Sequence record: NC_047899.1
Reading direction: 5' to 3' (one strand)
DNA length: 44,895 nucleotides
Source: Escherichia phage VEc3
Program-made: the position numbers and the translations under genes
In this document: piece by piece, positions 1 through 44,895 of the stretch
Position numbering within the stretch: the stretch's first letter is position 1
How the letters are laid out: each line of letters begins with the position of its first letter
The notes under the pieces: generated by a model
Databases searched by the model: none
What the model was told of the DNA's origin: nothing
What the model saw: only the letters and a program-made list of their open reading frames with translations

Positions 1-304
1 CTCGCCCTCGCCCTCGCCGGGTTGTCCCCATAGGGTGGCCTGAGGGAATCCGTCGAAGACGGGCAGGGCTGATGTACTCCTTGTACTAGCTTAGTAGTAC
101 ACAAGGGCAGGCCGTACTAGTTAGCTGGTACAGCCTAGTCTTTGCTCATGTACTAGCAAGGTGGAACGCTGGAGAGCGCCTAGGACGGCCTAGGGCACGC
201 CTTAGTGTTGGACAAGGTGAATGCCTTAGTGAAGCCTCTTAGTGCATTCCTGAGGCCATTCAGGGCGTTTATGAGGTATTGACAGGGTGGGCGTGGGTGG
301 GCTA
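1..304. repeat. Left direct terminal repeat (DTR), 304 bp
   Basis: Positions 1-304 are repeated exactly at 44592-44895; begins with a CTCGCC x3 tract and contains GTACTAG and CTTAGTG short repeats. Confidence 0.95.
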
Positions 305-384
305 TCTGTTCGTTTCGCTAGCGCTCCACTCACAAGCCTGACGTGTACCTTAGGTACTACCTTATGCTATTACTTGATGGATAG

Positions 385-486
385 CTTAGGTTAACCTTAG
401 TGGACTACCTTAGTTAAAGCCTTAGTGCTTATCTTAGTAATAGCTTAGTAGTGTACCTTAGTAAGTCTTAGTGTCTTCTCTTAGTG
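385..486. repeat. Phased CTTAGT(G/A) short-repeat array, about 9 copies
   Basis: CTTAG cores at 385,396,409,421,433,444,457,467,480, spaced 10-13 bp (about one helical turn); further copies at 201,225,237 (inside DTR) and 629,663,699. Confidence 0.8.
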
Positions 487-632
487 ATTGCACATGCAAG
501 CATGTAAGATGCCATTAGGTCGCGGTCGGTAGACCGCTAAAGAAAGAGAATAGTAATAAGATGCAGTAGGAGGAACACCAGAAACCTAGCCAACCTAGCC
601 TATCCTAGCTCTGTATCTGTTGCTCTTCCTTA

Positions 633-648
633 GTCTCACATGTTAGAC
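633..648. repeat. Degenerate copy of the 16-bp palindrome (GTCTCACATGTtAGAC)
   Basis: One mismatch to the GTCTCACATGTGAGAC element found at six other sites. Confidence 0.6.
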
Positions 649-715
649 AACCTAGGTTTACCTTAGTAGTTGTGACATGTATCACATAAATAATCTATCT
701 TAGTGAAATTTAGTG

Positions 716-744
716 TTGACATAGGTAATAGCTGGTAGTACATT
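716..744 (+). promoter_or_regulatory. Candidate host sigma70 early promoter (TTGACA-N17-TACATT)
   Basis: Perfect -35 TTGACA at 716-721, 17-bp spacer, -10 TACATT at 739-744; same architecture as 1348-1376. Confidence 0.55.
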
Positions 745-777
745 ACAGTCATCGGGAGGCAACATAGCCAAACGGTA

Positions 778-807
778 GGTAACTAAGTTACCTTGCTCTT
801 TAACAAT
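778..807 (+). promoter_or_regulatory. Hairpin plus rrn-type boxA (GCTCTTTAACAAT), candidate Nus antitermination site 1
   Basis: Hairpin GGTAAC-TAA-GTTACC at 778-792 followed by GCTCTTTAACAAT at 795-807; matches the E. coli rrn boxA core. Confidence 0.6.
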
Positions 808-865
808 TTGCTTAGTGTAACCTGTGTATGCCGTGGTTAATTACTTATTGAATGAGGAATTAACT

Positions 866-964
866 ATGAATTACGAAAAACTGTATAAAGCCTATTACTA
901 TAACGCATTAGTGAGAGGAGAAGAGCCTTTGTCTTATGCTGAGTTTGTGGAGGCTTTATCATGA
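866..964 (+). CDS. Small early ORF (32 aa), hypothetical
   Basis: ATG at 866 preceded by GAGG; stop overlaps next start (ATGA); not in the supplied track (below length cutoff). Confidence 0.3.
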   Translation: MNYEKLYKAYYYNALVRGEEPLSYAEFVEALS

Positions 965-1137
965 CTCTAACTAACCGTGAACTATCCGTTCTCTTCACCT
1001 TGTTATGCTACATGATTCGTAACAACGAATTGCTTACAGATGACGAGTTAGCCTTGTATCACCGCTTTCTGAACGAAGGTTGGACCGATACAGTTAACCA
1101 GAAACGTGACCTGATGAAGGAGCTAACCAATGTTTAA
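961..1137 (+). CDS. Small early ORF (58 aa), hypothetical
   Basis: ATG at 961 overlapping upstream stop; ends overlapping the start of ORF 1130. Confidence 0.35.
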   Translation: MTLTNRELSVLFTLLCYMIRNNELLTDDELALYHRFLNEGWTDTVNQKRDLMKELTNV

Positions 1138-1339
1138 ACATGAGATTTACACGGATTGCAATAAATCGGCTAAAGCTATCTGCGATTTGTACAAGGCAGA
1201 ATGTCAGACGTACAACCTCAACGATGGTACTGAGATGTTTTATCTTCAGTTTGAAAGCAAGTTATCTCACAAACGAGTGATTAACAGCCTGAATCAACAC
1301 TCCTTGGAGTGGGAAGAAGTAAATAGCAATAAAGTTTAA
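1130..1339 (+). CDS. Hypothetical early protein (69 aa)
   Basis: Track ORF; translationally coupled to the upstream small ORF. Confidence 0.5.
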   Translation: MFKHEIYTDCNKSAKAICDLYKAECQTYNLNDGTEMFYLQFESKLSHKRVINSLNQHSLEWEEVNSNKV

Positions 1340-1347
1340 ATTAACTA

Positions 1348-1376
1348 TTGACAGCCACGGCATACAAGGTTACATT
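1348..1376 (+). promoter_or_regulatory. Candidate host sigma70 early promoter (TTGACA-N17-TACATT)
   Basis: -35 TTGACA at 1348-1353, 17-bp spacer, -10 TACATT at 1371-1376. Confidence 0.55.
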
Positions 1377-1383
1377 AAGCATC

Positions 1384-1422
1384 AAGACGGCGACGTCTTT
1401 AAACATCCCGCTCTTTAACAAT
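1384..1422 (+). promoter_or_regulatory. Hairpin plus rrn-type boxA, candidate antitermination site 2
   Basis: Hairpin AAGACG-GCGA-CGTCTT at 1384-1399, then GCTCTTTAACAAT at 1410-1422. Confidence 0.6.
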
Positions 1423-1464
1423 AAGGTTTGTGTCTTGATAGGCTAACTAACTAAGGTAATTATC

Positions 1465-1575
1465 ATGAAAGGTTTAATTTGTGTAGAACGTATGGTCAAT
1501 GGTAAACTTGAAATATTACCACTGGAAAACCAATCTAGCTTCAAAGAGTGGTATGGCTGTTTCTCACTGATTTAA
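1465..1575 (+). CDS. Small early ORF (36 aa), hypothetical
   Basis: ATG at 1465 with AAGG upstream; below track cutoff. Confidence 0.3.
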   Translation: MKGLICVERMVNGKLEILPLENQSSFKEWYGCFSLI

Positions 1576-1581
1576 GGTAAA

Positions 1582-1630
1582 GGCTGGCACTAGTCAGCCT
1601 ATCAAGGCGCAAACCAAGCTCTTTAACAAT
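1582..1630 (+). promoter_or_regulatory. Hairpin plus rrn-type boxA, candidate antitermination site 3
   Basis: Hairpin GGCTGGC-ACTAGT-CAGCC at 1582-1599, then GCTCTTTAACAAT at 1618-1630. Confidence 0.6.
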
Positions 1631-1726
1631 TTGGATGGTAGCTTCTTAGTCTGGATAGGTTAAACCTAGGGGATTCTCTTGAGTCTCCTATAATGTAACC
1701 TAACTAACTAAATGAGGATTAACAAC

Positions 1727-2080
1727 ATGGCTATGTCTAATATGACTTACTCTCAGGTTTACAACACTGCTCATGCTGCACTGGTTGAACGCGTATGGGA
1801 TGATGCCATTGATTGTATTGATAACGCACATGATGCAATCCATGAGGTAGCGGACAGTGCTGTACCAATCTATTATGCTGACATCTTCTCAGTGATGGCC
1901 AGTGAAGGCATCGACCACTTCTTCGAGGATTCTGGCTTAATGCCAGACACTAAGGATGTGACGGTCGTACTACAAGCCCGTATTTATGAACAACTCACCA
2001 TTGATTTATGGGAACGTGTTCAAGATATGATTGATGCGTACATCGATTCCGCTGAGGATTCAGAAGAAGAAGAGGAATAA
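1727..2080 (+). CDS. ocr: Ocr-like DNA mimic (T7 gp0.3 homolog), anti-restriction
   Basis: 117 aa from ATG 1727 (GAGGA RBS); begins MAMSNMTY and contains [15 protein letters not shown] and [13 protein letters not shown]...[15 protein letters not shown] blocks recalled from T7 Ocr; acidic tail DSEEEEE; track ORF start at 1712 is probably too early. Confidence 0.85.
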
Positions 2081-2082
2081 GA

Positions 2083-2196
2083 ATGGAAAAGCTATACAAC
2101 TTCATCTTTTCAGACGGTGTAACCCTGAAGTGTTCCCTACGATTCGCTCAGATTCGTGAGGAAGTGCTAGGTACTACATACAAACTATTTAGCTGA
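2083..2196 (+). CDS. Small early ORF (37 aa), hypothetical
   Basis: ATG 3 nt after the ocr stop; below track cutoff. Confidence 0.3.
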   Translation: MEKLYNFIFSDGVTLKCSLRFAQIREEVLGTTYKLFS

Positions 2197-2210
2197 CACT
2201 ATAAGAGAAG
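2187..2210 (+). promoter_or_regulatory. Phage-promoter-like element, variant ATTTAGCTGACACTATAAGAGAAG
   Basis: Matches the SP6-type promoter except the conserved +1 G is A. Confidence 0.35.
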
Positions 2211-2272
2211 GCTTAACAAGGCGTTGCTACGGTAGCGCCTGATTAAACTTTCACTTACTAGAGGTTAAAATT

Positions 2273-2398
2273 ATGAAACTATCGCCATCCGCTAAAGGCC
2301 TCATTGCAGAACTTAAAGACTCTTTGAGGAATCCAATCATTTGGGCACTTATCTACATACCTTATGGTATCTACCTATTTCACCTCATCACTGAGTAA
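2273..2398 (+). CDS. Small hydrophobic early protein (41 aa)
   Basis: ATG 2273 with GAGG upstream; hydrophobic C-terminal segment IIWALIYIPYGIYLFHLI. Confidence 0.35.
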   Translation: MKLSPSAKGLIAELKDSLRNPIIWALIYIPYGIYLFHLITE

Positions 2399-2430
2399 AT
2401 AGCCTATAGCCTACCTATGTGGGCTATGTG

Positions 2431-2453
2431 ATATTTACTTACACTATAAGGTG
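2431..2453 (+). promoter_or_regulatory. Phage-promoter-like element, variant ATATTTACTTACACTATAAGGTG
   Basis: Resembles the phage promoter but with A at +1 and TTAC for TGGA. Confidence 0.35.
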
Positions 2454-2459
2454 ATTAAT

Positions 2460-3383
2460 ATGACTACTGAAAACACCCTTCTGTCTGTTCGTGAAGCTGC
2501 AACCGCTGAAATCAAGCAGCACTTAGACAATATCGGCACTTCTTACATCAAAGTTGGCGCTTGTCTGAATGAATTACGCGGTGATTTCGAAGGTCAAAAA
2601 GACTTTTTAGCTTATGTAGAATCAGAGTTCGGCATCAAGAAAGCACAATGCTACAAGCTGATGAGTGTAGCCCGTGTCTTTGAAGGAGACGAACGCTTTA
2701 AAGGTGTGGCTATGCGTGTAATGCTGGCGCTTGTTCCTTTCGCTGATGAAAATATAATCATGGAGAAGGCCGCAGAACTCGCCGCAGAGGGCAAGCTGGA
2801 CACTAACGCCGTAAACGCCCTGATTGATCCTAAGAAAGAGACAAAGGCCGAGACGGTACAATCTAAGGTTGAGTCGGTAAAACCGCAGGAGAACGCGACT
2901 GAGGCCGCAGAAACTATGCAAGGACATGCAACCTTTGAGGATTTCATATTAGAGAAGGCGAAAGAGGAGCTACAAAGTGTGCCGCCAGCAAGTGAGTCTG
3001 GTAACGACGAATCCGCACCGTGGGAAGACAAAAGCAAGCAGGAAGACACAAAGGCAGCGCCACGGGATAACACGGCTAACACCGAGAGTGCCGCTATTGC
3101 TGGCCTTCTGGCACAAATTAAAGCACTGACCGAGCAATTACAGGCAGCTAATGACCGCATTGCCTCCTTAAGCAGCGCACGCGAAAGCAAGAAAGCAGCC
3201 GCGCCTATGCTGCCGCAATTCAAATCTTCCTGCTTCTATGCTCGCTTAGGTTTAAGCGCTGAGGAGGCAACGAAGAAAACAGCAGTTAACAAGGCACGCC
3301 GCGAACTGGTTAAGCTAGGCTACGGCGAAGGCCATGAAGCATGGCCCTTAATCTCTGAGGCAGTAGAAGAATTAACTAAGTAA
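2460..3383 (+). CDS. Early protein (307 aa): conserved N-terminal domain, acidic low-complexity linker, coiled-coil, C-terminal domain
   Basis: Track ORF 2451-3383; ATG 2460 preferred (AAGG 8 nt upstream); occupies the slot of T7 gp0.7 but has no kinase motifs; N-terminal domain resembles a DUF3102-type phage domain (by recall). Confidence 0.7.
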   Translation: MTTENTLLSVREAATAEIKQHLDNIGTSYIKVGACLNELRGDFEGQKDFLAYVESEFGIKKAQCYKLMSVARVFEGDERFKGVAMRVMLALVPFADENIIMEKAAELAAEGKLDTNAVNALIDPKKETKAETVQSKVESVKPQENATEAAETMQGHATFEDFILEKAKEELQSVPPASESGNDESAPWEDKSKQEDTKAAPRDNTANTESAAIAGLLAQIKALTEQLQAANDRIASLSSARESKKAAAPMLPQFKSSCFYARLGLSAEEATKKTAVNKARRELVKLGYGEGHEAWPLISEAVEELTK

Positions 3384-3446
3384 CCTTATCGGTGGCATCT
3401 TCTTAGGTGTCACCTATTAAGGTTTCTTTCACTAGGAGTAAACAAG

Positions 3447-6074
3447 ATGCAAGACCTACACGCTATTCAACTTCAACTTGAAGAAGAAATGTTTAACGGC
3501 GGTATCCGTCGCTTTGAAGCGGACCAACAACGCCAGATTGCATCCGGTAATGAATCAGACACGGCATGGAATCGCCGCTTATTGTCCGAGTTAATCGCGC
3601 CAATGGCTGAAGGCATTCAGGCATACAAGGAAGAGTATGAAGGTAAAAGAGGCCGTGCACCGCGTGCATTAGCTTTCATTAACTGCGTAGAAAACGAAGT
3701 GGCAGCATATATCACGATGAAAATCGTTATGGATATGCTGAACACGGATGTAACCTTGCAGGCTATAGCCATGAATGTAGCTGACCGCATTGAGGACCAA
3801 GTACGTTTTAGCAAGCTGGAAGGTCACGCCGCCAAATACTTTGAGAAAGTTAAGAAGTCACTTAAGGCAAGTAAGACTAAATCATATCGCCATGCGCACA
3901 ACGTAGCGGTCGTGGCTGAGAAGTCAGTAGCTGACCGTGACGCTGATTTCTCTCGCTGGGAGGCGTGGCCTAAAGATACCTTGCTACAAATTGGTATGAC
4001 CTTGCTAGAAATACTGGAAAATAGTGTATTCTTCAATGGTCAGCCTGTCTTTCTTCGCACCTTGCGCACTAATGGTGGCAAGCATGGCGTTTACTACTTA
4101 CAGACTAGCGAACACGTGGGTGAATGGATAACTGCATTTAAAGAGCACGTAGCTCAGCTGAGTCCAGCCTATGCGCCTTGCGTTATTCCTCCTCGTCCGT
4201 GGGTTTCTCCGTTTAATGGTGGCTTCCATACTGAGAAAGTAGCAAGCCGTATTCGTCTAGTAAAAGGCAATCGTGAGCACGTCCGCAAGCTGACCAAAAA
4301 GCAAATGCCAGCGGTTTACAAGGCTGTTAACGCTTTGCAGGCGACTAAGTGGCAGGTTAATAAAGAGGTTTTGCAGGTAGTAGAGGACGTTATTCATCTC
4401 GACCTTGGTTATGGTGTGCCTTCCTTTAAACCACTCATCGACCGTGAGAACAAGCCAGCTAATCCAGTGCCGTTAGAGTTCCAGCACCTGCGAGGCCGTG
4501 AATTGAAAGAGATGCTAACACCGGAGCAATGGCAGGCCTTCATCAACTGGAAGGGTGAATGTACTAAGCTGTATACCGCTGAGACTAAGCGCGGCAGCAA
4601 GTCGGCGGCGACCGTCCGCATGGTAGGACAGGCCCGTAAATACAGCCAGTTTGACGCTATTTATTTTGTATATGCACTGGATAGCCGTTCACGCGTTTAT
4701 GCGCAATCTAGCACGCTCTCGCCGCAATCAAACGACTTAGGCAAGGCATTGCTCCGTTTTACCGAAGGGCAGCGTCTTGATAGCGCTGAGGCGCTTAAGT
4801 GGTTTTTGGTGAACGGGGCGAATAACTGGGGTTGGGATAAGAAAACTTTTGACGTGCGCACCTCTAACGTGCTGGATGGCGAATTTCAAGACATGTGCCG
4901 CGACATTGCAGCCGATCCGCTGACCTTCACTCAATGGGTAAATGCTGATTCCCCTTACGGCTTCCTTGCATGGTGCTTTGAATATGCGCGTTATCTGGAT
5001 GCACTGGATGAAGGCACGCAAGACCAATTCATGACGCATCTACCCGTCCATCAAGACGGTAGTTGCTCTGGTATCCAGCACTATAGCGCGATGTTACGCG
5101 ATGAAGTAGGTGCGAAAGCAGTAAACCTTAAGCCTTCTGACTTCCCTCAAGATATTTATGGCGCAGTCGCGCAGGTTGTTATCCAGAAGAATTACGCCTA
5201 CATGAATGCAGACGATGCAGTGACTTTCACATCTGGAAGCGTCACACTTACAGGTGCAGAACTGCGTAGCATGGCTAGTGCGTGGGATATGATAGGAATC
5301 ACTCGCGGATTGACCAAAAAGCCCGTAATGACACTACCTTATGGCAGCACACGTCTAACCTGCCGTGAATCAGTGATTGATTATATCGTTGATTTGGAAG
5401 AAAAAGAGGCCCAACGAGCTATTGCGGAAGGGCGTACCGCCAATCCTGTACATCCTTTTGATAATGACCGTAAGGACAGCCTGACACCTAGTGCAGCTTA
5501 TAACTATATGACGGCTTTAATCTGGCCTTCTATTTCGGAAGTGGTTAAAGCTCCTATAGTGGCAATGAAAATGATTCGTCAGCTTGCCCGTTTCGCAGCT
5601 AAAAGGAATGAAGGCTTAGAGTATACCTTGCCTACTGGCTTCATCTTGCAACAAAAGATTATGGCTACCGACATGCTACGCGTATCCACTTGCTTGATGG
5701 GTGAAATCAAGATGAGTCTACAGATTGAGACTGATGTAGTGGATGAAACGGCTATGATGGGCGCTGCTGCTCCTAACTTTGTTCACGGGCATGATGCTAG
5801 TCATCTCATCCTGACTGTATGTGACCTCGTTGACAAGGGCATTACATCCATCGCAGTCATCCATGATTCTTTCGGTACTCACGCAGGCCGTACAGCCGAT
5901 CTACGTGATAGTCTAAGGGCAGAAATGGTGAAGATGTATCAAGGCCGTAATGCCCTGCAAAGCCTGTTAGATGAGCATGAAGAACGCTGGTTAGTAGACA
6001 CCGGAATCCAAGTGCCAGAGCAAGGAGAGTTTGACCTTAACGAAATCTTAGTATCTGACTATTGCTTCGCATAA
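3447..6074 (+). CDS. DNA-directed RNA polymerase, single-subunit, SP6-type
   Basis: 875 aa; begins [32 protein letters not shown] and contains [27 protein letters not shown] and IHDSFGTH motifs; ends ...DYCFA like T7-family RNAPs. Confidence 0.95.
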
Positions 6075-6082
6075 TATTAATA

Positions 6083-6116
6083 GGCCATTCCTTCGGGAGT
6101 GGCCTTTTCTTTTACC
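6083..6116 (+). terminator. Rho-independent terminator after the RNAP gene
   Basis: GGCCATTCC-TTCG-GGAGTGGCC stem-loop (UUCG tetraloop) followed by TTTTCTTTT. Confidence 0.7.
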
Positions 6117-6147
6117 TACTACCGGTAACATTTCATTAACATAAAGT

Positions 6148-6163
6148 GTCTCACATGTGAGAC
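6148..6163. repeat. 16-bp perfect palindrome GTCTCACATGTGAGAC (copy 1)
   Basis: Exact palindrome immediately upstream of the phage promoter at 6166. Confidence 0.8.
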
Positions 6164-6165
6164 TT

Positions 6166-6188
6166 ATTTACCGGACACTATAGGATAG
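6166..6188 (+). promoter_or_regulatory. Phage RNAP promoter (ATTTACCGGACACTATAGGATAG)
   Basis: Matches the ATTTACyGGACACTATAG core; predicted +1 G at 6183. Confidence 0.6.
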
Positions 6189-6329
6189 CCGTCGGAGACG
6201 GGAAAGAAAGGGAAGATAAAGGATATAAAAGGAAGTAATAGGTATTAAAGGCTATATAGGTTATCTAGGAATACCTATTACCTTCTTCCTTCCTCTTATT
6301 ACTACTTAGAGGAAGGGCAGATCTAGGTT

Positions 6330-6345
6330 GTCTCACATGTGAGAC
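6330..6345. repeat. 16-bp perfect palindrome GTCTCACATGTGAGAC (copy 2)
   Basis: Exact palindrome immediately upstream of the promoter at 6351. Confidence 0.8.
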
Positions 6346-6350
6346 TTCGT

Positions 6351-6373
6351 ATTTACCGGACAGTATAGATAAG
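6351..6373 (+). promoter_or_regulatory. Phage RNAP promoter variant (ATTTACCGGACAGTATAGATAAG)
   Basis: Consensus-like with C to G at -5; precedes the HNH gene. Confidence 0.5.
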
Positions 6374-6395
6374 ACTAACTTACTTTGGAGGTTAC

Positions 6396-6812
6396 ATGCG
6401 TAAATCATTAGCTCAAAGAGTAGAGCAAGCAGGTTATACTATACAAGACGACGGTACTATCAAAGGTAAGCGAGGTAACATCTTGAAACCTTGGCTTCAA
6501 TCTTCAGGTTATCCAGTTGTAAATATAGTATTCAAGAAAGGTACAAAGACAACTACCCTTGTGCATCGCATAATTGCTAGTAAGTATTGTCCTTGCTCTG
6601 ACCCGTTGGCTAATGATGTAAACCACAAAGACGGAATCAAGACTAATAATGCAGCTTCTAATCTTGAATGGATTACACGTAGGCAGAACCGTAATCACTA
6701 TTTAGGTTTTGAGGACTATATGACACTTACGGCAGAGGATGCCCGTAAGAAGAATAATGAGCGCACTATTGCTCGACGTAAATTACTTAAACAGTTGAAT
6801 AATAAGGACTAA
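6396..6812 (+). CDS. HNH homing endonuclease
   Basis: 138 aa; VNHKDGIKTNNAASNLEWITRRQNRNH motif; AT-rich relative to neighbours. Confidence 0.85.
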   Translation: MRKSLAQRVEQAGYTIQDDGTIKGKRGNILKPWLQSSGYPVVNIVFKKGTKTTTLVHRIIASKYCPCSDPLANDVNHKDGIKTNNAASNLEWITRRQNRNHYLGFEDYMTLTAEDARKKNNERTIARRKLLKQLNNKD

Positions 6813-6814
6813 TT

Positions 6815-6946
6815 ATGCGTACTAACTTCGAAAAGATGACCCGTAAAGCTAACCGTTTTGACATGGAAGAAGGGCAGAAGAAAGGCAAGAAGCTGAATGT
6901 ACCTGTCCGTGACCGTGCATCTAAACGCGCTGCGTGGGAGTTCTAA
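6815..6946 (+). CDS. gp1.1-like small basic protein (43 aa)
   Basis: MRTNFEKMTRKANRFDMEEGQKKGKKLNVPVRDRASKRAAWEF resembles recalled T7 gp1.1 (MRNFEKMTKRSNRNARDFEATKGRKLNKTKRDRSHKRSWEGQ); AAGGA RBS. Confidence 0.5.
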   Translation: MRTNFEKMTRKANRFDMEEGQKKGKKLNVPVRDRASKRAAWEF

Positions 6947-6949
6947 GTT

Positions 6950-8938
6950 ATGGCTATTATTCAGAATGTACCGTGTCCTGCCTGTCAAAAGAATGGACAT
7001 GATATTACTGGCAACCATCTTATGATATTTGAGGATGGCGCTGGTTACTGTAACCGTGGTCACTTCCATGATAACGGTAAACCTTATTACCACAAGCCGG
7101 AAGGTGGCATCGAGATAACCGAGTTACCTATTACTGGCAATATCAAATATACACCTTCTCAATTCAAAGAAATGGAGAAGGAAGGGAAGATAAGCGACCC
7201 TAAGCTACGCGCCATCGCACTTGGTGGTATGCGTATGAAAGACCGTTGGGAGGTTATGAATGAGCAAGAAAGGGCAGACCAAGAAGCAGAGTGGAAACTT
7301 GATGTTGAATGGTTCCTCACGCTTAAGCGTAAGAACCTTGTATCCCGTCACATTCGAGGTGACATCGCAGCAATGTACGATGTGCGCGTTGGACACGATG
7401 AAGAGGGAAGAGTCAACCGTCACTATTATCCACGATATGAAAAGGGTGTGCTTGTTGGAGCAAAATGCCGGACGTTGCCGAAGGATTTTAAGTTCGGACA
7501 CCTAGGTAAACTCTTTGGTATGCAAGATCTTTTCGGTATGAACACTTTGTCTCACGTGTTAGACAAGGGGAGACGAAAGGATTGCTTGCTTATTGTAGGC
7601 GGTGAACTTGATGCACTAGCAGCGCAGCAGATGCTCCTTGATTCTGCCAAGGGTACTAAGTGGGAAGGCCAGCCATACCATGTATGGTCTGTCAACAAAG
7701 GTGAGTCTTGCCTTGAAGAGATAGTGCAGAACCGTGAGCATATCGCCCAATTCAAGAAGATTATTTGGGGCTTTGATGGGGATGGGGTTGGGCAGAAGCA
7801 GAACCAGCAAGCGGCTCGCCTGTTTCCCGGCAAATCCTATATCCTTGAATATCCTTCTGGTTGCAAAGATGCCAACAAGGCATTGATGGCTGGCAAGGCT
7901 AAAGAATTTGTGGATGCTTGGTTTAATGCAAAGTCATCTGATGAAGTCTTTGGTAGCCAGATTAAATCTATCGCATCTCAAAGAGATAAGCTCAAGGCTG
8001 CACGTCCAGAACAAGGGCTGTCATGGCCTTGGCCTAAGCTAAACAAGGTAACACTGGGTATCCGTAAGAACCAGCTTATCATTATAGGTGCAGGCTCTGG
8101 TGTAGGTAAGACTGAGTTCCTCCGTGAAGTAGTTAAGCATCTCATTGAAGAACACGGTGAATCTGTAGGCATCATTTCTACAGAAGACCCGATGGTCAAG
8201 GTGTCCCGTGCTTTTATCGGTAAGTGGATTGATAAGCGTATTGAGTTACCTCCAACCAATGACCCGAAAGAAGACGGATACCGTGAGGTGTTCGACTACA
8301 CCGAGGAAGAAGCTAACGCCGCCATTGATTATGTAGCTGATACAGGTAAGCTGTTTGTAGCTGACCTAGAAGGTGACTATTCGATGGAGAAGGTAGAGCA
8401 AACTTGCCTAGAGTTTGAGGCCATGGGTATTTCTAATATCATCATTGATAACTTAACGGGGATTAAATTAGATGAGCGTGCTTTTGGTGGGAAGGTTGGT
8501 GCACTTGATGAATGCGTCAAGCGGATTGGTACTATCAAAGACAGACACCCAGTTACTATATTCCTTGTATCACACCTTACACGTCCTCCGGCAAACCGTA
8601 CCCAACACGAAGAAGGTGGCGAGGTTATCCTTTCTGACTTCCGAGGCTCAGGAGCTATCGGATTCTGGGCATCTTACGCCTTGGGGATTGAGCGTAATAC
8701 AAGAGCTGAAACGCTTGACGAAAGGACTACCACGTATATCTCATGTGTCAAAGATCGCGACCAAGGTATCTTCACCGGAACCAAGATTATGCTTAAGGGT
8801 GATATTCAAACCGGACGTTTGAGAGAACCACAGGCTAGAACAAGGTCATTTGATACAGGTGAAGCAAGGCAACAAGAAGTGCCGGATTTACCGGACACTA
8901 TAGAAGAGACAACTTTTGACGATGAACAGGAGTTTTAA
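6950..8938 (+). CDS. DNA primase/helicase (gp4-like)
   Basis: 662 aa; N-terminal Cys4 zinc ribbon (CPACQ...CNRGHFH); Walker A GAGSGVGKT; acidic C-terminus ending ...DDEQEF. Confidence 0.9.
   Translation: MAIIQNVPCPACQKNGHDITGNHLMIFEDGAGYCNRGHFHDNGKPYYHKPEGGIEITELPITGNIKYTPSQFKEMEKEGKISDPKLRAIALGGMRMKDRWEVMNEQERADQEAEWKLDVEWFLTLKRKNLVSRHIRGDIAAMYDVRVGHDEEGRVNRHYYPRYEKGVLVGAKCRTLPKDFKFGHLGKLFGMQDLFGMNTLSHVLDKGRRKDCLLIVGGELDALAAQQMLLDSAKGTKWEGQPYHVWSVNKGESCLEEIVQNREHIAQFKKIIWGFDGDGVGQKQNQQAARLFPGKSYILEYPSGCKDANKALMAGKAKEFVDAWFNAKSSDEVFGSQIKSIASQRDKLKAARPEQGLSWPWPKLNKVTLGIRKNQLIIIGAGSGVGKTEFLREVVKHLIEEHGESVGIISTEDPMVKVSRAFIGKWIDKRIELPPTNDPKEDGYREVFDYTEEEANAAIDYVADTGKLFVADLEGDYSMEKVEQTCLEFEAMGISNIIIDNLTGIKLDERAFGGKVGALDECVKRIGTIKDRHPVTIFLVSHLTRPPANRTQHEEGGEVILSDFRGSGAIGFWASYALGIERNTRAETLDERTTTYISCVKDRDQGIFTGTKIMLKGDIQTGRLREPQARTRSFDTGEARQQEVPDLPDTIEETTFDDEQEF
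8886..8908 (+). promoter_or_regulatory. Phage RNAP promoter embedded in the primase/helicase 3' coding sequence
   Basis: ATTTACCGGACACTATAGAAGAG, full consensus; +1 G at 8903; encodes ...DLPDTIEE... Confidence 0.65.
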
Positions 8939-9099
8939 TGGAAATTATTAAACCAGTATTGAATATCGGTATTGAGATCCTATTCATGCTTGTGATCGCA
9001 GATTATGCTGCACGATATGGCTTCAAGAAAGCAGTGAAACTTATCGTTGCATCTGGTTTTATGATGTCAATGTTCTTTATTGTAACACGCCTTATCTAG
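8938..9099 (+). CDS. Small membrane protein (53 aa)
   Basis: ATG overlaps the primase stop (TAATG); two hydrophobic segments. Confidence 0.4.
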   Translation: MEIIKPVLNIGIEILFMLVIADYAARYGFKKAVKLIVASGFMMSMFFIVTRLI

Positions 9100-9116
9100 T
9101 GTATTTATCAGGGCTT

Positions 9117-9132
9117 GTCTCACATGTGAGAC
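9117..9132. repeat. 16-bp perfect palindrome GTCTCACATGTGAGAC (copy 3)
   Basis: Extended stem GCTTGTCTCACA/TGTGAGACAGGC, followed by TCTTATT. Confidence 0.8.
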
Positions 9133-9171
9133 AGGCTCTTATTAAGTACATTAAATAACTGGAGATTGATT

Positions 9172-9855
9172 ATGTATAAATTAGTATTGAATGTAGGTGA
9201 TTATGTTCGTAACATCAATGAAGCCTCACGTCGTTATCGTTGCCGTGGTGTAGTGGCTCGTGTAAGTGAGAACATGTATCATGTAGAATATGATGAGGGT
9301 ATTAAGGCTTCTTATCACAAGAAAACCGCACATAAATATCTTGAAAAGGTTGTAGAGGTAAGCAATCAATGTAAGTGCATACATGATGAGGTTTGCGATA
9401 AATGTGCTCGCCAGATGCTTAAGAATTTCCTAGCCCCTCTTTATTATGGTGCTGGTCCTCAAACACTAGCAGAGTACATGGCAGAAAAGAAAACCACACT
9501 CAAGAAAGAGCGTCGCAATGTAATCACTGGTAAGACTCAGAGTGAGATGATTAAGCAATGTGGCACTGCATTAGGTGTTACACAGTTCAATACTCGTGCA
9601 TTGGGTAAATCCACAGGACAAGCTATGGTGAAAATTGGTGAAGCTATGATGCACCCAAATGTGCCTGTGCGAATCTTGGATGTTGACCATGCAATCACAG
9701 AGCATGGCACACCACGGCGTGTAGCTAATGATCATTTCGCCGACACTATAGAAGGTATTATTCGTAAGCAAGGGTTGAAAGGTCTTCACATCTTGAATGA
9801 TGAAGAGTTACTGTACCTCCCTATTGTTACTGAAGAAACATACGTGAATATCTAA
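9172..9855 (+). CDS. Hypothetical protein (227 aa), Cys-containing
   Basis: Track ORF 9166-9855 (TTG); ATG 9172 preferred (GGAG 7 nt upstream); no family recognised. Confidence 0.6.
   Translation: MYKLVLNVGDYVRNINEASRRYRCRGVVARVSENMYHVEYDEGIKASYHKKTAHKYLEKVVEVSNQCKCIHDEVCDKCARQMLKNFLAPLYYGAGPQTLAEYMAEKKTTLKKERRNVITGKTQSEMIKQCGTALGVTQFNTRALGKSTGQAMVKIGEAMMHPNVPVRILDVDHAITEHGTPRRVANDHFADTIEGIIRKQGLKGLHILNDEELLYLPIVTEETYVNI
9734..9756 (+). promoter_or_regulatory. Candidate phage promoter inside CDS (ATTTCGCCGACACTATAGAAGGT)
   Basis: Conserved -12 to +5 core GACACTATAGAAG, upstream half diverged. Confidence 0.35.
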
Positions 9856-9865
9856 GGAGTTAATC

Positions 9866-10084
9866 ATGACTAAGGTATTAATTTATATGCGTGGACCTCA
9901 TAAATGCTATGCAGTTGTAGCACCAAATGGTGTTAAGCCTTATAGTACTTCAAAAGGATTGGCATTAATAGGTGCTAGTAGTAGTGCAAGTTTCCAAATG
10001 GAACTTTTTGGTCATTGGACTGAAAGGCAATTCCGTGAGGATTTTAAAGTCATTGGCAGCTTCATGGTGAAATATGCAGAATAA
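9866..10084 (+). CDS. Hypothetical protein (72 aa)
   Basis: Track ORF; AAGGAG RBS. Confidence 0.5.
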   Translation: MTKVLIYMRGPHKCYAVVAPNGVKPYSTSKGLALIGASSSASFQMELFGHWTERQFREDFKVIGSFMVKYAE

Positions 10085-10250
10085 ACATAGTCTTAGAATG
10101 TTCGATGGTCATGAAGACCTGCAAGCCAAGATTACTAACCAAGCCTTCCTGTTCGCACAGTTAACTATGGCTGAGGCCAAGAAGAATAGTCTCACTCGTG
10201 AACAGGTTATCAAGGAAAGTGAAGTGAAACGTAAGATTCGCAGTCGATAA
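10074..10250 (+). CDS. Small ORF (58 aa), hypothetical
   Basis: ATG 10074 overlapping upstream gene end; no clear RBS. Confidence 0.3.
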   Translation: MQNKHSLRMFDGHEDLQAKITNQAFLFAQLTMAEAKKNSLTREQVIKESEVKRKIRSR

Positions 10251-10260
10251 GTCAAGGGTT

Positions 10261-10276
10261 GTCTCACGTGTGAGAC
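10261..10276. repeat. Palindrome variant GTCTCACGTGTGAGAC (copy 4)
   Basis: One central change; extended stem GGTTGTCTCAC/GTGAGACAGCC then TTTTAT. Confidence 0.7.
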
Positions 10277-10307
10277 AGCCTTTTATCATGTTGATTGGAG
10301 GTGCATT

Positions 10308-10415
10308 ATGCCACGTGATTATGATTCTGATTGGGACTATTATGACTCAATGAATCCAAAACCCGAACGTTCAGATGATTACTACGAAACAGAGGTAATG
10401 TATGAAGACTATTGA
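10308..10415 (+). CDS. Small acidic ORF (35 aa), hypothetical
   Basis: GGAGG RBS 6 nt upstream; overlaps DNAP start by 14 nt. Confidence 0.35.
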   Translation: MPRDYDSDWDYYDSMNPKPERSDDYYETEVMYEDY

Positions 10416-12948
10416 TTGGAAGAAGGAGGCAGAAGGTCGTATCCTCGTGATGGATGCGGAAGCTAAAGGACTCCTTGACGCTATCCGATATGGACACCGT
10501 GAAGATGTGCATATCATTTGCTGCATGGACTTGCTTACTACCGAGGAGTTTCTCTTCTTCGACCCGTATGAGATGCGTGACCCTGAAGCAAGAGAACGCC
10601 TGAAGGAATGGGAAGGTCATCAAGACGGAACCTTGGTTGATGGTGTTAACTTCCTGAAGCATTGTGAAGCTATTGTGTCACAGAACTTCCTAGGGTATGA
10701 CGGACTTCTCTTTGAGAAAGCATTCCCTGATATTTGGAAAGGCTTTAACTATACCGAGAAGCGCGGTAAGGGCAGACTCCGTGCTGACCTGTGCCCGGTG
10801 CGAGTCATGGATACGCTGGTGATGAGTCGCCTGTTAAACCCCGATAGACGCCTTCCTCCGCAAGCATATGCCAAAGGTATGGGTAACGTCGCCCCTCACT
10901 CAATTGAGGCGCACGGCATCCGTATAGGTCGCTATAAACCGGAGAACGAGGACTGGTCTAAACTAACTGACCACATGGTTCACCGTGTACGTGAGGACGT
11001 GGCGATTGGTCGTGACCTATTCCTCTGGCTATTTAACGGAGAATGGACGGAGCACAAACGCCGTGGCGTGAATAAACGCACTGGCCTAGGTATTGAGACA
11101 GCCTTCCACATGGAGTCCATTGTGGCGCTGGAGATGAGCCGTCAGGCCGAGCGCGGGTTCCGTCTGGACATCGACAAGGCTTTGGCCCGATGCGAAGAAT
11201 TGGACGCTAAGATTGATGAGACAGTCGCAGCGTTCCGCCCTCACATGCCTATGCGTATCAAGTCTAAACCTTTTAAACCGGAAGAAAAGAATGAAGTATG
11301 CCAACGCGCAAATGAGTATGGAGCTAGCAACAATATACCTACTGTCCTTGACCCCTCACACTTTCTTCATGCCGAGAGACGAGGAGATCGCAAGACAGTA
11401 TGGAGTGTCACTACTAAGTCTGGTGATTGGTCGGCTAGTGTCAAGAAAGACTTTCCTCACCTTAGAGGAAACCGTAATGACACGCCAAGCATCAAGTGGA
11501 TTGGCGCTTACTCGCCTGTTACTTTCGAAGAGATCCCCTTGGGTAACAGGGGTACAGTTAAGCAAGTGCTCTATGAGTATGGATGGAAAGGTGTTGAATT
11601 TAACGATACCGAGCAAGCTCATCTCGATGAGCACGGAGTGTTACCAAAACCTTGGAGTGGTAAGATAAATGAAAAGTCCCTCACTTTATGGCAAGAAAGA
11701 GCCGCACGTGAAGGTAAAACAGTCCCTGATTGGTGCTTGGGTATCGCTGCATGGTACATATTCGTATCCCGTCGTGGTCAGATACTCAACCGTGGTGACG
11801 TTGAAGCCTTCAACGAGAAGGGAACGTGGCCCTCGCAGGCTGGTGTACGAAAGTGTCGCGGCCTTGTACCTGTAGCATTCAACAAGGAGCTAGGAATCAA
11901 TGCGCAGCAATACTACGAGAGGTACGGATGTTGGCCTACGTCTGACAAAGATGACGGAGAGTGGCGTGTTCCAGCTGTTGCTATTAGTATTGGCACTTCT
12001 ACGTTCCGTATGCGTCATCGTAACGTGGTTAATATTCCTGCCCGTGGCTTGTATCCTTTACGTGATTTATTCATAGCAGGGAAAGGCAAGCTAATCCTTG
12101 GTTGTGACGGTGCAGGTCTTGAACTGCGTGTCCTGTCTCACTTCATGAATGACCCTGAGTACCAAGAGATTGTACTGCACGGTGATATTCATACGCATAA
12201 CCAGATGAAGGCTGGTCTTCCTAAGCGTGATATGGCGAAGACGTTTATATACGCCTTCCTCTATGGTTCTGGTATAGCCAACCTTGCAGCAGTCTGCGGT
12301 GTTACTGAGGAAGAAATGAAGGAAGTTGTGGCAAGATTCGAGATTGAACTACCGTCTCTTGCACGTCTTCGTGAGAATGTTATCGCACAAGGTAACAAGT
12401 TTGGCTACCTGCAAGCACCTGATGGGCATTGGGGTCGCATCCGCATGTCTGGTGGTGAACTTAAAGAGCACACGATGCTTAACGTATTACTCCAGATGAC
12501 TGGCTCTTTGTGTATGAAATATGCATTAGTCAAGGCATTTGCAGTAATGCGCAAGGAAGGTGTAGCTTTGGATGCTATGGGAAATCCTTGTGGTGTGGCT
12601 AACGTGCATGATGAAATCCAGATGGAAGTTCCTGAAGAGGAGGTCTTGTATCTTAACTACGACCTACCTTTCACCTTAGATGGGTTCGAAACAGAGAAGG
12701 CTGCTGTGAAAGCAGTTTTCGATGCAGAGGAGAAACGTGTTCATGTGGATTCTGAAGGACGTATGTGGTCTGCTGCAAACCTCGTTAGCGTTGATGCTGA
12801 TGCTGGTGTATTGCATTGCCAGCGCCGTTATCACCGTGCAGGTCATATCATTGCCGAAGCCATGACTTGGGCAGGGCAGTATCTGAAGATGCGTTGCCCG
12901 ATGGCAGGAGAATATAAGATTGGCGCAAGCTGGAAGGAAACACACTGA
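10402..12948 (+). CDS. DNA polymerase (family A, T7 gp5-like)
   Basis: 848 aa; exonuclease and polymerase blocks (GxDGAGLELRVLSHF, HGDIHTHNQ, KTFIYAFLYGSG, VHDEIQ). Confidence 0.93.
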   Translation: MKTIDWKKEAEGRILVMDAEAKGLLDAIRYGHREDVHIICCMDLLTTEEFLFFDPYEMRDPEARERLKEWEGHQDGTLVDGVNFLKHCEAIVSQNFLGYDGLLFEKAFPDIWKGFNYTEKRGKGRLRADLCPVRVMDTLVMSRLLNPDRRLPPQAYAKGMGNVAPHSIEAHGIRIGRYKPENEDWSKLTDHMVHRVREDVAIGRDLFLWLFNGEWTEHKRRGVNKRTGLGIETAFHMESIVALEMSRQAERGFRLDIDKALARCEELDAKIDETVAAFRPHMPMRIKSKPFKPEEKNEVCQRANEYGASNNIPTVLDPSHFLHAERRGDRKTVWSVTTKSGDWSASVKKDFPHLRGNRNDTPSIKWIGAYSPVTFEEIPLGNRGTVKQVLYEYGWKGVEFNDTEQAHLDEHGVLPKPWSGKINEKSLTLWQERAAREGKTVPDWCLGIAAWYIFVSRRGQILNRGDVEAFNEKGTWPSQAGVRKCRGLVPVAFNKELGINAQQYYERYGCWPTSDKDDGEWRVPAVAISIGTSTFRMRHRNVVNIPARGLYPLRDLFIAGKGKLILGCDGAGLELRVLSHFMNDPEYQEIVLHGDIHTHNQMKAGLPKRDMAKTFIYAFLYGSGIANLAAVCGVTEEEMKEVVARFEIELPSLARLRENVIAQGNKFGYLQAPDGHWGRIRMSGGELKEHTMLNVLLQMTGSLCMKYALVKAFAVMRKEGVALDAMGNPCGVANVHDEIQMEVPEEEVLYLNYDLPFTLDGFETEKAAVKAVFDAEEKRVHVDSEGRMWSAANLVSVDADAGVLHCQRRYHRAGHIIAEAMTWAGQYLKMRCPMAGEYKIGASWKETH

Positions 12949-13064
12949 TGGATAGGCTTGACATTATTTGCCTATTCTTCACTCTCTTTCTTACACTCCT
13001 TATGCTTGCTTGTTATGGGAGTATGAGACTAGATATACCTGATGAAGAAGAGGGTTACGACTAA
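12948..13064 (+). CDS. Small membrane protein (38 aa)
   Basis: ATG overlaps DNAP stop (TGATG); hydrophobic core LFFTLFLTLLMLACY. Confidence 0.35.
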   Translation: MDRLDIICLFFTLFLTLLMLACYGSMRLDIPDEEEGYD

Positions 13065-13162
13065 TGCAAACTGCTTTTATTATTCTTGGTATCATATTAT
13101 TTATGGTAGTACTCTGGGCCTTCTCTGGCATTGACCCGGATTGTGATGGTAACTACGACTGA
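13064..13162 (+). CDS. Small membrane protein (32 aa)
   Basis: TAATG overlap with upstream ORF; hydrophobic ILGIILFMVVLWAF. Confidence 0.35.
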   Translation: MQTAFIILGIILFMVVLWAFSGIDPDCDGNYD

Positions 13163-13230
13163 GTTATACTCAAGGTCACTTACGAGTGGCCTTTATGGAT
13201 AACTTATCCCTACTTATTTTGTCTAACATG

Positions 13231-13253
13231 ATTTACTGGACACTATAGAAGGA
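13231..13253 (+). promoter_or_regulatory. Phage RNAP promoter (ATTTACTGGACACTATAGAAGGA)
   Basis: Full consensus; +1 G at 13248. Confidence 0.7.
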
Positions 13254-13317
13254 AAGCCTAGACAATCTAGGTTTATAAGGTAGTATAGGTAATTAAGTAA
13301 ATATAGGAGATATAAAC

Positions 13318-13695
13318 ATGTCTATGGTAACTACTCTGGTATTTGTAGCTCAATACTTTCGTGGTCTGGCTAATAAGTTCAAGTCCAAGGCTATCAAAGC
13401 TATTGAGTCTCGCATCGAGGCAGTACAGGCAGAGCAAGTTAAAGTTGAAGAACATCGTAGTTCTAAAATGATTGACTGCCATAACCGCTACTATGCATCT
13501 CGTGATAACCTTAATGCACGCCAAGTCAAAGAGGTTGAAGAGATGCTGGCACGTCACCAGCAAGAGCGCGACAGTCTGAAAGCTGAATTTGAAGAGAACA
13601 AGGCATCCATCGCCCTTGTACATCAAGCCGCATCTGACAGCCTGAAGAAAGAGATTGTTATGCTGGAAATTGAGTTAGACAACCTGACCAAATAA
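13318..13695 (+). CDS. Hypothetical coiled-coil protein (125 aa), N-terminal hydrophobic segment
   Basis: Track ORF; AGGAG RBS. Confidence 0.55.
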   Translation: MSMVTTLVFVAQYFRGLANKFKSKAIKAIESRIEAVQAEQVKVEEHRSSKMIDCHNRYYASRDNLNARQVKEVEEMLARHQQERDSLKAEFEENKASIALVHQAASDSLKKEIVMLEIELDNLTK

Positions 13696-13716
13696 TTACT
13701 GGACACTATAGAACAA
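13694..13716 (+). promoter_or_regulatory. Phage RNAP promoter (AATTACTGGACACTATAGAACAA)
   Basis: Consensus core; +1 G at 13711. Confidence 0.65.
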
Positions 13717-13857
13717 TAGGTCGGCTTAGTTCGGCCTATGATTGTAAAGTGTTGAACCTTATTGTGCATCTTGCACAACCCGATGCTATATCGGGCTTTC
13801 TAGTGAGTACATGCTTGTGCTCAGTACAAAACTAACTGACAATAGGAGACTAAATAA

Positions 13858-14664
13858 ATGGCACGTGGTGATTTTGATTTTGGTGCTCAGGTTACTAAGG
13901 CTGAAGGTAAAGTATTTAAGAACCCTGAAGTTGGTGATCATGAAGCAGTAATCTCTGGCATCATTCATGTTGGTTCCTTCCAAGATATTTTTAAGAAAGG
14001 TAATACCACTGAGGTTAAGAAGCCAGCAAACTTTGTTCTTGTTAAGATTATCCTGATGGGTGACGACGACAAGAATGAAGATGATTCTCGCATGGAACAG
14101 TGGATGGCTGTGTCTCTGAAGTCTGGTGACAAGGCAACCTTGACTAAGTTCCTGAATGCAGTTGACCCGAAAGAATTACTTGGTGGGTTCGATGATTTTA
14201 TCGGGGAATGCCTGACTGCAACTATGGTTGGCTCTGGTGACAAGAACGATGATGGGTCATTCAAGTATGTTAACTGGAAGGGCTTTGGTGGTATGCCGGA
14301 CAAGCTGAAGAAACTTGTCATTGCTCAGGTTGAAGAGGAAGGTCTGTCTATGACAGGTCATATCACCTTCGACAAGCTGACCAAAGAAATCCTTGATGAC
14401 ATCCCAGCTAACTTGGTGCGTCAATACTTCCTTAATGAAACACCTCGTGGTAAGAACCTGTCTGTTGCTGGTTCTCACGTAGAAGCAATCATTAAAGCTG
14501 CTCGTGAAGAAGACCCAGAGTGGAAGAAAGCCAAGAAGAAAGATGACGAGGATGCTACTCCAGCTAATCGTAAATCTCTGGATACTGGTGAGTCTGTTCC
14601 ACAGGAAGTACCTGAAGCAGAAGATACTCCTGCACCGGAGATGGATGAGGACGCGGAATATTAA
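13858..14664 (+). CDS. Candidate ssDNA-binding protein (gp2.5-like)
   Basis: 268 aa; long acidic C-terminal tail ending ...MDEDAEY with a terminal aromatic, as in T7 gp2.5; strong RBS; assignment by architecture only. Confidence 0.45.
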   Translation: MARGDFDFGAQVTKAEGKVFKNPEVGDHEAVISGIIHVGSFQDIFKKGNTTEVKKPANFVLVKIILMGDDDKNEDDSRMEQWMAVSLKSGDKATLTKFLNAVDPKELLGGFDDFIGECLTATMVGSGDKNDDGSFKYVNWKGFGGMPDKLKKLVIAQVEEEGLSMTGHITFDKLTKEILDDIPANLVRQYFLNETPRGKNLSVAGSHVEAIIKAAREEDPEWKKAKKKDDEDATPANRKSLDTGESVPQEVPEAEDTPAPEMDEDAEY

Positions 14665-14673
14665 GGAGAAAGG

Positions 14674-14892
14674 ATGAAAGTACAAATCGTAACCCTGCAC
14701 TGCAAGAAAGGTATCACAACGCTCGGAGGTAGCACTTTCCACTCTTTCTCCGAAGGGGAGATTTATGCTGACCTGCACTACATCTGGCGCGACGGACAGC
14801 ACGTGGTGAACTACAGCGACCCAGCTACGGGGAAACGCCACGGCGTATCGCTTCCTGCGCATGACATTGCTCAGGTGAACACAGTTTTATAA
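14674..14892 (+). CDS. Hypothetical protein (72 aa)
   Basis: Track ORF; AAGGAG RBS. Confidence 0.5.
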   Translation: MKVQIVTLHCKKGITTLGGSTFHSFSEGEIYADLHYIWRDGQHVVNYSDPATGKRHGVSLPAHDIAQVNTVL

Positions 14893-14893
14893 A

Positions 14894-14909
14894 GTCTCAC
14901 ATGTGAGAC
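14894..14909. repeat. 16-bp perfect palindrome GTCTCACATGTGAGAC (copy 5)
   Basis: Two nt after the upstream stop and 15 nt before the promoter at 14925. Confidence 0.8.
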
Positions 14910-14924
14910 AAATCGGTGTCCGGT

Positions 14925-14947
14925 ATTTACTGGACACTATAGAAGAG
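14925..14947 (+). promoter_or_regulatory. Phage RNAP promoter (ATTTACTGGACACTATAGAAGAG)
   Basis: Full consensus; +1 G at 14942. Confidence 0.7.
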
Positions 14948-14996
14948 AAGAATTTTAATCGGCGATAATGCCACAACTAACAAAGGAGAATTTAAT

Positions 14997-15371
14997 ATGT
15001 TCAAGATTGAAACTATCGTAAACCGTGTTGTTAAAGGTGCTGCTCTGGTATCCGTTGAGTCTTTCATTATCGTCGATGAAGCTGATCAACTGGTAGCTGG
15101 TACTAAGGCTTACGATACCCGTGAAGAAGCTCAGGCTAAGATTGACAGCATGGGTAACTTCGCTGCTGGTCTGGAGTTCGCTCGCGCTTGCTTCCCTGAG
15201 CAGGCTGACAAAGCTCAGATTGGTAAGGCTAATATCGTAGCTGAATATCTGGATTGGATTGCTGCTGGTAAGCCGGTGAAAGAAGTTAAGTCTGCTGAAG
15301 AAGCTGAAGCTCCAGTAGAAGAAGTAGCTGCACCGGTAGATGCTCCGGTAAGCGAAGAAGAAGAGTTTTAA
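14997..15371 (+). CDS. Small acidic-tailed protein (124 aa), own promoter and terminator
   Basis: Track ORF; Ala/Glu-rich; C-terminus ...VSEEEEF; flanked by promoter 14925 and terminator 15378. Confidence 0.6.
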   Translation: MFKIETIVNRVVKGAALVSVESFIIVDEADQLVAGTKAYDTREEAQAKIDSMGNFAAGLEFARACFPEQADKAQIGKANIVAEYLDWIAAGKPVKEVKSAEEAEAPVEEVAAPVDAPVSEEEEF

Positions 15372-15377
15372 TTGATG

Positions 15378-15410
15378 CCCTGTCTGCCTTAGTGTAGGCA
15401 GGGTCTTTTG
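15378..15410 (+). terminator. Terminator hairpin plus U-run
   Basis: CCCTGTCTGCC-TTAGTG-TAGGCAGGG then TCTTTT; same design as 24688. Confidence 0.65.
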
Positions 15411-15435
15411 CGTAATAGTTATTGGAGAATGAATT

Positions 15436-15741
15436 ATGCCGACTATTAAATCTCGTTTAGTAGCAGACTATGTGTATGGTCGTGACTTAAAGTTAATGCA
15501 AGATTACTTTAAAGTAATCATCCTGCTGGATGGAGAAGTGTTTCACACTAAAACATTCACCCTTCCTGAATTGTTTGATTTAGGTTATTGGGGTTATACA
15601 TATCAGGCCATAGCAGACAAGGTGCTACTCAGTGTATTAGAGGAGTGGCCTACATGCGACCAAACTTCGACTTCGGAGCTACAGTATCGGAAGACAATAA
15701 TCTCATCTTGTGGCCAACTGAAGGTAATAGAATCGCTTTAA
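15436..15741 (+). CDS. Hypothetical protein (101 aa), 3' end overlaps the exonuclease start
   Basis: Track ORF; GGAGA RBS; 88-nt overlap with the preferred exonuclease start makes extent uncertain. Confidence 0.4.
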   Translation: MPTIKSRLVADYVYGRDLKLMQDYFKVIILLDGEVFHTKTFTLPELFDLGYWGYTYQAIADKVLLSVLEEWPTCDQTSTSELQYRKTIISSCGQLKVIESL

Positions 15742-16682
15742 TAGATGCTGATATGTTACCTTACATCGTAGGATGTACAATCAGTGACATGACTTATGTA
15801 CGAGCTACAACTCGTGTTAAGTCAGGACAAGTCCCATCAATCAAAGATACACCTGAGTGTAAGCAAGCGTGTGACCGTGTGAACTCCTTGCTCAACTCTT
15901 GGGTGTATGCAGCAGAGTGTGATGCAGCTAAATTATTCATGACGAAATCAGAAGCTAACTTCCGTGTTCGCCTAGCCTTCACCAAGCCTTATAAGGGTCA
16001 ACGTAAGACCGAGAAGCCTCCGTTCTTCTATGAATTGCGAGAGCATCTCTTAGAGGTTCATGGTGCAATCTTGGCAGATGGAGAAGAGGCTGATGACCTC
16101 ATGAGCATTGCACAATGGGACAGCCACCGCCGCTTCCAGCAAGATACAGGTAACGAGTTTCCTATCGGTAGTCCAGAGCATAAAGCATTCTCTGATACTT
16201 GCATCGTTTCCTTGGATAAGGATTTGATGATTGTTCCCGGTTGGCACCTTCAGCCGGGACAAGAGAAGAAATGGGTAGAGCCTATGGGTTGGCTTGAGTT
16301 ACGCCGTAAGGCTAATGGTCAGGTTAAAGACCTTAAAGGTGCTGGCCTCATGTTTCATTATGCACAGATGATTATCGGTGATGATATTGATAACTATGCT
16401 GGCATACCTGGACGTGGTGCTAAATACGCCTATGATCTTCTCAAAGATTGTAAGACAGAGAAAGAGTTGTACATGGCAGTGCTTGGTGCTTACAAGGCTA
16501 AGTTCGGACATGGACAAGTTAAGATTAAGAATTACCGAGGTGGTTATCGTATCGGCAAGGCTTTTGACCTGATGCTCGAATGTGGTCGCCTAGCTCACAT
16601 GGCAAGATTCAAAGGTGATATATGGCGAGCCGATAAGAACCCAATCTTGTGGGGAGATGATGCGGAATGGTTAGCAAATTAA
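15654..16682 (+). CDS. 5'-3' exonuclease (gp6-like, FEN family)
   Basis: 342 aa from ATG 15654 (AGGAG RBS); acidic active-site blocks IALIDADML, ADGEEADDLM, LDKDLMIV, GDDIDNYAGIPG; track ORF 15588 is an N-terminal over-extension. Confidence 0.8.
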   Translation: MRPNFDFGATVSEDNNLILWPTEGNRIALIDADMLPYIVGCTISDMTYVRATTRVKSGQVPSIKDTPECKQACDRVNSLLNSWVYAAECDAAKLFMTKSEANFRVRLAFTKPYKGQRKTEKPPFFYELREHLLEVHGAILADGEEADDLMSIAQWDSHRRFQQDTGNEFPIGSPEHKAFSDTCIVSLDKDLMIVPGWHLQPGQEKKWVEPMGWLELRRKANGQVKDLKGAGLMFHYAQMIIGDDIDNYAGIPGRGAKYAYDLLKDCKTEKELYMAVLGAYKAKFGHGQVKIKNYRGGYRIGKAFDLMLECGRLAHMARFKGDIWRADKNPILWGDDAEWLAN

Positions 16683-17077
16683 AATCATCGGAGGTAGCAG
16701 CTTATAAGAGGGAATTACTAGAGAAGCAAGGATGGAAGTGCCCCCTATGTGGCGGCAGTCTCAAGGCTGTTACTCCTATAAACCGTGTACTTGACCATGA
16801 CCATGAGACAGGATTCTGCCGTGCTGTTGTATGCCGAGGTTGCAATGGTGCAGAAGGAAAGATTAAGGGTGTTATCTCTGGTTATGGTAAGGCTGGTAAC
16901 AACCGTTACTTCCAGCTTCAATGGTTAGAGCGACTATATGAATACTGGAAGTTACATAGTACGCCTCAGACAGATAAGTTATATCACAAACATCAAACGG
17001 AGGCAGAGAAGCGCGAGGCTAAGAACCGTAAGGCACGCCTTGCTTATGCAAGAAAGAAGGAGGTTAAAGTTGGGTAA
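16667..17077 (+). CDS. Endonuclease VII-like Holliday junction resolvase
   Basis: 136 aa; CPLCG...DHDH...CRGCN zinc-binding pattern as in T4 endonuclease VII. Confidence 0.75.
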   Translation: MVSKLKSSEVAAYKRELLEKQGWKCPLCGGSLKAVTPINRVLDHDHETGFCRAVVCRGCNGAEGKIKGVISGYGKAGNNRYFQLQWLERLYEYWKLHSTPQTDKLYHKHQTEAEKREAKNRKARLAYARKKEVKVG

Positions 17078-18077
17078 GCTTCGCAGCTTGTACAAAGACT
17101 CCGAGGTACTTGATGCAATCGAGCAAGCTACCGACGAGAAAGGTAATGTTAATTACAATGAGATGGCACGTGTATTATCGTGTCACCCTGTGGGTAAGAA
17201 GATTACCCGCCAGTTGGCTCGATACTGGCATGGTCAATTCAAGAAGACCAAGAAGAATGGTGATTATTACCAGACCCTTCTGCAAGAAGATAAGCGTATC
17301 AAAGAAGAGCGTAAGCTCAGGACTCCTGACCGCTACGAGGATTTGGCTATTGTACCATTGCCTGACTCACCTCATCGAAGTGTACTGGTAATCCCAGATA
17401 CTCATGCACCTTATGAGCATCCAGATACCTTAGAGTTCCTTGCAGCAGTCGCGGCACGTTACCGTCCAGATACAGTGGTTCACTTAGGGGATGAGGCAGA
17501 TAAACACGCCCTCTCCTTCCATGACTCTGACCCGAATCTGGATAGTGCTGGCATGGAGCTAGAGAAGGCTCGTGTCTTCATGCACAAGTTGCACAAGATG
17601 TTCCCTGTGATGCGCCTGTGTCATTCTAATCATGGCTCTATGCACTTCCGTAAGGCAAGCGCCAAGGGTATTCCAGTGCAATATCTTCGCACCTACCGTG
17701 AAGTCTTCTTCCCAAATGGAGGTGGCGACCAGTGGGATTGGCAGCATACACATGTTCTTGAGTTGCCGAATGGTGAACAAGTGGCATTCAAGCATCAACC
17801 TGCTGGCTCTGTCCTAGCAGATGCAGCGCATGAGCGTATGAACCTTGTGTGTGGTCACTTGCACGGTAAGATGTCTGTGGAGTACGCACGTAATACACAT
17901 GAACAGTATTGGGCTGTGCAAGGTGGCTGCTTAATTGATGAGTCATCCCGTGCATTTGCCTATGGGCGTGAGTCTAAATACAAGCCAGCATTAGGTTGTG
18001 TGGTTATTCTGGAGGGTGTACCTCATATTGTCCCGATGCAAACCAATAGCGACAACCGTTGGATTGGCAAGATTTAG
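17070..18077 (+). CDS. Calcineurin-like metallophosphoesterase
   Basis: Motifs IPDTHAPYEH, LGDEADKH, CHSNHG, GHLHG; TTG start 17070 with AAGGAGG RBS preferred over track start 16938, which overlaps the endo VII gene; in-frame ATG at 17163 is an alternative. Confidence 0.6.
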   Translation: MGKLRSLYKDSEVLDAIEQATDEKGNVNYNEMARVLSCHPVGKKITRQLARYWHGQFKKTKKNGDYYQTLLQEDKRIKEERKLRTPDRYEDLAIVPLPDSPHRSVLVIPDTHAPYEHPDTLEFLAAVAARYRPDTVVHLGDEADKHALSFHDSDPNLDSAGMELEKARVFMHKLHKMFPVMRLCHSNHGSMHFRKASAKGIPVQYLRTYREVFFPNGGGDQWDWQHTHVLELPNGEQVAFKHQPAGSVLADAAHERMNLVCGHLHGKMSVEYARNTHEQYWAVQGGCLIDESSRAFAYGRESKYKPALGCVVILEGVPHIVPMQTNSDNRWIGKI

Positions 18078-18094
18078 TTGACACTATAGAACAA
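18072..18094 (+). promoter_or_regulatory. Phage RNAP promoter (ATTTAGTTGACACTATAGAACAA)
   Basis: Closest of all copies to the classical SP6 promoter; +1 G at 18089. Confidence 0.65.
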
Positions 18095-18177
18095 AGGGCT
18101 AGGTAAGACTTTATCGGCTGGCGTATCCAAATGATATTGCACTAGCCCTTGATTGTATAGCGAATGGAGGATTCAAT

Positions 18178-18681
18178 ATGTCACACTATGAATGTAAGAA
18201 GTATCATAAGCGTTATGATTACTGTACTTGTGGTCAAGAGAAAACATCTTTTAAAGTTGGAGACAAGGTATTTCGTAATGAAAAAGATTCTATTCCTTGG
18301 AATCAATTCTGCAAAGAAGCTGGTATTGACCCTGATAGTCCTGTAACCATAGATGATATTGATGGCATTAACTTGTGCTTTCGTGAGGTGAGGGGTGCAG
18401 GTTGGGATTCCAAAAAATTCAAACTTGCATCTGATAAGTTAGACAACAATATGGTAACTCAGCCTAAGCACTACGAGTTCTTTGATGGTGTAGAGGCAAT
18501 CACTATCATTGCCCGCAGTATGACTGAAAAGCAATTCGCTGGGTACTGCATGGGTAATGCCCTTAAGTATCGCCTGCGTGCAGGTAAGAAGTTCAATACT
18601 GAAGAAGACTTGAAGAAGGCAGACTATTATAAAGAGTTATTCCAGAAGCATCGTCACGAATGTATTGATGAGGATATTTAA
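18178..18681 (+). CDS. Zinc-ribbon protein with DUF3310-like C-terminal domain
   Basis: 167 aa; N-terminal CKKYHKRYDYCTCG; C-terminal PKHY...GNALKYRLRAGKK pattern recalled as DUF3310. Confidence 0.45.
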   Translation: MSHYECKKYHKRYDYCTCGQEKTSFKVGDKVFRNEKDSIPWNQFCKEAGIDPDSPVTIDDIDGINLCFREVRGAGWDSKKFKLASDKLDNNMVTQPKHYEFFDGVEAITIIARSMTEKQFAGYCMGNALKYRLRAGKKFNTEEDLKKADYYKELFQKHRHECIDEDI

Positions 18682-18682
18682 T

Positions 18683-18856
18683 ATGGAAGGTAAACTGTAT
18701 AGAGGGTACTTCGGTAACTTATATAAAGTAAGCTCTCGCGGTTTTGTATTGACCTCTGATGATGAAGGTGCAATGTGGCACCTAAGTGCATATGGTTCTA
18801 ACTTAGCACACTTTAAAGAGGCAATAGTCAAAGGTGTGATGAAGGAGGTGAAATGA
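18683..18856 (+). CDS. Hypothetical protein (57 aa)
   Basis: ATG 18683 two nt after the upstream stop; track ORF 18665. Confidence 0.4.
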   Translation: MEGKLYRGYFGNLYKVSSRGFVLTSDDEGAMWHLSAYGSNLAHFKEAIVKGVMKEVK

Positions 18857-19800
18857 ACATCTTCCAATTCCTAGGTCTTCCAGAAGACCACCGCAATCAT
18901 CCATTCATGCTGGTGAAGCATCGCGGTGAAGTTCCTGAGAAGAAACTTACTTTTCCATGTTATGCACAGGTGAAACGAGATGGAATATTCAGTGCTGTTG
19001 TGGTGCGCAATGATGGTGCTGTTGCCGTCTTTGGTCGTACTGGTAAGAAGCTCGCAAATGTTGAAGCCTTGGAAAAGGCATTTAGTGTATTTCCTGTCGG
19101 GTTGTATCTTGGTGAGTTGCAATCTATGGCTGTTGATGTTTATCTTGAAGCTCTGTCAGGAGTGGTAAACCCTAATCGTACAGAGCCACTTGACTTTATA
19201 GGCCAGCAGATTAAAGACAACCTGTATATCGACTTCTTTGATATGTTAACCATTAAGGCATTCCATGATGGATTCACTGATGTTTCTTATCTCAAACGTT
19301 ACGATGCTTTACATCGTCGCATCGGCACTCATCTTAGCGGGTACAACGCTATCCTTCCTATTACTCCTTGCCATAATGAGCGAGAAGTTGAAGCGTTTGC
19401 GCAAGAGCAAATAGATGCAGGCCGAGAGGGTGCTGTGTTTAAACTTGACGTGGAGTATGAAAGTGGGCACAAGGGCTATCGTCAAACGAAGATCGTTCGT
19501 ATGGTGTCTTACGACCTAACCTGTATTGGGTGGGAGGAAGGAAAAGGTAAGTATAAAGGTAAAGTAGCTAACCTCATTTTCAAATGGAAAGGAGGCAAGT
19601 CTGTTAAGGCTATGCTGGGTCGTGGCTGGTCACATGAGGATGCAGCCCAAATGTATCACGATATTAAGCACGGTGGCGAACTGAACGTCATTGGGAAGAT
19701 CTTCGCTGTCAAGGCGTTGCAGGAATCTAGCAAGGGAGTCCTGAGACTTCCCAAGGTTTCTGAATTACGCCACGATAAGGAGGTTCCTGATGTTTATTGA
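18853..19800 (+). CDS. ATP-dependent DNA ligase
   Basis: 315 aa; KxDG adenylation motif in YAQVKRDGIF; overlapping ATGA start. Confidence 0.8.
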   Translation: MNIFQFLGLPEDHRNHPFMLVKHRGEVPEKKLTFPCYAQVKRDGIFSAVVVRNDGAVAVFGRTGKKLANVEALEKAFSVFPVGLYLGELQSMAVDVYLEALSGVVNPNRTEPLDFIGQQIKDNLYIDFFDMLTIKAFHDGFTDVSYLKRYDALHRRIGTHLSGYNAILPITPCHNEREVEAFAQEQIDAGREGAVFKLDVEYESGHKGYRQTKIVRMVSYDLTCIGWEEGKGKYKGKVANLIFKWKGGKSVKAMLGRGWSHEDAAQMYHDIKHGGELNVIGKIFAVKALQESSKGVLRLPKVSELRHDKEVPDVY

Positions 19801-19915
19801 TTTGAACGAAAAACAGCTTGAATTGTTAATAGAAGCCATTGAGCAATACTATTATATGTGGGGCTATCAGTCAGAAGAATTAGACTCCTTATATTCACAA
19901 CTAAAAGGAGGTTAA
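19790..19915 (+). CDS. Small ORF (41 aa), hypothetical
   Basis: AAGGAGG RBS 6 nt upstream of ATG 19790. Confidence 0.4.
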   Translation: MFIDLNEKQLELLIEAIEQYYYMWGYQSEELDSLYSQLKGG

Positions 19916-19917
19916 TT

Positions 19918-20115
19918 ATGTCTTTTGATTCTATGAAGGCAACTCGTGCTGTTGAGGTAGCAGAGGCCATCTTCGAAACTCTATCCTGTGGCATGGAAGT
20001 GCCATATACTTTACTGGCTGATGCAGAAGAACTTGGTCTTTCTGTAGAAGCTATCCAAGAGAAGGTTGACGAATTATATGGTACAGACGAAGAAGAAACC
20101 GACGATTTCATTTGA
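19918..20115 (+). CDS. Small acidic protein (65 aa)
   Basis: ATG 19918 with AAGGAGG RBS; acidic C-terminus EEETDDFI; track ORF 19858 is over-extended. Confidence 0.5.
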   Translation: MSFDSMKATRAVEVAEAIFETLSCGMEVPYTLLADAEELGLSVEAIQEKVDELYGTDEEETDDFI

Positions 20116-20125
20116 AGGAATGGAG

Positions 20126-20248
20126 ATGCTTGAGATGATTCTCAAGCCTTCTTCCCCGAAGGTGACTAAGACTCATGAAGAGTTAATCGTTGATGAAGTG
20201 AAGCGTTACATCATGGATTGTGTCAGAGCACAACTGGTGGTCCAATGA
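20126..20248 (+). CDS. Small ORF (40 aa), hypothetical
   Basis: ATG 20126 with AAGGA 6 nt upstream; ends with ATGA overlap into the next gene. Confidence 0.35.
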   Translation: MLEMILKPSSPKVTKTHEELIVDEVKRYIMDCVRAQLVVQ

Positions 20249-20706
20249 TACGTCCAGCTTCCTTCCTAGATATTCCTGAGATTATAAACCTTGGGAATAA
20301 ATATGTGGAAGAGGAAGTCAAGGTTGTAGCCCACCACTCAGCCTCATGGAATGCAGAACAAAGCGCACATAACCTTTGCGCATCTCTTAGTAGAGAAGAT
20401 TTATTCCTATGGGTTGCTGTAGATGAAGGGCGGATTGTAGGGTTCCTGTGGGCTGGCTATCACGAGTTGGCCCCTTGGACACCTGTAAGGGTTGCCTCTG
20501 ACATTCTCTTTTATATTATACCAGAGAAGCGAGGAACCTTACTTGGTATGCGTCTCATCAAAGCCCTAAAGCAATGGGCTAGTGATAATGAATGCTCTGA
20601 GGTTCGCCTGTCTATCGCCTCTGGTATTAATGAAGAACGTGTCGGACGTATGTATAAGCGACTTGGCTTTGAACCGTTTGGCACTGTGTACAACCTGAAG
20701 TTCTAA
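20245..20706 (+). CDS. GNAT-family N-acetyltransferase
   Basis: 153 aa; acetyl-CoA-binding signature in EKRGTLLGMRLIKALKQWA, preceded by GRIVGF strand. Confidence 0.7.
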   Translation: MIRPASFLDIPEIINLGNKYVEEEVKVVAHHSASWNAEQSAHNLCASLSREDLFLWVAVDEGRIVGFLWAGYHELAPWTPVRVASDILFYIIPEKRGTLLGMRLIKALKQWASDNECSEVRLSIASGINEERVGRMYKRLGFEPFGTVYNLKF

Positions 20707-20715
20707 GGAGATAAC

Positions 20716-20925
20716 ATGGGTGTTGTAAAGAAAGCATTTAAGGCTATCGGTCTTGCTCAAGATGCACCACGTATTGAAGCCAAAGTCCCAGCACAGCAGC
20801 TTGAGCGTAAGCCTGAGACTGAAGCTGAAGATATTCAAATTGGTGCAGGTGGTGATGATGCGACTGCATCTGCAAAAGGTAAGCGCGGCCTTGTCCGTCC
20901 GGTAGCTTCTAGCTTGAAGGTGTAA
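20716..20925 (+). CDS. Small protein upstream of portal (69 aa), possible virion protein
   Basis: Track ORF; AAGGAG RBS; position analogous to T7 gp6.7/7.3. Confidence 0.4.
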   Translation: MGVVKKAFKAIGLAQDAPRIEAKVPAQQLERKPETEAEDIQIGAGGDDATASAKGKRGLVRPVASSLKV

Positions 20926-20926
20926 T

Positions 20927-22477
20927 ATGAAACAGAGCACAGATTTGGAGTATGGAGGTAAGCGGTCTAAGATACCTAAGCTATGGGAGAAGTTCTCCAC
21001 TAAACGTAGCTCTTTCCTTGATAGGGCGAAGCATTACTCCAAATTAACCTTGCCCTATCTGATGAATGACAAAGGTGATAACGAGACTTCGCAGAATGGA
21101 TGGCAAGGTGTAGGTGCTCAGGCAACTAATCATCTAGCCAACAAGCTAGCGCAAGTACTATTCCCTGCACAGCGTTCCTTCTTCCGTGTAGACTTAACTG
21201 CACAAGGTGAGAAGGTTCTTAATCAGCGTGGCCTGAAGAAGACAGAGCTAGCTACCATCTTCGCTCAAGTGGAAACACGGGCAATGAAAGAGTTAGAGCA
21301 ACGTCAATTCCGGCCTGCTGTAGTGGAAGCATTCAAGCATCTTATTGTTGCTGGTAGTTGTATGCTATACAAGCCGAGCAAAGGTGCAATCAGTGCTATC
21401 CCAATGCATCACTATGTAGTTAACCGTGATACCAATGGCGACCTGTTAGACATTATCTTACTGCAAGAGAAAGCCTTACGCACCTTTGACCCAGCTACAC
21501 GTGCTGTAGTAGAGGTTGGCCTGAAAGGTAAGAAGTGCAAGGAGGATGACAGCGTTAAGCTGTACACACATGCTAAGTATCTTGGTGATGGATTTTGGGA
21601 ACTCAAGCAATCTGCTGATGATATCCCTGTGGGTAAGGTGAGTAAAATCAAATCAGAAAAGCTACCTTTCATCCCATTAACTTGGAAGCGAAGCTATGGT
21701 GAGGATTGGGGTCGCCCTCTTGCAGAGGATTACTCCGGTGATTTATTCGTTATCCAATTCTTATCTGAAGCGGTTGCCCGTGGTGCTGCGCTGATGGCAG
21801 ATATCAAGTACCTGATTCGTCCGGGTGCTCAAACTGATGTTGACCACTTTGTTAACTCTGGCACTGGTGAGGTTGTCACTGGTGTAGAAGAAGACATCCA
21901 TATTGTACAGTTAGGTAAATACGCAGACCTCACACCTATTAGCGCGGTTCTAGAGGTATACACTCGCCGTATCGGTGTTGTCTTCATGATGGAGACAATG
22001 ACACGCCGTGACGCCGAACGTGTTACTGCTGTAGAAATCCAGCGAGATGCGTTAGAGATTGAGCAGAACATGGGTGGTGTATACTCCCTCTTTGCTACTA
22101 CTATGCAATCGCCAGTAGCGATGTGGGGTCTGCTGGAGGCAGGGGAGTCCTTCACTAGTGACTTAGTGGACCCTGTGATTATCACAGGTATTGAAGCTTT
22201 AGGACGCATGGCTGAGTTGGATAAACTGGCTAACTTTGCTCAGTATATGTCACTGCCATTACAATGGCCTGAGCCTGTACTAGCTGCTGTGAAATGGCCT
22301 GACTATATGGATTGGGTGCGTGGTCAAATCTCTGCTGAACTGCCGTTCCTTAAATCGGCTGAAGAGATGGCACAAGAACAGGAAGCACAGATGCAAGCAC
22401 AGCAAGCACAGATGCTTGAAGAAGGTGTGGCTAAGGCCGTGCCGGGTGTAATTCAACAAGAACTTAAGGAGGCGTAA
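20927..22477 (+). CDS. Portal (head-to-tail connector) protein
   Basis: 516 aa; N-terminal block GWQGVGAQATNHLANKLAQVLFP resembles T7 gp8. Confidence 0.85.
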   Translation: MKQSTDLEYGGKRSKIPKLWEKFSTKRSSFLDRAKHYSKLTLPYLMNDKGDNETSQNGWQGVGAQATNHLANKLAQVLFPAQRSFFRVDLTAQGEKVLNQRGLKKTELATIFAQVETRAMKELEQRQFRPAVVEAFKHLIVAGSCMLYKPSKGAISAIPMHHYVVNRDTNGDLLDIILLQEKALRTFDPATRAVVEVGLKGKKCKEDDSVKLYTHAKYLGDGFWELKQSADDIPVGKVSKIKSEKLPFIPLTWKRSYGEDWGRPLAEDYSGDLFVIQFLSEAVARGAALMADIKYLIRPGAQTDVDHFVNSGTGEVVTGVEEDIHIVQLGKYADLTPISAVLEVYTRRIGVVFMMETMTRRDAERVTAVEIQRDALEIEQNMGGVYSLFATTMQSPVAMWGLLEAGESFTSDLVDPVIITGIEALGRMAELDKLANFAQYMSLPLQWPEPVLAAVKWPDYMDWVRGQISAELPFLKSAEEMAQEQEAQMQAQQAQMLEEGVAKAVPGVIQQELKEA

Positions 22478-23397
22478 TGTCTTTCTCATTTACTGAACCG
22501 TCAACCACTCACCCTACTGCTGAAGAGGGTCCGGTAGAAACCAAGGAGGTAACAACTGATGCTGCTACTACTGATGCTCCTGCTGACGCTGGCACTGCTG
22601 TACAAGATGACAATGCTGGTGCACAACCTACTGAAGACACCGGAGGAGAAGCCTCTGGACAGCCTTCAGAAAAAAGAGACAATGGCGGAGAGAATGGTGA
22701 ACCTAAGCCAGATGATACCGCGACCGACACTGAGGAAGTGCAATACTTCTTTGGAGAACATGAAGTAACAGTAGACATCCCACAGGATGTAACTGACAGC
22801 CTTAAAGAGAAAGGCATTGATGCCAAGCAGGTTGCCAAGGAACTCTATTCCAAAGGTGGCAAGTTTGAACTGTCAGATGCAACCAAGCAGAAATTGTATG
22901 ATGCTTTTGGCAAGTTTGCGGTAGATGCTTACCTGTCAGGTCTTAAGGCTCAAAATGAAGCCTTCTTCCTGAAAGAAGCCAACGCAGCTAAAGAGTTGGA
23001 AGCAGCTAACACCCAACGCTTCTCTGATGTTTCTAAGGAAATTGGTGGCGAAGAAGGTTGGTCCCGTCTTGAGGAGTGGGCGCTTGAAACGCTATCAGAT
23101 GACGAACTCACGGCATTCAATGCGGTGATGGAGTCTGGCAACCAATACCTTCAGCAATATGCTGTGCGTGAACTAGAAAGCCGCCGTAAGGCTGCACAGG
23201 GTGATGACAAACCAAACCTGATTGAACCCTCTGCACCTGCTGCTGCATCTGAAGATAATGGCCCACTCTCTCGTGAGCAGTACCTGCGTGAGATGATGAC
23301 TCTTAGCTCTCGCTTCGGTACAGACAAGAAGGCTGCTGCTGAGTATCAGGCTAAACTGGATGCTCGCCGTCGTGCTGGTATGGCTCGCGGTCTGTAA
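22477..23397 (+). CDS. Capsid assembly scaffolding protein
   Basis: 306 aa; acidic, Ala/Glu-rich; between portal and capsid; TAATG coupling. Confidence 0.7.
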   Translation: MSFSFTEPSTTHPTAEEGPVETKEVTTDAATTDAPADAGTAVQDDNAGAQPTEDTGGEASGQPSEKRDNGGENGEPKPDDTATDTEEVQYFFGEHEVTVDIPQDVTDSLKEKGIDAKQVAKELYSKGGKFELSDATKQKLYDAFGKFAVDAYLSGLKAQNEAFFLKEANAAKELEAANTQRFSDVSKEIGGEEGWSRLEEWALETLSDDELTAFNAVMESGNQYLQQYAVRELESRRKAAQGDDKPNLIEPSAPAAASEDNGPLSREQYLREMMTLSSRFGTDKKAAAEYQAKLDARRRAGMARGL

Positions 23398-23402
23398 TCA
23401 GT

Positions 23403-23425
23403 ATTTACTGGACACTATAGAAGGG
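23403..23425 (+). promoter_or_regulatory. Phage RNAP promoter for the capsid gene
   Basis: ATTTACTGGACACTATAGAAGGG; +1 G at 23420; transcript begins with hairpin GGGAGA-AATG-TCTCCC, then TAAGGAGG RBS. Confidence 0.75.
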
Positions 23426-23473
23426 AGAAATGTCTCCCTAAATTATCAATTTGATTTATAAGGAGGTTTATTA

Positions 23474-24679
23474 ATGAGCACCCCGAATAACCTGACCAAC
23501 GTTGCAGTCTCCGCTTCCGGCGAGGTAGACAGCCTTCTCATTGAGAAATTCAATGGCAAGGTAAATGAGCAGTACCTGAAAGGTGAGAACATCATGTCCT
23601 ACTTTGATGTTCAGACTGTTACTGGTACTAACACTGTAAGCAACAAATATTTGGGTGAAACCGAGTTGCAGGTTCTGGCACCGGGCCAGTCTCCGGCTGC
23701 AACCTCTACTCAGGCCGATAAAAACCAACTGGTAATCGATGCCACTGTTATTGCTCGTAACACGGTTGCTCACCTGCATGATGTACAGGGTGACATTGAT
23801 AGCCTGAAGCCGAAGCTGGCTACTAACCAAGCGAAGCAGCTGAAGAAGATGGAAGATGAAATGCTGATTCAGCAGATGCTGCTGGGCGGTATTGTCAACA
23901 CTCAGGTTAAGCGTATTAAGCCGCGTGTTAAAGGTCATGGCTTCTCTGTCAACGTAGAAGTTACAGAAAGGGAAGCACTGGTCAACCCGCAGTATGTAAT
24001 GGCGGCTGTAGAGTTTGCTCTGGAGCAGCAGCTTGAGCAGGAAGTAGACATCTCTGATGTAGCTATCCTGATGCCGTGGCGATACTTCAACGTACTGCGT
24101 GATGCAGACCGTATCGTTGACAAGAGCTACACAATTAGCCAGTCTGGTGCAACCATTCAGGGTTTTGTTCTGTCTTCTTACAACTGCCCTGTTATCCCGT
24201 CTAACCGCTTCCCTAAATTCTCTGCTGGTCAGAAACATCACCTGCTGTCAAATAAAGACAACGGTTATCGTTATGACCCGACTGCAGAAATGAATGGCGC
24301 TATCGCTGTACTGTTCACTGCTGATGCGCTGCTGGTTGGTCGTTCTATTGATGTTACTGGCGATATCTTCTATGAGAAGAAAGAGAAGACCTACTACATT
24401 GATACTTTCATGTCTGAAGGTGCAATCCCTGATCGTTGGGAAGCAGTGTCTGTTGTGACAACTAAGCGTAAATCATCTACTGGTGATGCTGATGGTACTG
24501 ATGGAGCACAGCACACTCAAGTTCTTAACCGTGCACAGCGCAAAGCTGTATACGTCAAGAATGCTGCTCCGGCAGGTGCTGCCGTTGCTGCTAGTCTGTC
24601 TGCTGAAGACTTAGTTGCTGCTGTCCGTTCTGTCATGGCAAATGACATTAAGCAGACTGCAATGAAACCTGCTGAGTAA
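23474..24679 (+). CDS. Major capsid protein
   Basis: 401 aa; strong promoter and RBS, highly biased codon usage, followed by a terminator. Confidence 0.85.
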   Translation: MSTPNNLTNVAVSASGEVDSLLIEKFNGKVNEQYLKGENIMSYFDVQTVTGTNTVSNKYLGETELQVLAPGQSPAATSTQADKNQLVIDATVIARNTVAHLHDVQGDIDSLKPKLATNQAKQLKKMEDEMLIQQMLLGGIVNTQVKRIKPRVKGHGFSVNVEVTEREALVNPQYVMAAVEFALEQQLEQEVDISDVAILMPWRYFNVLRDADRIVDKSYTISQSGATIQGFVLSSYNCPVIPSNRFPKFSAGQKHHLLSNKDNGYRYDPTAEMNGAIAVLFTADALLVGRSIDVTGDIFYEKKEKTYYIDTFMSEGAIPDRWEAVSVVTTKRKSSTGDADGTDGAQHTQVLNRAQRKAVYVKNAAPAGAAVAASLSAEDLVAAVRSVMANDIKQTAMKPAE

Positions 24680-24687
24680 TACCTATG

Positions 24688-24723
24688 CCCTATCTACCTT
24701 GCGTAGGTAGGGTTCTTTTTGTT
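24688..24723 (+). terminator. Terminator after the capsid gene
   Basis: CCCTATCTACC-TTGCG-TAGGTAGGG then TTCTTTTTGTT. Confidence 0.75.
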
Positions 24724-24733
24724 AGGAGGATTC

Positions 24734-25471
24734 ATGCCTGTAATTAAACAAACCAGTAAAGTAGGACACATGATGGAAGATGTGGCCTTCCAGATTATTG
24801 ATAGCAAGCTTGAAGCGGTCAACTTGTGTATGCGAGCTATTGGTCGTGAGGGTGTGGATTCTCTCGACTCAGGCGATCTTGATGCAGAAGATGCAAGTAA
24901 GATGATTGATATTGTATCCCAGCGCTTCCAGTATAACAAAGGCGGTGGCTGGTGGTTCAATCGTGAACCTAACTGGCAGCTTGCACCAGACACGAACGGT
25001 GAGATTAACTTGCCTAATAACTGCCTAGCTGTATTGCAGTGCTACGCATTGGGTGAGAAGAAAGTGCCTATGACTATGCGTGCAGGTAAGCTTTACTCCA
25101 CATGGAGTCACACCTTTGATATGCGCAAGCATGTTAATGCTAATGGCATGATTCGTCTTACCTTACTCACCTTACTACCCTACGAGCATCTACCTACAAG
25201 TGTAATGCAGGCTATTGCCTATCAAGCTGCTGTAGAGTTTATTGTGTCTAAGGATGCAGATCAGACTAAGCTAGCCACTGCGCAGCAGATAGCCACTCAG
25301 CTTCTTATGGATGTACAATCTGAGCAAATGTCACAGAAGCGATTAAACATGCTGGTACATAATCCCACTCAGCGTCAATTTGGTATCATGGCTGGTGGCT
25401 CTCAGAATGTACCTGCTTACTCTCATTCACCTTATGATAGTTGGGCACTCCGTCCTTGGGAGGATCGTTAA
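24734..25471 (+). CDS. Tail tubular protein A (gp11-like)
   Basis: 245 aa from ATG 24734 (AGGAGGA RBS); track ORF 24719 slightly over-extended. Confidence 0.65.
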   Translation: MPVIKQTSKVGHMMEDVAFQIIDSKLEAVNLCMRAIGREGVDSLDSGDLDAEDASKMIDIVSQRFQYNKGGGWWFNREPNWQLAPDTNGEINLPNNCLAVLQCYALGEKKVPMTMRAGKLYSTWSHTFDMRKHVNANGMIRLTLLTLLPYEHLPTSVMQAIAYQAAVEFIVSKDADQTKLATAQQIATQLLMDVQSEQMSQKRLNMLVHNPTQRQFGIMAGGSQNVPAYSHSPYDSWALRPWEDR

Positions 25472-27873
25472 TGGAAGTACAAGGTTCATTAGGCAGACAA
25501 ATCCAAGGGATTAGCCAGCAACCGCCAACGGTGCGCTTGGATGGTCAGTGCACAGCTATGGTTAATATGATGCCTGATGTAGTGAATGGTACTCAATCAC
25601 GCATGGGTACAACTCATATTGCAAAGATACTTGATGCGGGGACTGATGACATGGCTACTCATCATTATCGCAGAGGTGATGGTGATGAAGAGTATTTCTT
25701 CACGTTGAAGAAAGGACAAGTTCCTGAGATATTTGATAAGTATGGGCGCAAATGTAATGTGACTTCACAAGATGCACCTATGGCTTACTTGGCTGAGGTG
25801 ATAAACCCAAGAGAAGATGTGCAATTTATGACGATAGCTGATGTTACTTTCATGCTTAACCGCAGGAAGGTAGTTAAAGCTAGTAACAGAAAGTCACCCA
25901 AAGTTGGAAACAAAGCCATTGTGTTTTGTGCATATGGTCAATACGGTACATCTTATTCCATTGTAATTAATGGGGCCAACGCTGCTAGTTTTAAAACACC
26001 GGATGGTGGAAGTGCAGACCATGTTGAACAAATTCGAACTGAACGTATCACTTCTGAATTGTACTCTAAGTTACAGCAATGGAGCGGTGTGAGTGACTAT
26101 GAAATACAAAGAGATGGTACTAGTATATTTATCGAGAGACGGGATGGTGCTAGCTTTACAATAACAACCACCGATGGTGCAAAAGGTAAGGATTTAGTGG
26201 CTATCAAGAATAAAGTTAGCTCTACTGACCTACTCCCTTCTCGTGCGCCTGCGGGTTATAAAGTGCAAGTGTGGCCTACTGGCAGCAAACCTGAGTCTCG
26301 TTACTGGCTGCAAGCTGAGCCTAAAGAGGGAAACCTTGTATCTTGGAAAGAAACAATAGCTGCCGATGTATTACTTGGGTTTGATAAAGGCACAATGCCT
26401 TATATCATTGAACGTACAGGTATCGTAGACGGCATAGCTCAATTCAAGATAAGACAAGGCGATTGGGAAGATCGTAAAGTAGGAGATGACCTGACTAACC
26501 CTATGCCTTCTTTTATTGATGAAGAAGTACCTCAGACAATAGGTGGGATGTTCATGGTGCAGAACCGCCTATGCTTTACAGCAGGTGAAGCTGTTATTGC
26601 TTCTCGTACATCATACTTCTTCGATTTCTTTCGTTATACGGTTATCTCTGCATTGGCAACTGACCCATTTGATATTTTCTCAGATGCTAGTGAAGTCTAC
26701 CAGCTAAAACATGCAGTGACCTTAGATGGCGCTACCGTGTTGTTCTCTGATAAGTCACAATTCATACTGCCAGGAGATAAGCCTTTAGAGAAGTCAAATG
26801 CATTGCTTAAGCCTGTTACAACATTTGAAGTGAACAATAAAGTGAAGCCAGTAGTAACTGGTGAATCGGTAATGTTTGCCACTAATGATGGTTCTTACTC
26901 TGGTGTACGAGAGTTCTATACAGACTCTTATAGTGACACTAAGAAGGCACAAGCAATCACAAGTCATGTGAATAAACTCATCGAAGGTAACATTACCAAC
27001 ATGGCAGCAAGCACCAATGTCAACAGGTTACTTGTCACTACCGATAAGTATCGTAACATAATCTACTGCTACGATTGGTTATGGCAAGGAACAGACCGTG
27101 TACAATCAGCATGGCATGTATGGAAGTGGCCTATAGGTACAAAGGTGCGAGGTATGTTTTATTCTGGCGAATTACTTTACCTGCTCCTTGAGAGAGGCAA
27201 TGGTGTCTATCTGGAGAAGATGGATATGGGTGATGCATTAACCTATGGTTTAAATGATCGTATCCGAATGGATAGACAGGCAGAGTTAATCTTCCAGCAT
27301 TTCAAAGCAGAAGATGAGTGGGTATCTGAACCGCTACCTTGGGTTCCTACTAACCCAGAACTTTTAGATTGCATCTTAATCGAGGGTTGGGATTCATATA
27401 TTGGTGGTTCTTTCCTATTCAAATACAACCCCGGTGATAACACCTTGTCTACAACCTTTGATATGCATGATGATAGCCACGTAAAAGCGAAGGTTATTGT
27501 TGGTCAGATTTACCCTCAAGAGTTTGAACCAACACCTGTAGTTATCAGAGATAGGCAAGACCGTGTATCCTATATTGATGTACCTGTTGTGGGATTAGTT
27601 CACCTTAATCTTGATATGTATCCTGATTTCTCCGTGGAGGTTAAGAATGTGAAGAGTGGTAAAGTACGCAGGGTGCTGGCGTCAAACCGTATAGGTGGTG
27701 CTCTCAACAATACAGTAGGTTATGTTGAACCAAGAGAGGGTGTCTTCAGATTCCCACTGAGGGCTAAGAGTACGGATGCTGTTTATCGTATTATTGTAGA
27801 ATCACCTCACACATTCCAGCTCCGCGATATTGAGTGGGAAGGGAGCTACAATCCAACCAAAAGGAGGGTCTAA
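25471..27873 (+). CDS. Tail tubular protein B (gp12-like)
   Basis: 800 aa from ATG 25471 (TAATG coupling, GGAGGA RBS); size and position match gp12. Confidence 0.75.
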   Translation: MEVQGSLGRQIQGISQQPPTVRLDGQCTAMVNMMPDVVNGTQSRMGTTHIAKILDAGTDDMATHHYRRGDGDEEYFFTLKKGQVPEIFDKYGRKCNVTSQDAPMAYLAEVINPREDVQFMTIADVTFMLNRRKVVKASNRKSPKVGNKAIVFCAYGQYGTSYSIVINGANAASFKTPDGGSADHVEQIRTERITSELYSKLQQWSGVSDYEIQRDGTSIFIERRDGASFTITTTDGAKGKDLVAIKNKVSSTDLLPSRAPAGYKVQVWPTGSKPESRYWLQAEPKEGNLVSWKETIAADVLLGFDKGTMPYIIERTGIVDGIAQFKIRQGDWEDRKVGDDLTNPMPSFIDEEVPQTIGGMFMVQNRLCFTAGEAVIASRTSYFFDFFRYTVISALATDPFDIFSDASEVYQLKHAVTLDGATVLFSDKSQFILPGDKPLEKSNALLKPVTTFEVNNKVKPVVTGESVMFATNDGSYSGVREFYTDSYSDTKKAQAITSHVNKLIEGNITNMAASTNVNRLLVTTDKYRNIIYCYDWLWQGTDRVQSAWHVWKWPIGTKVRGMFYSGELLYLLLERGNGVYLEKMDMGDALTYGLNDRIRMDRQAELIFQHFKAEDEWVSEPLPWVPTNPELLDCILIEGWDSYIGGSFLFKYNPGDNTLSTTFDMHDDSHVKAKVIVGQIYPQEFEPTPVVIRDRQDRVSYIDVPVVGLVHLNLDMYPDFSVEVKNVKSGKVRRVLASNRIGGALNNTVGYVEPREGVFRFPLRAKSTDAVYRIIVESPHTFQLRDIEWEGSYNPTKRRV

Positions 27874-28595
27874 TGGCTATAGGTTCTGCCGTTATGGCTG
27901 GTATGTCTTCTATTGGTAGTATGTTTACAGGCAGCGGTGCAGCAGCCGCTGCTGGAGATGCTGCCGCAGGTGGCGGAGGCTTGCTAGGTTCTCTAGGTGG
28001 CTTCCTAAGCGGCTCTACTGCTGGCTTCTCTAATGCTGGGCTTCTTGGTGCTGGCCTTCAAGGTTTAGGCTTGATTGGTGATCTCTTTGGTGGAAGTGAT
28101 GAAGCCAAGGCAATGAAGAAAGCACAAGAAGAACAGTGGCGGCAGCAACTTATTGCTACACAAGAAGCATACAAAACAGTAGCAGATGCAGAGCGTTCTG
28201 CTGCTAAACAATATCATGCAGATGCAATAAGCAATCAGGCTTCACTACTACAGCAGCGAGCACAGGTTGCATTACTAGCAGGTGCTACTGGTACTGGTGG
28301 TAACTCTGTATCTTCTATGCTGAATGACTTAGCAGCAGAGGGCGGGAGGAACCAGAGTACAATTATTGATAACTATGAGAATCAGAAGATTAACTTCACC
28401 AATCAGCTTAAGTCTATCCAGCGAGGTGGACAGATGCAGATGCGTGAGTTTAAGAAGCCTTCTGCCGTGAGCACCTTGGTGCAAGGTATACCGAGTCTGG
28501 CATCTGCCTATGTAACAGGTAGTAAGTCCGGCATGGCTTTAGGTAAAGCTTTAACTGATTCTCGTACATATTCATCTGGAACAAGAGGTATTTAA
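27873..28595 (+). CDS. Internal virion protein, Gly/Ala-rich (gp13/14-like)
   Basis: 240 aa from ATG 27873 (AGGAGGG RBS); N-terminal glycine-rich hydrophobic region. Confidence 0.5.
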   Translation: MAIGSAVMAGMSSIGSMFTGSGAAAAAGDAAAGGGGLLGSLGGFLSGSTAGFSNAGLLGAGLQGLGLIGDLFGGSDEAKAMKKAQEEQWRQQLIATQEAYKTVADAERSAAKQYHADAISNQASLLQQRAQVALLAGATGTGGNSVSSMLNDLAAEGGRNQSTIIDNYENQKINFTNQLKSIQRGGQMQMREFKKPSAVSTLVQGIPSLASAYVTGSKSGMALGKALTDSRTYSSGTRGI

Positions 28596-31543
28596 TGGCA
28601 ATTGAGCGACAAGCAGTACAAGGCCTGCCACAAGTGCAGGCCACTTCTCCTAATGTCATGACCTTTGCACCTCAGCGAGTTGGAGGTGTGGAGGCTGGCG
28701 TAGCTTCTACCTCCGGTAGTCGATTTATCGAAGACCTTATTCGAGCAGCCAGTAGTGTAGCTGATGTAACCACTGGTATCCTTAATCAAAAGATTGAGGA
28801 AGATAAGGTTGTTCAAATGGAACGGGCATATAACGGATTAATGCCTTCTGAGGATGCAACTCGTGGTGGCGCTCGTGCTAACATGCTTGTCAAAGCTCAA
28901 CTGCTAGCTAATGATGAAGCAGCACGAATGAAAGACATGGCTACTCGTTTCCAAGGAACGGATGACGAGTGGACACAACTTATGGTTGACTCTCGTAATG
29001 AGATGCAGAATAAGCTGTTCCAGCAATACCCTGAGTTGCAAGGTGACAAAGATATTATGCGTATGGTCACTAATGTCTTCCAAGAACAGCAGCCTCAGAT
29101 TTGGGCTACACGAACCCAGCATAAACTTGACCGTGAACAAGCAGACCGTGAGGATACCTTTGACGGGCGAGTGGCTTCTACTTGGGATTCTAGTATTGAC
29201 CCTGAAGCCTCTGGCTATGCTTTACAGGAACGAATCCGCGAAGGTCTTACTCAAGGATTACTACCTGAACAGATGCACAAGAAGTTAGTCCAGCGAGCAA
29301 TTTCACTTGCACAAGGCGGTGATGTTAGCATGGCTGAAGCCCTGAAGTATGTGAAGGATGATAAGGGTGTTTCTGTTTATGCTAAGAATCCACAGCTTAT
29401 CACAGCCATCACTAGTGGTAATGCAGTTTGGGCTAGGAATAATGTAGCTGATGTAACTCGTATGTCTTTCGAAGTTAAAGAATCCTACCTTGCAGGTGAT
29501 TTAACTGATGAAGAATTGTTGGAACGAGCACAGCACATTAATAATCTGACAGGTAACTCTGTCTTCTCTAATCCAGAGCTAGAGGCACTGATGCGCCAAC
29601 GGGCTAAGCAGAATGCAGAGCTAGGTGCAATGCAGGATATGCGACGTGAGCTTTACTCCGACCGCCTGACTGGCTTCCAAGGTAAGACTGATAAAGAGAA
29701 GAAGGCTTACATTGATGTTATCAAACAGGATAGCCAACTTTATGCAGACCAGCAAATCAAACAACGTGGCTTGGACCCTTACAGTCAAGAGGCTGAAGCT
29801 ATTCGTGGTGCAGTGGAAGTGCAGCGCCTGCAATTCATGAACTCCAAAGGCTTAGTGGATGATACCTTTGAGTCTCGTATCAAAGCCATGGAATCTATGC
29901 TATCGCCTGAGCACTTTGCCAAGGGCGAACCACAGGAGTTGATGACTATTCGCCAGTTGTGGGAACAGTTGCCAGAAGAGAGCCGAGGTGTCTTTGGTGA
30001 CACGGTGAATGGCTATATGGATAACTACAACACTGCACTACAAATGGGAGAGACACCTCTGCAGGCTGCAAGGTTTGCGCGTGAAGCACAGCAGAAATTC
30101 TCTCGTACTGAGAAGGAAACCAAGAAGTTCAACTCAGCTATTGGAGATGCACTGGATGAGGTATCTGGTGCTGGCTGGTTTGATGGTAAAACCGAAGTGT
30201 CAGACTTAGGTAAAGCTATTGCGGAAGAAGAGTTACGAGCTAAGGCCAATATGTTGTGGTCTAGTGGTATGCGTAACATGGATTCTATCAAGAAGGCTTT
30301 AATTACTTGGGGCAATAAACGCTACACTCAAACAGAGGATGCAAAGACTTCCGGTGGCTATTTCATTAAAGGTGATTACACTTCTGCATCTGATATGCTT
30401 ATGTCAGTTGGGAAAGGCGTAAACCCTACCGATGTACCTCTGGCGCTTGGTAGGTATGTAGAAACACAGATGCCAGAATTGAAGAAGGAGCTTCAAGAGT
30501 GGGAAACTAAAGATGATATATACATTGATTACAATGAACAGAAAGGAACTTTTGTGATTCGTGCTGGTGCAGCAGGTCGCCCTCTTTCTGGAGTAATCCC
30601 TGTAACCTCTTTAGATACTACTTCACTACTAGATTCTGCCTATCAGAAGAAAGTAGAGGAACGAGATAAAGGCGAGTATGTCCACCCGTATCGTACAGAT
30701 ATTGGTGCACAAGAGCCTATGCCAGCTAAACCAACTGCCAAAGATATTGGTAAATTTGGACTAGCTAACTTCCTCATGTCTTCTGCTTTTGCTTCTGGTG
30801 AGAATCTGCCTTCTAACTTCGAGATTAACTATCGAGGTAATATGCAACAATTCTATGACAAGCTAGCTATGGATGAGAATAAAGATAAAGTTGGCTTTAA
30901 TAAGGCAACTGGAACCTTTACTCCATATAAAGACGCTCGCGGTGAGTCTATCGGTTACGGTCATTTCTTAACGGAAGAAGAGAAGCGAAACGGGTATATT
31001 AAGATTGGTGATGAACTAGTTCCCTATCGAGGGTCTATGTCTCAGCTTACAGAGAGCAAGGCTCGCGCTCTTATGGAGCAAGATGCCAAGAAGCATGTGC
31101 CTCCTACTCGTGACTGGAAGATTCCGTTTGACCAGATGCATCCTGCACAGCAACGTGGCTTGATGGATTTAACCTACAATTTAGGTAAAGGTGGAATCCA
31201 GAACTCACCGCGTGCTCTTGCTGCATTCAAAGCTGGTAAGCTTACGGAAGGCTTTATCGAAATGCTGGGCACTGCATCAAGTGAAGGTAAGCGTATCCCT
31301 GGTCTACTGAAGCGACGCGCTGAGGCATACAATATGGCATCTGCTGGTGGTGTGCCTAAGATTACCGAAGTGGAGACTCGTGAAGATGGCTCCATGTGGG
31401 TTAGGTTTGGTGGACCTATGCCAGCAGGTTCTGTCTCGGCATGGACTCATAAACGTATTGGCGCGGATGGTTGGTATCAGGTTTATGAGGCTGCACCTAC
31501 CAAGTTGGCTAAAGGTTCTAAGGTAGGTAAATTTAAGTTGTAG
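28595..31543 (+). CDS. Internal virion protein with C-terminal lysozyme-like domain
   Basis: 982 aa; C-terminal YKDARGESIGYGH and LMDLTYNLG blocks resemble T4-type lysozyme (YKDTEGYYTIGIGH). Confidence 0.7.
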   Translation: MAIERQAVQGLPQVQATSPNVMTFAPQRVGGVEAGVASTSGSRFIEDLIRAASSVADVTTGILNQKIEEDKVVQMERAYNGLMPSEDATRGGARANMLVKAQLLANDEAARMKDMATRFQGTDDEWTQLMVDSRNEMQNKLFQQYPELQGDKDIMRMVTNVFQEQQPQIWATRTQHKLDREQADREDTFDGRVASTWDSSIDPEASGYALQERIREGLTQGLLPEQMHKKLVQRAISLAQGGDVSMAEALKYVKDDKGVSVYAKNPQLITAITSGNAVWARNNVADVTRMSFEVKESYLAGDLTDEELLERAQHINNLTGNSVFSNPELEALMRQRAKQNAELGAMQDMRRELYSDRLTGFQGKTDKEKKAYIDVIKQDSQLYADQQIKQRGLDPYSQEAEAIRGAVEVQRLQFMNSKGLVDDTFESRIKAMESMLSPEHFAKGEPQELMTIRQLWEQLPEESRGVFGDTVNGYMDNYNTALQMGETPLQAARFAREAQQKFSRTEKETKKFNSAIGDALDEVSGAGWFDGKTEVSDLGKAIAEEELRAKANMLWSSGMRNMDSIKKALITWGNKRYTQTEDAKTSGGYFIKGDYTSASDMLMSVGKGVNPTDVPLALGRYVETQMPELKKELQEWETKDDIYIDYNEQKGTFVIRAGAAGRPLSGVIPVTSLDTTSLLDSAYQKKVEERDKGEYVHPYRTDIGAQEPMPAKPTAKDIGKFGLANFLMSSAFASGENLPSNFEINYRGNMQQFYDKLAMDENKDKVGFNKATGTFTPYKDARGESIGYGHFLTEEEKRNGYIKIGDELVPYRGSMSQLTESKARALMEQDAKKHVPPTRDWKIPFDQMHPAQQRGLMDLTYNLGKGGIQNSPRALAAFKAGKLTEGFIEMLGTASSEGKRIPGLLKRRAEAYNMASAGGVPKITEVETREDGSMWVRFGGPMPAGSVSAWTHKRIGADGWYQVYEAAPTKLAKGSKVGKFKL

Positions 31544-31560
31544 TATCTAACTCAAGGCTT

Positions 31561-31576
31561 GTCTCACATGTGAGAC
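31561..31576. repeat. 16-bp perfect palindrome GTCTCACATGTGAGAC (copy 6)
   Basis: Between the two large internal virion protein genes; extended stem then TCTTTAT. Confidence 0.8.
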
Positions 31577-31607
31577 AGGTCTTTATGATAGGCACTATGG
31601 AGGAATT

Positions 31608-34600
31608 ATGGAACAAGACATTAAGACTAATTGGGCTGGATATGTCCAGTCTACTCCTGAGCCGTTTTCTATTGAGGCGGCTCCGGTATCGGCTCCTACG
31701 ATACGCCAGCGTAATGAGTTACAAGAGCAAGTTCTTGAAGCTAAAGCTGATGCTGATATCTTAGGTGCTGTAGGTGCTGCCTTCCAGAAGGAGTGGTTGG
31801 CATTCGGAGGCAAGCGGTGGTATGACCGTGCCACTGCTGATTTCACACCTCAACCAGACTTCGAGATACAACCTGAGCAACGTGAAGCACTACGTTTCAA
31901 ATATGGTACAGATATGATGCAGACAATCACTGAGGGTGTTCGTTCTGAGGATGAATTGAACTTCCGTATTCAGAATGCTGATGAAGACCTTGAGCGCAAT
32001 AAGCGCATTGCTCAGGCTGGCTGGGTTGGCTCTGTGGCGACGATTGGCGCTGCTGTGCTTGACCCTGTGGGATGGGTTGCCTCTATTCCAACCGGTGGTG
32101 CCGCTAAAGTTGGACTCGTAGGCCGTGCTGTGCGTGGCGCTATCGCCGCTGGCGTAAGTAATGCCGCTATTGAATCCGTATTGGTCCAAGGTGACATGAC
32201 TCGTGATTTAGATGACATTATGGTAGCACTAGGCTCCGGTATGGCTATGGGTGGCGTTATTGGAGCTGTAGCGCGTGGTAGGGCCACTAAGCTCAGTGAG
32301 CAAGGAGATGACAGGGCTGCGAGCATTGTGCGCAGTGCAGACGCAGGGGACCGCTATGTGCGTGCTGTTGCTGATGATAGTATCGGTGCGATGCGTGTTA
32401 AGGGTGAAGAGTTACTCACTGAGGGTGCATTTGATATCTCTAGCAAAGGTGAAGATTTGCTGAAAACCCTACAGCGGGAAGGTAATGCAATTGATATGAC
32501 CCCTCGCCGCTGGGCCGGAACTCTGTCTGCCCTTGGTACTGTCGTACATTCCTCTCAGGATGCAAGTGTACGCGGCCTTGGTGCTCGCCTGTTTGAGTCC
32601 CCCCAAGGCTTAGGTATGCAGAAGGCATCTGCTAGTCTCATGCAGAATACTAACTTGAACCGTCTGAAATCTGCTGATATGAATCGTTTCAACGATGGGT
32701 TCGATTTATGGCTCAAAGAGAATAATATCAACCCGGTTGCAGGTCATACTAACTCTCACTATGTGCAGCAATATAATGAGAAGGTATGGGAAGCTGTACG
32801 CATCGGTATGGATGAGTCTACGCCTAAGTCTATCCGTATGGCAGCAGAGGGGCAGCAAGCTATGTATCGTGAAGCATTAGCATTACGTCAACGCTCTGGT
32901 GAAGCTGGGTTTGAAAAGGTTAAAGCAGATGATAAGTACATGCCTGATATTTTTGACAGTATGAAGGCTCGTCGTCAATTCAGTATGCACGATAAAGAGG
33001 ACATCATTGAGTTATTCTCTCGTGCATACCAGAATGGTTCTCGTAAGGTTCCAAAGGAAGTGGCTGATGATATTGCACGAGCACAAGTAAACCGCGTTGC
33101 TGATGCCACCTTGACCGGACAGCTTAGCTTTGAAAAGGCTATGTCTGGTCAAACCAAAGCAGAATATGAAGCACTAATGCGCAAAGCAGGCTTTAGTGAT
33201 GAAGAGATTGAAAAGATGGTAGAAGCTCTGGATAATAAAGAAACCAGAGATAATATCTCTAACCGAGCTAAGATGAGTTTAGGCTTAGATGTTACTCAAG
33301 AGTACAATGGCATTCGTATGCGTGACTTTATGAACACTAACGTGGAAGAGTTAACAGATAACTACATGAAGGAAGCGGCAGGTGGTGCTGCCTTGGCTCG
33401 TCAAGGTTTCTCTACCTATCAGGCTGCACTTAATGCAATTGATCTTGTAGAGCGAAATGCACGAAATGCAGCTAAAGATACAAAAGCACACGCACAATTT
33501 GAAGCGGAGTCGGCTAAGATCCGTCAATCAGAGCCTGATTACAAGAAGGCACAAGAGAAGATTGAAGAGTTAAAGAAGCGACTTAAATTGAAAGAGAAAG
33601 ATGAAGCAGCTGGTCTGGCTATTGATGAAGAAATCCGTCAGATGCGAGAAGGGCTTCGCTTGATTATGGGTAAATCTATCGATTCAAACCCACAAGATTT
33701 GTCTACTAAAATGCTGCGTCGTGGGCGTGACATTACAGGTGTACTTCGCTTAGGTCAGATGGGCTTCGCACAGCTAGGTGAACTTGCTAACTTCATGGGT
33801 GAGTTTGGTATTGCTGCCACCACTATGGCTTTAGGTAAGCAATTCCGCTTCACCTCTAAGGCGTTGCGTAATGGCGATGGCTTCTTTCGAGATAAGAATT
33901 TAGCTGAGGTTGAGCGAATGGTAGGTTACATTGGTGAAGACAACTGGCTGACAACTAAGGGTGCGCGTCCCGATGAGTTTGGTGATGTAACCACAGTGCG
34001 AGGTATGATGGCCCATTTTGACCAGTCCATGAACTCTATACGACGTGCTCAGACAAACCTATCCCTCTTCCGCATGGCACAGGGTTCTCTGGAGCGAATG
34101 ACCAATAGGCAAATAGCTTTGTCTTTCATTGACCACCTTGAAGGCAAGAAGATTATTCCTCAGAAGAAACTGGAGGAACTTGGTCTTACTCAGGAGTTCA
34201 TGACTAACCTACAGAAGCACTATGATGCTAACTCTAAAGGTTCTGGCTTGCTTGGCTTTGATACAATGCCTTATGCCATGGGTGAAACTTTAGCTAATGC
34301 TATTCGTCGTAAGTCAGGTCTAATTATCCAACGTAACTTCATTGGTGATGAAGGTATCTGGATGAACAAAGCACTAGGTAAGACATTTGCACAGCTTAAG
34401 TCATTCTCTCTTGTATCTGGTGAGAAGCAATTTGGTCGAGGGATTCGCCACGATAAAATTGGTCTTGCTAAGAAGACAGCTTATGGTTTTGCTTTGGGTT
34501 CAATAGTGTATGCGGCAAAAGCCTATGTGAACTCTATTGGTCGAGAAGACCAAGATGAATATTTGGAAGAGAAGTTATCGCCTAAAGGGTTGGCCTTTGG

Positions 34601-34916
34601 TGCAATGGGTATGATGAGTACAACTGCTGTATTTAGTCTAGGTGGAGATTTCTTAGGTGGCCTAGGTGTTCTACCTTCTGAGTTAGTACAATCCCGTTAT
34701 GAGGCTGGCTTTCAGACTAAGGGTTTGATAGACCAAATACCACTAGTAGGTGTTGGTCAAGATGCATATCGTTTAGCAGATTCTATAACTAAATACGCAG
34801 AGGGTGATACAGAAGGTGTAGATGTGGCACGTAGGGTTTTACGCTTAGTGCCTCTAGCTAATGTAATAGGAATCCAGAACGCATTGCGTTATGGCTTAGA
34901 TGAACTGGAGGATTAA
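31608..34916 (+). CDS. Large internal virion/ejection protein (gp16-like)
   Basis: 1102 aa; position and size. Confidence 0.7.
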   Translation: MEQDIKTNWAGYVQSTPEPFSIEAAPVSAPTIRQRNELQEQVLEAKADADILGAVGAAFQKEWLAFGGKRWYDRATADFTPQPDFEIQPEQREALRFKYGTDMMQTITEGVRSEDELNFRIQNADEDLERNKRIAQAGWVGSVATIGAAVLDPVGWVASIPTGGAAKVGLVGRAVRGAIAAGVSNAAIESVLVQGDMTRDLDDIMVALGSGMAMGGVIGAVARGRATKLSEQGDDRAASIVRSADAGDRYVRAVADDSIGAMRVKGEELLTEGAFDISSKGEDLLKTLQREGNAIDMTPRRWAGTLSALGTVVHSSQDASVRGLGARLFESPQGLGMQKASASLMQNTNLNRLKSADMNRFNDGFDLWLKENNINPVAGHTNSHYVQQYNEKVWEAVRIGMDESTPKSIRMAAEGQQAMYREALALRQRSGEAGFEKVKADDKYMPDIFDSMKARRQFSMHDKEDIIELFSRAYQNGSRKVPKEVADDIARAQVNRVADATLTGQLSFEKAMSGQTKAEYEALMRKAGFSDEEIEKMVEALDNKETRDNISNRAKMSLGLDVTQEYNGIRMRDFMNTNVEELTDNYMKEAAGGAALARQGFSTYQAALNAIDLVERNARNAAKDTKAHAQFEAESAKIRQSEPDYKKAQEKIEELKKRLKLKEKDEAAGLAIDEEIRQMREGLRLIMGKSIDSNPQDLSTKMLRRGRDITGVLRLGQMGFAQLGELANFMGEFGIAATTMALGKQFRFTSKALRNGDGFFRDKNLAEVERMVGYIGEDNWLTTKGARPDEFGDVTTVRGMMAHFDQSMNSIRRAQTNLSLFRMAQGSLERMTNRQIALSFIDHLEGKKIIPQKKLEELGLTQEFMTNLQKHYDANSKGSGLLGFDTMPYAMGETLANAIRRKSGLIIQRNFIGDEGIWMNKALGKTFAQLKSFSLVSGEKQFGRGIRHDKIGLAKKTAYGFALGSIVYAAKAYVNSIGREDQDEYLEEKLSPKGLAFGAMGMMSTTAVFSLGGDFLGGLGVLPSELVQSRYEAGFQTKGLIDQIPLVGVGQDAYRLADSITKYAEGDTEGVDVARRVLRLVPLANVIGIQNALRYGLDELED

Positions 34917-35878
34917 TGAGTTATACTTTCACAGAACATATAGCCAACGGTACGCAAGTAACCTATCCCTTTAGCTTTGCTGGTAGGGATAAAGGTTATC
35001 TTCGTGCCTCAGATGTGATAGTGGAGTCTCTTCAAGGTAACACTTGGATTGAGGTTACATCTGGCTGGCAACTAACTGGCACGCACCAGATTACTTTTGA
35101 TGTAGCACCAGTTGCAGGTTTGAAGTTCCGTATTCGAAGGGAAGTACAAAAGGAGTATCCATACGCTGAGTTTGACCGTGGTGTTACCTTGGATATGAAG
35201 TCTTTAAATGGTTCTTTCATTCATATACTGGAGATTACACAGGAGTTACTTGACGGGTTTTATCCAGAAGGATACTTCATTAAACAGAATGTAAGCTGGG
35301 GCGGCAATAAGATTACTGATTTGGCTGATGGCACAAATCCTGGAGATGCAGTAAATAAAGGGCAGCTTGATGCCATCGACAAGAAGCATACAGATTGGAA
35401 CGCCAAACAGGACATTGAGATTGCTGGCCTTAAGGCTGGTATGACTTCTGGTATTGCGCACAGTTCTATTCCTTGGTACACGATAGCCAAAGGTGGTGAG
35501 GTTTCCGTAAAACCACCTTATGAATTTCAAGATGCACTAGTTTCCCTTAATGGGGTATTGCAGCACCAAATTGTAGGCGCATACTCTATAAGCAACAACA
35601 CTATCACTTTCGCAGAGCCGCTTGTGGCGGGTACAGAGGTGTATGTGGTGATTGGTAGTCGTGTGGCTACATCTGAACCTACTATTCAGTCAGAGTTGAA
35701 CTTTGACTTAATAGAAGGCCAACAAGTAGTACAGATTGGCTCTGCATTTAAGTACATTGAGGTCTACCTTGATGGATTATTACAACCTAAACTTGCTTAT
35801 CAGGTAGACGGTGACATTGTTACTTTCTCAGAAAGAGTACCAGAATGCCGGATGACTGCTAAGATTATCACAGCATAA
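34916..35878 (+). CDS. Tail fiber/tailspike adaptor protein (gp17 N-domain-like)
   Basis: 320 aa; N-terminal region resembles the T7 gp17 tail-attachment domain. Confidence 0.7.
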   Translation: MSYTFTEHIANGTQVTYPFSFAGRDKGYLRASDVIVESLQGNTWIEVTSGWQLTGTHQITFDVAPVAGLKFRIRREVQKEYPYAEFDRGVTLDMKSLNGSFIHILEITQELLDGFYPEGYFIKQNVSWGGNKITDLADGTNPGDAVNKGQLDAIDKKHTDWNAKQDIEIAGLKAGMTSGIAHSSIPWYTIAKGGEVSVKPPYEFQDALVSLNGVLQHQIVGAYSISNNTITFAEPLVAGTEVYVVIGSRVATSEPTIQSELNFDLIEGQQVVQIGSAFKYIEVYLDGLLQPKLAYQVDGDIVTFSERVPECRMTAKIITA

Positions 35879-35887
35879 GGAGGTGGG

Positions 35888-36082
35888 ATGATTAACTCCG
35901 AACTGGTAGATAGTGGTGTGAAGCTTGCGCCACCTGCACTCGTATCAGGTGGGTACTTCCTCGGTATCAGTTGGGATAATTGGGTGTTAATAGCAACATT
36001 CATTTATACCGTGTTGCAAATTGGGGACTGGTTTTATAATAAGTTCAAGATTTGGAGGGAGAAGCGTGAGCGTACACAATAA
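35888..36082 (+). CDS. Holin (class II-like)
   Basis: 64 aa; two hydrophobic segments and charged C-terminus KIWREKRERTQ; AAGGAGG RBS. Confidence 0.55.
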   Translation: MINSELVDSGVKLAPPALVSGGYFLGISWDNWVLIATFIYTVLQIGDWFYNKFKIWREKRERTQ

Positions 36083-36365
36083 ACATGCAGCTACAGAGGA
36101 CGAGGTTGGCATTCTGCATGGTGCTATTACCAAAATCTTCAATAAGAAAGCACAGGCAATACTGGACACTATAGAAGAAGACCCTGATGCAGCATTACAT
36201 TTAGTGTCTGGTAAGGATATTGGTGCGATGTGTAAGTGGGTTCTTGATAACGGCATTACCGCCACACCTGCTGCACAGCAGGAAGAGTCCAAGTTATCTA
36301 AGCGCCTCAAGGCTATCCGAGAGGCATCCAGTGGTAAGATAATTCAGTTTACAAAAGAGGAGTGA
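36066..36365 (+). CDS. Terminase small subunit (gp18-like), start uncertain
   Basis: GTG 36066 with GGAGGG RBS preferred; track ATG 36021 is the alternative; position between holin and terminase large subunit. Confidence 0.45.
   Translation: MSVHNKHAATEDEVGILHGAITKIFNKKAQAILDTIEEDPDAALHLVSGKDIGAMCKWVLDNGITATPAAQQEESKLSKRLKAIREASSGKIIQFTKEE
36157..36179 (+). promoter_or_regulatory. Phage RNAP promoter embedded in the terminase small subunit CDS
   Basis: GGCAATACTGGACACTATAGAAGAAG; +1 G at 36174; encodes ...AILDTIEED. Confidence 0.55.
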
Positions 36366-36366
36366 T

Positions 36367-36810
36367 ATGCATAGATGGTGTGAATCTCAAGGTTATACCA
36401 TCTTACCTTCTGGTGTCATCCTTTCAAAGGGTGGCACCCCTCTCAAACCATTCAAGGCGGGTAGGGGTTATTTAGCAGTTAAAATTAAAAATAAAGAAGG
36501 TAAATGGCGTAATGTCTATGTTCATCAATTAGTGGCTTATAAGTATTTACCTAAAACTAATAATGAAGTAAACCACAAAGACGGCGATAAGCACAACAAT
36601 GATGTTAGCAACTTGGAGTGGGTAACAAGAAGCGAGAATAACTATTTAAAATGCAATGGAAATGATAGGAGTGCCTTAAATAGCTATTTAGCAAGATTAA
36701 AAGATTGCTTCTTGCAAGGTAAGGGTGTAGCAGAAACCGCTAGACTTACTGGTAAAAGTGAACCAAGAGTTTCTTCTCTCTTTAAGGAGTGGCGAAATGG
36801 CAAAGGCTAG
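36367..36810 (+). CDS. HNH homing endonuclease inserted between the terminase genes
   Basis: 147 aa; VNHKDGDKHNNDVSNLEWVTRSENN motif; strongly AT-rich; paralogous in design to the HNH at 6396. Confidence 0.85.
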   Translation: MHRWCESQGYTILPSGVILSKGGTPLKPFKAGRGYLAVKIKNKEGKWRNVYVHQLVAYKYLPKTNNEVNHKDGDKHNNDVSNLEWVTRSENNYLKCNGNDRSALNSYLARLKDCFLQGKGVAETARLTGKSEPRVSSLFKEWRNGKG

Positions 36811-38695
36811 AGAATCACAGGCAGAGGCATTAAAGCGGTGGGAAAACCTTAAAGAACTACAAGACACTTTTAAATATACAGCGGAAGGTTTGCTTCTCTT
36901 TGCAGATACAGTTATTCATAACTTAATTGCAGGCAACCCTCATCTGATTCGTATGCAGGCGGATATCTTGAAGTTCCTATTTTACGGACACAAGTACCGC
37001 CTCATCGAAGCGCCTCGTGGTATCGCTAAGACAACACTATCAGCAATCTATACGGTATTCCGTATTATTCATGAACCGCATAAGCGTATCATGGTTGTGT
37101 CCCAAAACGCCAAGCGAGCAGAGGAAATCGCAGGTTGGGTAGTTAAAATCTTCCGTGGCTTAGACTTTCTTGAGTTTATGCTGCCGGATATCTACGCTGG
37201 GGACCGTGCATCCGTTAAGGCGTTTGAGATTCATTACACCCTACGTGGTAGTGATAAGTCTCCTTCTGTATCCTGTTACTCAATCGAAGCAGGTATGCAG
37301 GGTGCTCGTGCTGATATTATTCTAGCGGATGACGTAGAGTCGATGCAGAATGCTCGTACGGCAGCGGGCCGTGCCTTGCTTGAGGAACTGACTAAGGAGT
37401 TTGAATCTATCAACCAGTTTGGGGATATCATTTACCTTGGTACACCTCAGAACGTAAACTCTATCTACAACAACCTACCTGCTCGTGGTTACTCTGTTCG
37501 TATCTGGACTGCGCGTTACCCTTCAGTAGAGCAAGAGCAATGTTATGGCGACTTCCTTGCACCTATGATTGTTCAAGATATGAAGGACAACCCAGCACTT
37601 CGCTCAGGGTACGGGTTGGATGGTAATAGTGGTGCACCTTGTGCCCCTGAAATGTATGATGATGAAGTCCTGATTGAGAAGGAAATCTCTCAGGGTGCTG
37701 CTAAGTTCCAGCTTCAGTTCATGCTTAACACTCGCATGATGGATGCTGACAGATACCCATTACGCCTGAACAATCTAATCTTCACCTCGTTTGGTACAGA
37801 GGAAGTCCCTGTGATGCCTACGTGGAGTAATGATTCCATAAACATCATTGGTGATGCACCTAAGTACGGTAACAAGCCTACGGATTTCATGTACAGACCT
37901 GTAGCTCGCCCATACGAATGGGGTGCTGTCTCCCGCAAGATTATGTATATTGACCCTGCGGGTGGTGGTAAGAACGGAGATGAGACGGGTGTAGCCATCG
38001 TATTCCTGCACGGCACATTCATTTATGTGTATCAGTGCTTTGGTGTACCTGGCGGATACCGAGAGTCGTCCCTGAATCGCATTGTGCAGGCCGCAAAGCA
38101 GGCGGGTGTTAAAGAGGTATTCATTGAGAAGAACTTTGGTCATGGCGCGTTTGAGGCGGTAATTAAGCCGTACTTTGAACGAGAGTGGCCTGTAACTCTG
38201 GAAGAAGATTACGCCACCGGACAGAAAGAATTGCGTATCATTGAGACGCTGGAGCCGCTCATGGCAGCCCATAGGCTTATCTTCAATGCAGAGATGGTGA
38301 AGTCAGACTTTGAGTCGGTACAGCACTATCCGCTTGAACTACGCATGTCCTACAGTCTTTTCAATCAAATGTCGAACATAACGATTGAGAAGAACAGCCT
38401 ACGGCACGATGACCGCCTAGACGCCCTGTATGGTGCTATACGGCAATTAACTTCTCAGATAGACTATGACGAGGTTACACGGATTAATCGCCTCAGAGCG
38501 CAGGAGATGCGAGATTACATCCATGCTATGAACACACCTCATCTACGCAGGGCAATGCTATATGGGGATTACGGTACTGAGCGAAGAGTGACCAACACTT
38601 CCGTAGCGATGCAGCAGCGAGTTTACGGGCAGAGCTACCGAAATAAATCGGCAAGCAGAAATACACTTTCTGCAAGGATTTCAAGGACTTATTAA
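36797..38695 (+). CDS. Terminase large subunit (gp19-like)
   Basis: Walker A-like GIAKTT, YLGTPQ, FMLN, HDDRLDAL blocks as in T7 gp19; ATG 36797 with AAGGAG RBS preferred over track start 36758. Confidence 0.92.
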   Translation: MAKARESQAEALKRWENLKELQDTFKYTAEGLLLFADTVIHNLIAGNPHLIRMQADILKFLFYGHKYRLIEAPRGIAKTTLSAIYTVFRIIHEPHKRIMVVSQNAKRAEEIAGWVVKIFRGLDFLEFMLPDIYAGDRASVKAFEIHYTLRGSDKSPSVSCYSIEAGMQGARADIILADDVESMQNARTAAGRALLEELTKEFESINQFGDIIYLGTPQNVNSIYNNLPARGYSVRIWTARYPSVEQEQCYGDFLAPMIVQDMKDNPALRSGYGLDGNSGAPCAPEMYDDEVLIEKEISQGAAKFQLQFMLNTRMMDADRYPLRLNNLIFTSFGTEEVPVMPTWSNDSINIIGDAPKYGNKPTDFMYRPVARPYEWGAVSRKIMYIDPAGGGKNGDETGVAIVFLHGTFIYVYQCFGVPGGYRESSLNRIVQAAKQAGVKEVFIEKNFGHGAFEAVIKPYFEREWPVTLEEDYATGQKELRIIETLEPLMAAHRLIFNAEMVKSDFESVQHYPLELRMSYSLFNQMSNITIEKNSLRHDDRLDALYGAIRQLTSQIDYDEVTRINRLRAQEMRDYIHAMNTPHLRRAMLYGDYGTERRVTNTSVAMQQRVYGQSYRNKSASRNTLSARISRTY

Positions 38696-38716
38696 TTACT
38701 GGACACTATAGAAGGA
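38694..38716 (+). promoter_or_regulatory. Phage RNAP promoter (AATTACTGGACACTATAGAAGGA)
   Basis: Consensus core; +1 G at 38711; leader contains hairpin GGGTGTAC-TCCT-GTACACCC. Confidence 0.7.
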
Positions 38717-38860
38717 AGGCCCAGATAATAAGAGAAAATAATAGGTAATATATAGGTTAACCTAGGTTATATAGGTATGCCTTAGTATGGGTGTACTCCT
38801 GTACACCCTATTCATTACTACCTTACTACCTTACTATATTTACATAATAGGAGAGAGACA

Positions 38861-39139
38861 ATGGCTAATGATTATAGTAGTCAACCATTAACAGGTAAGT
38901 CTAAGAGAAAGCAGGTACAACTTGTAAGTGAAGAACTAATGCTTCCGGTAATCAAAAAAGAGGAAGCTAGTAAGAAAAGCAATGTCATTAATGATGCCAC
39001 CAAATCAGGTAAACAGAAAGGGGCCATGGTGTGCCTTGAAGCGGAAGGTGGTGTATTGAAGATTGCTATCGCGGTTGATGGCAAAGAAGATTCAGAGTGG
39101 AAGTTAGTAACAGTGGGAACCACTGTTACCCCAGTTTAA
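38861..39139 (+). CDS. Small protein, paralog A (92 aa)
   Basis: Shares SGKQKGAMV-LE...IA-A...W...TP with the adjacent ORF; strong RBS. Confidence 0.6.
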   Translation: MANDYSSQPLTGKSKRKQVQLVSEELMLPVIKKEEASKKSNVINDATKSGKQKGAMVCLEAEGGVLKIAIAVDGKEDSEWKLVTVGTTVTPV

Positions 39140-39157
39140 GAGAAGGAGGAAGATTAC

Positions 39158-39448
39158 ATGGCTGAATATGGTACTACAGGTTCTGTTACGGGTCAGGCTT
39201 TTAGAGTGAAAGCAGTACAAACTGTTGCAACGGCAATCCCGATGCCTGTTGTTAAAGAAGAAGACCTTAAGAGTAAAGATCACCCTATCAACATCAAACA
39301 TTTATCAGGTAAACAGAAAGGTGCAATGGTTGCTCTTGAGAAAAAGAACACAACCTTACATATTGCTGTTGCACATGGTAGTGAACCAACAGACCCTTGG
39401 TATGTAACTAGCATGGAATCGCTCGCTGTCACTCCAGCAGGTGGATAA
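39158..39448 (+). CDS. Small protein, paralog B (96 aa)
   Basis: Paralogous to 38861-39139; AAGGAGG RBS. Confidence 0.6.
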   Translation: MAEYGTTGSVTGQAFRVKAVQTVATAIPMPVVKEEDLKSKDHPINIKHLSGKQKGAMVALEKKNTTLHIAVAHGSEPTDPWYVTSMESLAVTPAGG

Positions 39449-39450
39449 TA

Positions 39451-39795
39451 ATGCTTAACAAATACTTCAAGCGCCGGGAGTTCGCTTGCCGTTGTGGGTG
39501 CGGTACATCCACTGTTGATGCTGAATTACTACAGGTAGTCACAGATGTGCGTGAGCACTTTGGTTCTCCTGTAGTTATCACTTCGGGGCACCGCTGTGCT
39601 AAGCATAATGCTAATGTAGGAGGGGCTAAGAACTCCATGCATCTTACTGGTAAGGCTGCTGACATTAAGGTGTCTGGTGTTGGCCCAATGGAGGTACGTG
39701 CATACCTCTGCAATAAATACCATGATAAGTACGGTATTGGTGCTTATCCTACTTTTACCCATATCGACGTTAGAGATAACAAAGCAAGATGGTAA
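39451..39795 (+). CDS. Endolysin, zinc peptidase M15 family
   Basis: 114 aa; SGHRCAKHN...SMHLTGKAADI...H-D pattern typical of M15 zinc peptidases. Confidence 0.8.
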   Translation: MLNKYFKRREFACRCGCGTSTVDAELLQVVTDVREHFGSPVVITSGHRCAKHNANVGGAKNSMHLTGKAADIKVSGVGPMEVRAYLCNKYHDKYGIGAYPTFTHIDVRDNKARW

Positions 39796-39903
39796 GATGC
39801 ATTGAATGGTGTGAACGCATGGTTGCTAAGGCTTCAGAGGAAGGTAATTATGAAGATTGGCAGAACTACTCAACTTTATTAGCACAATGGAAAGGGAGGT
39901 GCA

Positions 39904-40053
39904 ATGAAAAAGCTGTTCAAATCTAAGAAGGTTGTAGGTGCACTAGTTGCATTGGCAATTGCTCTTGTTTCTGTAGGTCTTGGTGTAGACCTTGGCTCTG
40001 GCACGGAATCCTCTGTGACAGATGTGGTCTGCCAAGTGATCACCTGTGAATAA
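39904..40053 (+). CDS. Small membrane protein (49 aa)
   Basis: AAGGGAGG RBS; N-terminal TM helix VVGALVALAIALVSVGLGV; C-terminal CxxxxC. Confidence 0.45.
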   Translation: MKKLFKSKKVVGALVALAIALVSVGLGVDLGSGTESSVTDVVCQVITCE

Positions 40054-40267
40054 GTTTCTAGAAGTTCTGGCAGGTCTTATTGGCCTGCTTGTCTCTGCTA
40101 AGAAGAAACAAGAAGAGAAGGAGGCACAAAGTGAAGCGAATCATGTTAGTGACAACCCTTCTGATTGGTTCGCTGACCACTTCCGGGTGTCAGCAGGCGT
40201 TACCAGAGAAAGCAATGGTGAAACCTCTGAGGCCGACGCTGACGGAAGTTTACGAGGTAGACGATAA
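40046..40267 (+). CDS. Candidate i-spanin (Rz-like), GTG start
   Basis: Track ORF; N-terminal TM segment FLEVLAGLIGLLVSA; contains the lipoprotein ORF in another frame. Confidence 0.35.
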   Translation: MNKFLEVLAGLIGLLVSAKKKQEEKEAQSEANHVSDNPSDWFADHFRVSAGVTRESNGETSEADADGSLRGRR

Positions 40268-40340
40268 GGTCTGCTTTAGTAAGCCTGACGCTACAAAATT
40301 AGGTTTGTATATTCTTTCGCTGGAACGCGGATATAATTAA
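40143..40340 (+). CDS. Candidate o-spanin (Rz1-like lipoprotein)
   Basis: MLVTTLLIGSLTTSGC lipobox-like signal, Pro-rich mature part, C-terminal Cys; nested in the 40046 ORF. Confidence 0.4.
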   Translation: MLVTTLLIGSLTTSGCQQALPEKAMVKPLRPTLTEVYEVDDKVCFSKPDATKLGLYILSLERGYN

Positions 40341-40369
40341 TACATAGCTTTATGTATCAGTGTCTTACG

Positions 40370-40392
40370 ATTTACTGGACAATATAGAAGAG
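40370..40392 (+). promoter_or_regulatory. Phage RNAP promoter variant (ATTTACTGGACAATATAGAAGAG)
   Basis: Single C to A change at -5; +1 G at 40387; upstream of tailspike 1. Confidence 0.55.
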
Positions 40393-40471
40393 ATAAGATA
40401 GCGCCGTTCTTTTGAGCGGCCTATTACTAGCCAATCTTCATAGGGAGGGTTGGAAAGTAATAGGAGATAGC

Positions 40472-42370
40472 ATGGCTAAATTAACCAAACCTAATACTGA
40501 AGGAATCTTGCATAAAGGACAATCTTTGTATGAGTACCTTGATGCGAGAGTTTTAACATCAAAGCCGTTTGGTGCTGCAGGTGACGCCACTACTGATGAT
40601 ACGAAGGTTATAGCTGCTTCATTAAACTCTCAGAAAGCTGTCACAGTCTCAGATGGTGTATTCTCTAGCTCTGGTATTAATAGTAATTACTGTAACTTAG
40701 ACGGTAGAGGTAGTGGCGTGCTAAGTCACCGTTCCAGTACAGGTAACTACTTAGTATTTAACAATCTACGTGCAGGTCGCTTAAGTAATATTACGGTAGA
40801 AAGTAATAAGGCGACTGATACAACTCAGGGACAGCAGGTATCTCTTGCTGGTGGAAGTGATGTTACTGTAAGTGACGTTAACTTCTCAAACGTTAAAGGT
40901 ACTGGTTTCAGTTTAATCGCATACCCTAATGATGCGCCACCTGATGGACTTATGATTAAAGGCATTCGAGGTAGCTATTCAGGCTATGCTACTAATAAGG
41001 CAGCCGGATGCGTACTTGCTGACTCCTCAGTTAACTCCCTCATAGATAACGTCATTGCTAAGAACTACCCTCGGTTCGGAGCAGTAGAGTTGAAAGGTAC
41101 AGCCAGTTACAACATAGTCAGTAATGTTATAGGGGCAGATTGCCAGCATGTAACTTACAACGGCACTGAAGGGCCAATAGCTCCTTCTAATAACCTTATC
41201 AAGGGGGTGATGGCTAATAACCCTAAGTATGCAGCGGTTGTTGCAGGCAAAGGAAGTACGAACTTAATCTCAGACGTGCTAGTAGATTACTCAACTTCTG
41301 ATGCTAGGCAGGCTCATGGTGTTACCGTAGAAGGGTCTGATAACGTCATAAATAATGTGCTTATGTCAGGATGTGATGGTACTAACTCTTTAGGACAAGT
41401 GCAGACTGCTACAATTGCACGCTTTATAGGTACAGCTAATAACAACTATGCGTCTGTATTTCCTAGCTACAGTGCTACAGGTGTTATTACTTTCGAATCC
41501 GGCTCTACCCGTAACTTCGTAGAGGTAAAGCACCCTGGCAGGAGAAACGACCTTCTCAGTTCTGCTAGTACTATTGACGGTGCAGCTACTATTGACGGCA
41601 CTAGTAATAGTAACGTAGTGCACGCACCTGCCTTAGGGCAGTACATAGGTAGTATGTCAGGTAGGTTCGAATGGCGGATTAAGTCCATGTCACTCCCTTC
41701 AGGCGTTCTTACTTCTGCTGATAAGTACAGAATGCTTGGAGATGGTGCTGTGTCATTAGCTGTAGGTGGGGGCACTTCTTCTCAAGTTCGCCTATTTACT
41801 TCTGGTGGTACTTCTCGGACAGTGTCCCTCACCAACGGTAACGTGCGTCTTTCTACCAGTAGCACAGGCTTTTTGCAGTTAGGTGCTGATGCAATGACCC
41901 CAGACAGTACTGGTACATACGCATTAGGTTCCGCCAGTCGAGCATGGTCTGGCGGTTTTACTCAAGCAGCATTCACTGTTACCTCAGATGCTCGGTGTAA
42001 AACAGAACCTCTTACTATCTCAGATGCCTTACTGGATGCTTGGTCTGAAGTTGACTTTGTGCAGTTTCAGTATTTGGATCGTGTTGAGGAGAAGGGTGCA
42101 GACTCAGCTAGATGGCACTTTGGCATCATCGCTCAGCGAGCTAAGGAGGCTTTCGAACGTCACGGTATAGATGCACATCGCTATGGCTTCTTGTGCTTCG
42201 ACAGTTGGGATGATGTATACGAGGAAGATGCCAATGGCTCTCGTAAACTGATTACACCAGCAGGTTCCCGCTACGGTATTCGTTACGAGGAAGTACTGAT
42301 ATTAGAGGCTGCGTTGATGCGGCGGACTATTAAGCGTATGCAGGAAGCACTAGCTGCCCTTCCTAAGTAA
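40472..42370 (+). CDS. Tailspike 1 with C-terminal intramolecular chaperone domain; probable capsule depolymerase
   Basis: 632 aa from ATG 40472 (AGGAG RBS); Ser/Thr/Gly/Asn-rich beta-helix-like body; C-terminal SDARCK...WHFGIIAQRAKEAF...GIRYEEVLILEA matches the self-cleaving chaperone module of endosialidase/K5-lyase tailspikes (by recall). Confidence 0.8.
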   Translation: MAKLTKPNTEGILHKGQSLYEYLDARVLTSKPFGAAGDATTDDTKVIAASLNSQKAVTVSDGVFSSSGINSNYCNLDGRGSGVLSHRSSTGNYLVFNNLRAGRLSNITVESNKATDTTQGQQVSLAGGSDVTVSDVNFSNVKGTGFSLIAYPNDAPPDGLMIKGIRGSYSGYATNKAAGCVLADSSVNSLIDNVIAKNYPRFGAVELKGTASYNIVSNVIGADCQHVTYNGTEGPIAPSNNLIKGVMANNPKYAAVVAGKGSTNLISDVLVDYSTSDARQAHGVTVEGSDNVINNVLMSGCDGTNSLGQVQTATIARFIGTANNNYASVFPSYSATGVITFESGSTRNFVEVKHPGRRNDLLSSASTIDGAATIDGTSNSNVVHAPALGQYIGSMSGRFEWRIKSMSLPSGVLTSADKYRMLGDGAVSLAVGGGTSSQVRLFTSGGTSRTVSLTNGNVRLSTSSTGFLQLGADAMTPDSTGTYALGSASRAWSGGFTQAAFTVTSDARCKTEPLTISDALLDAWSEVDFVQFQYLDRVEEKGADSARWHFGIIAQRAKEAFERHGIDAHRYGFLCFDSWDDVYEEDANGSRKLITPAGSRYGIRYEEVLILEAALMRRTIKRMQEALAALPK

Positions 42371-42377
42371 GCAACAG

Positions 42378-42400
42378 GCAGTGCGTAAGCACTGCTTTTC
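42378..42400 (+). terminator. Hairpin plus T-run between the two tailspike genes
   Basis: GCAGTGC-GTAA-GCACTGC followed by TTTTC. Confidence 0.55.
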
Positions 42401-42455
42401 ACGCAACTTTTCTTAAAGGTTATCATGGTGGTAGCCTTTCAGAAAAGGAGGTTAC

Positions 42456-44159
42456 ATGCTTCAAAGATTAGGCTCCAAATTAGTCTCATCTAAAGTTTCA
42501 CACTATGGTGTTTCTAGGGTACTATCAGATAAACTAGATGAAATAGTTACACCATTAGATATTAATAGTGGCAATTCATTAGTTCAAGCTATGGCTGCAT
42601 CTGGTAATAGGTTCTCCGTGTTTAACTCAACAGATACCTTCAAGATTACAGTAGGCGATGGTGGAGACTATTCAACTTTGTACGAAGCCATAGAGGGTGC
42701 TTGCAAAATGCGACCTACCTATAAAGAAGGTAAGAGCTATTGTGAAATCTCTCTTAAAAGAGGCTTTATATTAAGAGAGCAATTGGAGTTCACGGGAGGT
42801 TTTGACTTATCTTGGATTAAGATAACATCTGAAGATGAAGTAGTGTATGCAGATACTTCGTCCTTTACAAAGAAAGTAAGACATTACTATGAGTATAAGT
42901 ACCTGTTCCTATTTACAGAAGGTACAAAGAGTCCTATCTTCTCTATATTGATTCAAGAAAACAGAGATGATAGTGATGTTTGTGCCTTTATGATTACAAG
43001 GTTTGCAGAGCTTAATTTCTGGCCTGGATCTGGTGCACGTAAGTTTTATGTGGGTGTAGATTCTCAGTTTGGATGCTGGATTAAAGGCTACCACACTGGG
43101 TCTGCACCGGACAAGACTGCTGTAGATAAATATCAACCACCGGGGTACTTCCTCTGCGACTTTTCTGATAGCAGATATAATGCCATCATGGCTTACTCTA
43201 GTTATGTACACCTTCCTTGTAGTAAGTTTGATAGAAGTGGTAATAGTTTTAATCAACCCTCTGTTACATGTATTTATAATACAGTTGCACACTTTCAAGG
43301 ATCTTCTGCCAAAGATTGCTACATAGGTTGGAATATACGATATGGAGCACATGTTAACATGCGAGATCATCAAACTACCAACTGTACATACAGAGGTCTT
43401 ACTTGTATACATGGAGTCTTTGTAGATGCAAGACGTCACGATGTGGAAGGGACAGACATACCGACAAGCGGTAAGGTATTAAATCCAGAAGAGCAGAATG
43501 GCTTCTATGGGTGTTTAACAGGTGTGCAAGTAGACGGTGCAACTATTGTAGATCTAGCAGGGAATGATATGCGAAACTGTGGTACTACTATTAAATGCGA
43601 TAACGGTGCTGTGGTTTCAGCTAAAGGATTGGACGTATCTGGAGCTAAGACTATGGTTTTCCAATGCCAAGGTGGCTCAACTGTAGCTTGTCCTAGGTTA
43701 TGGGCAGACAACATCAAACAATTATGTGTGTTACGTTATGACTCAAAAGTAACAAGCCGTTGGGCTACAATAACTACACATACTAAGTTTGAGCAGCTTA
43801 GTCGTTTCTGTGATGCAGATATGTCAAGTCATTTAACTCTATCTGACTCCAAGATAGATGGAGATATAGCATTCTTTGCTGGTAACTCATCTACTATCTC
43901 TATCTCTGGTTCAAGTACGGTTAAAGTAAGAGCCTTTAGATCATTTACTGGTTCTAAGGTTACTCTATCTGGTATTACTTATAACCCTGAGTATGCTAAG
44001 GCTGTATCACCAGAAGAACTACAATTTAGGATTTCTCAAGGAGGGATTATAGCAATGAACCCTATCACCATCTCCGATGGGTCTGTGCCTATCTTGTCTA
44101 AACCACGTAATACCTTATCAGATGCAGGTATTATCTTCTCTGCGGTAGGTAATATCTGA
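42456..44159 (+). CDS. Tailspike 2 / second receptor-binding protein, Cys-rich, AT-rich
   Basis: 567 aa; AAGGAGG RBS; terminal position as in two-tailspike SP6/K1-5-like phages; no domain recognised. Confidence 0.55.
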   Translation: MLQRLGSKLVSSKVSHYGVSRVLSDKLDEIVTPLDINSGNSLVQAMAASGNRFSVFNSTDTFKITVGDGGDYSTLYEAIEGACKMRPTYKEGKSYCEISLKRGFILREQLEFTGGFDLSWIKITSEDEVVYADTSSFTKKVRHYYEYKYLFLFTEGTKSPIFSILIQENRDDSDVCAFMITRFAELNFWPGSGARKFYVGVDSQFGCWIKGYHTGSAPDKTAVDKYQPPGYFLCDFSDSRYNAIMAYSSYVHLPCSKFDRSGNSFNQPSVTCIYNTVAHFQGSSAKDCYIGWNIRYGAHVNMRDHQTTNCTYRGLTCIHGVFVDARRHDVEGTDIPTSGKVLNPEEQNGFYGCLTGVQVDGATIVDLAGNDMRNCGTTIKCDNGAVVSAKGLDVSGAKTMVFQCQGGSTVACPRLWADNIKQLCVLRYDSKVTSRWATITTHTKFEQLSRFCDADMSSHLTLSDSKIDGDIAFFAGNSSTISISGSSTVKVRAFRSFTGSKVTLSGITYNPEYAKAVSPEELQFRISQGGIIAMNPITISDGSVPILSKPRNTLSDAGIIFSAVGNI

Positions 44160-44308
44160 TGCCACTGATCAAGTCAGTTAAGCAAAGTGCTGTACGCCAG
44201 AACACAGAAGAGCTTATTCAATCAGGACGTGACCCTAAGCAGGCTTATGCCATTGCCAAGGATGTACAACGTCGTGCCATGAAGAAACCTTCTGCATCTT
44301 CTGCGTAA
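44159..44308 (+). CDS. Small basic protein (49 aa)
   Basis: ATG overlaps the tailspike 2 stop (TGATG); below track cutoff. Confidence 0.35.
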   Translation: MPLIKSVKQSAVRQNTEELIQSGRDPKQAYAIAKDVQRRAMKKPSASSA

Positions 44309-44376
44309 GCAGGTTAATATCTTAGTGTACACAAGGGCAGACTTAGGTTTGCTCTTAGTGTACCAAAGGAGGTCAC

Positions 44377-44532
44377 ATGATTTGGATTCATACGTATGGT
44401 GTAGGGCCGTTCCAGAAGAATGTACTCAGGAAGATTCATGAGTCCGAGGAATCAGCCTTAGCCAGCCAGAAGGTTCTCGGTGGAACCGTTCAGTGTTACA
44501 TGAAGAAACCACAAGGTTTCGACTTAGTGTAA
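44377..44532 (+). CDS. Small ORF (51 aa), hypothetical
   Basis: AAGGAGG RBS upstream of ATG 44377; last ORF before the right DTR. Confidence 0.35.
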   Translation: MIWIHTYGVGPFQKNVLRKIHESEESALASQKVLGGTVQCYMKKPQGFDLV

Positions 44533-44591
44533 CCATAGGTGATCACAAAGTAACCAAAGTCAAAATTTTGATGTAGGCGTGTGTGAGCTCT

Positions 44592-44895
44592 CTCGCCCTC
44601 GCCCTCGCCGGGTTGTCCCCATAGGGTGGCCTGAGGGAATCCGTCGAAGACGGGCAGGGCTGATGTACTCCTTGTACTAGCTTAGTAGTACACAAGGGCA
44701 GGCCGTACTAGTTAGCTGGTACAGCCTAGTCTTTGCTCATGTACTAGCAAGGTGGAACGCTGGAGAGCGCCTAGGACGGCCTAGGGCACGCCTTAGTGTT
44801 GGACAAGGTGAATGCCTTAGTGAAGCCTCTTAGTGCATTCCTGAGGCCATTCAGGGCGTTTATGAGGTATTGACAGGGTGGGCGTGGGTGGGCTA
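44592..44895. repeat. Right direct terminal repeat (DTR), 304 bp
   Basis: Exact copy of 1-304 at the window end; typical of T7-like linear genomes. Confidence 0.95.

Follow-up and report, generated by a model that had tools for sequence, protein, structure and literature searches.

The left end of the genome of Escherichia phage VEc3 carries a regular array of nine CTTAGT-type repeats, all in one orientation, which is very probably the SP6/K1-5-group counterpart of the short-repeat array (SRL) beside the left terminal repeat of T7. An array has this placement in phages across the family, its motif is specific to the phage lineage, and both its motif and its spacing are under selection. The explanation that we judge best as a whole, that this SRL-type array serves as a platform for junction processing or packaging, has in our estimation an even chance of being right.

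The window that we analyzed is the whole of sequence record NC_047899.1 (44,895 bp), a complete linear Vectrevirus (K1-5/K1E-like) genome. The closest relatives of VEc3 belong to Vectrevirus (Molineuxvirinae, Autographiviridae), and exact direct terminal repeats (DTRs) are present. The first kilobase is up to 97% identical to that of K1-5/K1E-like phages, with SP6-like Salmonella phages as more distant matches. The DTR is 304 bp long, and its two copies (1-304 and 44592-44895) are identical; the DTR right boundary at 304/305 corresponds to the mature right end, the right genome end being position 44895. The elements of the two ends are as follows.

1-304, no strand assigned: left DTR, with same-strand CTTAGT copies at 90, 201, 225 and 238 (spacings 24 and 13 bp)
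304-310, + strand: ATCTGTT, spanning the DTR right boundary (identified from sequence and literature)
349-354, + strand: outlying CTTAGG between the DTR and the core array, its position kept in relatives as ACCTTAGG/T
385-485, + strand: core array, CTTAGG at 385 and eight CTTAGT copies at 396, 409, 421, 433, 444, 457, 467 and 480; extended consensus yCTTAGTr; non-coding
629-714, + strand: scattered copies, CTTAGT at 629, 662 and 699 and TTTAGT at 709, running up to the -35 element of the first sigma-70-like promoter
716-744, + strand: TTGACA-17-TACATT, the first strong early promoter of the sigma-70-like type, where the repeat-rich leader has its downstream limit
811-816, + strand: last CTTAGT of the leader (CTTAGTGTAACC), just before the first gene and kept in K1-5, K1E and SP6
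44321-44528, + strand: right-end counterpart upstream of the right DTR, CTTAGT at 44321, 44354 and 44523 and CTTAGG at 44342
44592-44895, no strand assigned: right DTR, identical to 1-304, with four CTTAGT copies

In a concatemer, the right-end copies at 44321-44528 lie immediately to the left of the junction repeat. The order through the junction region is right-end copies, the DTR with its own copies, ATCTGTT at the DTR boundary, the dense array, the scattered copies and the early promoters.

The first-pass annotation had described about nine copies at 385-486 that were 10-13 bp apart, with more copies inside the DTR and towards the first promoter. Its positions proved exact: the array consists of one CTTAGG and eight CTTAGT, all on the + strand, and the additional copies were found at 201, 225 and 238 (and also at 90) and at 629, 662 and 699. 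The core array begins 81 bp beyond the DTR right boundary, and its successive spacings are 11, 13, 12, 12, 11, 13, 10 and 13 bp. Outside the CTTAGT hexamer, an alignment of relatives revealed weak base preferences only, giving the consensus yCTTAGTr. The scattered copies keep their spacing of 148/149-33-37 in K1E and SP6, and the -35 element of the first promoter is directly preceded by CTTAGT at 699 and TTTAGT at 709. At the right end, one of the copies in the set at 44321, 44342, 44354 and 44523 is positionally conserved in relatives.

The CTTAGT copies are clustered far beyond chance. We found 8 exact copies within 102 bp, whereas the maximum in 500 dinucleotide-matched simulated genomes had a mean of 1.6 and a largest value of 4, and no other 6-mer showed comparable clustering anywhere in the 44,895-bp genome. 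On the + strand, CTTAGT reaches 21.6 copies per kb in 305-860; its density is 13 per kb in the DTR and 6.9 per kb over the 432 bp that precede the right DTR, compared with 0.28 per kb in the interior. The copies are also polar, with 16 on the + strand and 1 on the - strand in 1-860, and 22 and 2, respectively, across the ~1.2-kb junction region. In the interior (861-44159) the - strand has more copies than the + strand (21 and 12), where ~15 per strand are expected from shuffles, and this lack of interior enrichment rules out a genome-wide polar motif of the Chi or KOPS type.

Other classes of element were tried for the same DNA. No open reading frame of at least 20 amino acids lies inside the array, and only a 35-amino-acid GTG frame (287-394) clips its first copy; as no credible frame covers 385-485, a coding sequence was ruled out. 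The array folds more weakly as RNA than 198 of 200 shuffled controls, and more weakly as single-stranded DNA than 196 of 200, which rules out a structured RNA or single-stranded DNA element. A known RNA family was dropped as positions 1-1600 gave no Rfam match at E<=1. The array DNA, being non-coding and having neither an Rfam match nor a stable fold, is left free as a binding site.

The array is regular but not helically phased. In the first-pass annotation its copies had been placed one helical turn apart, a phasing taken as a mark of cooperative protein binding on one face of the DNA. A regression of copy position on copy number gave a period of 11.87 bp per copy, and by vector strength the best period was 11.85 bp (R = 0.95), compared with R = 0.16 at 10.5 bp. 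Placed on a 10.5-bp helix, the nine copies fall at 0, 17, 103, 154, 206, 223, 309, 291 and 17 degrees, a span of ~377 degrees, so that they spiral once round the helix without a common face. Predicted curvature is low as well: the Bolshoy-Trifonov wedge model, a model rather than an experiment, gives the array an end-to-end/contour ratio of 0.994 and ranks 92% of genome windows as more curved. A helically phased array for one-face binding or bending is ruled out by the 11.87-bp period and the low predicted curvature.

To compare the array among relatives, we used 19 IMG/VR contigs retrieved through the invariant neighboring hairpin as an anchor and added K1-5, K1E and SP6 from GenBank. The spacing pattern of VEc3 is identical in K1-5, K1E and ~12 metagenomic contigs, whereas the SP6-type array has CTTAGT at spacings of 12, 12, 12, 12, 22 and 11 bp. 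K1-5 and K1E therefore have the motif, spacing pattern and flanking elements of VEc3, and SP6 has the motif and flanking elements with a variant spacing; all three differ from VEc3 in spacer substitutions and in DTR length. The proposal of a functional array, for which the first-pass annotation had called for a comparison with these three left ends, thus withstood that comparison.

Over 21 distinct sequences, pairwise identity is 0.90 across the 54 motif columns and 0.56 across the 47 spacer columns (Mann-Whitney p=1.6e-12, the columns not being independent of one another). With six near-invariant motif positions between drifting spacers, the selection is on sequence and not on composition. 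Judged from these alignments, there is selection on both motif and spacing, and the array looks like a selected, sequence-specific recognition element. Of the earlier suggestion of cooperative binding on one face, the recognition element is therefore what stands, and the single face falls with the winding of the copies round the helix.

At least 80 phage-collection records carry the array, among them Escherichia, Salmonella, Klebsiella, Citrobacter and Raoultella phages, and it is annotated as a feature in none of the array-carrying records inspected (at least 80). Several records, including PV775411, PV717788 and MZ234019, have CDSs for a "hypothetical protein" annotated over the non-coding leader, the array included, and many relatives' records are not opened at the true genome end; these leader CDSs and misplaced starts are likely annotation artifacts. 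The array and the ATCTGTT boundary can serve as landmarks for true genome ends in assemblies of SP6/K1-5-like therapeutic phages. A scan of IMG/VR with CTTAGT-N4-7-CTTAGT-N4-7-CTTAGT returned, among the matches listed, mostly unrelated tandem repeats, giant-virus bins included. This generic three-copy pattern matches >100 unrelated viral contigs (IMG/VR loci L007, L012, L016, L034 and others), which look like common tandem repeats with no relation to SP6-like phages.

The wider family offers the closest parallels. T7 has 11 copies of [C/A][C/T/A]TAAAG at 175-332 with 13-bp spacing (11 on one strand and 0 on the other), starting 15 bp after its 160-bp repeat, with further copies inside the repeat (17, 41 and 60) and before the right repeat. 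One-strand motif series also directly follow the annotated DTR in T3 (CYTAAAG), K1F (CCTACAG/CCATAAG), gh-1 (CCATAGG) and Era103 (CCTTATG). The best period is 11.85 bp in VEc3, 11.6 bp in SP6 and 13.15 bp in T7; across the family it ranges over 11.6-14.8 bp and is never 10.5 bp. We take the arrays flanking the T7 terminal repeat to be those called SRL and SRR, names that were reportedly given with their description by Dunn and Studier in 1983. They have been visible since the T7 genome was sequenced, and we know of no demonstrated function for them.

In both VEc3 and T7 the array follows the left DTR and occupies non-coding DNA ahead of the early host promoters; both phages have extra copies within the DTR and before the right DTR, and ATCTGTT at the DTR boundary. 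VEc3 has with T7 and T3 in common 9-11 one-strand copies at a regular spacing of 12-13 bp. They differ in motif (CTTAGT in VEc3, CCTAAAG/CTTAAAG heptamers in T7 and T3), and VEc3 and T7 differ in period (11.9 and 13.1 bp) and offset from the DTR (81 and 15 bp). The right-end array of VEc3 is sparser than that of T7, and beside its arrays VEc3 has no phage promoter, whereas T7 has phiOL and phiOR. In possessing a DTR and in placement, single orientation, spacing, DTR and right-end copies and boundary ATCTGTT, the VEc3 array is of the SRL type; it does not have the T7 sequence CCTAAAG, and the motifs of T7, T3, K1F, gh-1 and Era103 also differ from one another. The CTTAGT array is a motif variant of a long-known kind of element, common to the published SP6, K1-5 and K1E genomes. 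A full-text literature search, which covered neither the original SP6 and K1-5 genome papers nor older papers in subscription journals, found no description of CTTAGT repeats in SP6-like phages and no function assigned to SRL or SRR of T7.

In these genomes the motif follows the phage lineage and not the host. The E. coli phages T7, K1F and K1-5 have CCTAAAG, CCTACAG/CCATAAG and CTTAGT, respectively, while SP6, a Salmonella phage, shares CTTAGT with K1-5. This distribution disfavors a site for a host factor and makes a phage-encoded partner more likely. Among the roles that the first-pass annotation had listed, packaging is accordingly the one favored here, and host factor recruitment has lost ground.

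The boundary sequence is likewise widespread: ATCTGT(T/A) stands at the DTR right boundary of VEc3, K1-5, K1E, SP6, T7, T3, K1F and gh-1, with ATCTAT in Era103. The exact ATCTGTT is found there in VEc3, T7 (161-167), T3, SP6, K1-5 and K1E, and the heptamer of K1F and gh-1 is ATCTGTA or ATCTGTC. In the class II pause/termination signals of T7 RNA polymerase, ATCTGTT forms the core that is strictly conserved, and the polymerase-lysozyme complex is reported to pause at the junction, interact with gp18/gp19 and start maturation and packaging (Zhang and Studier 2004).

For VEc3, then, the array is an expected feature, and its value lies in the comparative constraints that it places on an old question about the T7 group. 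The comparison adds that such arrays are family-wide and under selection, that their motif is lineage-specific, that they are strictly polar and that their period of ~12-15 bp is not the helical repeat. These properties narrow the candidates to a phage-encoded protein that binds head to tail.

Such a protein would find in the nine contiguous, same-orientation sites of ~12 bp a head-to-tail platform, on which it would form a polar array winding round the DNA rather than lying on a single face. It would act at the maturation of replicated genomes. In T7, terminase is recruited once the phage RNA polymerase has paused at the junction signal; duplication of the repeat follows, and then the ends are cut. 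The prime candidate binder would be the small terminase subunit, whose gene is the following.

36021-36365, + strand: terminase small subunit gene (PHROG 891, E=3e-25), putative binder

We infer that a protein binds, which one it may be and at which step it acts, and our tentative proposal, with slightly less than an even chance, is that the array offers a phage-encoded protein a platform for head-to-tail binding, used in the processing of concatemer junctions or in packaging. The repeated sites of VEc3 adjoin the terminase cut sites, the array being 81 bp from the DTR boundary at 304/305. The small terminase gene is followed by an HNH endonuclease frame at 36367-36810 (PHROG 59, E=1e-29), which runs into the start of the large terminase gene (36758-38695).

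The comparison of T3 with T7 bears on the candidate. Their small terminases (gp18) are 93% identical and interchangeable, gp18 is described as a DNA-binding accessory protein of the packaging initiation complex, and the CYTAAAG motif is common to both phages. This is an indirect fit to gp18 as the reader of a motif shared by T3 and T7. Packaging specificity between the two has been traced to gp19 and to the terminal 5% of their DNA; as T3 and T7 share the motif yet discriminate each other's DNA, the motif is not the determinant of packaging specificity.

Several points weigh against the packaging reading. The essential packaging sequences of T7, according to what Chung and Hinkle are said to have found in 1990 with plasmid packaging, are mainly on the right-end side of the junction, which would make the left array at most accessory. 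The copies extend as far as the early promoters, seemingly well past the stretch that an accessory element of a cut site would require, and one-strand polarity without secondary structure would suit a role in single-stranded DNA or RNA equally well.

In a more specific form of the proposal, which we think improbable, the small terminase or another junction-binding phage protein would coat the array to make a polar nucleoprotein barrier downstream of the ATCTGTT pause site, holding a paused polymerase or an incoming fork until the terminal repeat had been duplicated before cutting. If true, this would give a handle on how T7-like phages regenerate the second terminal repeat, and the lineage-specific motifs would record protein-DNA co-evolution across Autographiviridae.

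Short repeated sites of this kind beside a genome end are known from other packaging systems. In lambda cosB, the R sites are bound by gpNu1; as with R1-R3, VEc3 has several short repeats next to a terminase cut site and a small terminase gene. Lambda differs in having three sites with an IHF bend, whereas VEc3 has nine contiguous head-to-tail sites and small-terminase binding there is putative; to our knowledge, sequence-specific DNA binding has not been established for a small terminase of the T7 group. The adenovirus "A" repeats, recognized by viral packaging proteins, resemble the VEc3 repeats as a series of short motifs within a few hundred bp of one end of a linear genome, on the inner side of the terminal repeat. 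Adenovirus, however, infects eukaryotes and is unrelated, its motif is bipartite and its proteins are different, so that the likeness is an analogy only.

A second parallel is with centromere- or iteron-type direct repeats, such as parC bound by ParR and tubC (12-bp repeats) bound by TubR, which a small protein coats as a helical filament. These systems and VEc3 have in common contiguous direct repeats whose period differs from the helical repeat, so that bound subunits would wind round the DNA. The VEc3 array lies at the end of a virulent phage genome without an associated partition or replication-initiator gene and could be said to work like ParR or TubR sites only.

Among the alternatives to a junction platform, the one that survives best places the function at the leading end, where the repeats would bind a host protein or a protein ejected from the virion on the first ~800 bp to enter the cell. 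Binding there could protect the end, arrest a transcription-independent step of entry or deliver the early promoters to host RNA polymerase. On the + strand, the left-end copies occur only in the untranslated leader (90-816), where the final ones abut the -35 element of the first promoter, and the positions of promoter-proximal copies are conserved between SP6, K1E and VEc3. The leader also roughly matches in length the ~850 bp of T7 DNA that enter the cell before transcription takes over. Such confinement, however, is offset by the leader being the only sizeable non-coding stretch able to house such motifs, and the array is neither phased on one face nor predicted to be curved. A host factor is further opposed by motifs that differ within one host (T7 and K1F compared with K1-5) and are the same across hosts. 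The first-pass annotation had suggested a role at the end that enters first; that role is weakened by the copies at 44321, 44342, 44354 and 44523, which have the same orientation and lie upstream of the right DTR, the last part to enter. We consider a leading-end function unlikely.

Slightly less likely still is action of the motif in a single-stranded nucleic acid, either a read-through RNA of the junction or the strand displaced during terminal-repeat duplication or replication, where it could be a loading or priming site or an unstructured landing pad. The strict polarity in the ~1.2-kb junction region (22 copies to 2) and an array kept unstructured, below 198 of 200 RNA shuffles and 196 of 200 single-stranded DNA shuffles, are consistent with such a role, and the array lies 75-180 nt downstream of the polymerase pause signal. 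An asymmetric protein bound head to tail on duplex DNA explains the polarity equally well, however, and direct repeats without inverted copies are unstructured by construction. Phage promoters occur first at 6176 and last at 38704, and RNA could thus arise here only by long read-through.

The phage promoters also dispose of a promoter-related origin. Their consensus in VEc3 is ATTTACTGGACACTATAGAAG, with none within 6 kb of either genome end, and promoter-derived sites or polymerase decoys are ruled out by the lack of relation between ATTTACTGGACACTATAGAAG and CTTAGT and by the locations of the first and last promoters. SP6 shares CTTAGT, though its promoter specificity differs from the ATTTACTGGACACTATAGAAG of VEc3.

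It is in our view quite improbable that the array acts through DNA structure alone, as a bent, flexible or easily melted segment that has no sequence-specific partner. G+C content is 35-37% over the array, down from 52-61% in the DTR, and each array unit contains a flexible TA step. The wedge-model ratio speaks against bending, an 11.9-bp period would cancel any planar bend, and the six positions of the motif are near-invariant while the neighboring spacers drift. Least probable by far is that tandem duplication, for example of a 24-bp unit, left the array behind as a neutral relic that has no function: higher-order periods of 23, 24 and 48 bp (Tandem Repeats Finder) and successive array spacings that sum to 24, 24, 24 and 23 bp point to a 24-bp super-period that suggests how the array arose, but the spacers are much less conserved than the motif, genera and hosts agree in copy number and spacing, and analogous arrays occupy the same place in distant subfamilies.

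Several further elements of the VEc3 terminal repeat were observed. The left terminus consists of CTCGCC three times (1-18), and ~25 bp from the terminus lies a palindrome, CCCCATAGGG (26-35), that is kept near the left end in T7, SP6, K1-5, K1F, gh-1 (as CCCCGTAGGGG) and Era103; it may be a site at which the left end is cut or recognized. A canonical G-quadruplex motif with four G-runs, GGGTGGGCGTGGGTGGG (285-301, + strand), directly precedes the DTR boundary and its pause signal; at the corresponding place the G-runs of K1-5 and SP6 number only two or three. A second ATCTGTT occurs at 614-620 in VEc3, and SP6 and K1-5 have ATCTATT there.

Directly after the last array repeat, VEc3 has a palindrome, ACATGC-AA-GCATGT (489-502), in place of which many relatives have ATAGCT-AAA-GCTAT. 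The palindrome is thus kept through compensatory changes and could be a hairpin or a dimer-binding site. The non-coding block that follows, between the array and the promoters (516-620), is highly conserved from SP6 to the K1-5-like phages. Its elements are a hairpin that is invariant, GCGGTC-ggta-GACCGC (522-537), two copies of the direct repeat TAAGATGC..TAGG and CCTAGC three times at a 9-bp period (583-609).

Around the first genes, an inverted repeat (811-840 with ~1350-1385) brackets the first small genes, and a second TTGACA-17-TACATT promoter lies at 1348-1376. The sequence CTCTTTAACAA occurs twice in VEc3 (797 and 1411), and T7 has it at 813-823, in the interval from promoter A3 to gene 0.3 where the RNase III site R0.3 lies. 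Farther into the genome, a three-copy family of 46-nt repeats (9097-9142, 10241-10286 and 31541-31586), 76-80% identical and centered on the palindrome TGTCTCACATGTGAGACA, probably represents terminator-like or regulatory hairpins.

Follow-up and report, generated by a model that had tools for sequence, protein, structure and literature searches.

We argue that the early region of Escherichia phage VEc3 is probably organized in modules of the kind found in ribosomal RNA (rrn) operons. Through such modules, early transcription would be antiterminated with the help of Nus factors, and RNase III would cut out the early mRNA cassettes. The argument starts from sequence elements, their conservation among relatives and the covariation of the helices that they form, all of which are observed directly. 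Two predicted host promoters and an inverted match between them, reported in an earlier note on this DNA, turn out to belong to this larger arrangement.

Genome and early region

The window, meaning the whole stretch of DNA that was analyzed, is the complete linear genome of an SP6/K1E-like podophage (Vectrevirus). It is 44.9 kb long with direct terminal repeats of 304 bp. Its RNA polymerase is of the SP6 type (875 aa), and the left 2.5 kb has 89-96% identity to Vectrevirus phages of the SP6 group (Sem1/3/4, K1E and others). The promoters, the boxA copies and the long-range helices described below all lie in the left-end early region, 5' of ocr. The genes in this part of the genome are as follows.

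866-964, 961-1137 and 1130-1339, + strand: cassette 1, three small overlapping early ORFs (PHROGs 2061, 9275 and 6403, all of unknown function)
1465-1575, + strand: cassette 2, a 36-aa ORF taken from the ORF list and bracketed by helix 2
1727-2080, + strand: ocr (anti-restriction), the first gene 3' of the modules (PHROG 2568, E = 8e-49)

A PHROG search with the 36-aa ORF at 1465-1575 gave no match. The position homologous to cassette 2 is bracketed in the same way in K1-5.

Promoters P1 and P2

The earlier note placed two early host promoters of identical architecture in this region. Both sites are exact and on the + strand.

716-744, + strand: P1, a predicted early sigma-70 promoter, TTGACA-N17-TACATT (10/12 in the promoter scan; predicted start A751)
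1348-1376, + strand: P2, a predicted sigma-70 promoter, TTGACA-N17-TACATT, inside the trailer arm of helix 1 (10/12 in the promoter scan; predicted start about 1384)

A sigma-70 promoter was defined here by hexamers near TTGACA/TATAAT and a spacer of 16-18 bp. The full pattern TTGACA-N17-TACATT occurs twice in the 44.9 kb genome on either strand, against 0.01 occurrences expected from shuffles. The annotated T7 A1 promoter (start at T7 498) aligns with P1 across the -10 and the initial transcribed sequence (ACAGnCATCGnGAGG), and it is this alignment that puts the P1 start at A751. P1 can be taken on this evidence as the homologue of T7 A1, and SP6 has the same promoter.

Relatives were sampled as 20 loci retrieved with the N-terminus of the RNA polymerase. 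P1 is often swapped among them for other strong promoters (TTGACA-N17-TACTAT, TTGACA-N16-TATTAT or TTGACA-N17-CATAAT), whereas P2 stays. It is kept as TTGAC(A/T)-N17/18-TACATT in 19/20 of the related loci and is always within the trailer arm, even where the arm sequence differs. The -35 of P2 lies almost wholly outside helix 1 and yet it is conserved, which argues for genuine promoter function. The two sites are thus good sigma-70 candidates, and reading them as early host promoters seems sound. The idea that their twin architecture arose by duplication does not hold up. P1 and P2 do not appear to be duplicates of each other, because their spacers share 1/17 bases. Their flanks agree at 11/43 positions, which is the random level, and the replacement of P1 in relatives that keep P2 points the same way.

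The inverted match is one arm of a long-range helix

The spacer of P2 was also said to recur inverted at 825-842. The match is real, but the coordinates were wrong by 6 nt. The quoted string AACCTGTGTATGCCGTGG is located at 819-836, and 825-842 instead reads TGTATGCCGTGGTTAATT. AACCTGTGTATGCCGTGG matches the P2 spacer with a 1-nt indel. It is part of something longer, for a repeat search finds that the inverted pairs 809-823/1367-1381 and 825-836/1355-1366 abut each other. In RNA the two make up a single duplex of 29 bp, helix 1, in which 809-838 pairs with 1353-1381. It has a bulged G824, 2 G.U pairs and an energy of -48.1 kcal/mol, and it covers both the spacer and the -10 hexamer of P2.

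809-838, + strand: helix 1 leader (5') arm, which holds the inverted string at 819-836 and a weak boxC-like CCTGTGTATG
1353-1381, + strand: helix 1 trailer (3') arm, which pairs with 809-838 and is seen in the MFE fold of 750-1740

It is worth considering what else this match could be. One can imagine that 819-836 is the relic of a duplicated and inverted promoter, that it is a weak leftward promoter, or that it belongs to a DNA inverted repeat to which a regulator of P1 and P2 binds. The reverse complement of the 5' arm does contain TACACT and TTAACC, and P1 and P2 do have the same hexamers at the same spacing. However, the inverted element in VEc3 is TTAACC-N15-TACACT, so its spacer of 15 nt is too short for the range of 16-18, and this leftward element was not called in the promoter scan. 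The degenerate leftward promoter of the earlier note can be set aside on these grounds. The leader arm resembles an inverted -10 (AGTGTA) because it is paired with a trailer arm carrying the TACATT of P2, and the TACACT of the leftward element is simply the complement of that TACATT with one G.U pair. A relic of duplication does not sit well with P1 and P2 spacers that are 1/17 identical. The complementarity reaches 29 bp, which is past any promoter. Helix 2, described in the next section, has no promoter and has the same layout next to a boxA. The arms co-vary in relatives, and this includes replacement of whole arms. Finally, G.U cells far outnumber A.C cells, as pairing in RNA rather than DNA would have it. 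We regard a promoter relic or an operator as extremely improbable. The regulated inverted repeat comes nearest among the readings that were offered, except that the covariation, the excess of G.U over A.C, the adjacency to boxA and the second analogous helix favor a + strand RNA helix over protein-bound DNA.

Three boxA copies and a second helix

The leader arm of helix 1 lies just downstream of a boxA. Exact copies of GCTCTTTAACAA occur 3 times in the whole genome (795, 1410 and 1618) against 0.33 expected. All three are intergenic and on the + strand, and they are confined to 795-1629, downstream of P1/P2. The published BoxA consensus is GYTCTTTAANA (PMC5725501).

795-806, + strand: boxA1, GCTCTTTAACAA, exact, fits GYTCTTTAANA
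1410-1421, + strand: boxA2, GCTCTTTAACAA, exact, fits GYTCTTTAANA
1618-1629, + strand: boxA3, GCTCTTTAACAA, exact, fits GYTCTTTAANA

Judged by its sequence, GCTCTTTAACAA is a boxA of the ribosomal-operon type, identical to the rrn boxA of E. coli. The leader arms begin 2-3 nt 3' of boxA.

A second long-range inverted pair, which the earlier note missed, follows boxA2. It joins 1425-1449 to 1591-1615 over 25 nt that are 88% complementary.

1425-1449, + strand: helix 2 leader arm, seen in the MFE fold
1591-1615, + strand: helix 2 trailer arm, ending 2 nt before boxA3

Helix 2 has 20-25 bp and an energy of -44 kcal/mol, brackets the 36-aa ORF at 1465-1575 and contains no promoter. An unconstrained fold of 750-1740 yields both long-range helices (MFE -284 kcal/mol, z = -8.2).

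The third boxA is arranged differently. A search for a long-range partner for boxA3 gave weak matches only, and a local hairpin follows it instead.

1642-1717, + strand: local irregular hairpin between boxA3 and ocr (fold z = -2.9), at the position of the R0.3 RNase III site of T7/T3

One further inverted pair, 651-665/1656-1670, was judged to be chance; its upstream half is located before P1 in an area of CTTAGT repeats. An Rfam search of 1-3500 returned chance-level matches only (a miRNA and snoRNAs), with no family spanning the boxA or helix elements.

Layout and covariation in relatives

The same layout is found across the relatives. The early region has 1-3 exact boxA copies in 20/20 of them, on the + strand only. 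Every non-terminal boxA in these 20 relatives has a complementary arm 140-750 nt downstream, directly before the next boxA. The terminal boxA is followed by a local hairpin. In two loci, L006 and L008, the terminal boxA seemed to have long-range partners at about -31 kcal/mol, but these were put down to chance.

Phages of E. coli, Salmonella, Klebsiella, Pectobacterium and Pseudomonas share this layout with unrelated arms that co-vary. There are at least 5 unrelated families of arm sequence. Cognate arm duplexes have a mean of -43.4 kcal/mol, compared to -18.7 for arms taken from other families. One module more is found in a Klebsiella phage similar to K1-ULIP33 (L018); the arm of this added module is different, and its trailer again carries TTGACA-N18-TACATT. 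The arms of Pectobacterium PP1 (L020) and Pseudomonas phage Achelous (L128) are unrelated, and here too there is a promoter in the trailer arm: a weaker TTGCAT-N17-TACATT in the former and TTGACA-N17-TATCAT in the latter.

Covariation was examined at two levels. With 17 distinct modules aligned, 97.5% of the cells are paired, versus 48% when shuffled and 34-40% when slid, but the alignment was registered by pairing and so the percentage paired is inflated. In this same alignment, registered by pairing from the first pair, 14/14 pairs have changed on both sides. The natural alignment of the helix 1 family has position 829:1362 as U-A in 8 sequences and as A-U in 6. This is the sole clear double compensatory change within the family. 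Three further changes preserve a wobble or restore a Watson-Crick pair, and an inserted T fills the G824 bulge in SP6 and in one other relative (L015). Two sequences of the family have one disruptive mismatch each.

The pairing also has a polarity. There are 19 G.U cells versus 3 A.C cells, counted over sequences that are not independent. The + strand duplex is the more stable one in 26/32 cases, by a modest gap (-44.5 versus -40.7 kcal/mol) and again over non-independent sequences. The G.U excess and the duplex stability together lend modest favor to pairing in the + strand RNA over a symmetry of the DNA.

Conserved arms around variable cassettes raise another scenario. The segments made of boxA and arm could mainly be patches of DNA homology, or cassette boundaries, that let early genes be swapped by recombination, and any RNA pairing would then be incidental. 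There is a precedent of sorts in the promoter-early stem-loop (PeSL) modules of T4-type phages, which are repeated units of a promoter and a local stem-loop between small variable early ORFs and fit cassette shuffling. The arms in the SP6-like phages are far better conserved than the sequence between them, and conserved arms flanking variable cassettes are equally expected if they are linkers. Relatives place the arms of helix 1 between 423 and 753 nt apart, so the cassette content differs. The sequence 5' of the first boxA is a mosaic among relatives, which is in line with exchange at these points. However, linkers do not need to be complementary to each other or inverted. The unrelated arm families all stay complementary, and the U-A to A-U compensation and the bulge-filling insertion both keep the pairing. 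Without exception the arms begin 2-3 nt downstream of boxA. They also lie on opposite sides of a cassette and adjoin boxA, in contrast to the local stem-loops of PeSL. We think it quite unlikely that recombination is the main role of these segments. It must be noted that a role as recombination linkers is plausibly compatible with an RNA function; it does not replace one.

Comparison with known systems

The closest likeness of the long-range RNA helices is in the rrn operons. The rrn layout has boxB-boxA-boxC after the rrn promoter P2 and a second set before 23S (PMC10250234). Its leader-trailer helices are 25-40 bp and are cut by RNase III (PMC10250234). The E. coli K-12 rrnB leader reads cacTGCTCTTTAACAATTTatcagacaatCTGTGTgggcac and its complement gtgctcacacagattgtctgata is just 3' of 16S. 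The region around boxA1 in the phage reads cctTGCTCTTTAACAATTTgcttagtgtaacCTGTGTatgccgtgg, in which 16 bases are identical to the rrnB leader, and TGCTCTTTAACAATTT at boxA1 is common to both. In each system a promoter stands 25-45 nt 5' of boxA, and boxA leads at once into the 5' strand of a long helix, with the complementary strand on the far side of the enclosed unit. Both have co-varying helices of 20-30 bp. A new boxA comes after the first trailer in the phage, as it does in the 16S-23S spacer (PMC10250234). The phage differs from rrn in what it encloses, since its units are protein-coding cassettes of 110-480 nt and not rRNA. It also has a sigma-70 promoter within a trailer arm, up to three tandem modules in 900 bp, no conserved boxB and a weak match to boxC.

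T7-type phages have a part of this arrangement. The identical boxA 12-mer occurs once each in T7 (813), T3 (781) and phiYeO3-12 (915), about 30 nt 5' of R0.3. The R0.3 RNase III site is annotated in the T3 and phiYeO3-12 records and is not in the T7 record. The boxA of these phages lies between A3 and R0.3, and its counterpart in VEc3 is boxA3 with its local hairpin and ocr. The T7-type phages have this single boxA, and their RNase III sites are local hairpins only. VEc3 differs in that a gene-enclosing long-range helix comes after 2/3 of its boxA copies, and in having a promoter within a helix arm. The GenBank/RefSeq records of T7, T3, phiYeO3-12, SP6 (two records) and K1-5 carry no boxA annotation; they have promoters and/or RNase III sites, or nothing.

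The nut sites of lambdoid phages are a more distant parallel. A BoxA in the nascent RNA recruits NusB/NusE there, which is what we predict for VEc3, and the 12-mer boxA is also found in many prophage-like contigs. However, the order in nut sites is boxA-boxB, the phage N protein is needed on boxB, and there is no leader-trailer helix. Neither an N homologue nor a conserved boxB is evident in VEc3.

A proposed mechanism

In rrn operons boxA is both necessary and sufficient for formation of the rrnTAC (PMC10250234). In a current model NusB holds on to boxA, so that the leader strand is still at the RNA exit when the trailer comes out (PMC10250234). In recent single-molecule work the assembled rrnTAC made elongation twice as fast, suppressed termination by Rho and strongly stimulated the co-transcriptional cutting of the leader-trailer helix by RNase III (bioRxiv 10.64898/2026.03.17.712431). 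By analogy we infer Nus binding, RNase III cleavage and a physiological benefit in the phage.

Host RNA polymerase would enter each module from a sigma-70 promoter (P1, or in the second module P2) and transcribe boxA, then the leader arm, the cassette and the trailer arm, up to the next boxA. The boxA would recruit NusB/NusE and the other host Nus factors to make early transcription fast and resistant to Rho, as in rrn. With boxA tethered to the polymerase, the leader arm could wait at the RNA exit for the trailer arm. The arms would then pair as a leader-trailer helix of 20-30 bp, and host RNase III would cut it to excise the cassette mRNAs with their ends still paired. The following boxA would reload the complex, much like the boxA in the 16S-23S spacer. 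At the last boxA, before ocr, a local hairpin of the T7 R0.3 type would take the place of a long-range helix. Transcripts from P2 are predicted to start at about 1384, just past the trailer arm and 26 nt before boxA2, and so would be made without that arm.

Two points from T7 bear on the possible benefit. When the host polymerase transcribes the early genes of T7, it also draws the genome into the cell, and ends processed by RNase III stabilize the early mRNAs of T7. We would extend both points to SP6-type phages by analogy.

One can accept the helices and still doubt the enzymes. The helices could be real RNA structures that shield ends, insulate the fold of a cassette or block Rho loading, all without RNase III or Nus, and GCTCTTTAACAA could be a signal for some other protein or for translation. 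The covariation supports helices regardless of the enzyme. Even with Nus the outcome could differ, since a Nus complex at BoxA can repress, as it does at suhB (PMC5725501). On the other hand, the 12-mer is the rrn BoxA and is invariant from E. coli phages to Pseudomonas phages. It lies directly 5' of the annotated RNase III site in T3 and phiYeO3-12, with a matching arrangement in T7. At 20-30 bp, the helices have the size of those that RNase III cuts in rrn (PMC10250234). Over 45 nt separate each boxA copy from the start codon that follows, which sets this arrangement apart from the suhB type. We consider helices that act apart from RNase III and Nus unlikely, though they deserve some weight.

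Taken to its full extent, Nus and RNase III processing on the rrn pattern suggests a larger claim. The SP6-like phages and some autographiviruses of Pseudomonas and Pectobacterium may have copied the whole logic of the rRNA operon: a boxA-loaded rrnTAC, delivery of a tethered arm, RNase III excision of end-paired cassettes and promoters in trailer arms. These promoters would bring in additional polymerases, each starting right at the following boxA. We put this claim forward tentatively, as an idea that falls a little short of probable.

Novelty and significance

The rrn boxA, leader-trailer helices and the RNase III sites of T7 are already known. What seems new is their tandem combination around protein-coding cassettes and the promoter embedded in a trailer arm. 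We found no paper in the open-access full-text literature that links boxA to T7-like or SP6-like early regions, although an earlier mention may exist in the original SP6 and K1-5 genome papers. One article mentions P22-type antitermination proteins only (PMC4837284).

If the proposed mechanism is true, leader-trailer processing would be seen for the first time to act on protein-coding cassettes. A lytic phage would be borrowing host ribosomal antitermination and RNase III for its anti-defence and takeover genes, and it would do so without an antiterminator of its own. Early expression, and possibly genome entry, would depend on host nusB, nusE, suhB and rnc. The mechanism would also explain why SP6/K1E-type therapeutic phages have long, highly conserved intergenic regions at their left end.

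There would be practical uses as well. To our knowledge, the boxA-tether model has so far been studied only on rRNAs of 1.5-3 kb. The phage modules would offer compact natural loops of 110-480 nt for testing how a boxA tether delivers its arm in the rrnTAC. The promoter, boxA and helix could serve as modular parts for phage engineering. More generally, the phage would show that the same DNA can serve as a promoter and as an arm of an RNA helix, a constraint that annotation pipelines currently miss.

Elements resembling boxB and boxC

Two small hairpins lie 5' of boxA copies and are candidates for boxB-like elements.

777-793, + strand: small hairpin of 7 bp with a 3-nt loop, just 5' of boxA1 at the rrn boxB position
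1385-1399, + strand: possible weak hairpin AAGACG-CGA-CGTCTT between the helix 1 trailer arm and boxA2, a weak fold in a segment that is variable among relatives

The segment upstream of boxA in which these candidates lie is not conserved in relatives, and one study reports that rrn can do without boxB (PMC10250234). The boxC-like CCUGUGUAUG, 14 nt after boxA, is a weak match at 7/10 to UCUGUGUGGG. Most relatives have CCUAUGUAUG there, and other arm families go without it. The structure of the helix is reported to matter more than the sequence of boxC (PMC10250234).

boxA and long-range arms in other phages

The arrangement of a boxA, a leader arm, a gene cassette, a complementary trailer arm and the next boxA can also be looked for in other phages and viral contigs. 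Pseudomonas phage Achelous (MH113814) has 3 boxA sites within 798-1600. Its arms form a 31-bp helix of -60.7 kcal/mol, and TTGACA-N17-TATCAT lies within its trailer arm. Thus the E. coli-type boxA 12-mer is used unaltered in a Pseudomonas phage.

An unrelated 99-kb viral contig, L049 (IMGVR_UViG_3300035492_000062), has 3 sites matching the BoxA consensus within 2973-4000. Downstream of two of the three lie complementary arms that pair over a long range, at -29 and -39 kcal/mol. A search of this contig against the phage collection gave no match. The boxA-arm design may therefore reach beyond the Autographiviridae.

The sequence AGGACGCTT(A/C)GCTCTTTAACAATCTGG is common to many prophage-like IMG/VR contigs (including L030, L065, L087, L088, L090, L097, L099, L118, L122 and L129). 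This is presumably a lambdoid or P22-type nut boxA plus a conserved upstream flank.

Genome ends and the region upstream of P1

VEc3 has a 304-bp direct terminal repeat with identical copies at 1-304 and 44592-44895, so the window is a complete linear genome. Two features precede P1, the early sigma-70 promoter at 716-744.

90-715, + strand: closely packed copies of a heptamer-like motif, CTTAGT(G/A), forming an array, from repeat and motif scans
672-701: weaker promoter-like site, GTGACA-N18-TATCTT, 44 nt 5' of P1, from a promoter scan

The motif scan counts 35 copies of CTTAGT(G/A) genome-wide, and 15 of them are 5' of P1. A 16th is at 811, within the leader arm of helix 1, the predicted long-range RNA pairing. 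The minus strand of the first 900 nt has a single copy. The array is reminiscent of the short-repeat arrays beside the terminal repeat of T7.

The first half of the promoter-like site is a partial palindrome (GTGACATGTATCAC). The same segment is also found 5' of differing P1 variants in SP6 and the related loci L002, L006, L007 and L011. Since the variants behind it differ among relatives, this segment is kept independently of P1.

Phage-polymerase promoters after ocr

2188-2212, 2433-2455, ~9741 and ~18079: SP6-type phage promoter cores, by motif match
2196-2266: strong, almost perfect hairpin directly 3' of the first phage promoter
2394-2439: inverted repeat (21-nt arms, 4-nt gap) just 5' of the second, from a repeat search

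The core sequences in the window are TTTAGCTGACACTATAAGAGAAGG and TTTACTTACACTATAAGG. They occur from 2188 onward, and therefore phage-polymerase promoters begin only ~100 nt past ocr. The hairpin may serve to process or stabilise phage-polymerase transcripts. It came to light only through a spurious miRNA-like Rfam hit (25 bits versus a gathering score of 97). Inside the inverted repeat, 2405-2428 is a terminator-like stem with a T-run.

Follow-up and report, generated by a model that had tools for sequence, protein, structure and literature searches.

What would a signal from the ribosomal RNA operons of the host do, in three copies, ahead of the early genes of a phage? The question is raised by the early leader of Escherichia phage VEc3 (sequence record NC_047899.1), which was analysed as a window comprising the whole stretch of 44 895 nucleotides. 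The window is that of a Vectrevirus, that is, a K1E/SP6-like phage. The Nus/boxA system is seen as serving rRNA, lambdoid phages and a few cellular leaders; at rRNA, the emphasis has lately moved away from antitermination and towards looping-assisted folding and RNase III processing.

The 13-mer GCTCTTTAACAAT was found three times on the + strand (Table 1), and no further site was detected in the window when up to two mismatches were allowed; the positions and the uniqueness reported in an earlier note on this DNA are thereby borne out. By chance about 0.01 exact copies are expected, and three or more were obtained in none of 100 shuffles. Outside the 13-mer the copies are only 63–74 % alike, and hence a single long duplication does not account for them. 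In its 12-mer core the motif agrees exactly with the boxA of the E. coli rrnB leader, as read directly from the MG1655 sequence, and the match to the rRNA operon boxA given in the earlier note is thereby confirmed; for boxA1 the match to the rrnB leader extends over 16 nt (TGCTCTTTAACAATTT) and includes T794 and TT808–809. All three copies agree exactly with the functional boxA consensus GYTCTTTAANA (PMC5725501) and with the rrn sequence TGCTCTTTAACAA. Their assignment as rrn-type boxA elements, in sense orientation within a leader predicted to be transcribed by the host polymerase, is supported by these matches.

Table 1. Features of the early region and their positions in the window.
Feature	Position	Strand	Description
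P1	716–744	+	predicted sigma-70-type promoter, TTGACA-17-TACATT; 10/12 consensus
Hairpin 1	777–793	+	AGGTAAC-TAA-GTTACCT; 7 bp; boxB-like position
boxA1	795–807	+	GCTCTTTAACAAT; exact motif match
S1, 5′ strand	809–838	+	inverted repeat; pairs with 1353–1381
ORFs 866–964, 961–1137, 1130–1339	866–1339	+	small, early, enclosed by S1
P2	1348–1381 (TTGACA 1348–1353, TACATT 1371–1376)	+	predicted promoter, overlapped by S1 3′ strand
Hairpin 2	1384–1399	+	AAGACG-GCGA-CGTCTT; 6 bp, GCGA loop
boxA2	1410–1422	+	exact motif match
S2, 5′ strand	1425–1449	+	inverted repeat, 25 nt, 88 %; pairs with 1591–1615
36-aa ORF	1465–1575	+	enclosed by S2
Hairpin 3	1581–1600	+	AGGCTGGC-ACTA-GTCAGCCT; 8 bp, z −3.3
S2, 3′ strand	1591–1615	+	ends 2 nt before boxA3
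boxA3	1618–1630	+	exact match; own promoter absent; directly 3′ of S2 trailer strand
S3	~1639–1718 (MFE fold, approximate)	+	local two-stem hairpin; dG −30.4, z −3.8
ocr-like anti-restriction gene	1727–2080	+	phrog_2568, 8e-49; first gene after last boxA
Phage RNA polymerase gene	3447–6074	+	last gene of host-transcribed unit
Terminator-like hairpin and T run	6082–6105	+	intrinsic type; 10 bp, 6 G-C pairs, TTTTCTTTT

Sigma-70 consensus promoters are predicted 50 nt 5′ of boxA1 and 33 nt 5′ of boxA2, which confirms that two of the copies lie just downstream of promoter-like TTGACA-N17-TACATT sites; P2 (1348–1376) is, like P1, a 10/12 consensus match with a 17-nt spacer. Transcription from P1 is predicted to start near 751, and a P1 homologue is present at the equivalent position in SP6. 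For boxA3 no promoter of its own was found. The first phage-type promoters on the + strand lie at 2194 and 2439, and the leader should therefore be readable only by host RNA polymerase. The three ORFs enclosed by S1 fall into PHROG families 2061, 9275 and 6403, all of them function-unassigned; the 36-aa ORF gave no PHROG family match. The hairpin that follows the RNA polymerase gene is likely to mark the end of early transcription.

The earlier note had given boxA the task of carrying host polymerase through early terminators. This part of the proposal has no visible target, since no convincing intrinsic terminator was found between the promoters and the RNA polymerase gene (744–3447), the only strong one being that at 6082–6105. 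The phage is more likely to gain resistance to Rho, a higher elongation rate, or help in the folding or processing of its RNA than terminator readthrough. A terminator-like match at 777–793 consists of just hairpin 1 and the U-rich boxA and was rejected as a terminator.

In all three copies a hairpin precedes boxA, and the boxB-then-boxA order of rrn leaders, previously pointed out for this locus, is thus present throughout. Hairpin 1 ends 1 nt 5′ of boxA1 and is kept in SP6 with one A-U to G-C exchange (AGGTAGC/GCTGCCT). Hairpin 2 lies at the 5′ end of the predicted P2 transcript, 10 nt before boxA2; many relatives have kept it, and others have a different short hairpin in its place or none at all. 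Hairpin 3, whose 3′ arm is in part also 3′ strand of the long-range helix S2, is paired in 83 % of cells in the alignment of relatives, with weak covariation. In the 40 nt before boxA of the relatives, dG ≤ −6 was obtained in 67 % of cases as against 43 % of control windows (Mann–Whitney p = 1e-5). The upstream hairpin is accordingly enriched and not universal, being absent at about a third of boxA copies; the claim of a stem-loop before each copy holds for the window and does not extend to the relatives, where this element is variable.

The earlier note had recognised the boxA copies and had missed that each adjoins, 2–4 nt on, the 5′ strand of a long helix (for boxA3 this is the local hairpin S3, from about 1639). 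This abutment would explain both the number of copies and the existence of a third copy without a promoter. S1 (29 pairs; duplex dG −48.1 kcal mol−1, z −8.1) encloses three ORFs; its 3′ strand overlaps P2 and ends at about the P2 start site. S2 (19–25 pairs; duplex dG −44.4 kcal mol−1, z −9.0) encloses one. Both are backed by covariation among relatives: S1 is paired in 98 % of cells and has six pairs with compensatory changes, S2 is paired in 93.5 % of cells with compensatory changes in four pairs and 14 cells; neither level was reached in any of 500 shuffles (0/500 each), and controls in which the strands were slid against each other gave 44 % pairing at most. The 3′ strand of S1 doubles as a promoter, and part of its conservation is a DNA-level constraint.

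S3 lies between boxA3 and the ocr ribosome-binding site and resembles a T7 RNase III site in shape. Judged from single-sequence folds, its lower stem is conserved in relatives and its upper stem has been swapped wholesale for other complementary sequences; the replaced upper stems could not be aligned by MAFFT, and RNAalifold returned no structure after the last boxA. Intercistronic early double strands of about 20 bp or more, the mark of T7-type processing sites, are provided by S1 and S2, S3 being two-stemmed. A scan of the whole window against Rfam gave no family at threshold.

Relatives were gathered through the RNA polymerase gene and not through boxA; 60 loci were counted, 39 of them with a polymerase at least 40 % identical to that of the window. 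IMG/VR was scanned by exact pattern and by RNAP-anchored search, the 13-mer being too short for BLAST. Between one and four sense-strand boxA copies were found upstream of the polymerase gene in 37 of the 39 relatives, 1.6–3.7 kb from it; the consensus was present at all 26 loci of at least 60 % identity and at 11 of the 13 loci between 40 and 60 %. In this survey of SP6-like and T7-like genomes, a check that the earlier note had proposed, T7, T3 and phiYeO3-12 have one copy each. At the loci of at least 40 % identity, 89 sense sites and one antisense site lie upstream of the polymerase gene; in 460 kb downstream, over all 60 loci, no sense and one antisense site were counted. The 13-mer is consequently no chance motif devoid of positional conservation. 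Loci with a polymerase only 32–34 % identical, mostly metagenome-derived (environmental) contigs, yielded no boxA (0/21), so that the design is confined to particular host lineages.

Among 85 boxA instances with distinct context, 70 are exact and 15 have a single mismatch; every one of these mismatches falls on position 2 or 10, the Y and N of GYTCTTTAANA. The flanks differ freely. Judged by this pattern, the motif is under strong purifying selection, with substitutions that fit the known functional consensus. The helices recur as well: 40 of 44 neighbouring boxA pairs (28 loci) are linked by a duplex of −35 kcal mol−1 or below (positional controls, median −17), and in all 40 the duplex begins 1–3 nt after the 12-mer. 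The linked pairs include those of Vibrio phages such as Vibrio phage Vc1, and some lineages that share the layout have helices of unrelated sequence. The sense RNA was the more stable strand in 33 cases and the antisense RNA in 8 (p = 9e-7), with about 10 % G·U pairs.

The closest parallel is the E. coli rrn operon, in which a leader–trailer helix model has been described and helix structure outweighs boxC sequence in importance (PMC10250234). In rrnB the 5′ strand of the 16S helix starts with the very next base after the leader boxA, and that of the 23S helix with the very next base after the spacer boxA. The phage shares the identical boxA 12-mer, the hairpin ahead of it, the 5′ strand of a 25–40 bp helix right after boxA with its 3′ strand hundreds of nucleotides on, a second boxA after the first helix and ahead of the next, and a strong intrinsic terminator that closes the unit; S1 and S2 each pair a boxA-adjacent 5′ strand with a distal trailer, as do the rrn leader–trailer helices. 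The phage differs in that its loops are translated ORFs of 0.14–0.55 kb and not structural RNAs of 1.5–2.9 kb, that promoter P2 lies within a trailer strand, that three modules are packed into 900 nt, and that boxC sequence is not conserved. A candidate boxC was considered: CCTGTGTATG, which resembles boxC (TCTGTGTGGG), lies 14 nt after boxA1, but is CCTATGTATG in relatives and was dropped; no conserved boxC was found after boxA2 or boxA3. With these differences in mind, the early operon is laid out like an rRNA operon and probably borrows the transcription and processing machinery that serves rRNA in the host.

At the rrn boxB–boxA–boxC elements the antitermination complex (rrnTAC) comprises NusA, NusB, NusE, NusG, SuhB and S4 (PMC10250234; PMC4807359), and for rrn a doubling of speed and an enhancement of co-transcriptional cleavage by RNase III have been described (bioRxiv 10.64898/2026.03.17.712431). 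Recruitment of NusB/NusE by the phage boxA is the most economical reading, and is well supported, because the elements are of the rrn type and in sense orientation, are under purifying selection and stand in rrn order. A fuller account, which we regard as rather probable, is that the boxA copies are functional rrn-type RNA elements for Nus loading, helix looping, RNase III sites and reloading; we infer the following course of events. Host RNA polymerase would initiate at P1 or P2, and NusB–NusE(S10) would bind the nascent boxA. NusA, NusG and SuhB would join to give an rRNA-type antitermination complex that is faster, pauses less and resists Rho. The tethered boxA would keep the RNA made next, the helix 5′ strand, near the polymerase, as in rrn operons, and this strand would pair with its 3′ strand when that is made, 140–550 nt later. 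S1, S2 and S3 would bracket small early gene cassettes and would most likely be places of RNase III processing and mRNA stabilisation, comparable to the early R sites of T7. Cleavage in a helix would sever the bound boxA from the polymerase, and the complex would then be reloaded by the fresh boxA that directly follows each trailer strand, boxA2 in the case of S1 and boxA3 in that of S2. Reloading after each trailer would explain the three copies and the boxA3 that has no promoter.

Several observations are counted against this account. In phages of the T7 group a single boxA serves five RNase III sites, and reloading after every cleavage cannot therefore be a general requirement. In one relative (L138) the S1 5′ strand is kept and its partner is absent; some boxA copies have no upstream hairpin; P2 sits within the S1 3′ strand; boxC is not conserved; and boxA copies coincide with the junctions of exchanged modules. 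In the main text of a paper on host-factor screens (PMC7553319), searched for the words nusB, nusA, nusG and suhB, knock-down of nusB or nusG is discussed as protecting against lambda only and not against T7 or T3; the element may therefore be dispensable in the laboratory.

The T7 arrangement and the strong conservation of boxA would also suit plain antitermination, by which boxA loads Nus factors only against Rho or weak terminators while the helices are independent and their nearness is meaningless. Since in reporter constructs boxA is by itself enough for resistance to Rho (PMC4807359), and long untranslated leaders with tiny ORFs are plausible Rho targets, this explanation has to be taken into account; we consider it unlikely. 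It leaves unexplained why helices of unrelated sequence should start 1–3 nt after boxA in every linked pair and why a promoter-less boxA3 should stand 2 nt after a trailer strand, and the lack of a visible intrinsic terminator before the polymerase gene also counts against it. A lambda-type nut site, at which a phage N-like protein would act on the hairpin, is a highly improbable variant. The hairpin does adjoin boxA in all three copies and in lambdoid nut sites, too, host Nus factors make RNA polymerase processive by way of boxA RNA, but lambda has boxA before boxB, a weaker boxA (CGCTCTTA) and a requirement for N on a conserved boxB, features that are absent from the phage leader. Here the order is that of rrn; the hairpins vary in sequence, loop and spacing among copies and relatives and are sometimes missing; boxA has the complete rrn form, for which N is not needed; and neither a family search nor a search for an arginine-rich motif revealed an antiterminator-like protein among the small early ORFs.

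Two further explanations were weighed. If the 13-mer were a DNA-level element, either a recombination junction of early-gene cassettes or the site of a DNA-binding protein, it would be understandable that the left and right flanks of boxA are combined independently of each other in relatives and that three two-copy relatives (L127, L131, L140) are without exactly the boxA2–boxA3 module. We judge this improbable in view of the absolute strand bias (89 to 1), the identity with a host RNA signal, the restriction of mismatches to positions tolerated by NusB/NusE-dependent function, and the G·U-rich helices that favour the sense RNA; moreover, 13 nt of identity are short for homologous recombination, and use as a junction can be a by-product of conservation. 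Alternatively, a flood of boxA RNA from very strong early promoters could act as a decoy that titrates NusB/NusE/SuhB off the rrn operons and harms ribosome synthesis, the effect on phage transcription being secondary. High-level nut RNA is reported, in work cited by PMC4807359, to titrate Nus factors and to lower rRNA expression; three boxA copies of the highest-affinity type stand behind strong predicted promoters, and RNase III cuts in S1 and S2 would free small boxA RNAs. A decoy would not require adjacency to helices on the sense strand, host shut-off is already achieved by these phages in other ways, and the lytic cycle is short compared with ribosome turnover; we hold a decoy to be quite improbable.

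The rrn-like reading, with Nus loading next to a processing helix, would have a reduced counterpart in the T7 group. In T7, T3 and phiYeO3-12 the single sense boxA lies between the host promoters (A1–A3) and an RNase III-type hairpin, with R0.3, annotated as an RNase III site, 30–40 nt further on, and the order boxA, R0.3, gene 0.3 makes boxA3 with S3 its direct counterpart; the bases that follow boxA are also held in common (TCTGG/TTTGG). The T7 group has local hairpins only, whereas the SP6/K1E group has two or three boxA copies and two long-range helices that enclose genes. Authors writing on T7 have commented on its boxA, for which no demonstrated function is known to us. A T7 internalisation fragment that is toxic when cloned and is stabilised by a 45-bp deletion was also considered; the deletion lies at the gene 0.3 ribosome-binding site and is uninformative on boxA. 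The boxA is unannotated in the T7, T3, phiYeO3-12, SP6 and K1E records, and boxA and helices alike are without annotation in every record examined. A literature search that combined boxA with SP6, K1-5, T7-like or Autographiviridae found no open-access paper, and boxA goes unmentioned in a paper on Salmonella phages of the SP6-like type; subscription literature could hold a prior description.

Outside phages, rrn-type boxA with the consensus GYTCTTTAANA is found on non-ribosomal transcripts in the suhB 5′ UTR and in CRISPR array leaders, where it acts as a repressor of suhB and as a protection of long untranslated arrays against Rho, respectively (PMC5725501; PMC7665894). These elements are single, and no paired leader–trailer helix is known to have been reported for them.

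In a wider reading, which is offered tentatively, virulent phages build host-RNAP-dependent early operons from rRNA-style cassettes, with Nus/SuhB as an RNA-looping chaperone. The cassette would consist of promoter, hairpin, boxA, leader strand, genes and trailer strand, and would be used in the SP6/K1E group, in Vibrio Autographiviridae and, in the reduced form, in the T7 group; T5-like phages possibly have the same cassette design in their pre-early region. The Nus/SuhB complex, beyond its use in antitermination, would bring leader and trailer strands together over the translated ORFs that separate them, looping would set up co-transcriptional excision of stable mRNAs by RNase III, and the next boxA would reload the complex. 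If true, this would be the first use of the rrnTAC chaperone function on messenger RNA, and could explain the boxA in T7-like phages, the role of which has apparently never been shown. As a small, tractable and non-essential mRNA system with the boxA–helix geometry three times over, the phage family could be used to examine the looping/chaperone model outside the ribosome. The reading bears on the speed of phage RNA polymerase and ocr expression after infection, possibly on the rate at which DNA is pulled in by phages with transcription-driven genome entry, and on annotation, boxA and helices being unmarked at present. In phage engineering, helices could be broken or reloading sites lost when early cassettes are deleted or moved.

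As the earlier note had claimed, the 13-mer GCTCTTTAACAAT was found three times and nowhere else in the window; all three copies are on the + strand, and allowing two mismatches added none. By chance, 0.01 exact matches were expected, and three were reached in 0/100 shuffles. Its identification as the rrn boxA core was borne out by comparison with the MG1655 sequence, in which the leader boxA of E. coli rrnB is identical over a 12-mer core. Beyond the 13-mer, the flanks of the three copies were only 63–74 % alike. Both TTGACA-17-TACATT promoter-like sites (P1 and P2) were also recovered. The first 1.8 kb of the window is up to 98.5 % identical to Vectrevirus genomes (K1E-like, Molineuxvirinae, Autographiviridae), and its left end carries, in order, two sigma-70-type promoter matches, several tiny ORFs, an ocr-like gene, the RNA polymerase (RNAP) gene and a terminator-like hairpin. 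Because the first + strand phage-type promoters lie downstream of the boxA stretch, this stretch would be transcribed by the host enzyme only.

Features at the left end of the VEc3 genome (dG in kcal/mol)
Feature	Coordinates	Remarks
Sigma-70-type promoter match P1, TTGACA-17-TACATT	716–744	predicted
boxA1	795–807	+ strand
Long-range helix S1	809–838 with 1353–1381	29 pairs; dG −48.1; z −8.1
Sigma-70-type promoter match P2, TTGACA-17-TACATT	1348–1376	predicted
boxA2	1410–1422	+ strand
Long-range helix S2	1425–1449 with 1591–1615	dG −44.4; z −9.0
boxA3	1618–1630	+ strand
Local two-stem hairpin S3	~1639–1718	z −3.8
ocr-like gene	1727–2080	
Phage-type promoters, first ones	2194 and 2439	+ strand
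Phage RNA polymerase gene	3447–6074	
Terminator-like hairpin	6082–6105	strong

The 13-mer was also present in other SP6-like and T7-like early leaders, where the earlier note had proposed a search. K1E has three boxA copies, SP6 has two and a third with one mismatch, T7 has one between promoter A3 and gene 0.3, and T3 and phiYeO3-12 have one each, 30–40 nt before the annotated RNase III site R0.3; the GenBank records of these five phages contain no boxA annotation. To avoid circularity, IMG/VR loci were gathered by RNAP protein rather than by boxA, and the published consensus GYTCTTTAANA (PMC5725501) was then counted. All 26 loci with RNAP at least 60 % identical had 1–3 sense copies 1.6–3.4 kb upstream of the RNAP gene, as did 11/13 loci at 40–60 % identity (1–4 copies, 1.8–3.7 kb upstream); the consensus was found in 0/21 loci at 32–34 % identity, which are mostly metagenome-derived contigs. 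Positional conservation, on which the earlier note had staked its claim, was upheld: at identities of at least 40 %, the sequence ahead of the RNAP gene holds 89 sense sites versus 1 antisense site, and the ~460 kb downstream of it, summed over all 60 counted loci, hold 0 sense sites and 1 antisense site.

Among 85 boxA instances with distinct flanks, 70 were exact and 15 had a single mismatch, always at position 2 or 10, the only places where the functional consensus is degenerate. Upstream flanks were highly diverse among relatives. Such restricted mismatches and diverse flanks are not what a duplicated block would leave; judged from sequence, they are the signature of selection on the RNA signal to which NusB-NusE respond. 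Bases 13–17, just beyond the 12-mer (807–811, 1422–1426 and 1630–1634 in the window, and their counterparts in relatives), follow the consensus T-n-T-G-G (T 63/85, T 72/85, G 76/85, G 59/85). In E. coli rrnB, TCTGG also directly follows the spacer boxA; recognition may extend into these bases, or they may be conserved simply as the first bases of the helix.

One strand of a long helix, missed in the earlier note, starts 2–4 nt after each boxA. The loop of S1 holds three ORFs and that of S2 holds one; the 3′ strand of S2 ends 2 nt before boxA3, and S3 lies after boxA3, just ahead of the ocr ribosome-binding site. Covariation supports the predicted long-range helices: 98 % of cells were paired for S1, with six pairs changed on both sides, and 93.5 % for S2, with four such pairs (14 cells); these values were reached in 0/500 shuffles, and slid controls gave at most 44 % paired. 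Relatives keep the lower stem of S3, the upper one being swapped for unrelated self-complementary sequences. The exact repeat CTAACTAACTAA (1443–1454 and 1700–1711), with TAA in all three frames, closely precedes the ribosome-binding sites of ORF 1465 and ocr; relatives keep it, and it resembles a stop to translation in every frame ahead of each cistron. Within the 3′ arm of S3, on the strand opposite to the early transcript, TTACATTATAGGAGA (1684–1698, − strand) has 2 mismatches to the window's own phage-promoter core (2194–2208, 2439–2453); it may be a phage promoter pointing left, or may have arisen by chance along with the helix.

Layout was surveyed in 28 non-redundant loci ascertained by RNAP (42–100 % RNAP identity). 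Neighbouring boxA copies were joined by a duplex of −35 kcal/mol or lower in 40/44 pairs (median −46, versus −17 for positional controls), starting 1–3 nt after the 12-mer and ending 0–30 nt before the next boxA. Sense RNA was more stable than antisense in 33 cases versus 8 (p = 9e-7) and about one-tenth of helix pairs were G.U, which marks the helices as features of the early RNA itself. Their sequences vary from lineage to lineage. Vibrio phage Vc1 (L156, 3094–3996) has four boxA upstream of the RNAP gene, with helices of −40 to −44 kcal/mol linking the last three; these are unrelated in sequence to the window's helices, so that enterobacterial phages are not alone in having the cassette design. 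The 104-kb Proteus phage PM135 has four boxA-consensus sites at 6053–7045, in a region annotated with A2 protein, the product of a T5-type pre-early gene; at least three are ~20 nt downstream of a TTGACA-type promoter, and rrn-type boxA may also be used by T5-like phages.

In rrn operons, SuhB keeps boxA-bound NusB/NusE on the polymerase, so that the nascent RNA is looped out (PMC4807359); in a model discussed in PMC10250234, this anchoring puts the leader strand in place to pair with the emerging trailer. With the complex assembled, elongation is twice as fast, pausing and Rho action are suppressed, and cleavage by RNase III during transcription is enhanced (bioRxiv 10.64898/2026.03.17.712431). 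In rrnB, the 16S helix opens with the first base after the leader boxA; this 5′ strand has its partner just after the 16S 3′ end, and the 5′ strand of the 23S helix directly follows the spacer boxA (GCTCTTTAAAAA). By its sequence layout the phage early unit reproduces this design: promoter(s), hairpin, boxA, leader strand, payload, trailer strand, next boxA and next helix, closed by an intrinsic terminator. The three hairpins placed before the boxA copies in the earlier note are real and fit the rrnB arrangement (hairpin, 3 nt, boxA). Across relatives, hairpins in the 40 nt preceding boxA were commoner than in control windows of the same regions: the median dG was −7.35 versus −5.2 kcal/mol, and −6 or lower was reached by 67 % versus 43 % (p = 1e-5). 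A lambda-type boxB binding a specific protein is argued against, because the hairpins vary in sequence, loop and spacing and are missing from about one-third of boxA copies.

From these observed sequence features we infer the protein steps. The three boxA, very probably functional, would be sites where Nus factors load and confer rRNA-type properties on the host polymerase in the early operon, each site being coupled to a leader–trailer helix. These helices would most likely be RNase III processing and mRNA-stabilising sites, like the established R sites of T7. Cleavage would part the bound boxA from the polymerase, and the Nus complex would be reloaded at the fresh boxA that directly follows each trailer strand. 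This would account for three copies and for the promoter-less boxA3; we lean slightly towards the coupling working in this way. The earlier idea of NusB/NusE recruitment is supported; its purpose, terminator readthrough, is unsupported because no intrinsic terminator needing readthrough is visible before the RNAP gene. Several points were counted against the explanation. In T7-group phages one boxA suffices alongside five RNase III sites, unlike the serial boxA here; the rrn boxC sequence is not conserved in the phage; and in one relative the S1 leader strand is orphaned, without a partner. In the main-text passages of PMC7553319 found by keyword, nusB/nusG knock-down is discussed as protective against lambda only. 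The S1 trailer also doubles as a promoter: it overlaps the P2 spacer, −10 and start region and ends at about the P2 start site, so that P2 transcripts would begin where RNase III-cut P1 transcripts would. Finally, boxA copies coincide with junctions of exchanged or deleted modules. Some close relatives (L127, L131 and L140) have only two boxA. Upstream, their second copy is flanked as boxA2 is in the window, and downstream as boxA3 is, as though recombination at boxA had removed or introduced the module that separates these two copies within 1410–1630.

There is precedent for rrn-type boxA, for Nus-dependent RNA polymerase modification and for processing of early RNA by RNase III in T7-like phages. 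The lone boxA of T7 has probably drawn comment before but is not known to have a demonstrated function; no mention of it was found in the open papers or database records examined. Neither serial boxA–helix cassettes on messenger RNA nor conservation of their design from enterobacterial to Vibrio phages was found described in the open literature.

Trailer strands of the distant relatives L156 and L158 also contain TTGACA-17-TAAGAT-type promoters. Many short CTTAGT/CCTTAGTG-type repeats occupy the non-coding left end (~190–500), ahead of the early promoters. Between the RNAP terminator and ORF 6396–6812, an HNH_3 endonuclease (Pfam 2.6e-08), the 16-nt palindrome GTCTCACATGTGAGAC occurs in two exact copies (6148–6163 and 6330–6345), which may be homing-endonuclease-associated or regulatory sites.

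Follow-up and report, generated by a model that had tools for sequence, protein, structure and literature searches.

The gene at positions 1727 to 2080 (+ strand) of Escherichia phage VEc3 very probably encodes a functional Ocr orthologue, a DNA-mimic anti-restriction protein, in the K1E/AAPEc6-type allele usual among Vectrevirus phages; its expected activity is read across from homologues. The window (the whole stretch of DNA analysed, 44,895 nt; NC_047899.1) is a complete Vectrevirus genome (K1-5/K1E-like, Molineuxvirinae), and the records closest to it are about 96 to 98% identical over about 90% coverage. VEc3 ocr is not new as a feature: GenBank contains an identical protein, the family has been characterised, a homologue from an SP6-type phage has been tested, and Ocr in SP6 and in Vectrevirus phages already appears in published papers. 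A modest point beyond known Ocr biology, and past the textbook account, is an allele dimorphism with clean junctions: close Vectrevirus genomes hold two very different Ocr alleles, swapped exactly at the gene boundaries. No description of this dimorphism was found in the searchable literature, a scope outside which Scholl et al. 2004 and Stummeyer et al. 2006 fall.

Identity, fold and charge of VEc3 Ocr

The ORF holding ocr spans positions 1712 through 2080 (+ strand), and its ATG at 1727 opens a protein of 117 aa plus stop. This ATG stands 8 nt past GAGGA, the Shine-Dalgarno motif read from the sequence at 1713 through 1718 (+ strand), and residues 1 through 8 of the product (MAMSNMTY) are also residues 1 through 8 of T7 gp0.3. 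Given this common start and the Shine-Dalgarno spacing, the coordinates 1727 to 2080, which an earlier note on this DNA had assigned to the gene, are correct. A start at 1712 (122 aa) was rejected, as GAGGA would then fall within the extension and the characterised homologues all start with MAMSNMTY.

The same note had described the 117-aa protein as closely similar to T7 gp0.3 (Ocr), and this description holds. A phmmer search of PDB sequences aligns it with T7 Ocr (PDB: 1S7Z) from residue 1 through 117 on 1 through 117, gap-free, at E = 1.6e-41; identity to gp0.3 over the full length is 64% (67% by BLAST). In Pfam the protein matches PF08684 (“DNA mimic ocr”) with 141.7 bits (cut-off 25), and in PHROGs it matches 2568 (“ocr-like anti-restriction”) at E = 8e-49. 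The check for merely compositional similarity was run and the resemblance exceeds composition: VEc3 and T7 Ocr are identical at 75 of 117 positions, whereas 10,000 shuffles average 8.8 and reach at most 22. At positions where neither protein has an acidic residue, identity is still 54/79. Similarity from acidic composition alone is ruled out by these two results.

An AlphaFold2 model of the protein, made with 54 homologues in the alignment, has a pLDDT of 88.4 and a pTM of 0.80. Helices are predicted at residues 8 through 25, 35 through 45, 50 through 57 and 78 through 116, so that the modelled protein shows the elongated helical monomer with a long C-terminal helix that defines the Ocr fold. 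A Foldseek comparison of the model with the PDB gave TM scores of 0.78 to 0.89 and rmsd values of 1.7 to 2.3 Å to Ocr chains (PDB: 1s7z, 9ex7, 8zek, 8v45, 8q56, 7eew, and 6r9b); in the same search no non-Ocr structure matched at E < 1e-3.

The protein contains 28 D/E against 4 K/R residues, with a net charge of about -24 per monomer (T7 Ocr, -28). Acidic positions of T7 Ocr are kept at 24 of 34 sites; 10 are lost, including D13, E17, D27, D30, D33 and E65, and 4 are gained. Identity to T7 Ocr also varies by segment, from 89% in residues 49 through 95 to 42% in helices 1-2 (residues 9 through 48) and 36% in the C-terminal helix (residues 96 through 117). Given the lost acidic positions and the divergence of both these regions, the target range or affinity of the VEc3 protein could differ. 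The hydrophobic dimer-interface residues of T7 Ocr, including the F54 and L82 region, are kept in the sequence alignment, and F54, L82 and E67 are all conserved. In T7 Ocr, F54 and L82 are dimer-interface residues that touch PARIS AriA and are mutated in PARIS escape (PMC10802264), and E67 makes a salt bridge to R1145 of BrxX (PMC11842806).

The early region around ocr

The ocr gene lies 1.7 kb from the left end of the genome, past the 300-bp terminal repeat and before the first phage promoter (2195). The terminal repeat is direct and 100% identical between its copies (1 through 300 and 44592 through 44891), from which it follows that the VEc3 sequence is a complete linear genome; from about 190 to 720 the left end is packed with short CTTAGTG-type repeats.

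VEc3 encodes an SP6-type single-subunit RNA polymerase (RNAP; 3447 through 6074, + strand; Pfam RNA_pol and RPOL_N) that is 99% identical to that of K1-5, 86% to that of SP6 and about 32 to 36% to that of T7. Promoters with a core like GACACTATAGAAG occur at 12 sites on the + strand. The earlier description of polymerase and promoters as SP6/K1-5-type is thus confirmed. The first of these promoters (2190 through 2212, + strand; GACACTATAAGAGA at 2195 through 2208) is downstream of ocr, and none of the 12 + strand sites lies upstream of the gene.

Two sigma-70-type candidates of the form TTGACA-17-TACATT, each matching the consensus at 10/12 positions, lie upstream of ocr on the + strand: a putative early promoter at 716 through 744, and the candidate nearest the gene at 1348 through 1376, which is within a stretch 98 to 100% conserved with K1-5 and AAPEc6. 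The sigma-70 scan as a whole showed no enrichment (9 sites against 11.7 expected from shuffles); we propose only the two best sites, chosen for quality, placement, conservation and a boxA downstream. With the first phage promoter downstream of ocr and sigma-70-like sites upstream, the gene would belong to the host-RNAP early class, in an early unit transcribed by the host enzyme as in T7, the timing being judged from position. An intrinsic-terminator-like hairpin after the RNAP gene (6082 through 6105, + strand; a 10-bp stem with 6 GC pairs, then a T-run) is the likely end of the early transcription unit. The intergenic region between the RNAP gene and the gp1.1-like gene also contains two copies of a 16-bp perfect palindrome, GTCTCACATGTGAGAC (6148 through 6163 and 6330 through 6345), which flank the phage promoter at 6174 on both sides.

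The rrn-type boxA GCTCTTTAACAA is present in three exact copies on the + strand (795 through 806, 1410 through 1421, and 1618 through 1629), with 0.33 expected; all match the boxA consensus GYTCTTTAANA (PMC5725501). The third copy is about 100 nt upstream of ocr, and the other two stand about 50 nt past the best sigma-70-like promoters. T7 has the 12-mer once (813 through 824, between A3 and gene 0.3), SP6 has two copies, and K1-5, AAPEc6 and T147P9 have three each. The boxA copies suggest Nus-factor antitermination of early host-RNAP transcripts. The ocr leader also contains a stable RNA hairpin (1641 through 1722, + strand): the RNA fold of 1576 through 1730 has z = -3.4, and no shuffle was as stable. 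This hairpin region is 98 to 100% conserved in K1-5 and AAPEc6, despite the differing ocr allele downstream in K1-5, and may be an RNase III-type processing site, its position matching that of T7 R0.3. An Rfam scan of the whole VEc3 genome returned no known RNA element near ocr at gathering thresholds. The early ORFs at 824 through 964, 961 through 1137, 1130 through 1339, 2083 through 2196 and 2451 through 3383 match only families of unknown function in Pfam and PHROGs, and no second anti-defence gene was found among them.

Alleles and exchange at the ocr slot

Ocr was detected by tblastn in 570 phage records, and the VEc3 allele forms a clade of its own. The VEc3 protein is 100% identical to AAPEc6 ANT40804.1 and 99% identical to that of K1E. 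At 90% identity or more, its allele is found in 44 database records, including K1E, AAPEc6, ACG-C91, LL11 and Sem1-4; all 44 are Vectrevirus-type genomes of 43.7 to 45.9 kb, and many annotate the gene as “protein Ocr” (also “ocr-like anti-restriction”). The nearest Ocr proteins outside Vectrevirus are about 70% identical, and the database holds no Ocr between 70% and 86% identity to that of VEc3.

Inside its allele clade ocr is under strong purifying selection: dN/dS is 0 to 0.08 among members diverged to a dS of about 0.8. Between VEc3 and AAPEc6 there are 8 synonymous and 0 non-synonymous differences; between VEc3 and Sem1 there are 33 and 10, respectively (dN/dS 0.05). That VEc3 ocr is a decaying relic, or has a main role other than anti-restriction, such as the inhibition of host RNA polymerase reported for T7 Ocr, is barely credible. 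T7 Ocr does bind E. coli RNAP, in a complex that is among the fold matches of the VEc3 model (PDB: 6r9b), but such binding would be an added activity and not an alternative one, and the ORF is intact, with a good Shine-Dalgarno sequence, a confident structural model and low dN/dS sustained up to that divergence. The dN/dS range likewise rules out a pseudogene.

Genomes of the same allele type also differ in how ocr tracks the backbone. In Sem1-4, the nearest backbone relatives of VEc3 (~96% identity across the first 8 kb), ocr is a sub-variant at a dS of about 0.77 from that of VEc3, whereas AAPEc6 and K1E, which have more distant backbones, carry a near-identical gene (dS 0.13 to 0.16). This contrast indicates that ocr has been shuffled even among genomes of one allele type.

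In K1-5 and T147P9, the slot that holds VEc3 ocr is occupied by a 110-aa Ocr only 44 to 47% identical to the VEc3 protein. The nearest relatives of this allele are found in T7-like Kayfunavirus phages and in K1F (82 to 84% identity); for K1-5 Ocr the figure is 82% with gp0.3 of the Kayfunavirus EcoDS1 and about 83% with the K1F protein. At 90% identity or more, the K1-5-type allele occurs in 24 records, compared with 44 for the VEc3 type, and two records that are both named Vectrevirus T147P1 differ in their allele. The nucleotide sequences of VEc3 and K1-5 are 98 to 100% identical from 1337 to the Shine-Dalgarno sequence and 22 to 70% identical inside ocr; in the alignment with T147P9, too, the flanks of the slot are 98 to 100% identical and ocr itself falls to the same range. 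The Shine-Dalgarno sequence forms the left junction of the cassette, where identity to K1-5 and T147P9 is kept through AATGAGGATTAA and gone at the start codon. At the right junction (2062 through 2085, + strand), which comprises the poly-Glu tail codons, the stop and the start of gene 4, nucleotide alignment with K1-5, T147P9 and AAPEc6 shows identity regained at GAAGAAGA.GAA.AATAAG.ATGGAAAAGC.

The divergence of ocr is discordant with that of its surroundings: between VEc3 and K1-5, dN is 0.42 for ocr and 0.01 for RNAP. In a neighbour-joining tree without bootstrap, and with genome size standing in for subfamily, the Ocr proteins of ~44-kb genomes intermix with those of ~39-kb genomes in at least 4 places. 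The discordant divergence and the clean allele swap against K1-5 show that the ocr slot is a recombination cassette, exchanged among Autographiviridae lineages and between Vectrevirus genomes. The gene-5 slot at 2273 through 2398 (+ strand), just past the first phage promoter, is a second variable cassette; one 41-aa ORF is common to VEc3 and T147P9, K1-5 and AAPEc6 each differ, and the flanks are conserved. The 41-aa ORF has no match in Pfam or PHROGs.

The existence of two alleles 44% identical in one slot of one genus (44 and 24 records) invites a functional reading, in which the K1E/AAPEc6 and K1-5/EcoDS1 types are kept for the differing defences that they block or the differing sensors, such as PARIS, that they trigger, and in which the changes that helices 1-2 and the C-terminal helix have undergone would be adaptive. 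We regard this reading as rather unlikely. The precise cassette boundaries and the T147P1-named records with differing alleles fit it, as does the concentration of the divergence from T7 in residues 9 through 48 and 96 through 117 with a net loss of 6 acidic residues; PARIS, moreover, reacts to negatively charged proteins, and its reactions vary by system. Yet F54, L82, E67 and the entire 49 to 95 core are conserved, and the strong purifying selection within the allele fits a conserved function equally well. Ocr, as Stephanou et al. 2009 and Kanwar et al. 2016 are said to have found, is also very tolerant of charge loss, which counts against the adaptive reading. It is in the same tentative sense, as a suggestion we would not favour, that the two Vectrevirus alleles may stay swappable owing to differences in the type I restriction-modification (R-M) or BREX variants they block or in PARIS-type triggering. 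On this reading, the Shine-Dalgarno and poly-Glu-tail/stop sequences, both conserved, would serve as recombination handles between co-infecting T7-like and SP6-like phages, and balancing selection would maintain the slot as a counter-defence “hotspot”. The reading we prefer remains that of a functional Ocr orthologue in its normal Vectrevirus allele.

The earlier note had held further that the genome looks mosaic, with T7-like Ocr on an SP6-type background and the peptide at 6815 through 6946 as a second T7-like module. That peptide (43 aa, + strand; Pfam PF08200, PHROG 2490) does belong to the gp1.1 family: it matches PF08200 (Phage_1_1) with 53.7 bits (cut-off 21; E = 2.8e-14) and is syntenic with T7 gene 1.1 and with gene 8 of SP6 and K1-5. 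It is, however, standard in SP6 and K1-5, and its BLAST identity is 71% with SP6 gene 8 and 51% with T7 gp1.1. Both genes hold T7-equivalent positions, since ocr belongs to the early region at the left end and gp1.1 follows the RNAP gene, and genes 3 and 8 of SP6 and of K1-5 are Ocr and gp1.1 homologues syntenic with those of VEc3. As both are normal and syntenic in the SP6-like prototypes, they give no sign of a T7/SP6 hybrid genome (SP6, K1-5 and K1E all carry Ocr); what survives of the claim is local mosaicism at the ocr slot.

In VEc3 the gp1.1-like gene, which follows the RNAP gene, is parted from it by an inserted HNH gene. This HNH endonuclease ORF (6396 through 6812, + strand; 138 aa; Pfam HNH_3, PHROG 959), probably a homing endonuclease, is carried by about 430 bp of inserted DNA that K1-5 and SP6 lack and that falls exactly between the RNAP-terminator region and the gp1.1-like gene. 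The insertion changes the N terminus of gp1.1 from MRNFEK to MRTNFEK. Another ORF, at 18178 through 18681 (+ strand; 167 aa), matches the C-terminal part of the T7 nucleotide kinase gp1.7 with 64% identity over 73 aa; its product, too, resembles T7 much more closely than do the core proteins (25 to 36%).

An import of T7-type ocr and gp1.1 modules into an SP6-type backbone is an improbable account of these genes. The protein identities lend it some weight: VEc3 Ocr is 64 to 67% identical to T7 gp0.3, while the core proteins of the two phages (RNAP, primase/helicase, DNA polymerase, portal, tail and terminase) are at 25 to 36%. VEc3 Ocr is also slightly closer to that of T7 (64%) than to that of SP6 (60%), where the core proteins are mostly 63 to 95% identical (a few, including gp35/gp36, 29 to 42%), and the gp1.1-like peptide (51%) and the gp1.7-like C-terminal segment (64%) are unusually T7-like. 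But ocr and gp1.1 are in T7-equivalent positions, SP6, K1-5, K1E and all 44 close relatives have both genes, and the VEc3 allele is a separate clade with an empty interval of identity around it (70 to 86%). At the DNA level, too, VEc3 and T7 ocr are only 64% identical, with synonymous sites saturated (pS 0.87), and the comparison of VEc3 with T7 found no DNA similarity beyond the ocr ORF. Saturated synonymous divergence and the lack of flank homology rule out a recent transfer of ocr from T7; as the synonymous sites against T7 are saturated and DNA similarity is confined to the ORF, the exchange is old. Ocr is discordant between T7 and SP6 as well, being 77% identical (dN 0.14, dS 1.1) while RNAP has a dN of 0.81 with dS saturated. 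Judged by the saturated synonymous sites between VEc3 and T7 ocr, the discordance of ocr with its backbone goes back to an old exchange within Autographiviridae rather than to a recent acquisition from T7.

Proposed function and known Ocr systems

In the mechanism that we propose, host RNA polymerase would transcribe ocr from left-end sigma-70 promoters, ahead of the phage SP6-type polymerase. The product would take the Ocr helical fold and dimerise via the conserved hydrophobic interface, and its net charge of about -24 per monomer would create a carboxylate surface imitating bent B-form DNA. Ocr could then sit in the grooves with which type I R-M enzymes, as well as the BREX methyltransferase PglX/BrxX, bind DNA; with these grooves occupied, the unmodified incoming phage genome would be protected. 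The kept PARIS AriA-sensing interface residues probably leave the phage exposed to PARIS-type sensors. For the VEc3 allele, these activities are expected on the strength of the T7 and SP6 homologues, which are 60 to 64% identical.

What the earlier note had said of type I R-M, BREX, PARIS and host range agrees with the literature. SP6 Gp5 was put forward as an anti-restriction protein in 2004, according to a citation in PMC4837284, and has been shown experimentally to inhibit Salmonella BREX fully (PMC11341690). Neither T7 Ocr nor its SP6 homologue activated the Salmonella PARIS homologue (PMC11341690), and PARIS triggering is therefore system-dependent.

For annotation, VEc3 is a therapeutic-type coliphage, K1E/K1-5-like, whose Ocr gene is ordinary. 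Useful for host-range prediction, though expected, is that a phage with this gene should resist type I R-M and BREX and may be sensitive to PARIS-like sensors. Each Vectrevirus Ocr allele has relatives in T7-like phages of the same hosts, and the pair offers a natural test of how sequence variation in a DNA mimic tunes defence evasion against triggering.

Among known systems, the closest counterparts are the Ocr proteins of other Vectrevirus phages (K1E, AAPEc6, ACG-C91, LL11 and Sem1-4), which share the allele, the locus and the flanks with VEc3 and differ from it by synonymous or a few conservative changes only. K1-5 gene 3, like VEc3 ocr, encodes a member of the Pfam ocr family, but has its own N terminus (MERNANAYY) and a shorter, differing C-terminal region. 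T7 gp0.3 shares with VEc3 Ocr its 117-aa length, fold, acidic C-terminal tail, early left-end position and leader boxA; in VEc3, however, ocr is not the first gene but comes fifth among the ORFs counted from the left end, at about 1.7 kb, and the backbone polymerase is of SP6 type. SP6 has an Ocr homologue at the same locus as VEc3 (SP6 1637 through 1996; NP_853565), which is gene 3 in the numbering of Scholl and Gp5 in that of Dobbins. Its product is 60% identical to VEc3 Ocr and 77% to T7 Ocr; as it is nearer to T7 than to VEc3, the SP6 and Vectrevirus copies are not simple orthologues. ArdA and other DNA-mimic anti-restriction proteins follow the same strategy as Ocr, an acidic mimic directed against type I R-M, but are unrelated to the VEc3 protein in sequence and fold.

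Follow-up and report, generated by a model that had tools for sequence, protein, structure and literature searches.

A candidate A-start promoter conserved upstream of the RNA polymerase gene in Escherichia phage VEc3 and related Molineuxvirinae

Introduction

The RNA polymerases of phages SP6 and K1E serve as workhorses, and as a rule one consensus that starts with G is taken to cover all their promoters. In the following, a slash separates position -1 from +1; the canonical sequences are ATTTAGGTGACACTATA/GAAG for SP6 and ATTTACTGGACACTATA/GAAG for VEc3. For SP6, the number of promoters is quoted as '12' (PMC11880802), against which the SP6 genome holds 12 sites with a G start plus one pre-polymerase site that starts with A. 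SP6 RNA polymerase (RNAP) prefers to start with G (PMC10783517). In flavivirus clones, in which the SP6 promoter is placed immediately upstream of the genome, the enzyme supplied with the cap analog m7GpppA generates infectious RNA with stated authentic 5' ends (PMC7290298); the enzyme thus tolerates an A start.

Promoters of single-subunit phage polymerases that start with A are already known, namely phiOL and phi2.5 of T7, phi1.3 of T3 and phi1.1 of K11. The T7 promoter phiOL, annotated at position 405 in NC_001604, reads TAATACAACTCACTATA/AGGAGA (TATA/AGGAGA) and has been described as a weakly used promoter that directs T7 RNAP-mediated genome entry (PMC6171733). T7 phi2.5 is annotated as TATT/AGGG and T3 phi1.3 as TAAC/AGGAGA, the latter being followed by the RNase III site R1.3. 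For the SP6/K1E subfamily, we have seen no description of an A start that is tied to one promoter position through repeated changes of promoter specificity, and the site itself may already have been listed. No promoters are annotated for SP6, K1-5 or K1E in GenBank or RefSeq. Our search for transcriptomics and promoter tables of SP6-like phages returned nothing usable, with the original SP6 and K1-5 genome papers lying outside the search, and in the literature accessible to it we found no published start-site or expression data for the site described here.

Materials and Methods

The window analyzed in this study is the entire record NC_047899.1 of Escherichia phage VEc3, 44,895 nucleotides in length. 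A weight matrix was built from its ten canonical promoters, and both strands (89,744 positions) were scanned and scored over positions -17 to -1. Comparative tallies cover 33 genomes or loci, and 30 genomes carry an internal promoter ahead of the polymerase gene. Retrieved loci are given L numbers where they have to be told apart.

Results

Genome setting and gene neighborhood

When the left-end 8 kb were used as a query, 114 phage records were matched, most of them Escherichia Vectrevirus (K1E/K1-5-like), with a best identity of ~96%. The RNAP of 875 amino acids shares 99-100% identity with Vectrevirus enzymes and 86% with SP6 RNAP. Based on the left-end matches and the RNAP identity, the window is the complete genome of a Vectrevirus, i.e., an SP6-related podophage of the Molineuxvirinae.

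A preliminary description of this DNA had pointed to two strings in the early region as matching the phage promoter except at the initiating position. Both are present, the first reading ATTTAGCTGACACTATAAGAGAAG at 2187-2210 and the second ATATTTACTTACACTATAAGGTG at 2431-2453, and we refer to them as element 1 and element 2. Their surroundings are listed in Table 1. Element 1 follows the ocr gene as well as the two host-type promoters at 716 and 1348. It is overlapped by the 3' end of gene 4, whose C-terminal sequence ...YKLFS, followed by the stop codon, is also kept in Proteus phage Premi. Gene 5 is missing in some relatives (L010, L011, and L022), in which element 1 runs directly to gene 6. 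The latter is a conserved neighbor of the RNAP gene, and no Pfam family was matched by its product; the motif AAGGT(G/A)A in front of its ATG is kept in relatives that have this region. Ordinary phage promoters begin only beyond the terminator that follows the RNAP gene, and the same holds for Premi, Klebsiella phage K13PH07C1L and phiEa1H.

Table 1. Features around the two promoter-like elements of the VEc3 genome.
Feature	Coordinates	Strand	Details
Gene 4, 37 aa, function unassigned	2083..2196	+	ORF list; PHROG 11746, E = 1.5e-29
Element 1, putative recognition region (-17 to -1), ATTTAGCTGACACTATA	2187..2203	+	24.4 bits, 3 mismatches
Element 1, predicted start region AGAGAA	2204..2209	+	+1 = A2204, canonical G displaced to +2 (2205)
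Two-tier hairpin, 5' leader	2207..2252	+	MFE -22.9 kcal/mol, z = -3.9; upper stem 2219-2227/2232-2240
Gene 5, 41 aa, hydrophobic C-terminus	2273..2398	+	ORF list; first gene after element 1
Second two-tier hairpin, gap between genes 5 and 6	2392..2441	+	50 nt, MFE -25.0 kcal/mol, z = -4.9
Element 2, promoter look-alike, TATTTACTTACACTATA	2432..2448	+	0.6 bits, 1-base spacing defect
Gene 6 Shine-Dalgarno sequence, AAGGTGAT	2449..2456	+	ATG at 2460
Gene 6, 307 aa, function unassigned	2460..3383	+	PHROG 4571, E = 2e-129
Third two-tier hairpin, between gene 6 and RNAP gene	3378..3428	+	MFE -23.5 kcal/mol, z = -3.7
Single-subunit RNA polymerase gene	3447..6074	+	within the putative element 1 transcription unit
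Strong intrinsic terminator directly 3' of RNAP gene	6082..6105	+	10-bp stem, 6 G-C pairs, then TTTTCTTTT
First G-start phage promoter, past the terminator	6166..6182	+	29.6 bits over -17 to -1
Second post-terminator promoter, ACAGTATA/GATAAG	6351..6367	+	22.9 bits over -17 to -1; conserved in relatives

Element 1 matches the phage promoter except at its start

The promoter core ACACTATA occurs 12 times in the window, always on the + strand, while 2.03 copies are expected from shuffled sequences and none of 100 shuffles reached 12. Ten of these copies belong to canonical promoters, ATTTACTGGACACTATA/GAAG. The matrix scan recovered these ten, the promoters at 6351 and 40370 (ACAATATA/GAAGAG), which both have a changed base at -5, and element 1. 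Only 13 of the 89,744 positions reach 20 bits or more, and the G-start promoters of the window (n = 12) score between 22 and 30 bits. The match of element 1 is in register and far beyond chance.

Over positions -17 to -1, element 1 deviates from the consensus only at -12 to -10, which correspond to the Ser and stop codons of gene 4; bases -17 to -8 double as the last codons of this gene and its TGA stop. Downstream of TATA it reads AGAGAA instead of the usual GAAGAG. The missing G at +1 places element 1 in a variant class, and promoter function is not thereby excluded. To the left of 2187, nothing scored 8 bits or higher as a phage promoter in the matrix scan, and element 1 is the only phage promoter upstream of both the RNAP gene and the terminator behind it. 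It is co-directional with the genes and located 69 nt before the ATG of gene 5. Since element 1 lies upstream of the RNAP gene and in the same direction, any transcript that starts here must include this gene.

Element 2 is probably a promoter look-alike

The match proposed for element 2 did not hold. This sequence has only the 8-base core ACACTATA in common with the promoter, and because ATTTACT and the core lie one base too close to each other, the register aligned on TATA has 7 mismatches and a score of 0.6 bits; 40 positions in the window score at least 0. Both halves of element 2 belong to other features. Its ATTTACTT is an arm of the second hairpin, its AAGGTGA is the Shine-Dalgarno sequence of gene 6, and the 'AAG' behind its TATA represents the first bases of AAGGTGAT. 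The part that is conserved in this region, (GA)TATTTACTT, is the 3' arm of the same hairpin. In relatives, the core reads TCATTATA, ACACTCTA, ACACTAAA, ACACTAGA or AACTAACT, with ACACTATA found in a subset of genomes only, and an extra TA or A in the linker comes and goes. The core, variable or absent as it is in relatives, does not track lineage specificity.

The short spacing, the variable core and the assignment of the two halves to a hairpin arm and a Shine-Dalgarno sequence suggest that element 2 is probably not a promoter and is instead put together from a hairpin's 3' arm, the ribosome-binding site of gene 6 and a variable stretch linking the two. It is possibly a decayed promoter copy. 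A reading in which element 2 acts as a weak phage promoter, i.e., as a second autoregulatory start that would provide gene 6 with an 11-nt leader, could draw on the exact core next to ATTTACT and on K1-5-type genomes, in which the sequence ATTTACTTAACACTATA/TAAGG has the canonical 17-nt spacing. However, this K1-5 form has a T at +1 in addition to mismatches at -10 and -9, many close relatives carry a mutated core, and the whole region is gone where gene 5 is missing. Together with the spacing defect in VEc3 and the alternative origin of both halves, this makes a promoter function of element 2 unlikely. Thus, of the two promoter-like sequences that the preliminary description had placed upstream of the polymerase gene, element 1 is retained as a co-directional site with a non-G start, while element 2 is not supported, given its spacing, its variable core and the other explanations for its halves.

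The A start is conserved through changes of promoter specificity

A promoter homologous to element 1 is present upstream of the RNAP gene and after the gene 4 homolog in seven lineages of Molineuxvirinae with differing promoter specificities, and in each of them its upstream half fits the lineage's own consensus. All retrieved Vectrevirus loci have ATTTAGCTGACACTATA/AGAGAAG or a one-base variant at the same place (...CTGACACTATA). In SP6 and in SP6-like contigs, the site reads A(G/A/T)TTATGTGACACTATA/AGAT or AGAG (...GTGACACTATA). In K13PH07C1L, eleven G-start promoters fit TAATAGTGGCGAGTATA/GAA with two mismatches at most, and an extra promoter, TAATTGTGGCGAGTATA/AGATAG, is located directly 3' of the gene 4 homolog. 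The consensus of L041 is TATTGTGTTGCACTATA/G and its pre-polymerase copy AATTATGTAGCACTATA/AGAGG (...GTAGCACTATA); the corresponding sequences are AATAAGGGGCTACTATA/GAAC and AATAAGAGGCTACTATA/AGAGAG (...GGCTACTATA) in L043, and AATTAGGGCGGACTATA/GAAC and AATAAAGGCGGACTATA/AGAGGG (...GGCGGACTATA) in L044. Finally, the Erwinia-type contig L054 combines the consensus ATTAACCACCCAGTATA/GAAGG with the pre-polymerase copy ATTAACCACCCACTATA/AGAGGAAG (...CCACCCACTATA).

An AGAG or AGAT start follows TATA in 29 of the 30 pre-RNAP promoters, whereas all promoter copies elsewhere in the same loci (120/120) start with G. The lone exception is the Era103-like contig L049, which carries the L054 sequence without the A, TATA/GAGGAAGTACAC (TATA/GAGG vs. 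TATA/AGAGG). The most fitting description of the signature is thus one additional A placed between TATA and the G that usually follows, and since L049 lacks the A and has the promoter nevertheless, the A is not indispensable.

Neither RNA structure nor coding overlap accounts for this conservation. AGAG is kept both where a hairpin comes next and where a Shine-Dalgarno sequence and an ATG come next. The stop codon of gene 4 occupies positions -10 to -8 of the promoter in the window and -17 to -15 in the K13 lineage, and a coding constraint thus cannot explain why the promoter is conserved. Given the lineage-matched upstream half and the A start in 29/30 copies as opposed to G in 120/120, we conclude from the sequence comparison that selection has maintained element 1 as a promoter of the cognate polymerase and has also acted on its A start. 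By the same comparison, an A start marks this one promoter position across the subfamily and is conserved there.

The internal promoter is absent from Premi, L042, and phiEa1H. All three have a G-start promoter at the left end, just before the first host-type promoter, and L049 has both the left-end and the internal promoter. Element 1 itself is found outside the interval from the terminal repeat to the first host-type promoter. As the lineages without the internal promoter have a left-end one, the whole subfamily seems to depend on having some phage promoter ahead of the polymerase gene and the early terminator. For two more distant Autographiviridae, an Edwardsiella phage and Pseudomonas phage Njord, promoters were not definable from the loci, and a scan of IMG/VR for the exact 14-mer TGACACTATAAGAG returned mostly unrelated contigs.

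Hairpins between element 1 and the polymerase gene

Three hairpins separate element 1 from the RNAP gene. The leader hairpin begins at +4 of element 1. Among 15 sequences, 8 of its 15 pairs show compensatory changes and none of the core pairs is broken; the consensus structure leaves out positions -17 to +4. Premi keeps this hairpin and has no promoter there. In the second hairpin, all pairs of the lower stem are kept, one of them with changes from A-U to G-C in 5 sequences. A terminator-like flag was obtained only for 2405-2428, where the downstream T run is poor, and the other two intergenic hairpins were not flagged. The Rfam scan of positions 1-7000 yielded no family and only sub-threshold matches to miRNA hairpins, on both strands, at 2196-2266; these reflect the hairpin and not a family.

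The hairpins are intergenic and two-tiered, with an internal loop and a conserved structure. In T3, phi1.1 and phi1.3 directly precede the RNase III sites R1.1 and R1.3, and by analogy we infer that the three VEc3 hairpins may be RNase III-type processing or stabilizing sites. The earlier suggestion of a processing site does not apply to the promoter sequence itself but is borne out, as far as structure goes, by the covarying hairpin directly after it.

In RNA that reads through from upstream, a long irregular hairpin can form over 2188-2269 (z = -4.8). We also considered that the promoter sequence might sequester the Shine-Dalgarno sequence of gene 5 in such read-through RNA, in which case only promoter-initiated RNA would be translated. 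This idea was rejected, as in most of 17 loci the accessibility with the real 5' arm was no different from that obtained with shuffled arms.

Discussion

We propose, with a probability of about 0.65, that element 1 is a genuine A-start promoter of the phage RNAP that serves attenuated self-transcription or a hand-over of transcription, and that element 2 is not a promoter. According to this model, the phage polymerase would recognize the near-consensus positions -17 to -1 of element 1. Owing to the extra A between TATA and G (TATA/AGAG vs. TATA/GAAG), it would initiate either at 2204, using ATP, or one position later, at 2205, using GTP. With an enzyme that prefers G, firing from either position would presumably be inefficient in comparison with G-start promoters; that the changed start weakens element 1, as proposed in the preliminary description, is a reasonable guess. 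The predicted transcript would carry the conserved two-tier leader hairpin, followed by gene 5, gene 6 and the RNAP gene, and end at the terminator behind the latter. The result would be a low-gain positive loop, in which the polymerase, gp5, and gp6 are expressed independently of the host RNA polymerase. In addition, newly made phage polymerase would gain a start point upstream of the terminator and could take over transcription from there. By analogy with T7 phiOL, the role might extend to internalization of the genome. The apparent subfamily-wide requirement for an upstream phage promoter fits a hand-over role, whereas the use of a left-end promoter by some lineages weakens a role in hand-over or entry. 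The three hairpins on the way to the RNAP gene, one of them with the terminator-like flag, and the natural loss of the A in L049 also count against the model.

An extension of this model holds that the A start has been selected for initiation with ATP, beyond a mere weakening of the promoter. Sensing of the initiating NTP occurs at rRNA promoters, and in one variant the self-amplifying loop of the polymerase would be tied to the balance of ATP and GTP in the host. In the other, the adenine-containing cofactors NAD or dephospho-CoA would begin, cap and stabilize the polymerase mRNA. If correct, the pre-RNAP promoter would be a dedicated regulatory class across the Molineuxvirinae; at present, we consider both variants improbable.

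Alternatively, element 1 might act mainly at the level of DNA, in replication priming or concatemer processing, rather than in gene expression. The analogy with T7 phiOL, likewise an A-start promoter upstream of gene 1, points in this direction. Secondary origins of T7 coincide with promoters, and phiOL and phiOR have been proposed as 'replication promoters'. However, element 1 lies internally, at 2.2 kb, with genes and a leader hairpin directly downstream, and inspection of the sequence after 2204 revealed no AT-rich, origin-like tract. Moreover, the place of the primary origin of T7 and T3 is taken by two other promoters, those at 6166 and 6351, which are arranged in tandem around a purine-rich spacer. 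A predominantly DNA-level role is therefore quite unlikely.

It could also be argued that the conserved feature is an RNase III site of the early transcript made by the host polymerase and that the likeness to a promoter is incidental. The long hairpin in read-through RNA, and an inner hairpin that covaries and persists in the promoterless phage Premi, are consistent with this idea. It is nevertheless very unlikely, since the consensus structure omits the promoter positions, AGAG and the promoter persist in L044 and L054 where no hairpin comes after, and pairing cannot account for the tracking of polymerase specificity by positions -12 to -5. Promoter and hairpin can well coexist, as they do in the pairs of promoters and RNase III sites of T3 and T7.

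That element 1 is an inherited relic, promoter-like by ancestry and no longer used, is highly improbable. It is off consensus at -12 to -10 and at +1, and the pre-RNAP promoter is decayed or absent in Acadevirus and absent in phiEa1H, as might be expected of a relic. On the other hand, the specificity bases have been swapped in seven lineages to match the promoters of each, while the flanking intergenic sequence has diverged; such replacement in lineage after lineage could not have come about unless recognition by the cognate polymerase had stayed under selection. A decoy, as named in the preliminary description, or a roadblock would titrate the phage polymerase or be an obstacle to the host enzyme, without productive initiation. 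The near-consensus binding half together with the non-canonical start could be read in this way, but the idea is hardly plausible, because an abundant enzyme cannot be titrated by a single site, the upstream half tracks lineage specificity and sits before genes, the combination of A start, RNase III site and genes characterizes annotated productive promoters of T3 and T7, and SP6 RNAP starts productively on promoter constructs used with m7GpppA (PMC7290298).

If element 1 is a promoter, these phages have retained, across seven or more changes of specificity, an extra promoter class, TATA/AGAG, that is always found ahead of the polymerase gene. This points to a designed, probably attenuated step of self-transcription or hand-over in the switch from early to middle expression. 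It would also provide natural A-start (AG-initiating) promoters for several orthogonal polymerases, with a potential use in the production of AG-capped or A-start transcripts. For annotators, the case of element 2 indicates that matches to the core only are no promoters.

Compared to canonical SP6 and K1E-type promoters, element 1 has the same 17-bp recognition architecture, the same strand and the same kind of position at a gene end or between genes, and its score over -17 to -1 falls in their range. It differs in starting with AGAG, where the others start with GAAG, GAAC or GGA, in being the sole copy upstream of the RNAP gene and terminator, and in that positions -17 to -8 are also coding.

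T7 phiOL resembles element 1 in its A at +1 and in that no other promoter of the phage RNAP precedes the polymerase gene. However, phiOL occupies the far left end of the genome, ahead of the host promoters, whereas element 1 comes after the homologs of ocr and gene 4; the true left-end equivalents of phiOL, found in Acadevirus and Erwinia relatives, start with G. We also considered an A start as a rule for phiOL in the T7 group; it applies to T7 but not to T3 and K11, whose phiOL starts with G. The parallel to T7 phiOL is thus limited, the A start being unconserved there and conserved in the class of element 1.

The A-initiating class II promoters T7 phi2.5, T3 phi1.3, and K11 phi1.1 share with element 1 the A at +1 and a location in the early or middle region. 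The position of T3 phi1.3 directly before R1.3 is paralleled by that of element 1 directly before a two-tier hairpin, a putative target of RNase III cleavage. In contrast to element 1, these three promoters lie downstream of the polymerase gene and have a changed base at -1 (TATT/A, TAAC/A, and TATC/A, respectively). In element 1, TATA is intact and the A has effectively been inserted before the G.

Sequence elements around the early promoters

Three exact copies of the 12-mer GCTCTTTAACAA, which we take to be an rrn-type boxA antitermination sequence, are present in the window, where 0.02 copies would be expected by chance. The first two lie no more than 70 nt 3' of the host-type promoters at 716 and 1348, respectively; the third copy has no flagged promoter of this type immediately 5' of it. 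The A-start phage promoter upstream of the RNA polymerase gene is located downstream of all three. In T7, the 12-mer occurs once, at 813, 3' of promoter A3.

Some Vectrevirus contigs and the Klebsiella K13 lineage are devoid of gene 5 and of the region carrying the promoter look-alike that separates genes 5 and 6 in VEc3. At these loci, gene 6 directly follows the A-start promoter.

Features of VEc3 and of compared phages
Feature	Sequence or match	Position
12-mer	GCTCTTTAACAA	795-806, 1410-1421, 1618-1629
Host-type promoters	TTGACA-17-TACATT	716, 1348
Loci without gene 5 and look-alike region		L010, L011, L022, about 2979-3053; L025, 3432-3523
Purine-rich tract, then pyrimidine-rich counterpart	AAAGAAAGGGAAGATAAAGGATATAAAAGGAAG..., then ...CCTTCTTCCTTCCTCTT	within 6183-6350
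Phage promoter, -5 base changed	ACAGTATA, then GATAAG from +1	6351-6367
HNH endonuclease ORF, 138 aa	PHROG 959, E = 4.6e-34	6396-6812
Phage promoter, -5 base changed	ACAATATA, then GAAGAG from +1	40370-40386
Palindrome, 16 bp	GTCTCACATGTGAGAC	633, 6148, 6330, 7549, 9117, 10261, 14894, 31561
G-start phage promoter near left end		Premi (OR798392), about 42744; L042, 576; L026, 779; L049, 757

Promoters and palindromes after the polymerase gene

The purine- and pyrimidine-rich tracts lie in the spacer separating two tandem post-polymerase promoters, and relatives carry AGGTA-type repeats in their place. By position, this spacer is the counterpart of the annotated primary replication origin of T3, which follows phi1.05. 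The second tandem promoter is one of two phage promoters with an altered -5 base, both of which are overlooked by a search for ACACTATA; it is kept in all Vectrevirus loci that reach that far. Directly 3' of it, and 5' of the primase/helicase gene, is the HNH endonuclease ORF.

The palindrome GTCTCACATGTGAGAC occurs in eight copies at up to two mismatches in the window, as against 0.18 expected, and several copies are found 2-15 bp 5' of phage promoters (6166, 6351, and 14925). Related palindromes are present in Erwinia phages (GTCTCACACGTGAGAC), in the Proteus phage Premi and the Klebsiella phage K13PH07C1L (TGTCCAACAYGTTGGACA), and in Pseudomonas phage Njord (GTCTCACACTGTGAGAC, n = 8).

Left end of the genome

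The non-coding region at about 200-720 contains numerous short CTTAGT(G/A) repeats, which recall the left-end short repeat arrays of T7-group genomes. Acadevirus and Erwinia-type relatives possess a left-end G-start phage promoter 5' of the early genes, and in Premi and L042 it directly precedes the first TTGACA host-type promoter. These two show an arrangement like that of phiOL, the left-end phage promoter of the T7 group, whereas the VEc3 genome lacks it.

Follow-up and report, generated by a model that had tools for sequence, protein, structure and literature searches.

What does the early gene that lies directly upstream of the RNA polymerase gene do in SP6-type phages? These phages are the source of a standard laboratory RNA polymerase, and many of them are therapeutic candidates against E. 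coli K1, Klebsiella, Salmonella and Proteus. The gene is conserved beside the polymerase gene and has so far been without a function. We approached the question through Escherichia phage VEc3 (sequence record NC_047899.1). The window, i.e., the whole stretch of 44,895 nucleotides that was analysed, comprises all or nearly all of a Vectrevirus genome (K1-5/K1E-like, SP6 supergroup) with nucleotide identities of 90-96% to many Escherichia phages. The gene and its surroundings are:

2460-3383, + strand: gene for a 307-aa protein of the SP6 gp7 family (PHROG 4571), from ATG 2460 to TAA 3381-3383
3447-6074, + strand: gene for the SP6-type single-subunit RNA polymerase (RNAP, 875 aa), the conserved downstream neighbour of the gp7 gene
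6082-6105, + strand: terminator-like hairpin closing the early operon, from a terminator scan

The gp7 gene belongs to an early operon, with sigma70-like promoters (716, 1348) before it and the strong terminator at 6082-6105 after it, and is separated from the RNAP gene by 63 nt. Its ribosome site is a Shine-Dalgarno sequence (AAGGTG) 8 nt before ATG 2460. A start at GTG 2451 was rejected because this codon lies within the Shine-Dalgarno sequence and because homologs begin MTT. In T7, the same slot holds gene 0.7 (2021-3100), with RNAP from 3171. A sequence-only reading of the window had assigned the gene to the T7 gp0.7 slot and had stated that its product is not a kinase. Both statements hold: the gene is directly before the RNAP gene in the early operon, and the single sequence shows no likeness to the gp0.7 Ser/Thr kinase by BLASTP (empty, best E 17) or Pfam (no kinase family).

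Some further features of this region were recorded. Two SP6-type promoter lookalikes precede the gene, at 2187-2207 (ATTTAGCTGACACTATAAGAG) and 2437-2455 (ATTTACTTACACTATAAGG), and might allow transcription of the gp7 and RNAP genes by the phage RNAP. A similar promoter has been reported for Vibrio phage phiA318 (PMC4099482). Just 5' of the gene is a 10-bp stem-loop (TATAGCCTACCTATGTGGGCTATG, 2405-2428, + strand). It was flagged as terminator-like and may be an RNA processing site, given its poor T-run. Further upstream (1712-2080, + strand) is a gene for a 122-aa acidic Ocr-like anti-restriction protein, which carries the same label in related records.

The window protein matches the profile of PHROG 4571 (function unknown) with an E value of 2.2e-129, residues 1-307 aligning to profile positions 1-287 of 289, and is a homolog of SP6 gp7 (64% identity). 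We found homologs in 212 records of Molineuxvirinae and Colwellvirinae phages, and in almost every case the alignment spans the whole protein. The hosts of these phages include Escherichia, Salmonella, Klebsiella, Proteus and Erwinia, as well as Vibrio, Pseudomonas, Marinomonas, Ralstonia and Shewanella. Gene order next to RNAP is kept across the family, the gp7 gene being directly upstream or separated by one small ORF. An exhaustive search of 1.84 billion proteins yielded 129 representatives at 50% identity, most of which have both terminal domains (described below) and many an extra N-terminal extension. Distant members (P0170, P0206, P0235 and others) have 70-200 aa before the DUF3102 domain that are absent from the window protein. 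In related records the homologs are annotated as hypothetical or, in a few cases, as 'endolysin' or 'andolysin', and a Vibrio homolog was termed kinase-like based on position alone (PMC4099482). These labels (records KY295891, NC_047807, PP179317 and PP179315; protein P0072; paper PMC4099482) are without any sequence support, including that of a gp0.7-like kinase.

The protein has four parts, just as had been proposed from the sequence: a conserved N-terminal domain, an acidic linker, a helix and a conserved C-terminal domain. These are supported by the family alignment and by an AlphaFold2 (AF2) model:

2460-2834, + strand: conserved N-terminal domain (residues 1-125), DUF3102 by the matches of relatives, predicted ParB/KorB-type helix-turn-helix (HTH) DNA-binding fold
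2835-3083, + strand: acidic disordered linker (residues 126-208), net charge -9, varying in sequence and length within the family
3084-3194, + strand: long helix (residues 209-245), putative dimerising coiled-coil, containing LLAQIKALTEQLQAANDRIASL (AF2, pLDDT about 87-94)
3210-3380, + strand: J-like C-terminal domain (residues 251-307), with J-domain helices I-III, no helix IV and a shortened II-III loop

In the model, residues 10-125 have pLDDT > 90 and the C-terminal domain (250-307) has pLDDT 94-98, and the linker between the N-terminal domain and the long helix is disordered, with low pLDDT. Dimerisation via helix 209-245 is something we infer; coiled-coil family matches among gp7 members in the Pfam scan are weak. 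A profile and structure search had been suggested as a check on the protein. Profiles gave the matches to PHROG 4571, DUF3102 and DnaJ, and Foldseek with the full-length AF2 model against the PDB found nothing significant. Searched as a single sequence, the protein gave only HeLo in Pfam (E 0.33) and nothing in the PDB or NCBIfam. Among 119 aligned members, in contrast, the Pfam scan identified DUF3102 (PF11300) in 60 and DnaJ (PF00226) in 20. The DUF3102 matches are weak (E <= 0.1, best 1.5e-7), and the window protein itself has none. No function for DUF3102 was described in the literature searched.

The N-terminal domain has the ParB/KorB HTH fold. We identified no ParB/Srx CTPase domain, as the protein begins at the HTH and Pfam ParBc is found neither in the window protein nor among the top families of the 119 members. 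The HTH helices and the codons of the predicted specificity residues are:

2595-2630, + strand: HTH helix 2 (residues 46-57), QKDFLAYVESEF (AF2)
2640-2681, + strand: predicted recognition helix (residues 61-74), KAQCYKLMSVARVF
2655-2657, + strand: codon of K66, predicted to determine specificity (the CAC class of the repeat described below goes with K, the AAC class with N or H)
2646-2648, + strand: codon of Q63, likewise predicted to determine specificity (family members have Q, W or Y)

Across the family, K61, A62, Y65, L67 and F74 of the recognition helix are near-invariant, in contrast to the hypervariable residues 63 and 66. Helical periodicity puts residue 66 on one face with residues 61, 62, 65 and 69.

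The conserved C-terminal span (about residues 248-307) has the J-domain fold (PF00226), although it lacks helix IV and its loop is shortened by about five residues. The gp7 family profile matches solved J-domains, including that of E. coli DnaJ (best E 1.1e-5); PF00226 itself is matched weakly in the 20 members mentioned above and not by the window protein at E up to 1. Two elements of this region are distinctive:

3201-3224, + strand: APMLPQFK, the motif with the highest conservation in the family (L251 in 111/119 members, F254 in 106/119)
3321-3329, + strand: Y288-G289-E290 at the place of the J-domain HPD, inside the clade-invariant GYGEGH (profile alignment)

The near-invariant P-x-LPQF lies directly before helix I, inside the high-confidence C-terminal domain of the model. 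A role for APMLPQFK as a free docking peptide, e.g., for clamp binding (consensus QL[SD]LF), was set aside, as the motif is within the folded domain and does not fit the consensus. The HPD tripeptide is absent at the helix II-III loop from every gp7 member except one outlier. Other branches have YNPDTN, YTPETN, WNKDSN or FNAKTC at this place, and these look like decayed forms of YHPDKN. The outlier, P0242 (276 aa; L007:451-1281, on a contig of 1.5 kb), is the sole member with a genuine FHPDK, which suggests descent of the J-like domain from a real J-domain. Loss of HPD abolishes the stimulation of Hsp70 ATPase by J-domains. Thus, the domain is J-like rather than a functional J-domain and, judged by its sequence, is not expected to be a canonical Hsp70 activator. 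It may have a host-directed activity.

There are partial parallels for this domain. Rki of phage RB43 is likewise an early phage protein with a J-type domain (PMC3486835), but its J-domain has a functional HPD and acts on DnaK and sigma32, whereas gp7 lacks HPD and has a DNA-binding domain. Tim16/Pam16 also has a J-like domain without HPD, but it is a part of the mitochondrial import motor and partner of the Tim14/Pam18 J-domain, with no DNA-binding domain. Polyomavirus large T antigen combines a J-domain with a DNA-binding domain. This is an analogy only, as large T antigen, unlike gp7, has a true HPD and a different DNA-binding fold and is a helicase.

A candidate target for the HTH is present in the phage genome itself. 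The palindrome GTCTCAC-NN-GTGAGAC occurs in 8 copies in the window, against 0.18 expected, and five copies are identical and perfect:

633-648: copy with 1 mismatch at the left end, upstream of sigma70-like early promoters (672, 716)
6148-6163: perfect copy past the early terminator, 2 nt upstream of phage promoter 6166
6330-6345: perfect copy 5 nt upstream of phage promoter 6351
7549-7564: copy inside the primase-helicase gene, encoding S-H-V-L-D, its right arm limited by an otherwise in-frame TGA
9117-9132: perfect intergenic copy, capping a 13-bp hairpin with a U-run after it
10261-10276: copy with perfect arms and central CG instead of CA, intergenic, on an extended hairpin followed by a U-run
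14894-14909: perfect copy 15 nt upstream of phage promoter 14925
31561-31576: perfect copy, intergenic between virion-protein genes, on an extended hairpin followed by a U-run

The arms are also found in Era103, Vibrio phage VEN and Pseudomonas phage Alpheus (4-8 copies each), and in VEN and Alpheus (Colwellvirinae) the spacer is 3 nt. T7 has no copy. We distinguish a class-A repeat (GTCTCAC...GTGAGAC; 16-bp form GTCTCACATGTGAGAC) and a class-B repeat (GTC(C/T)AAC...GTTGGAC; 16-bp form GTCCAACATGTTGGAC), and did not find both in one genome. There are 5-10 copies per phage genome. Their places are conserved: the leftmost 400-750 bp, before the early promoters; the region right after the RNAP gene and early terminator, where copies abut the first phage promoters; the gaps separating DNA-metabolism genes; the interior of the primase or RNAP gene; and, for one copy, the virion genes. 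Several abut promoters at a near-fixed distance in several genera. A scan of IMG/VR that started from the motif gave mostly SP6-like multi-copy loci, and it picked up gp7 genes missed by the protein search. The repeat has no match in Rfam, and neither it nor the gp7 protein is described in the literature searched.

Across about 55 loci, the inner triplet of the repeat changes with two residues of the predicted recognition helix, 63 and 66, and the outer GTCT/AGAC is constant throughout the loci compared. In a set of 30 informative IMG/VR loci, found with a 6-sequence alignment, residue 66 is K in 17/17 class-A loci, and in 13/13 class-B loci it is N (12 loci) or H (SP6). The wider series, given as residues 63/66, is:

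Q/K: triplet CAC, about 27 loci including L068 and L078
Q/R: triplet CAC, L179
Q/N and Q/H: triplet AAC, the class-B clade and the distant lineage L174 (GTCTAAC, four copies)
W/R: triplet AG(T/G), L172 and L177
Y/R: triplet AC(C/A), L173 and L178
W/K: triplet C(C/T)T, L176

L174 has N with GTCTAAC independently of the class-B clade. In both RNAP and gp7 trees, Vectrevirus (K, CAC) is nested in the N/AAC clade, and K/CAC is ancestral (Era103, Colwellvirinae). Because of this nesting, at least two independent coupled switches are needed. Orthologous sites with near-identical flanks switched together (e.g., window 9117 and SP6 8547), and K-to-N at residue 66 goes with C:G to A:T at arm position 5. 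This pairing fits the usual preferences of Lys for guanine and Asn for adenine. In ParB and Noc, specificity is switched by a few residues. The RNAP gene of the window retains a decayed class-B-like relic at 4875-4892 (TCTAAC GTG CTG GAT; RNAP codons about 477-482, TSNVLD), and Era103, VEN and BP12B have a functional intragenic copy at its place. The relic fits descent of Vectrevirus from a class-B ancestor.

As a proteome-wide control, we compared 4 class-A and 4 class-B complete genomes over 18 shared proteins (5,627 variable columns), counting a column as tracking the class if all class-A genomes share one residue there that no class-B genome has. Only 13 of the 5,627 columns do so, and gp7 K66 is among them. 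The recognition helix has roughly ten variable columns, and the probability that one of the 13 falls among them by chance is about 0.02. Another gp7 column, E102, tracked the class in the 8 genomes and failed in the 30 loci. No RNAP column tracks the class in the 8-genome scan; in the 30-locus set, five RNAP columns separate the classes, all of them heterogeneous within class A. RNAP as the reader of the repeat, through terminator recognition, was rejected on these grounds.

The covariation also bears on the proposal, made when the window was first read, that the protein is a host-takeover or host-transcription shut-off factor, functionally analogous to T7 gp0.7. Such a role would suit a gene with the same slot and early expression as gene 0.7, in phages that have no gp0.7 homolog at that slot. 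However, the likeness ends with position: gp7 has no kinase domain and resembles gp0.7 neither in sequence nor in domains, no feature points to host RNA polymerase, and the specificity residues track sites in the phage genome, not the host genome. We found no support for this proposal and regard it as highly improbable, given that the palindrome with which the HTH residues co-vary is in the genome of the phage itself, which points to a phage-directed DNA-binding role.

The repeat could be recognised as DNA or as RNA. The copies at 9117, 10261 and 31561 are on 13-bp hairpins followed by U-runs, and their flanks differ yet stay paired, including G.U pairs in the + strand. RNA folding energies are -18 to -20 kcal/mol on the + strand versus -10 to -12 on the other strand. 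Because the + strand folds far better, the three extended hairpins are probably real RNA structures, perhaps terminators, and these copies may double as protein sites and as RNA terminators or stabilisers. Extended to all copies, this leads to an explanation in which the repeats are RNA hairpins read by another factor, the covariation with residue 66 is coincidental and gp7 is a host-directed J-like co-chaperone mimic that interferes with DnaK/DnaJ, like RB43 Rki. Besides the three hairpins, the flagging of the repeat core by the terminator scan, the acidic N-terminal domain, the J-fold of the C-terminal domain and the documented case of a DnaK-targeting phage J-protein (PMC3486835) are in its favour. 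However, copies within essential genes force amino-acid changes, with class-dependent residues in the primase (S-H-V-L-D vs S-N-V-L-D) and in RNAP (V-S-H vs V-S-N). In the window primase copy, the right arm would be a perfect class-A arm but for one departure, which avoids an in-frame TGA, and a synonymous TTG-to-TTA change brings the site closer to the class-A consensus. Asymmetric variants are equally found in the orientation that does not pair in + strand RNA: class-B position-4 half-site variants comprise 19 T/G (U.G in + strand RNA) and 15 C/A (unpaired), so the T/G asymmetry of SP6 repeats was rejected as a sign of RNA-level selection for U.G wobble. Further, the stem sequence is kept from phages of E. 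coli to those of Vibrio and Pseudomonas, although a generic hairpin needs no fixed sequence; no RNAP column tracks the class in the 8-genome scan; and Rfam gave no match. The distribution of the classes departs from host phylogeny, a point in favour of a reader encoded by the phage. Rki-like activation of DnaK by gp7 is itself unlikely because HPD is absent. Overall, we consider the RNA-hairpin explanation quite unlikely; the core repeat behaves as a DNA site.

We therefore return to gp7 as a DNA-binding protein. The protein seems to be a fusion of a site-specific DNA-binding part with a degenerate J-like domain, and direct binding of the repeat is likely. According to our proposed mechanism, gp7 would be made early and act, as a sequence-specific DNA-binding protein, on the phage's own genome. 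Two DUF3102 HTH domains would be joined by the coiled-coil (209-245) and tethered through the long acidic disordered linkers, each reading one half-site of a 16-17-bp inverted repeat, GTCT-NNN-(N2-3)-NNN-AGAC. Recognition of the constant outer GTCT would fall to K61, A62 and Y65, and that of the inner triplet to residues 63 and 66; in the window, K66 goes with CAC. The flexible tethering would explain how both 2-nt and 3-nt spacers are tolerated. The J-like domain is most likely an effector, presumably a protein-protein interaction module, with the phage RNAP, DnaK/DnaJ and gp7 itself as candidate partners. The folds, repeats, covariation and absence of HPD are computed; that gp7 binds the repeat directly, dimerises and regulates the transcription or replication of the phage is our inference. 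We lean slightly towards the reading as a whole, i.e., an early coiled-coil dimer with its HTH on the phage's own repeats and a J-like effector, acting in the manner of KorB.

KorB, a member of the ParB family, is a global regulator (repressor) of plasmid RK2 (PMC11790492). It resembles gp7 in its HTH fold, and the layout of its sites is similar. The conserved positions of the repeat suggest a KorB-like global role in the timing of phage transcription or replication. The two proteins differ in that KorB has an N-terminal CTPase clamp domain, slides on DNA and partners with KorA and IncC, whereas gp7 has no such domain, would dimerise, if at all, through its coiled-coil, and has an added J-like domain. 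Sequence similarity between them is undetectable.

The same fold supports a different reading of the sites. ParB/Spo0J/Noc, SopB and VirB share with gp7 a helical HTH DNA-binding fold and recognise 16-bp palindromes that are sometimes intragenic. gp7 could thus bind its repeats in a ParB- or origin-like manner, organising or bridging phage DNA or marking replication starts and having no part in transcription control. Its J-like domain would then bring in chaperones, as happens in lambda, P1 or SV40 replication. The many dispersed and intragenic sites are reminiscent of parS; in L174 and L116, the DUF3102 gene itself contains a site; the equivalent of the T7 primary origin, by the first promoters after the RNAP gene, has two; and the coiled-coil with its flexible linkers would make bridging possible. 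In contrast to ParB-type proteins, gp7 has neither the ParB/Srx CTPase domain nor a partition partner such as ParA, and a lytic phage needs no partition. The J-like domain, moreover, has no HPD, and sites that abut promoters at near-fixed distance in several genera suit transcription control. We judge the ParB- or origin-like role to be unlikely.

With regard to known protein families, gp7 lacks one defining property each of the J-domain, ParB and gp0.7 families. It shares the HTH core motif of DUF3102, but the window protein falls below any Pfam threshold for this family. What seems to be new here is an HTH site-specific DNA-binding protein in a new fusion, together with a previously undescribed set of sites. 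A more far-reaching proposal, which is possible but doubtful, is that gp7 and the repeat constitute a cis/trans regulatory system, so far unrecognised, that SP6-type phages (Molineuxvirinae and Colwellvirinae) have in common. gp7 would then be a KorB-like global regulator with a two-residue code (63 and 66 versus the inner triplet of GTCT-NNN), and its HPD-less J-like domain would couple the sites to phage RNAP or host Hsp70 and so time the early-to-middle switch or replication. If true, SP6-type phages have a regulatory layer that T7 lacks, DUF3102 has a function, and a degenerate J-domain has been put to a new use. The loci would also offer a rare natural series of co-evolved protein-DNA specificities and possibly orthogonal DNA-binding parts. 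In any case, the gene now has a domain identity and candidate binding sites.

A few observations concern neighbouring genes and more distant relatives. Between the RNAP and primase genes of the window is an ORF for a 138-aa HNH-type homing endonuclease (6396-6812, + strand) that is not at the equivalent place in SP6. In record PV717788, which is near-identical to the window, the RNAP and primase annotations are split. One IMG/VR contig, 3300017971_000172, is a high-GC temperate element that is not SP6-like and carries two copies of TGTCTCACGCGTGAGACA (features at L116:2474-3123 and 2645-2660, and at L059:3621-3636, 4102-4452 on the - strand, and 1493-2815). It encodes a DUF3102-type protein with K at the equivalent of residue 66 and no J-like domain, and one copy of the repeat is inside that gene. 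The contig also encodes an integrase and a separate 116-aa J-domain protein with a true HPD. The element may be an unfused version of the gp7/repeat system.

Follow-up and report, generated by a model that had tools for sequence, protein, structure and literature searches.

The 44,895-nt genome of Escherichia phage VEc3 (NC_047899.1), analysed here as a whole and called the window below, is a K1-5/SP6-type genome that very probably follows the standard transcription plan of the T7 supergroup (probability about 0.82): (i) a hairpin past the RNA polymerase (RNAP) gene, T1, would be an early terminator for the host RNAP, and (ii) two hairpins past a 124-aa gene and the capsid gene, T2 and T3, would be leaky Tphi-like terminators. 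The genome belongs to Vectrevirus, in the K1-5/SP6 group of T7-like phages; Escherichia phage 6948 is 99.5% and K1-5 about 93% identical to it over positions 5800-6400. That the three hairpins are real, conserved terminators is already known, as they have been predicted in related genomes and one has been tested in SP6. ARNold terminators are annotated at all three equivalent sites in the related GenBank record MK373771, and in UAB_Phi78 and SP6 terminators are placed after the RNAP gene, genes of unknown function, and the capsid gene. The main use of the present reconstruction is a correct annotation, in which the phage follows the standard scheme: an early terminator past the RNAP gene and Tphi-like leaky terminators that define high-output capsid and small-gene cassettes. 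The features used in the reconstruction are the following:

3447..6074, + strand, gene for the single-subunit phage RNA polymerase, with no other gene between it and T1
6082..6114, + strand, T1, predicted intrinsic terminator (10-bp stem closed by a C(UUCG)G tetraloop, then UUUUCUUUU)
6166..6185, + strand, first consensus phage promoter, +1 at 6183, 69 nt past the T1 U-run
14925..14944, + strand, phage-RNAP promoter of the 124-aa gene, inferred +1 at 14942, conserved upstream of the gene in relatives
14997..15371, + strand, 124-aa gene (phrog_4429), homologue of K1-5 gp18 and SP6_20, between its own promoter and T2
15377..15410, + strand, T2, putative Tphi-like class I terminator and attenuator with an 11-bp stem, a 6-nt loop, and CUUUUG
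23403..23422, + strand, phage-RNAP promoter of the capsid gene, ATTTACTGGACACTATA-G, inferred +1 at 23420
23422..23439, + strand, 5'-proximal hairpin of the capsid mRNA, AGGGAGA-AAUG-UCUCCCU, +3 to +20
23474..24679, + strand, major capsid (head) protein gene (phrog_267, E = 7.8e-97)
24687..24721, + strand, T3, predicted equivalent of SP6 t5 and T7 Tphi with an 11-bp stem, a 5-nt loop, and UCUUUUUG
24734..25471, + strand, tail tubular protein A gene (Pfam Tube, E = 5.5e-58), the first of about 11 kb of promoter-less genes

Structure and strand of the three hairpins

An earlier note on this DNA had reported hairpins at these three sites, and its coordinates agree with ours within 1 nt. The T1 stem (6082-6105, AGGCCAUUCC-UUCG-GGAGUGGCCU) has 10 bp including 6 G-C pairs, and its tail UUUUCUUUU ends at 6114. 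The stems of T2 (15377-15404, GCCCUGUCUGC-CUUAGU-GUAGGCAGGGU) and T3 (24687-24713, GCCCUAUCUAC-CUUGC-GUAGGUAGGGU) have 11 bp each and are followed by the tails CUUUUG, ending at 15410, and UCUUUUUG, ending at 24721. The loops of 4, 6, and 5 nt in T1, T2, and T3 and the U-runs are as described previously. The stems, at 10-11 bp, exceed the 9 bp given before, whereas the proposed common wobble does occur in all three hairpins, as a U(5' arm).G(3' arm) pair at position 7 from the stem base; extra wobbles were found at pairs 1 and 10 of T2 and at pair 1 of T3. Each hairpin starts 5-8 nt past a stop codon, and the position of all three is conserved throughout the subfamily.

T1, T2, and T3 were the top three matches in a terminator scan of the window. 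They are also the only + strand sites in the whole window that combine a stem of 9 bp or more with a U-rich tail and a dG no higher than -14 kcal/mol; the - strand of the window contains no hairpin with a U-tail at these thresholds. Shuffled sequence gave a mean of 0.08 such sites per strand, and three sites were reached in 0/100 shuffles. The minimum free energies of the sense strand are -18.2, -18.3, and -16.4 kcal/mol (z = -4.7, -4.0, and -4.1 for T1, T2, and T3, respectively) vs -13.9, -9.8, and -12.2 kcal/mol for the antisense strand, where the folds are weaker because of the G.U pairs. The structures act in + strand RNA. Rfam gave no matches for the three hairpins.

DNA inverted repeats can bind dimeric proteins, and a separate family of perfect palindromes exists in the same genome; it is nevertheless very improbable that T1, T2, and T3 are DNA palindromes, used as protein-binding or recombination sites, or chance inverted repeats. 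The G.U pairs of the stems would be mismatches in DNA, yet they are kept while neighbouring pairs covary, the opposite strand folds less stably, and all three hairpins come directly after a stop codon, their U-runs being on the coding strand. The expectation from shuffled sequence, given above, argues against chance. The separate + strand family is built on GTCTCACATGTGAGAC and consists of 13-bp hairpins (-17.6 to -19.7 kcal/mol); as this second family is equally stable, the case for T1, T2, and T3 alone organising transcription is weaker.

Two further types of signal were considered and rejected. The class II T7-RNAP signal (ATCTGTT followed by a U-run, without a hairpin) does not describe T1-T3, which are hairpin-dependent, and ATCTGTTTT is absent from the window. 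RNase III processing sites are long, irregular intergenic duplexes of about 20 bp or more, whereas the T1-T3 stems have just 10-11 bp, with tight loops and U-runs.

T1 as the probable early terminator

T1 fits the canonical bacterial intrinsic terminator, in which a GC-rich stem with a short loop is followed by 7-9 nt of U-tract. It is the end point of the early region driven by sigma-70, for which sigma-70-like promoters (TTGACA-17-TACATT) were found near 716 and 1348. All consensus phage promoters lie further downstream; the first of these, at 6166..6185, marks the switch from the early region to the phage-RNAP region. Based on this position and on the analogy with T7 TE and the phiA318 'TE', T1 is likely an early, TE-like terminator for the host RNAP. 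In the proposed pathway, the host RNAP would start at the sigma-70 promoters near 716/1348 and stop at T1 just past the RNAP gene; T1 would end early transcription as the counterpart of T7 TE. Both T1 and T7 TE are canonical hairpins with a U-tract that close the host-transcribed early region, whereas T7 TE is located past gene 1.3, downstream of some phage promoters, and T1 precedes all consensus ones. In the SP6/K1E-like phage phiA318, a 'TE' was described directly past the RNAP gene, at the same place as T1, and a Tphi analogue near the capsid gene. The phage polymerase could be stopped at T1 too; a weak promoter-like site is present upstream of the RNAP gene (2188-2206, 3 mismatches, A at +1).

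T1 was present in 25/25 related loci that reach the end of the RNAP gene, with a conserved tetraloop and a changed stem. The wobble of T1 is at pair 4 in SP6 and in the reverse orientation elsewhere, and the internal wobble is missing in some loci (L068, L071, and L076). The pair-7 wobble common to T1, T2, and T3 is thus a coincidence of the K1-5 clade, as the T1 wobble moves or vanishes in relatives. T1 has no sequence similarity to T2 and T3, with its own loop and a longer U-tract; judged by sequence, it is a family separate from them. The previous description of the three hairpins as being of one design therefore stands for T2 and T3, which are sequence relatives, and fails for T1, which is set apart by its tetraloop, its stem, the UUUUCUUUU tract, and its variable wobble.

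These observations also bear on the possibility that all three hairpins form one class of phage-RNAP terminators, with the wobble position as a functional design feature, which we consider unlikely. In all three, a stem of 10-11 bp (between -16 and -18 kcal/mol) carries the U.G pair at position 7 and encloses a 4-6-nt loop, and a U-run follows; T7-type polymerases terminate at many hairpin and U-run sites, heterologous ones included. However, T1 differs from T2 and T3 in sequence, in its C(UUCG)G loop, and in its longer U-tract; its wobble has been moved, reversed, or lost in relatives, whereas that of T2 and T3 is found in 21/21 variants; and it lies at the end of the host-transcribed region, upstream of all consensus phage promoters.

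T2 and T3 as related copies of a putative class I terminator

T2 and T3 have a common stem base, GCCCURUCU...AGGYAGGGU, followed by YUUUUG, which identifies them, at the level of sequence, as relatives and as two related copies. T2 was found after the 124-aa gene in 24/25 related loci; SP6 has an identical T2, conservation or covariation extends as far as the Era103-like phages, and its equivalent is annotated as a terminator in Proteus phage Premi and in MK373771. T3 follows the capsid gene in 32/32 related loci. In an alignment of the 21 distinct T2/T3 sequences, 97.8% of cells are paired and both sides have changed in 6 of the 11 pairs; the observed covariation score was reached by 0/500 shuffles, and slid registers gave only 35-62% pairing. 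In the majority of these variants, the stem is followed by a YUUUUG-type run.

Thus, T2 and T3 combine a stable sense-strand stem-loop, an adjoining U-run, and compensatory change, as expected for class I; both are intergenic, starting 5-7 nt past the stop codons, and co-directional with upstream cognate phage promoters (+1 at 14942 and 23420). Terminator function is well supported: all three hairpins are conserved in place and annotated in MK373771, T2 and T3 covary strongly, and the T3 hairpin is that of SP6 t5. The latter is indirect evidence that the phage RNAP would release its transcript at T3; release at T2 is presumed. The SP6 t5 template contains GCCCTATCTACCTTGCGTAGGTAGGGT, which is the T3 hairpin with all 27 nt identical, and t5 stops SP6 RNAP with about 85% efficiency in vitro in a purified system, where termination is confined almost to one site (Song et al. 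2024, PMC11347151). The SP6 equivalent of the capsid promoter is the P8 promoter used in that work. The t5 site likewise lies between the capsid and tail tubular A genes, with the same downstream RBS and start, AGGAGGATTCATGCC. Two differences were observed: the U-run is UCUUUUG-UUU in SP6 vs UCUUUUUG-UU in the window, and the cognate polymerase of the window is a K1-5-type enzyme with another promoter specificity region (ACTGG/ACCGG in the K1-5 type vs AGGTG in the SP6 comparison). With 35 nt each, T2 and T3 could be used in synthetic biology as compact parts for terminating SP6/K1-5-type polymerases.

Comparison with T7 Tphi revealed several common features: (i) T3, like Tphi, is located past the capsid gene and ahead of promoter-less tail tubular genes (11 and 12 in T7), (ii) in T2 and T3, as in Tphi, a C-G clamp at the base is followed by A-U and then by internal G.U pairs, and the U-run has a terminal G, and (iii) Tphi is also leaky by design. 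The Tphi stem, in contrast, has about 15 bp, an energy of -28 kcal/mol, and several wobbles, and shows no homology to T2 and T3. T7 has a single Tphi, whereas in the phage group of the window a small early/middle gene is followed by a second copy, T2.

The internal U.G wobble is kept in all 21 T2/T3 variants, at stem pair 6-8, and persists beside pairs that have been swapped by double substitutions. One transition would convert this wobble to C-G or U-A. Selection on the T2/T3 wobble is a tentative proposal that we regard as rather doubtful. If true, the wobble could tune leakiness and fix the capsid-to-tail and gp18-to-nuclease ratios; alternatively, it might keep the 5' arm, which is rich in pyrimidines, accessible to antitermination in trans, such as has been shown for abortive transcripts at T7 Tphi. 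The invariant wobble offers a cheap mutational handle on the tuning of termination efficiency.

Proposed single-gene cassettes and read-through

Two single-gene cassettes are proposed, promoter-gp18-T2 and promoter-capsid-T3. In each of them, the nascent + strand RNA would fold into an 11-bp hairpin with a clamp of three C-G pairs at its base and an adjoining short U-run ending in G, at which the phage polymerase would release. As T2 and T3 would close these cassettes, most gp18 and capsid transcripts should be short, capped by a 3' hairpin, and abundant. The earlier proposal that the terminators bracket the most highly expressed units is thus consistent with T2 and T3, whereas T1 marks the end of the early region transcribed by the host. 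High expression of gp18 would be expected from the cassette architecture, which flags the 124-aa protein as probably abundant and deserving study.

According to the promoter map, no phage promoter is present from 14942 to 18089 or from 23420 to 36174. Promoter-less genes follow both terminators: DNA-repair, exonuclease, and endonuclease VII genes downstream of T2, as far as the promoter at 18080, and tail tubular A, tail tubular B, and internal virion protein genes downstream of T3, as far as 36165. T2 and T3 must therefore be leaky; with no phage promoter before 36165, the genes from tail tubular A on depend on T3 read-through. Incomplete termination at T2 and T3 would feed the downstream promoter-less genes by read-through, and the two hairpins would thus act as attenuators setting expression ratios. 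The level of termination at T2 and T3 in vivo is presumed, and so is any stabilisation of transcripts by the hairpins.

Stable 3' stem-loops protect mRNAs, and the hairpins might mainly be protective 3' caps or processing end-points against 3' exonucleases, with little termination. The presence of a 5' hairpin on the capsid mRNA, suggestive of selection for stability, and the substantial read-through required for the downstream genes are compatible with such a role. It is nonetheless improbable as the main function: about 85% of SP6 RNAP complexes stop at the identical t5 hairpin, and the conserved stem-adjoining U-run ending in G is required for termination and superfluous for protection. The cap and terminator roles are not exclusive.

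Leader hairpin of the capsid mRNA

The capsid transcript does have the 5' hairpin noted earlier, located at +3 to +20 rather than at +1. It consists of 7 bp with a 4-nt loop (dG -10.8 kcal/mol, z = -3.9). The hairpin is conserved; its loop varies, and the top A-U pair is replaced by G-C in SP6, a compensatory change. The Era103-like relatives lack it. By analogy with T7, it is a probable 5' stabiliser. Like the T7 phi10 leader, the capsid mRNA opens with a G-rich stem-loop, here GGGAGA...UCUCCC and no more than 3 nt from the 5' end; it differs in having 7 bp and a 4-nt loop. Such a hairpin is not unique to the capsid transcript, since hairpins that start at +6 to +11 were found in the leaders of four further phage promoters of the window.

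Terminator hairpins in the VEc3 genome

Analysis of the RNA polymerase, gp18 and major capsid genes revealed a hairpin followed by a U-rich tail at the 3' side of each:

Terminator hairpins and associated genes
3447-6074: single-subunit RNA polymerase gene
6082-6105, + strand: T1, stem-loop AGGCCAUUCC-UUCG-GGAGUGGCCU (10 bp, 4-nt loop), tail UUUUCUUUU; MFE -18.2 kcal/mol, z -4.7
6396-6812: HNH endonuclease ORF (phrog_959, E = 4.6e-34; Pfam HNH_3)
14997-15371: 124-aa ORF (gp18), homologue of K1-5 gp18 and SP6_20
15377-15404, + strand: T2, stem-loop GCCCUGUCUGC-CUUAGU-GUAGGCAGGGU (11 bp, 6-nt loop), tail CUUUUG; MFE -18.3 kcal/mol, z -4.0
23474-24679: major head (capsid) protein gene (phrog_267, E = 7.8e-97)
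24687-24713, + strand: T3, stem-loop GCCCUAUCUAC-CUUGC-GUAGGUAGGGU (11 bp, 5-nt loop), tail UCUUUUUG; MFE -16.4 kcal/mol, z -4.1
24734-25471: tail tubular protein A gene

The hairpin positions claimed in the earlier note are borne out with a deviation of at most 1 nt, while the stems, described there as 9-bp, are in fact 10-11 bp long. The G-U wobble said to occupy the same position is indeed a U(5').G(3') pair, the seventh from the stem base in all of T1, T2 and T3, but further wobbles are present in T2 and T3.

The three hairpins were the best-ranked matches in a generic terminator scan of the window. With the thresholds tightened (stem of 9 bp or more, dG no higher than -14 kcal/mol, 5 or more U within 8 nt 3' of the stem), they were the only matches on the + strand, and the - strand of the window had none; dinucleotide shuffles gave 0.08 sites per strand, and none of 100 shuffles contained three. 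The antisense folds are weaker (-9.8 to -13.9 versus -16.4 to -18.3 kcal/mol for the sense folds). Since G.U pairs weaken the antisense fold, the T2/T3 element acts as a + strand RNA rather than as a DNA palindrome. The DNA-palindrome and RNase III readings of the hairpins are both rejected, given stem length, the G.U pairs and the strand asymmetry. No Rfam family matched the whole window at gathering thresholds, and the class II T7 termination motif ATCTGTTTT was not found in it.

Known terminators in related phages

In a sequence search, region 5800-6400 showed 99.5% identity to Escherichia phage 6948 and ~93% to K1-5, all matches being to Vectrevirus-type phages (the SP6/K1-5 branch of the T7 supergroup), and the gene order of the window is that of K1-5. 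In SP6, for which seven RNAP terminators are stated, the transcription template of Song et al. 2024 (PMC11347151) comprised "the P8 promoter and the t5 terminator of class I"; the t5 oligonucleotide in the supplement contains ATGCCCTATCTACCTTGCGTAGGTAGGGTTCTTTTGTTTAGGAGGATTCATGCC, and SP6 RNAP terminates at t5 with ~85% efficiency at a nearly single site. The t5 hairpin is identical to that of T3, and its flanks match the junction of the capsid and tail tubular A genes. In MK373771 (Vectrevirus R4596), ARNold terminators are annotated 3' of the genes for RNAP, the gp18 homologue and the capsid protein, along with five others; Proteus phage Premi has an annotated terminator at the T2 position. 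Terminators have also been described in UAB_Phi78 and SP6 after the RNAP gene, genes of unknown function and the capsid gene, and three rho-independent terminators were reported in KBNP1315. The names t1-t7 of the SP6 terminators presumably come from Dobbins et al. 2004. A literature search with the exact sequences of two hairpins and of a palindrome (below) retrieved no paper, the SP6 t5 sequence being present in a supplement only.

Thus, these elements are not new, and a close relative provides a biochemical characterization of one of them. That the three hairpins are terminators is well supported; the observation of the earlier note is confirmed and its interpretation is supported in part.

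Two terminator designs

We fetched three sets of loci from viral contigs: 25 with homologues of gp18, 33 with those of the capsid protein and 27 with those of the RNAP C-terminus. A hairpin with a U-run was found 3' of the gp18 homologue in 24 of 25 loci, and 3' of the capsid and RNAP genes in all loci extending to the gene end (32 and 25, respectively). The SP6 T2 is base-identical to that of the window. In alignment A1, the 21 distinct sequences of T2 and T3 are in register and strongly support an 11-pair stem: 97.8% of cells are paired, both sides have changed in 6 of the 11 pairs, the covariation score was reached by none of 500 shuffles, and slid registers pair only at 35-62%. Common to T2 and T3 are the 5' base GCCCU-R-U-C, the 3' base R-Y-AGGG-Y and a short, usually G-terminated U-run. 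By sequence, T2 and T3 are one family. A U.G wobble occupies alignment columns 10-26 in 16 of the 21 sequences and lies one pair off in the other five, so that every T2/T3 variant has an internal wobble, while the pairs beside it vary (A-U, G-C, C-G).

T1 is of another family. Its stem sequence is unrelated to those of T2/T3; relatives keep a tract of the UUUUCUUUU type and a C-G-closed loop, C(UUCG)G with few exceptions. In SP6, the T1 wobble is found at pair 4; other clades have it in the G.U orientation, and three of the fetched RNAP loci (L068, L071, L076) have no internal wobble. Hence, wobbles of T1 and T2/T3 at matching positions are particular to the K1-5 clade, and the match, judging from these comparisons, would most simply be a coincidence. 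The proposal of one design for all three terminators therefore holds for T2 and T3, but not for T1, with its other stem sequence, C(UUCG)G loop and variable wobble. By its position and form, T1 would correspond to the early host-polymerase terminator; in phiA318, an SP6/K1E-like phage, a terminator named TE lies directly 3' of the RNAP gene. In summary, the three terminators are of two designs, probably serving two polymerases.

Two further features of the T2/T3 surroundings were observed. An AUG directly precedes the stem (AUGCCC...; 15374-15376 and 24684-24686 in the window, columns 1-3 of A1) in 16 of the 21 distinct variants, across genera. It has no conserved ORF behind it (5 codons at T2, 20 at T3) and may exert an upstream context effect on termination. 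In several K1-5-like genomes (loci L003, L007, L010-L014, L017), T2 is set apart from the stop codon of the gp18 homologue by an insertion of ~57 nt with an additional small hairpin, GTTAGTCCTAGTTGACTATCAC; the window and SP6 lack this insertion.

Transcription map

We searched for phage promoters using the consensus TTTACYGGACACTATAGRA and the exact core, and obtained the following map:

Predicted promoters
716, 1348: sigma-70-like promoters, TTGACA-17-TACATT
6183, 6368, 8903, 9751, 13248, 13711, 14942, 18089, 23420, 36174, 38711, 40387: phage promoters (predicted +1)
2204: doubtful phage promoter (+1), 3 mismatches, A at +1

Three exact cores escaped the 19-mer search, in which up to 3 mismatches were allowed: the cores GACACTATAGA at 9742-9752 and 36165-36175 lie within ORFs (9166-9855 and 36021-36365) and have plausible upstream specificity regions, and the core at 18080-18090 is intergenic.

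With sigma-70-like promoters at 716 and 1348 and phage promoters from 6183 onwards, T1 marks where the host-transcribed early region ends; 69 nt separate the end of its U-run from the +1 of the first consensus phage promoter. T2 and T3 close single-gene cassettes, formed by promoter 14942 with gp18 and by promoter 23420 with the capsid gene. Thus, the view that the terminators bracket the most highly expressed units would suit T2 and T3 but not T1. No phage promoter was found by either search between 14942 and 18089 or between 23420 and 36174. Therefore, the genes at 15436-18077 (DNA-repair, exonuclease, endonuclease VII and phosphoesterase) need read-through of T2, and ~11 kb of tail and internal-virion genes need read-through of T3. 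T7 has this arrangement too: Tphi, the terminator after gene 10, lies before tail tubular genes 11 and 12, which lack promoters.

The T7 Tphi fold starts with a C-G clamp and continues with an A-U pair and a G.U run below the upper stem; UUUUUUG follows. T2 and T3 resemble this plan in compact form, with no sequence homology to it. In T7, G-rich abortive transcripts sequester the C+U-rich 5' arm of Tphi, which increases read-through late in infection. A similar antitermination is unsupported here, as inspection of the 5' arms of T2 and T3 showed no complementarity to the initial transcript GAAGGGAG longer than 4 contiguous bases, and it is an improbable explanation of the conserved T2/T3 wobble.

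Next to the promoter at 6352, and followed by the primase/helicase gene, lies the HNH ORF 6396-6812, where K1-5 has only the 129-nt gene 8; this ORF is likely a homing-endonuclease insertion.

The gp18 protein

The gp18 protein belongs to phrog_4429, a family with no assigned function; its homologues in Erwinia, Klebsiella, Proteus and Vibrio phages are all named hypothetical. All have a domain of ~95 residues, followed by a variable linker of Ala, Pro and Glu and by a conserved EE-F at the C terminus. This tail recalls the acidic tails ending in Phe of T7 gp2.5 and E. coli SSB. However, a single-stranded DNA-binding role, suggested by the conserved acidic tail with its EEF end, is disfavoured by the AlphaFold model (mean pLDDT 76.6; averages of 86 or more in blocks over residues 1-90, and above about 86 up to residue 95), in which a beta-hairpin, three helices and a disordered tail make up a fold other than the OB fold, and by Pfam and PDB sequence searches, which gave no match.

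Leader hairpins and other repeated structures

The capsid promoter ATTTACTGGACACTATA-G has an inferred +1 at 23420. The capsid transcript does carry a 5' hairpin, AGGGAGA-AAUG-UCUCCCU (dG -10.8 kcal/mol, z = -3.9), but it spans +3 to +20 rather than starting at +1 as had been proposed. It is kept, with varying loops, in K1-5-like and SP6-like genomes, and its top pair is compensated (A-U in the window, G-C in SP6, G.U in the relative locus L030). Distant relatives have other capsid leader hairpins, starting at +1 to +3; none was found in Era103-like phages. The hairpin is similar to the stem-loop in the T7 phi10 leader, a putative stabilizer of that mRNA. Other leader hairpins, at 6189-6201, 13254-13274, 13716-13739 and 40397-40425 (promoters 6183, 13248, 13711 and 40387), start at +6 to +11 and have energies of -6.3 to -16.9 kcal/mol; that of promoter 6183 covaries in relatives (CCGTC/GACGG versus CCATC/GATGG).

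The perfect 16-bp palindrome GTCTCACATGTGAGAC occurs in 8 copies with 0-2 mismatches versus 0.18 expected (633-648, 6148-6163, 6330-6345, 7549-7564, 9117-9132, 10261-10276, 14894-14909 and 31561-31576). Seven copies are intergenic, and three lie just 5' of phage promoters (+1 at 6183, 6368 and 14942). In SP6-like relatives, both halves have changed together, to GTCCAACGTGTTGGAC. The palindrome extends to 13-bp RNA hairpins at 9110-9139, 10254-10283 and 31554-31583 (-17.6 to -19.7 kcal/mol), with tails that are U-rich only in part; thus, T1-T3 are not the sole strong hairpins of the + strand. Possible roles of the palindrome are weak termination or pausing, processing and protein binding. Two weaker terminator-like hairpins, CCCGATG-CTA-TATCGGG with CUUUCU at 13779-13795 and GGGTGTAC-TCCT-GTACACCC with a poor U-run at 38789-38808, correspond by their gene neighbours to ARNold terminators of MK373771.
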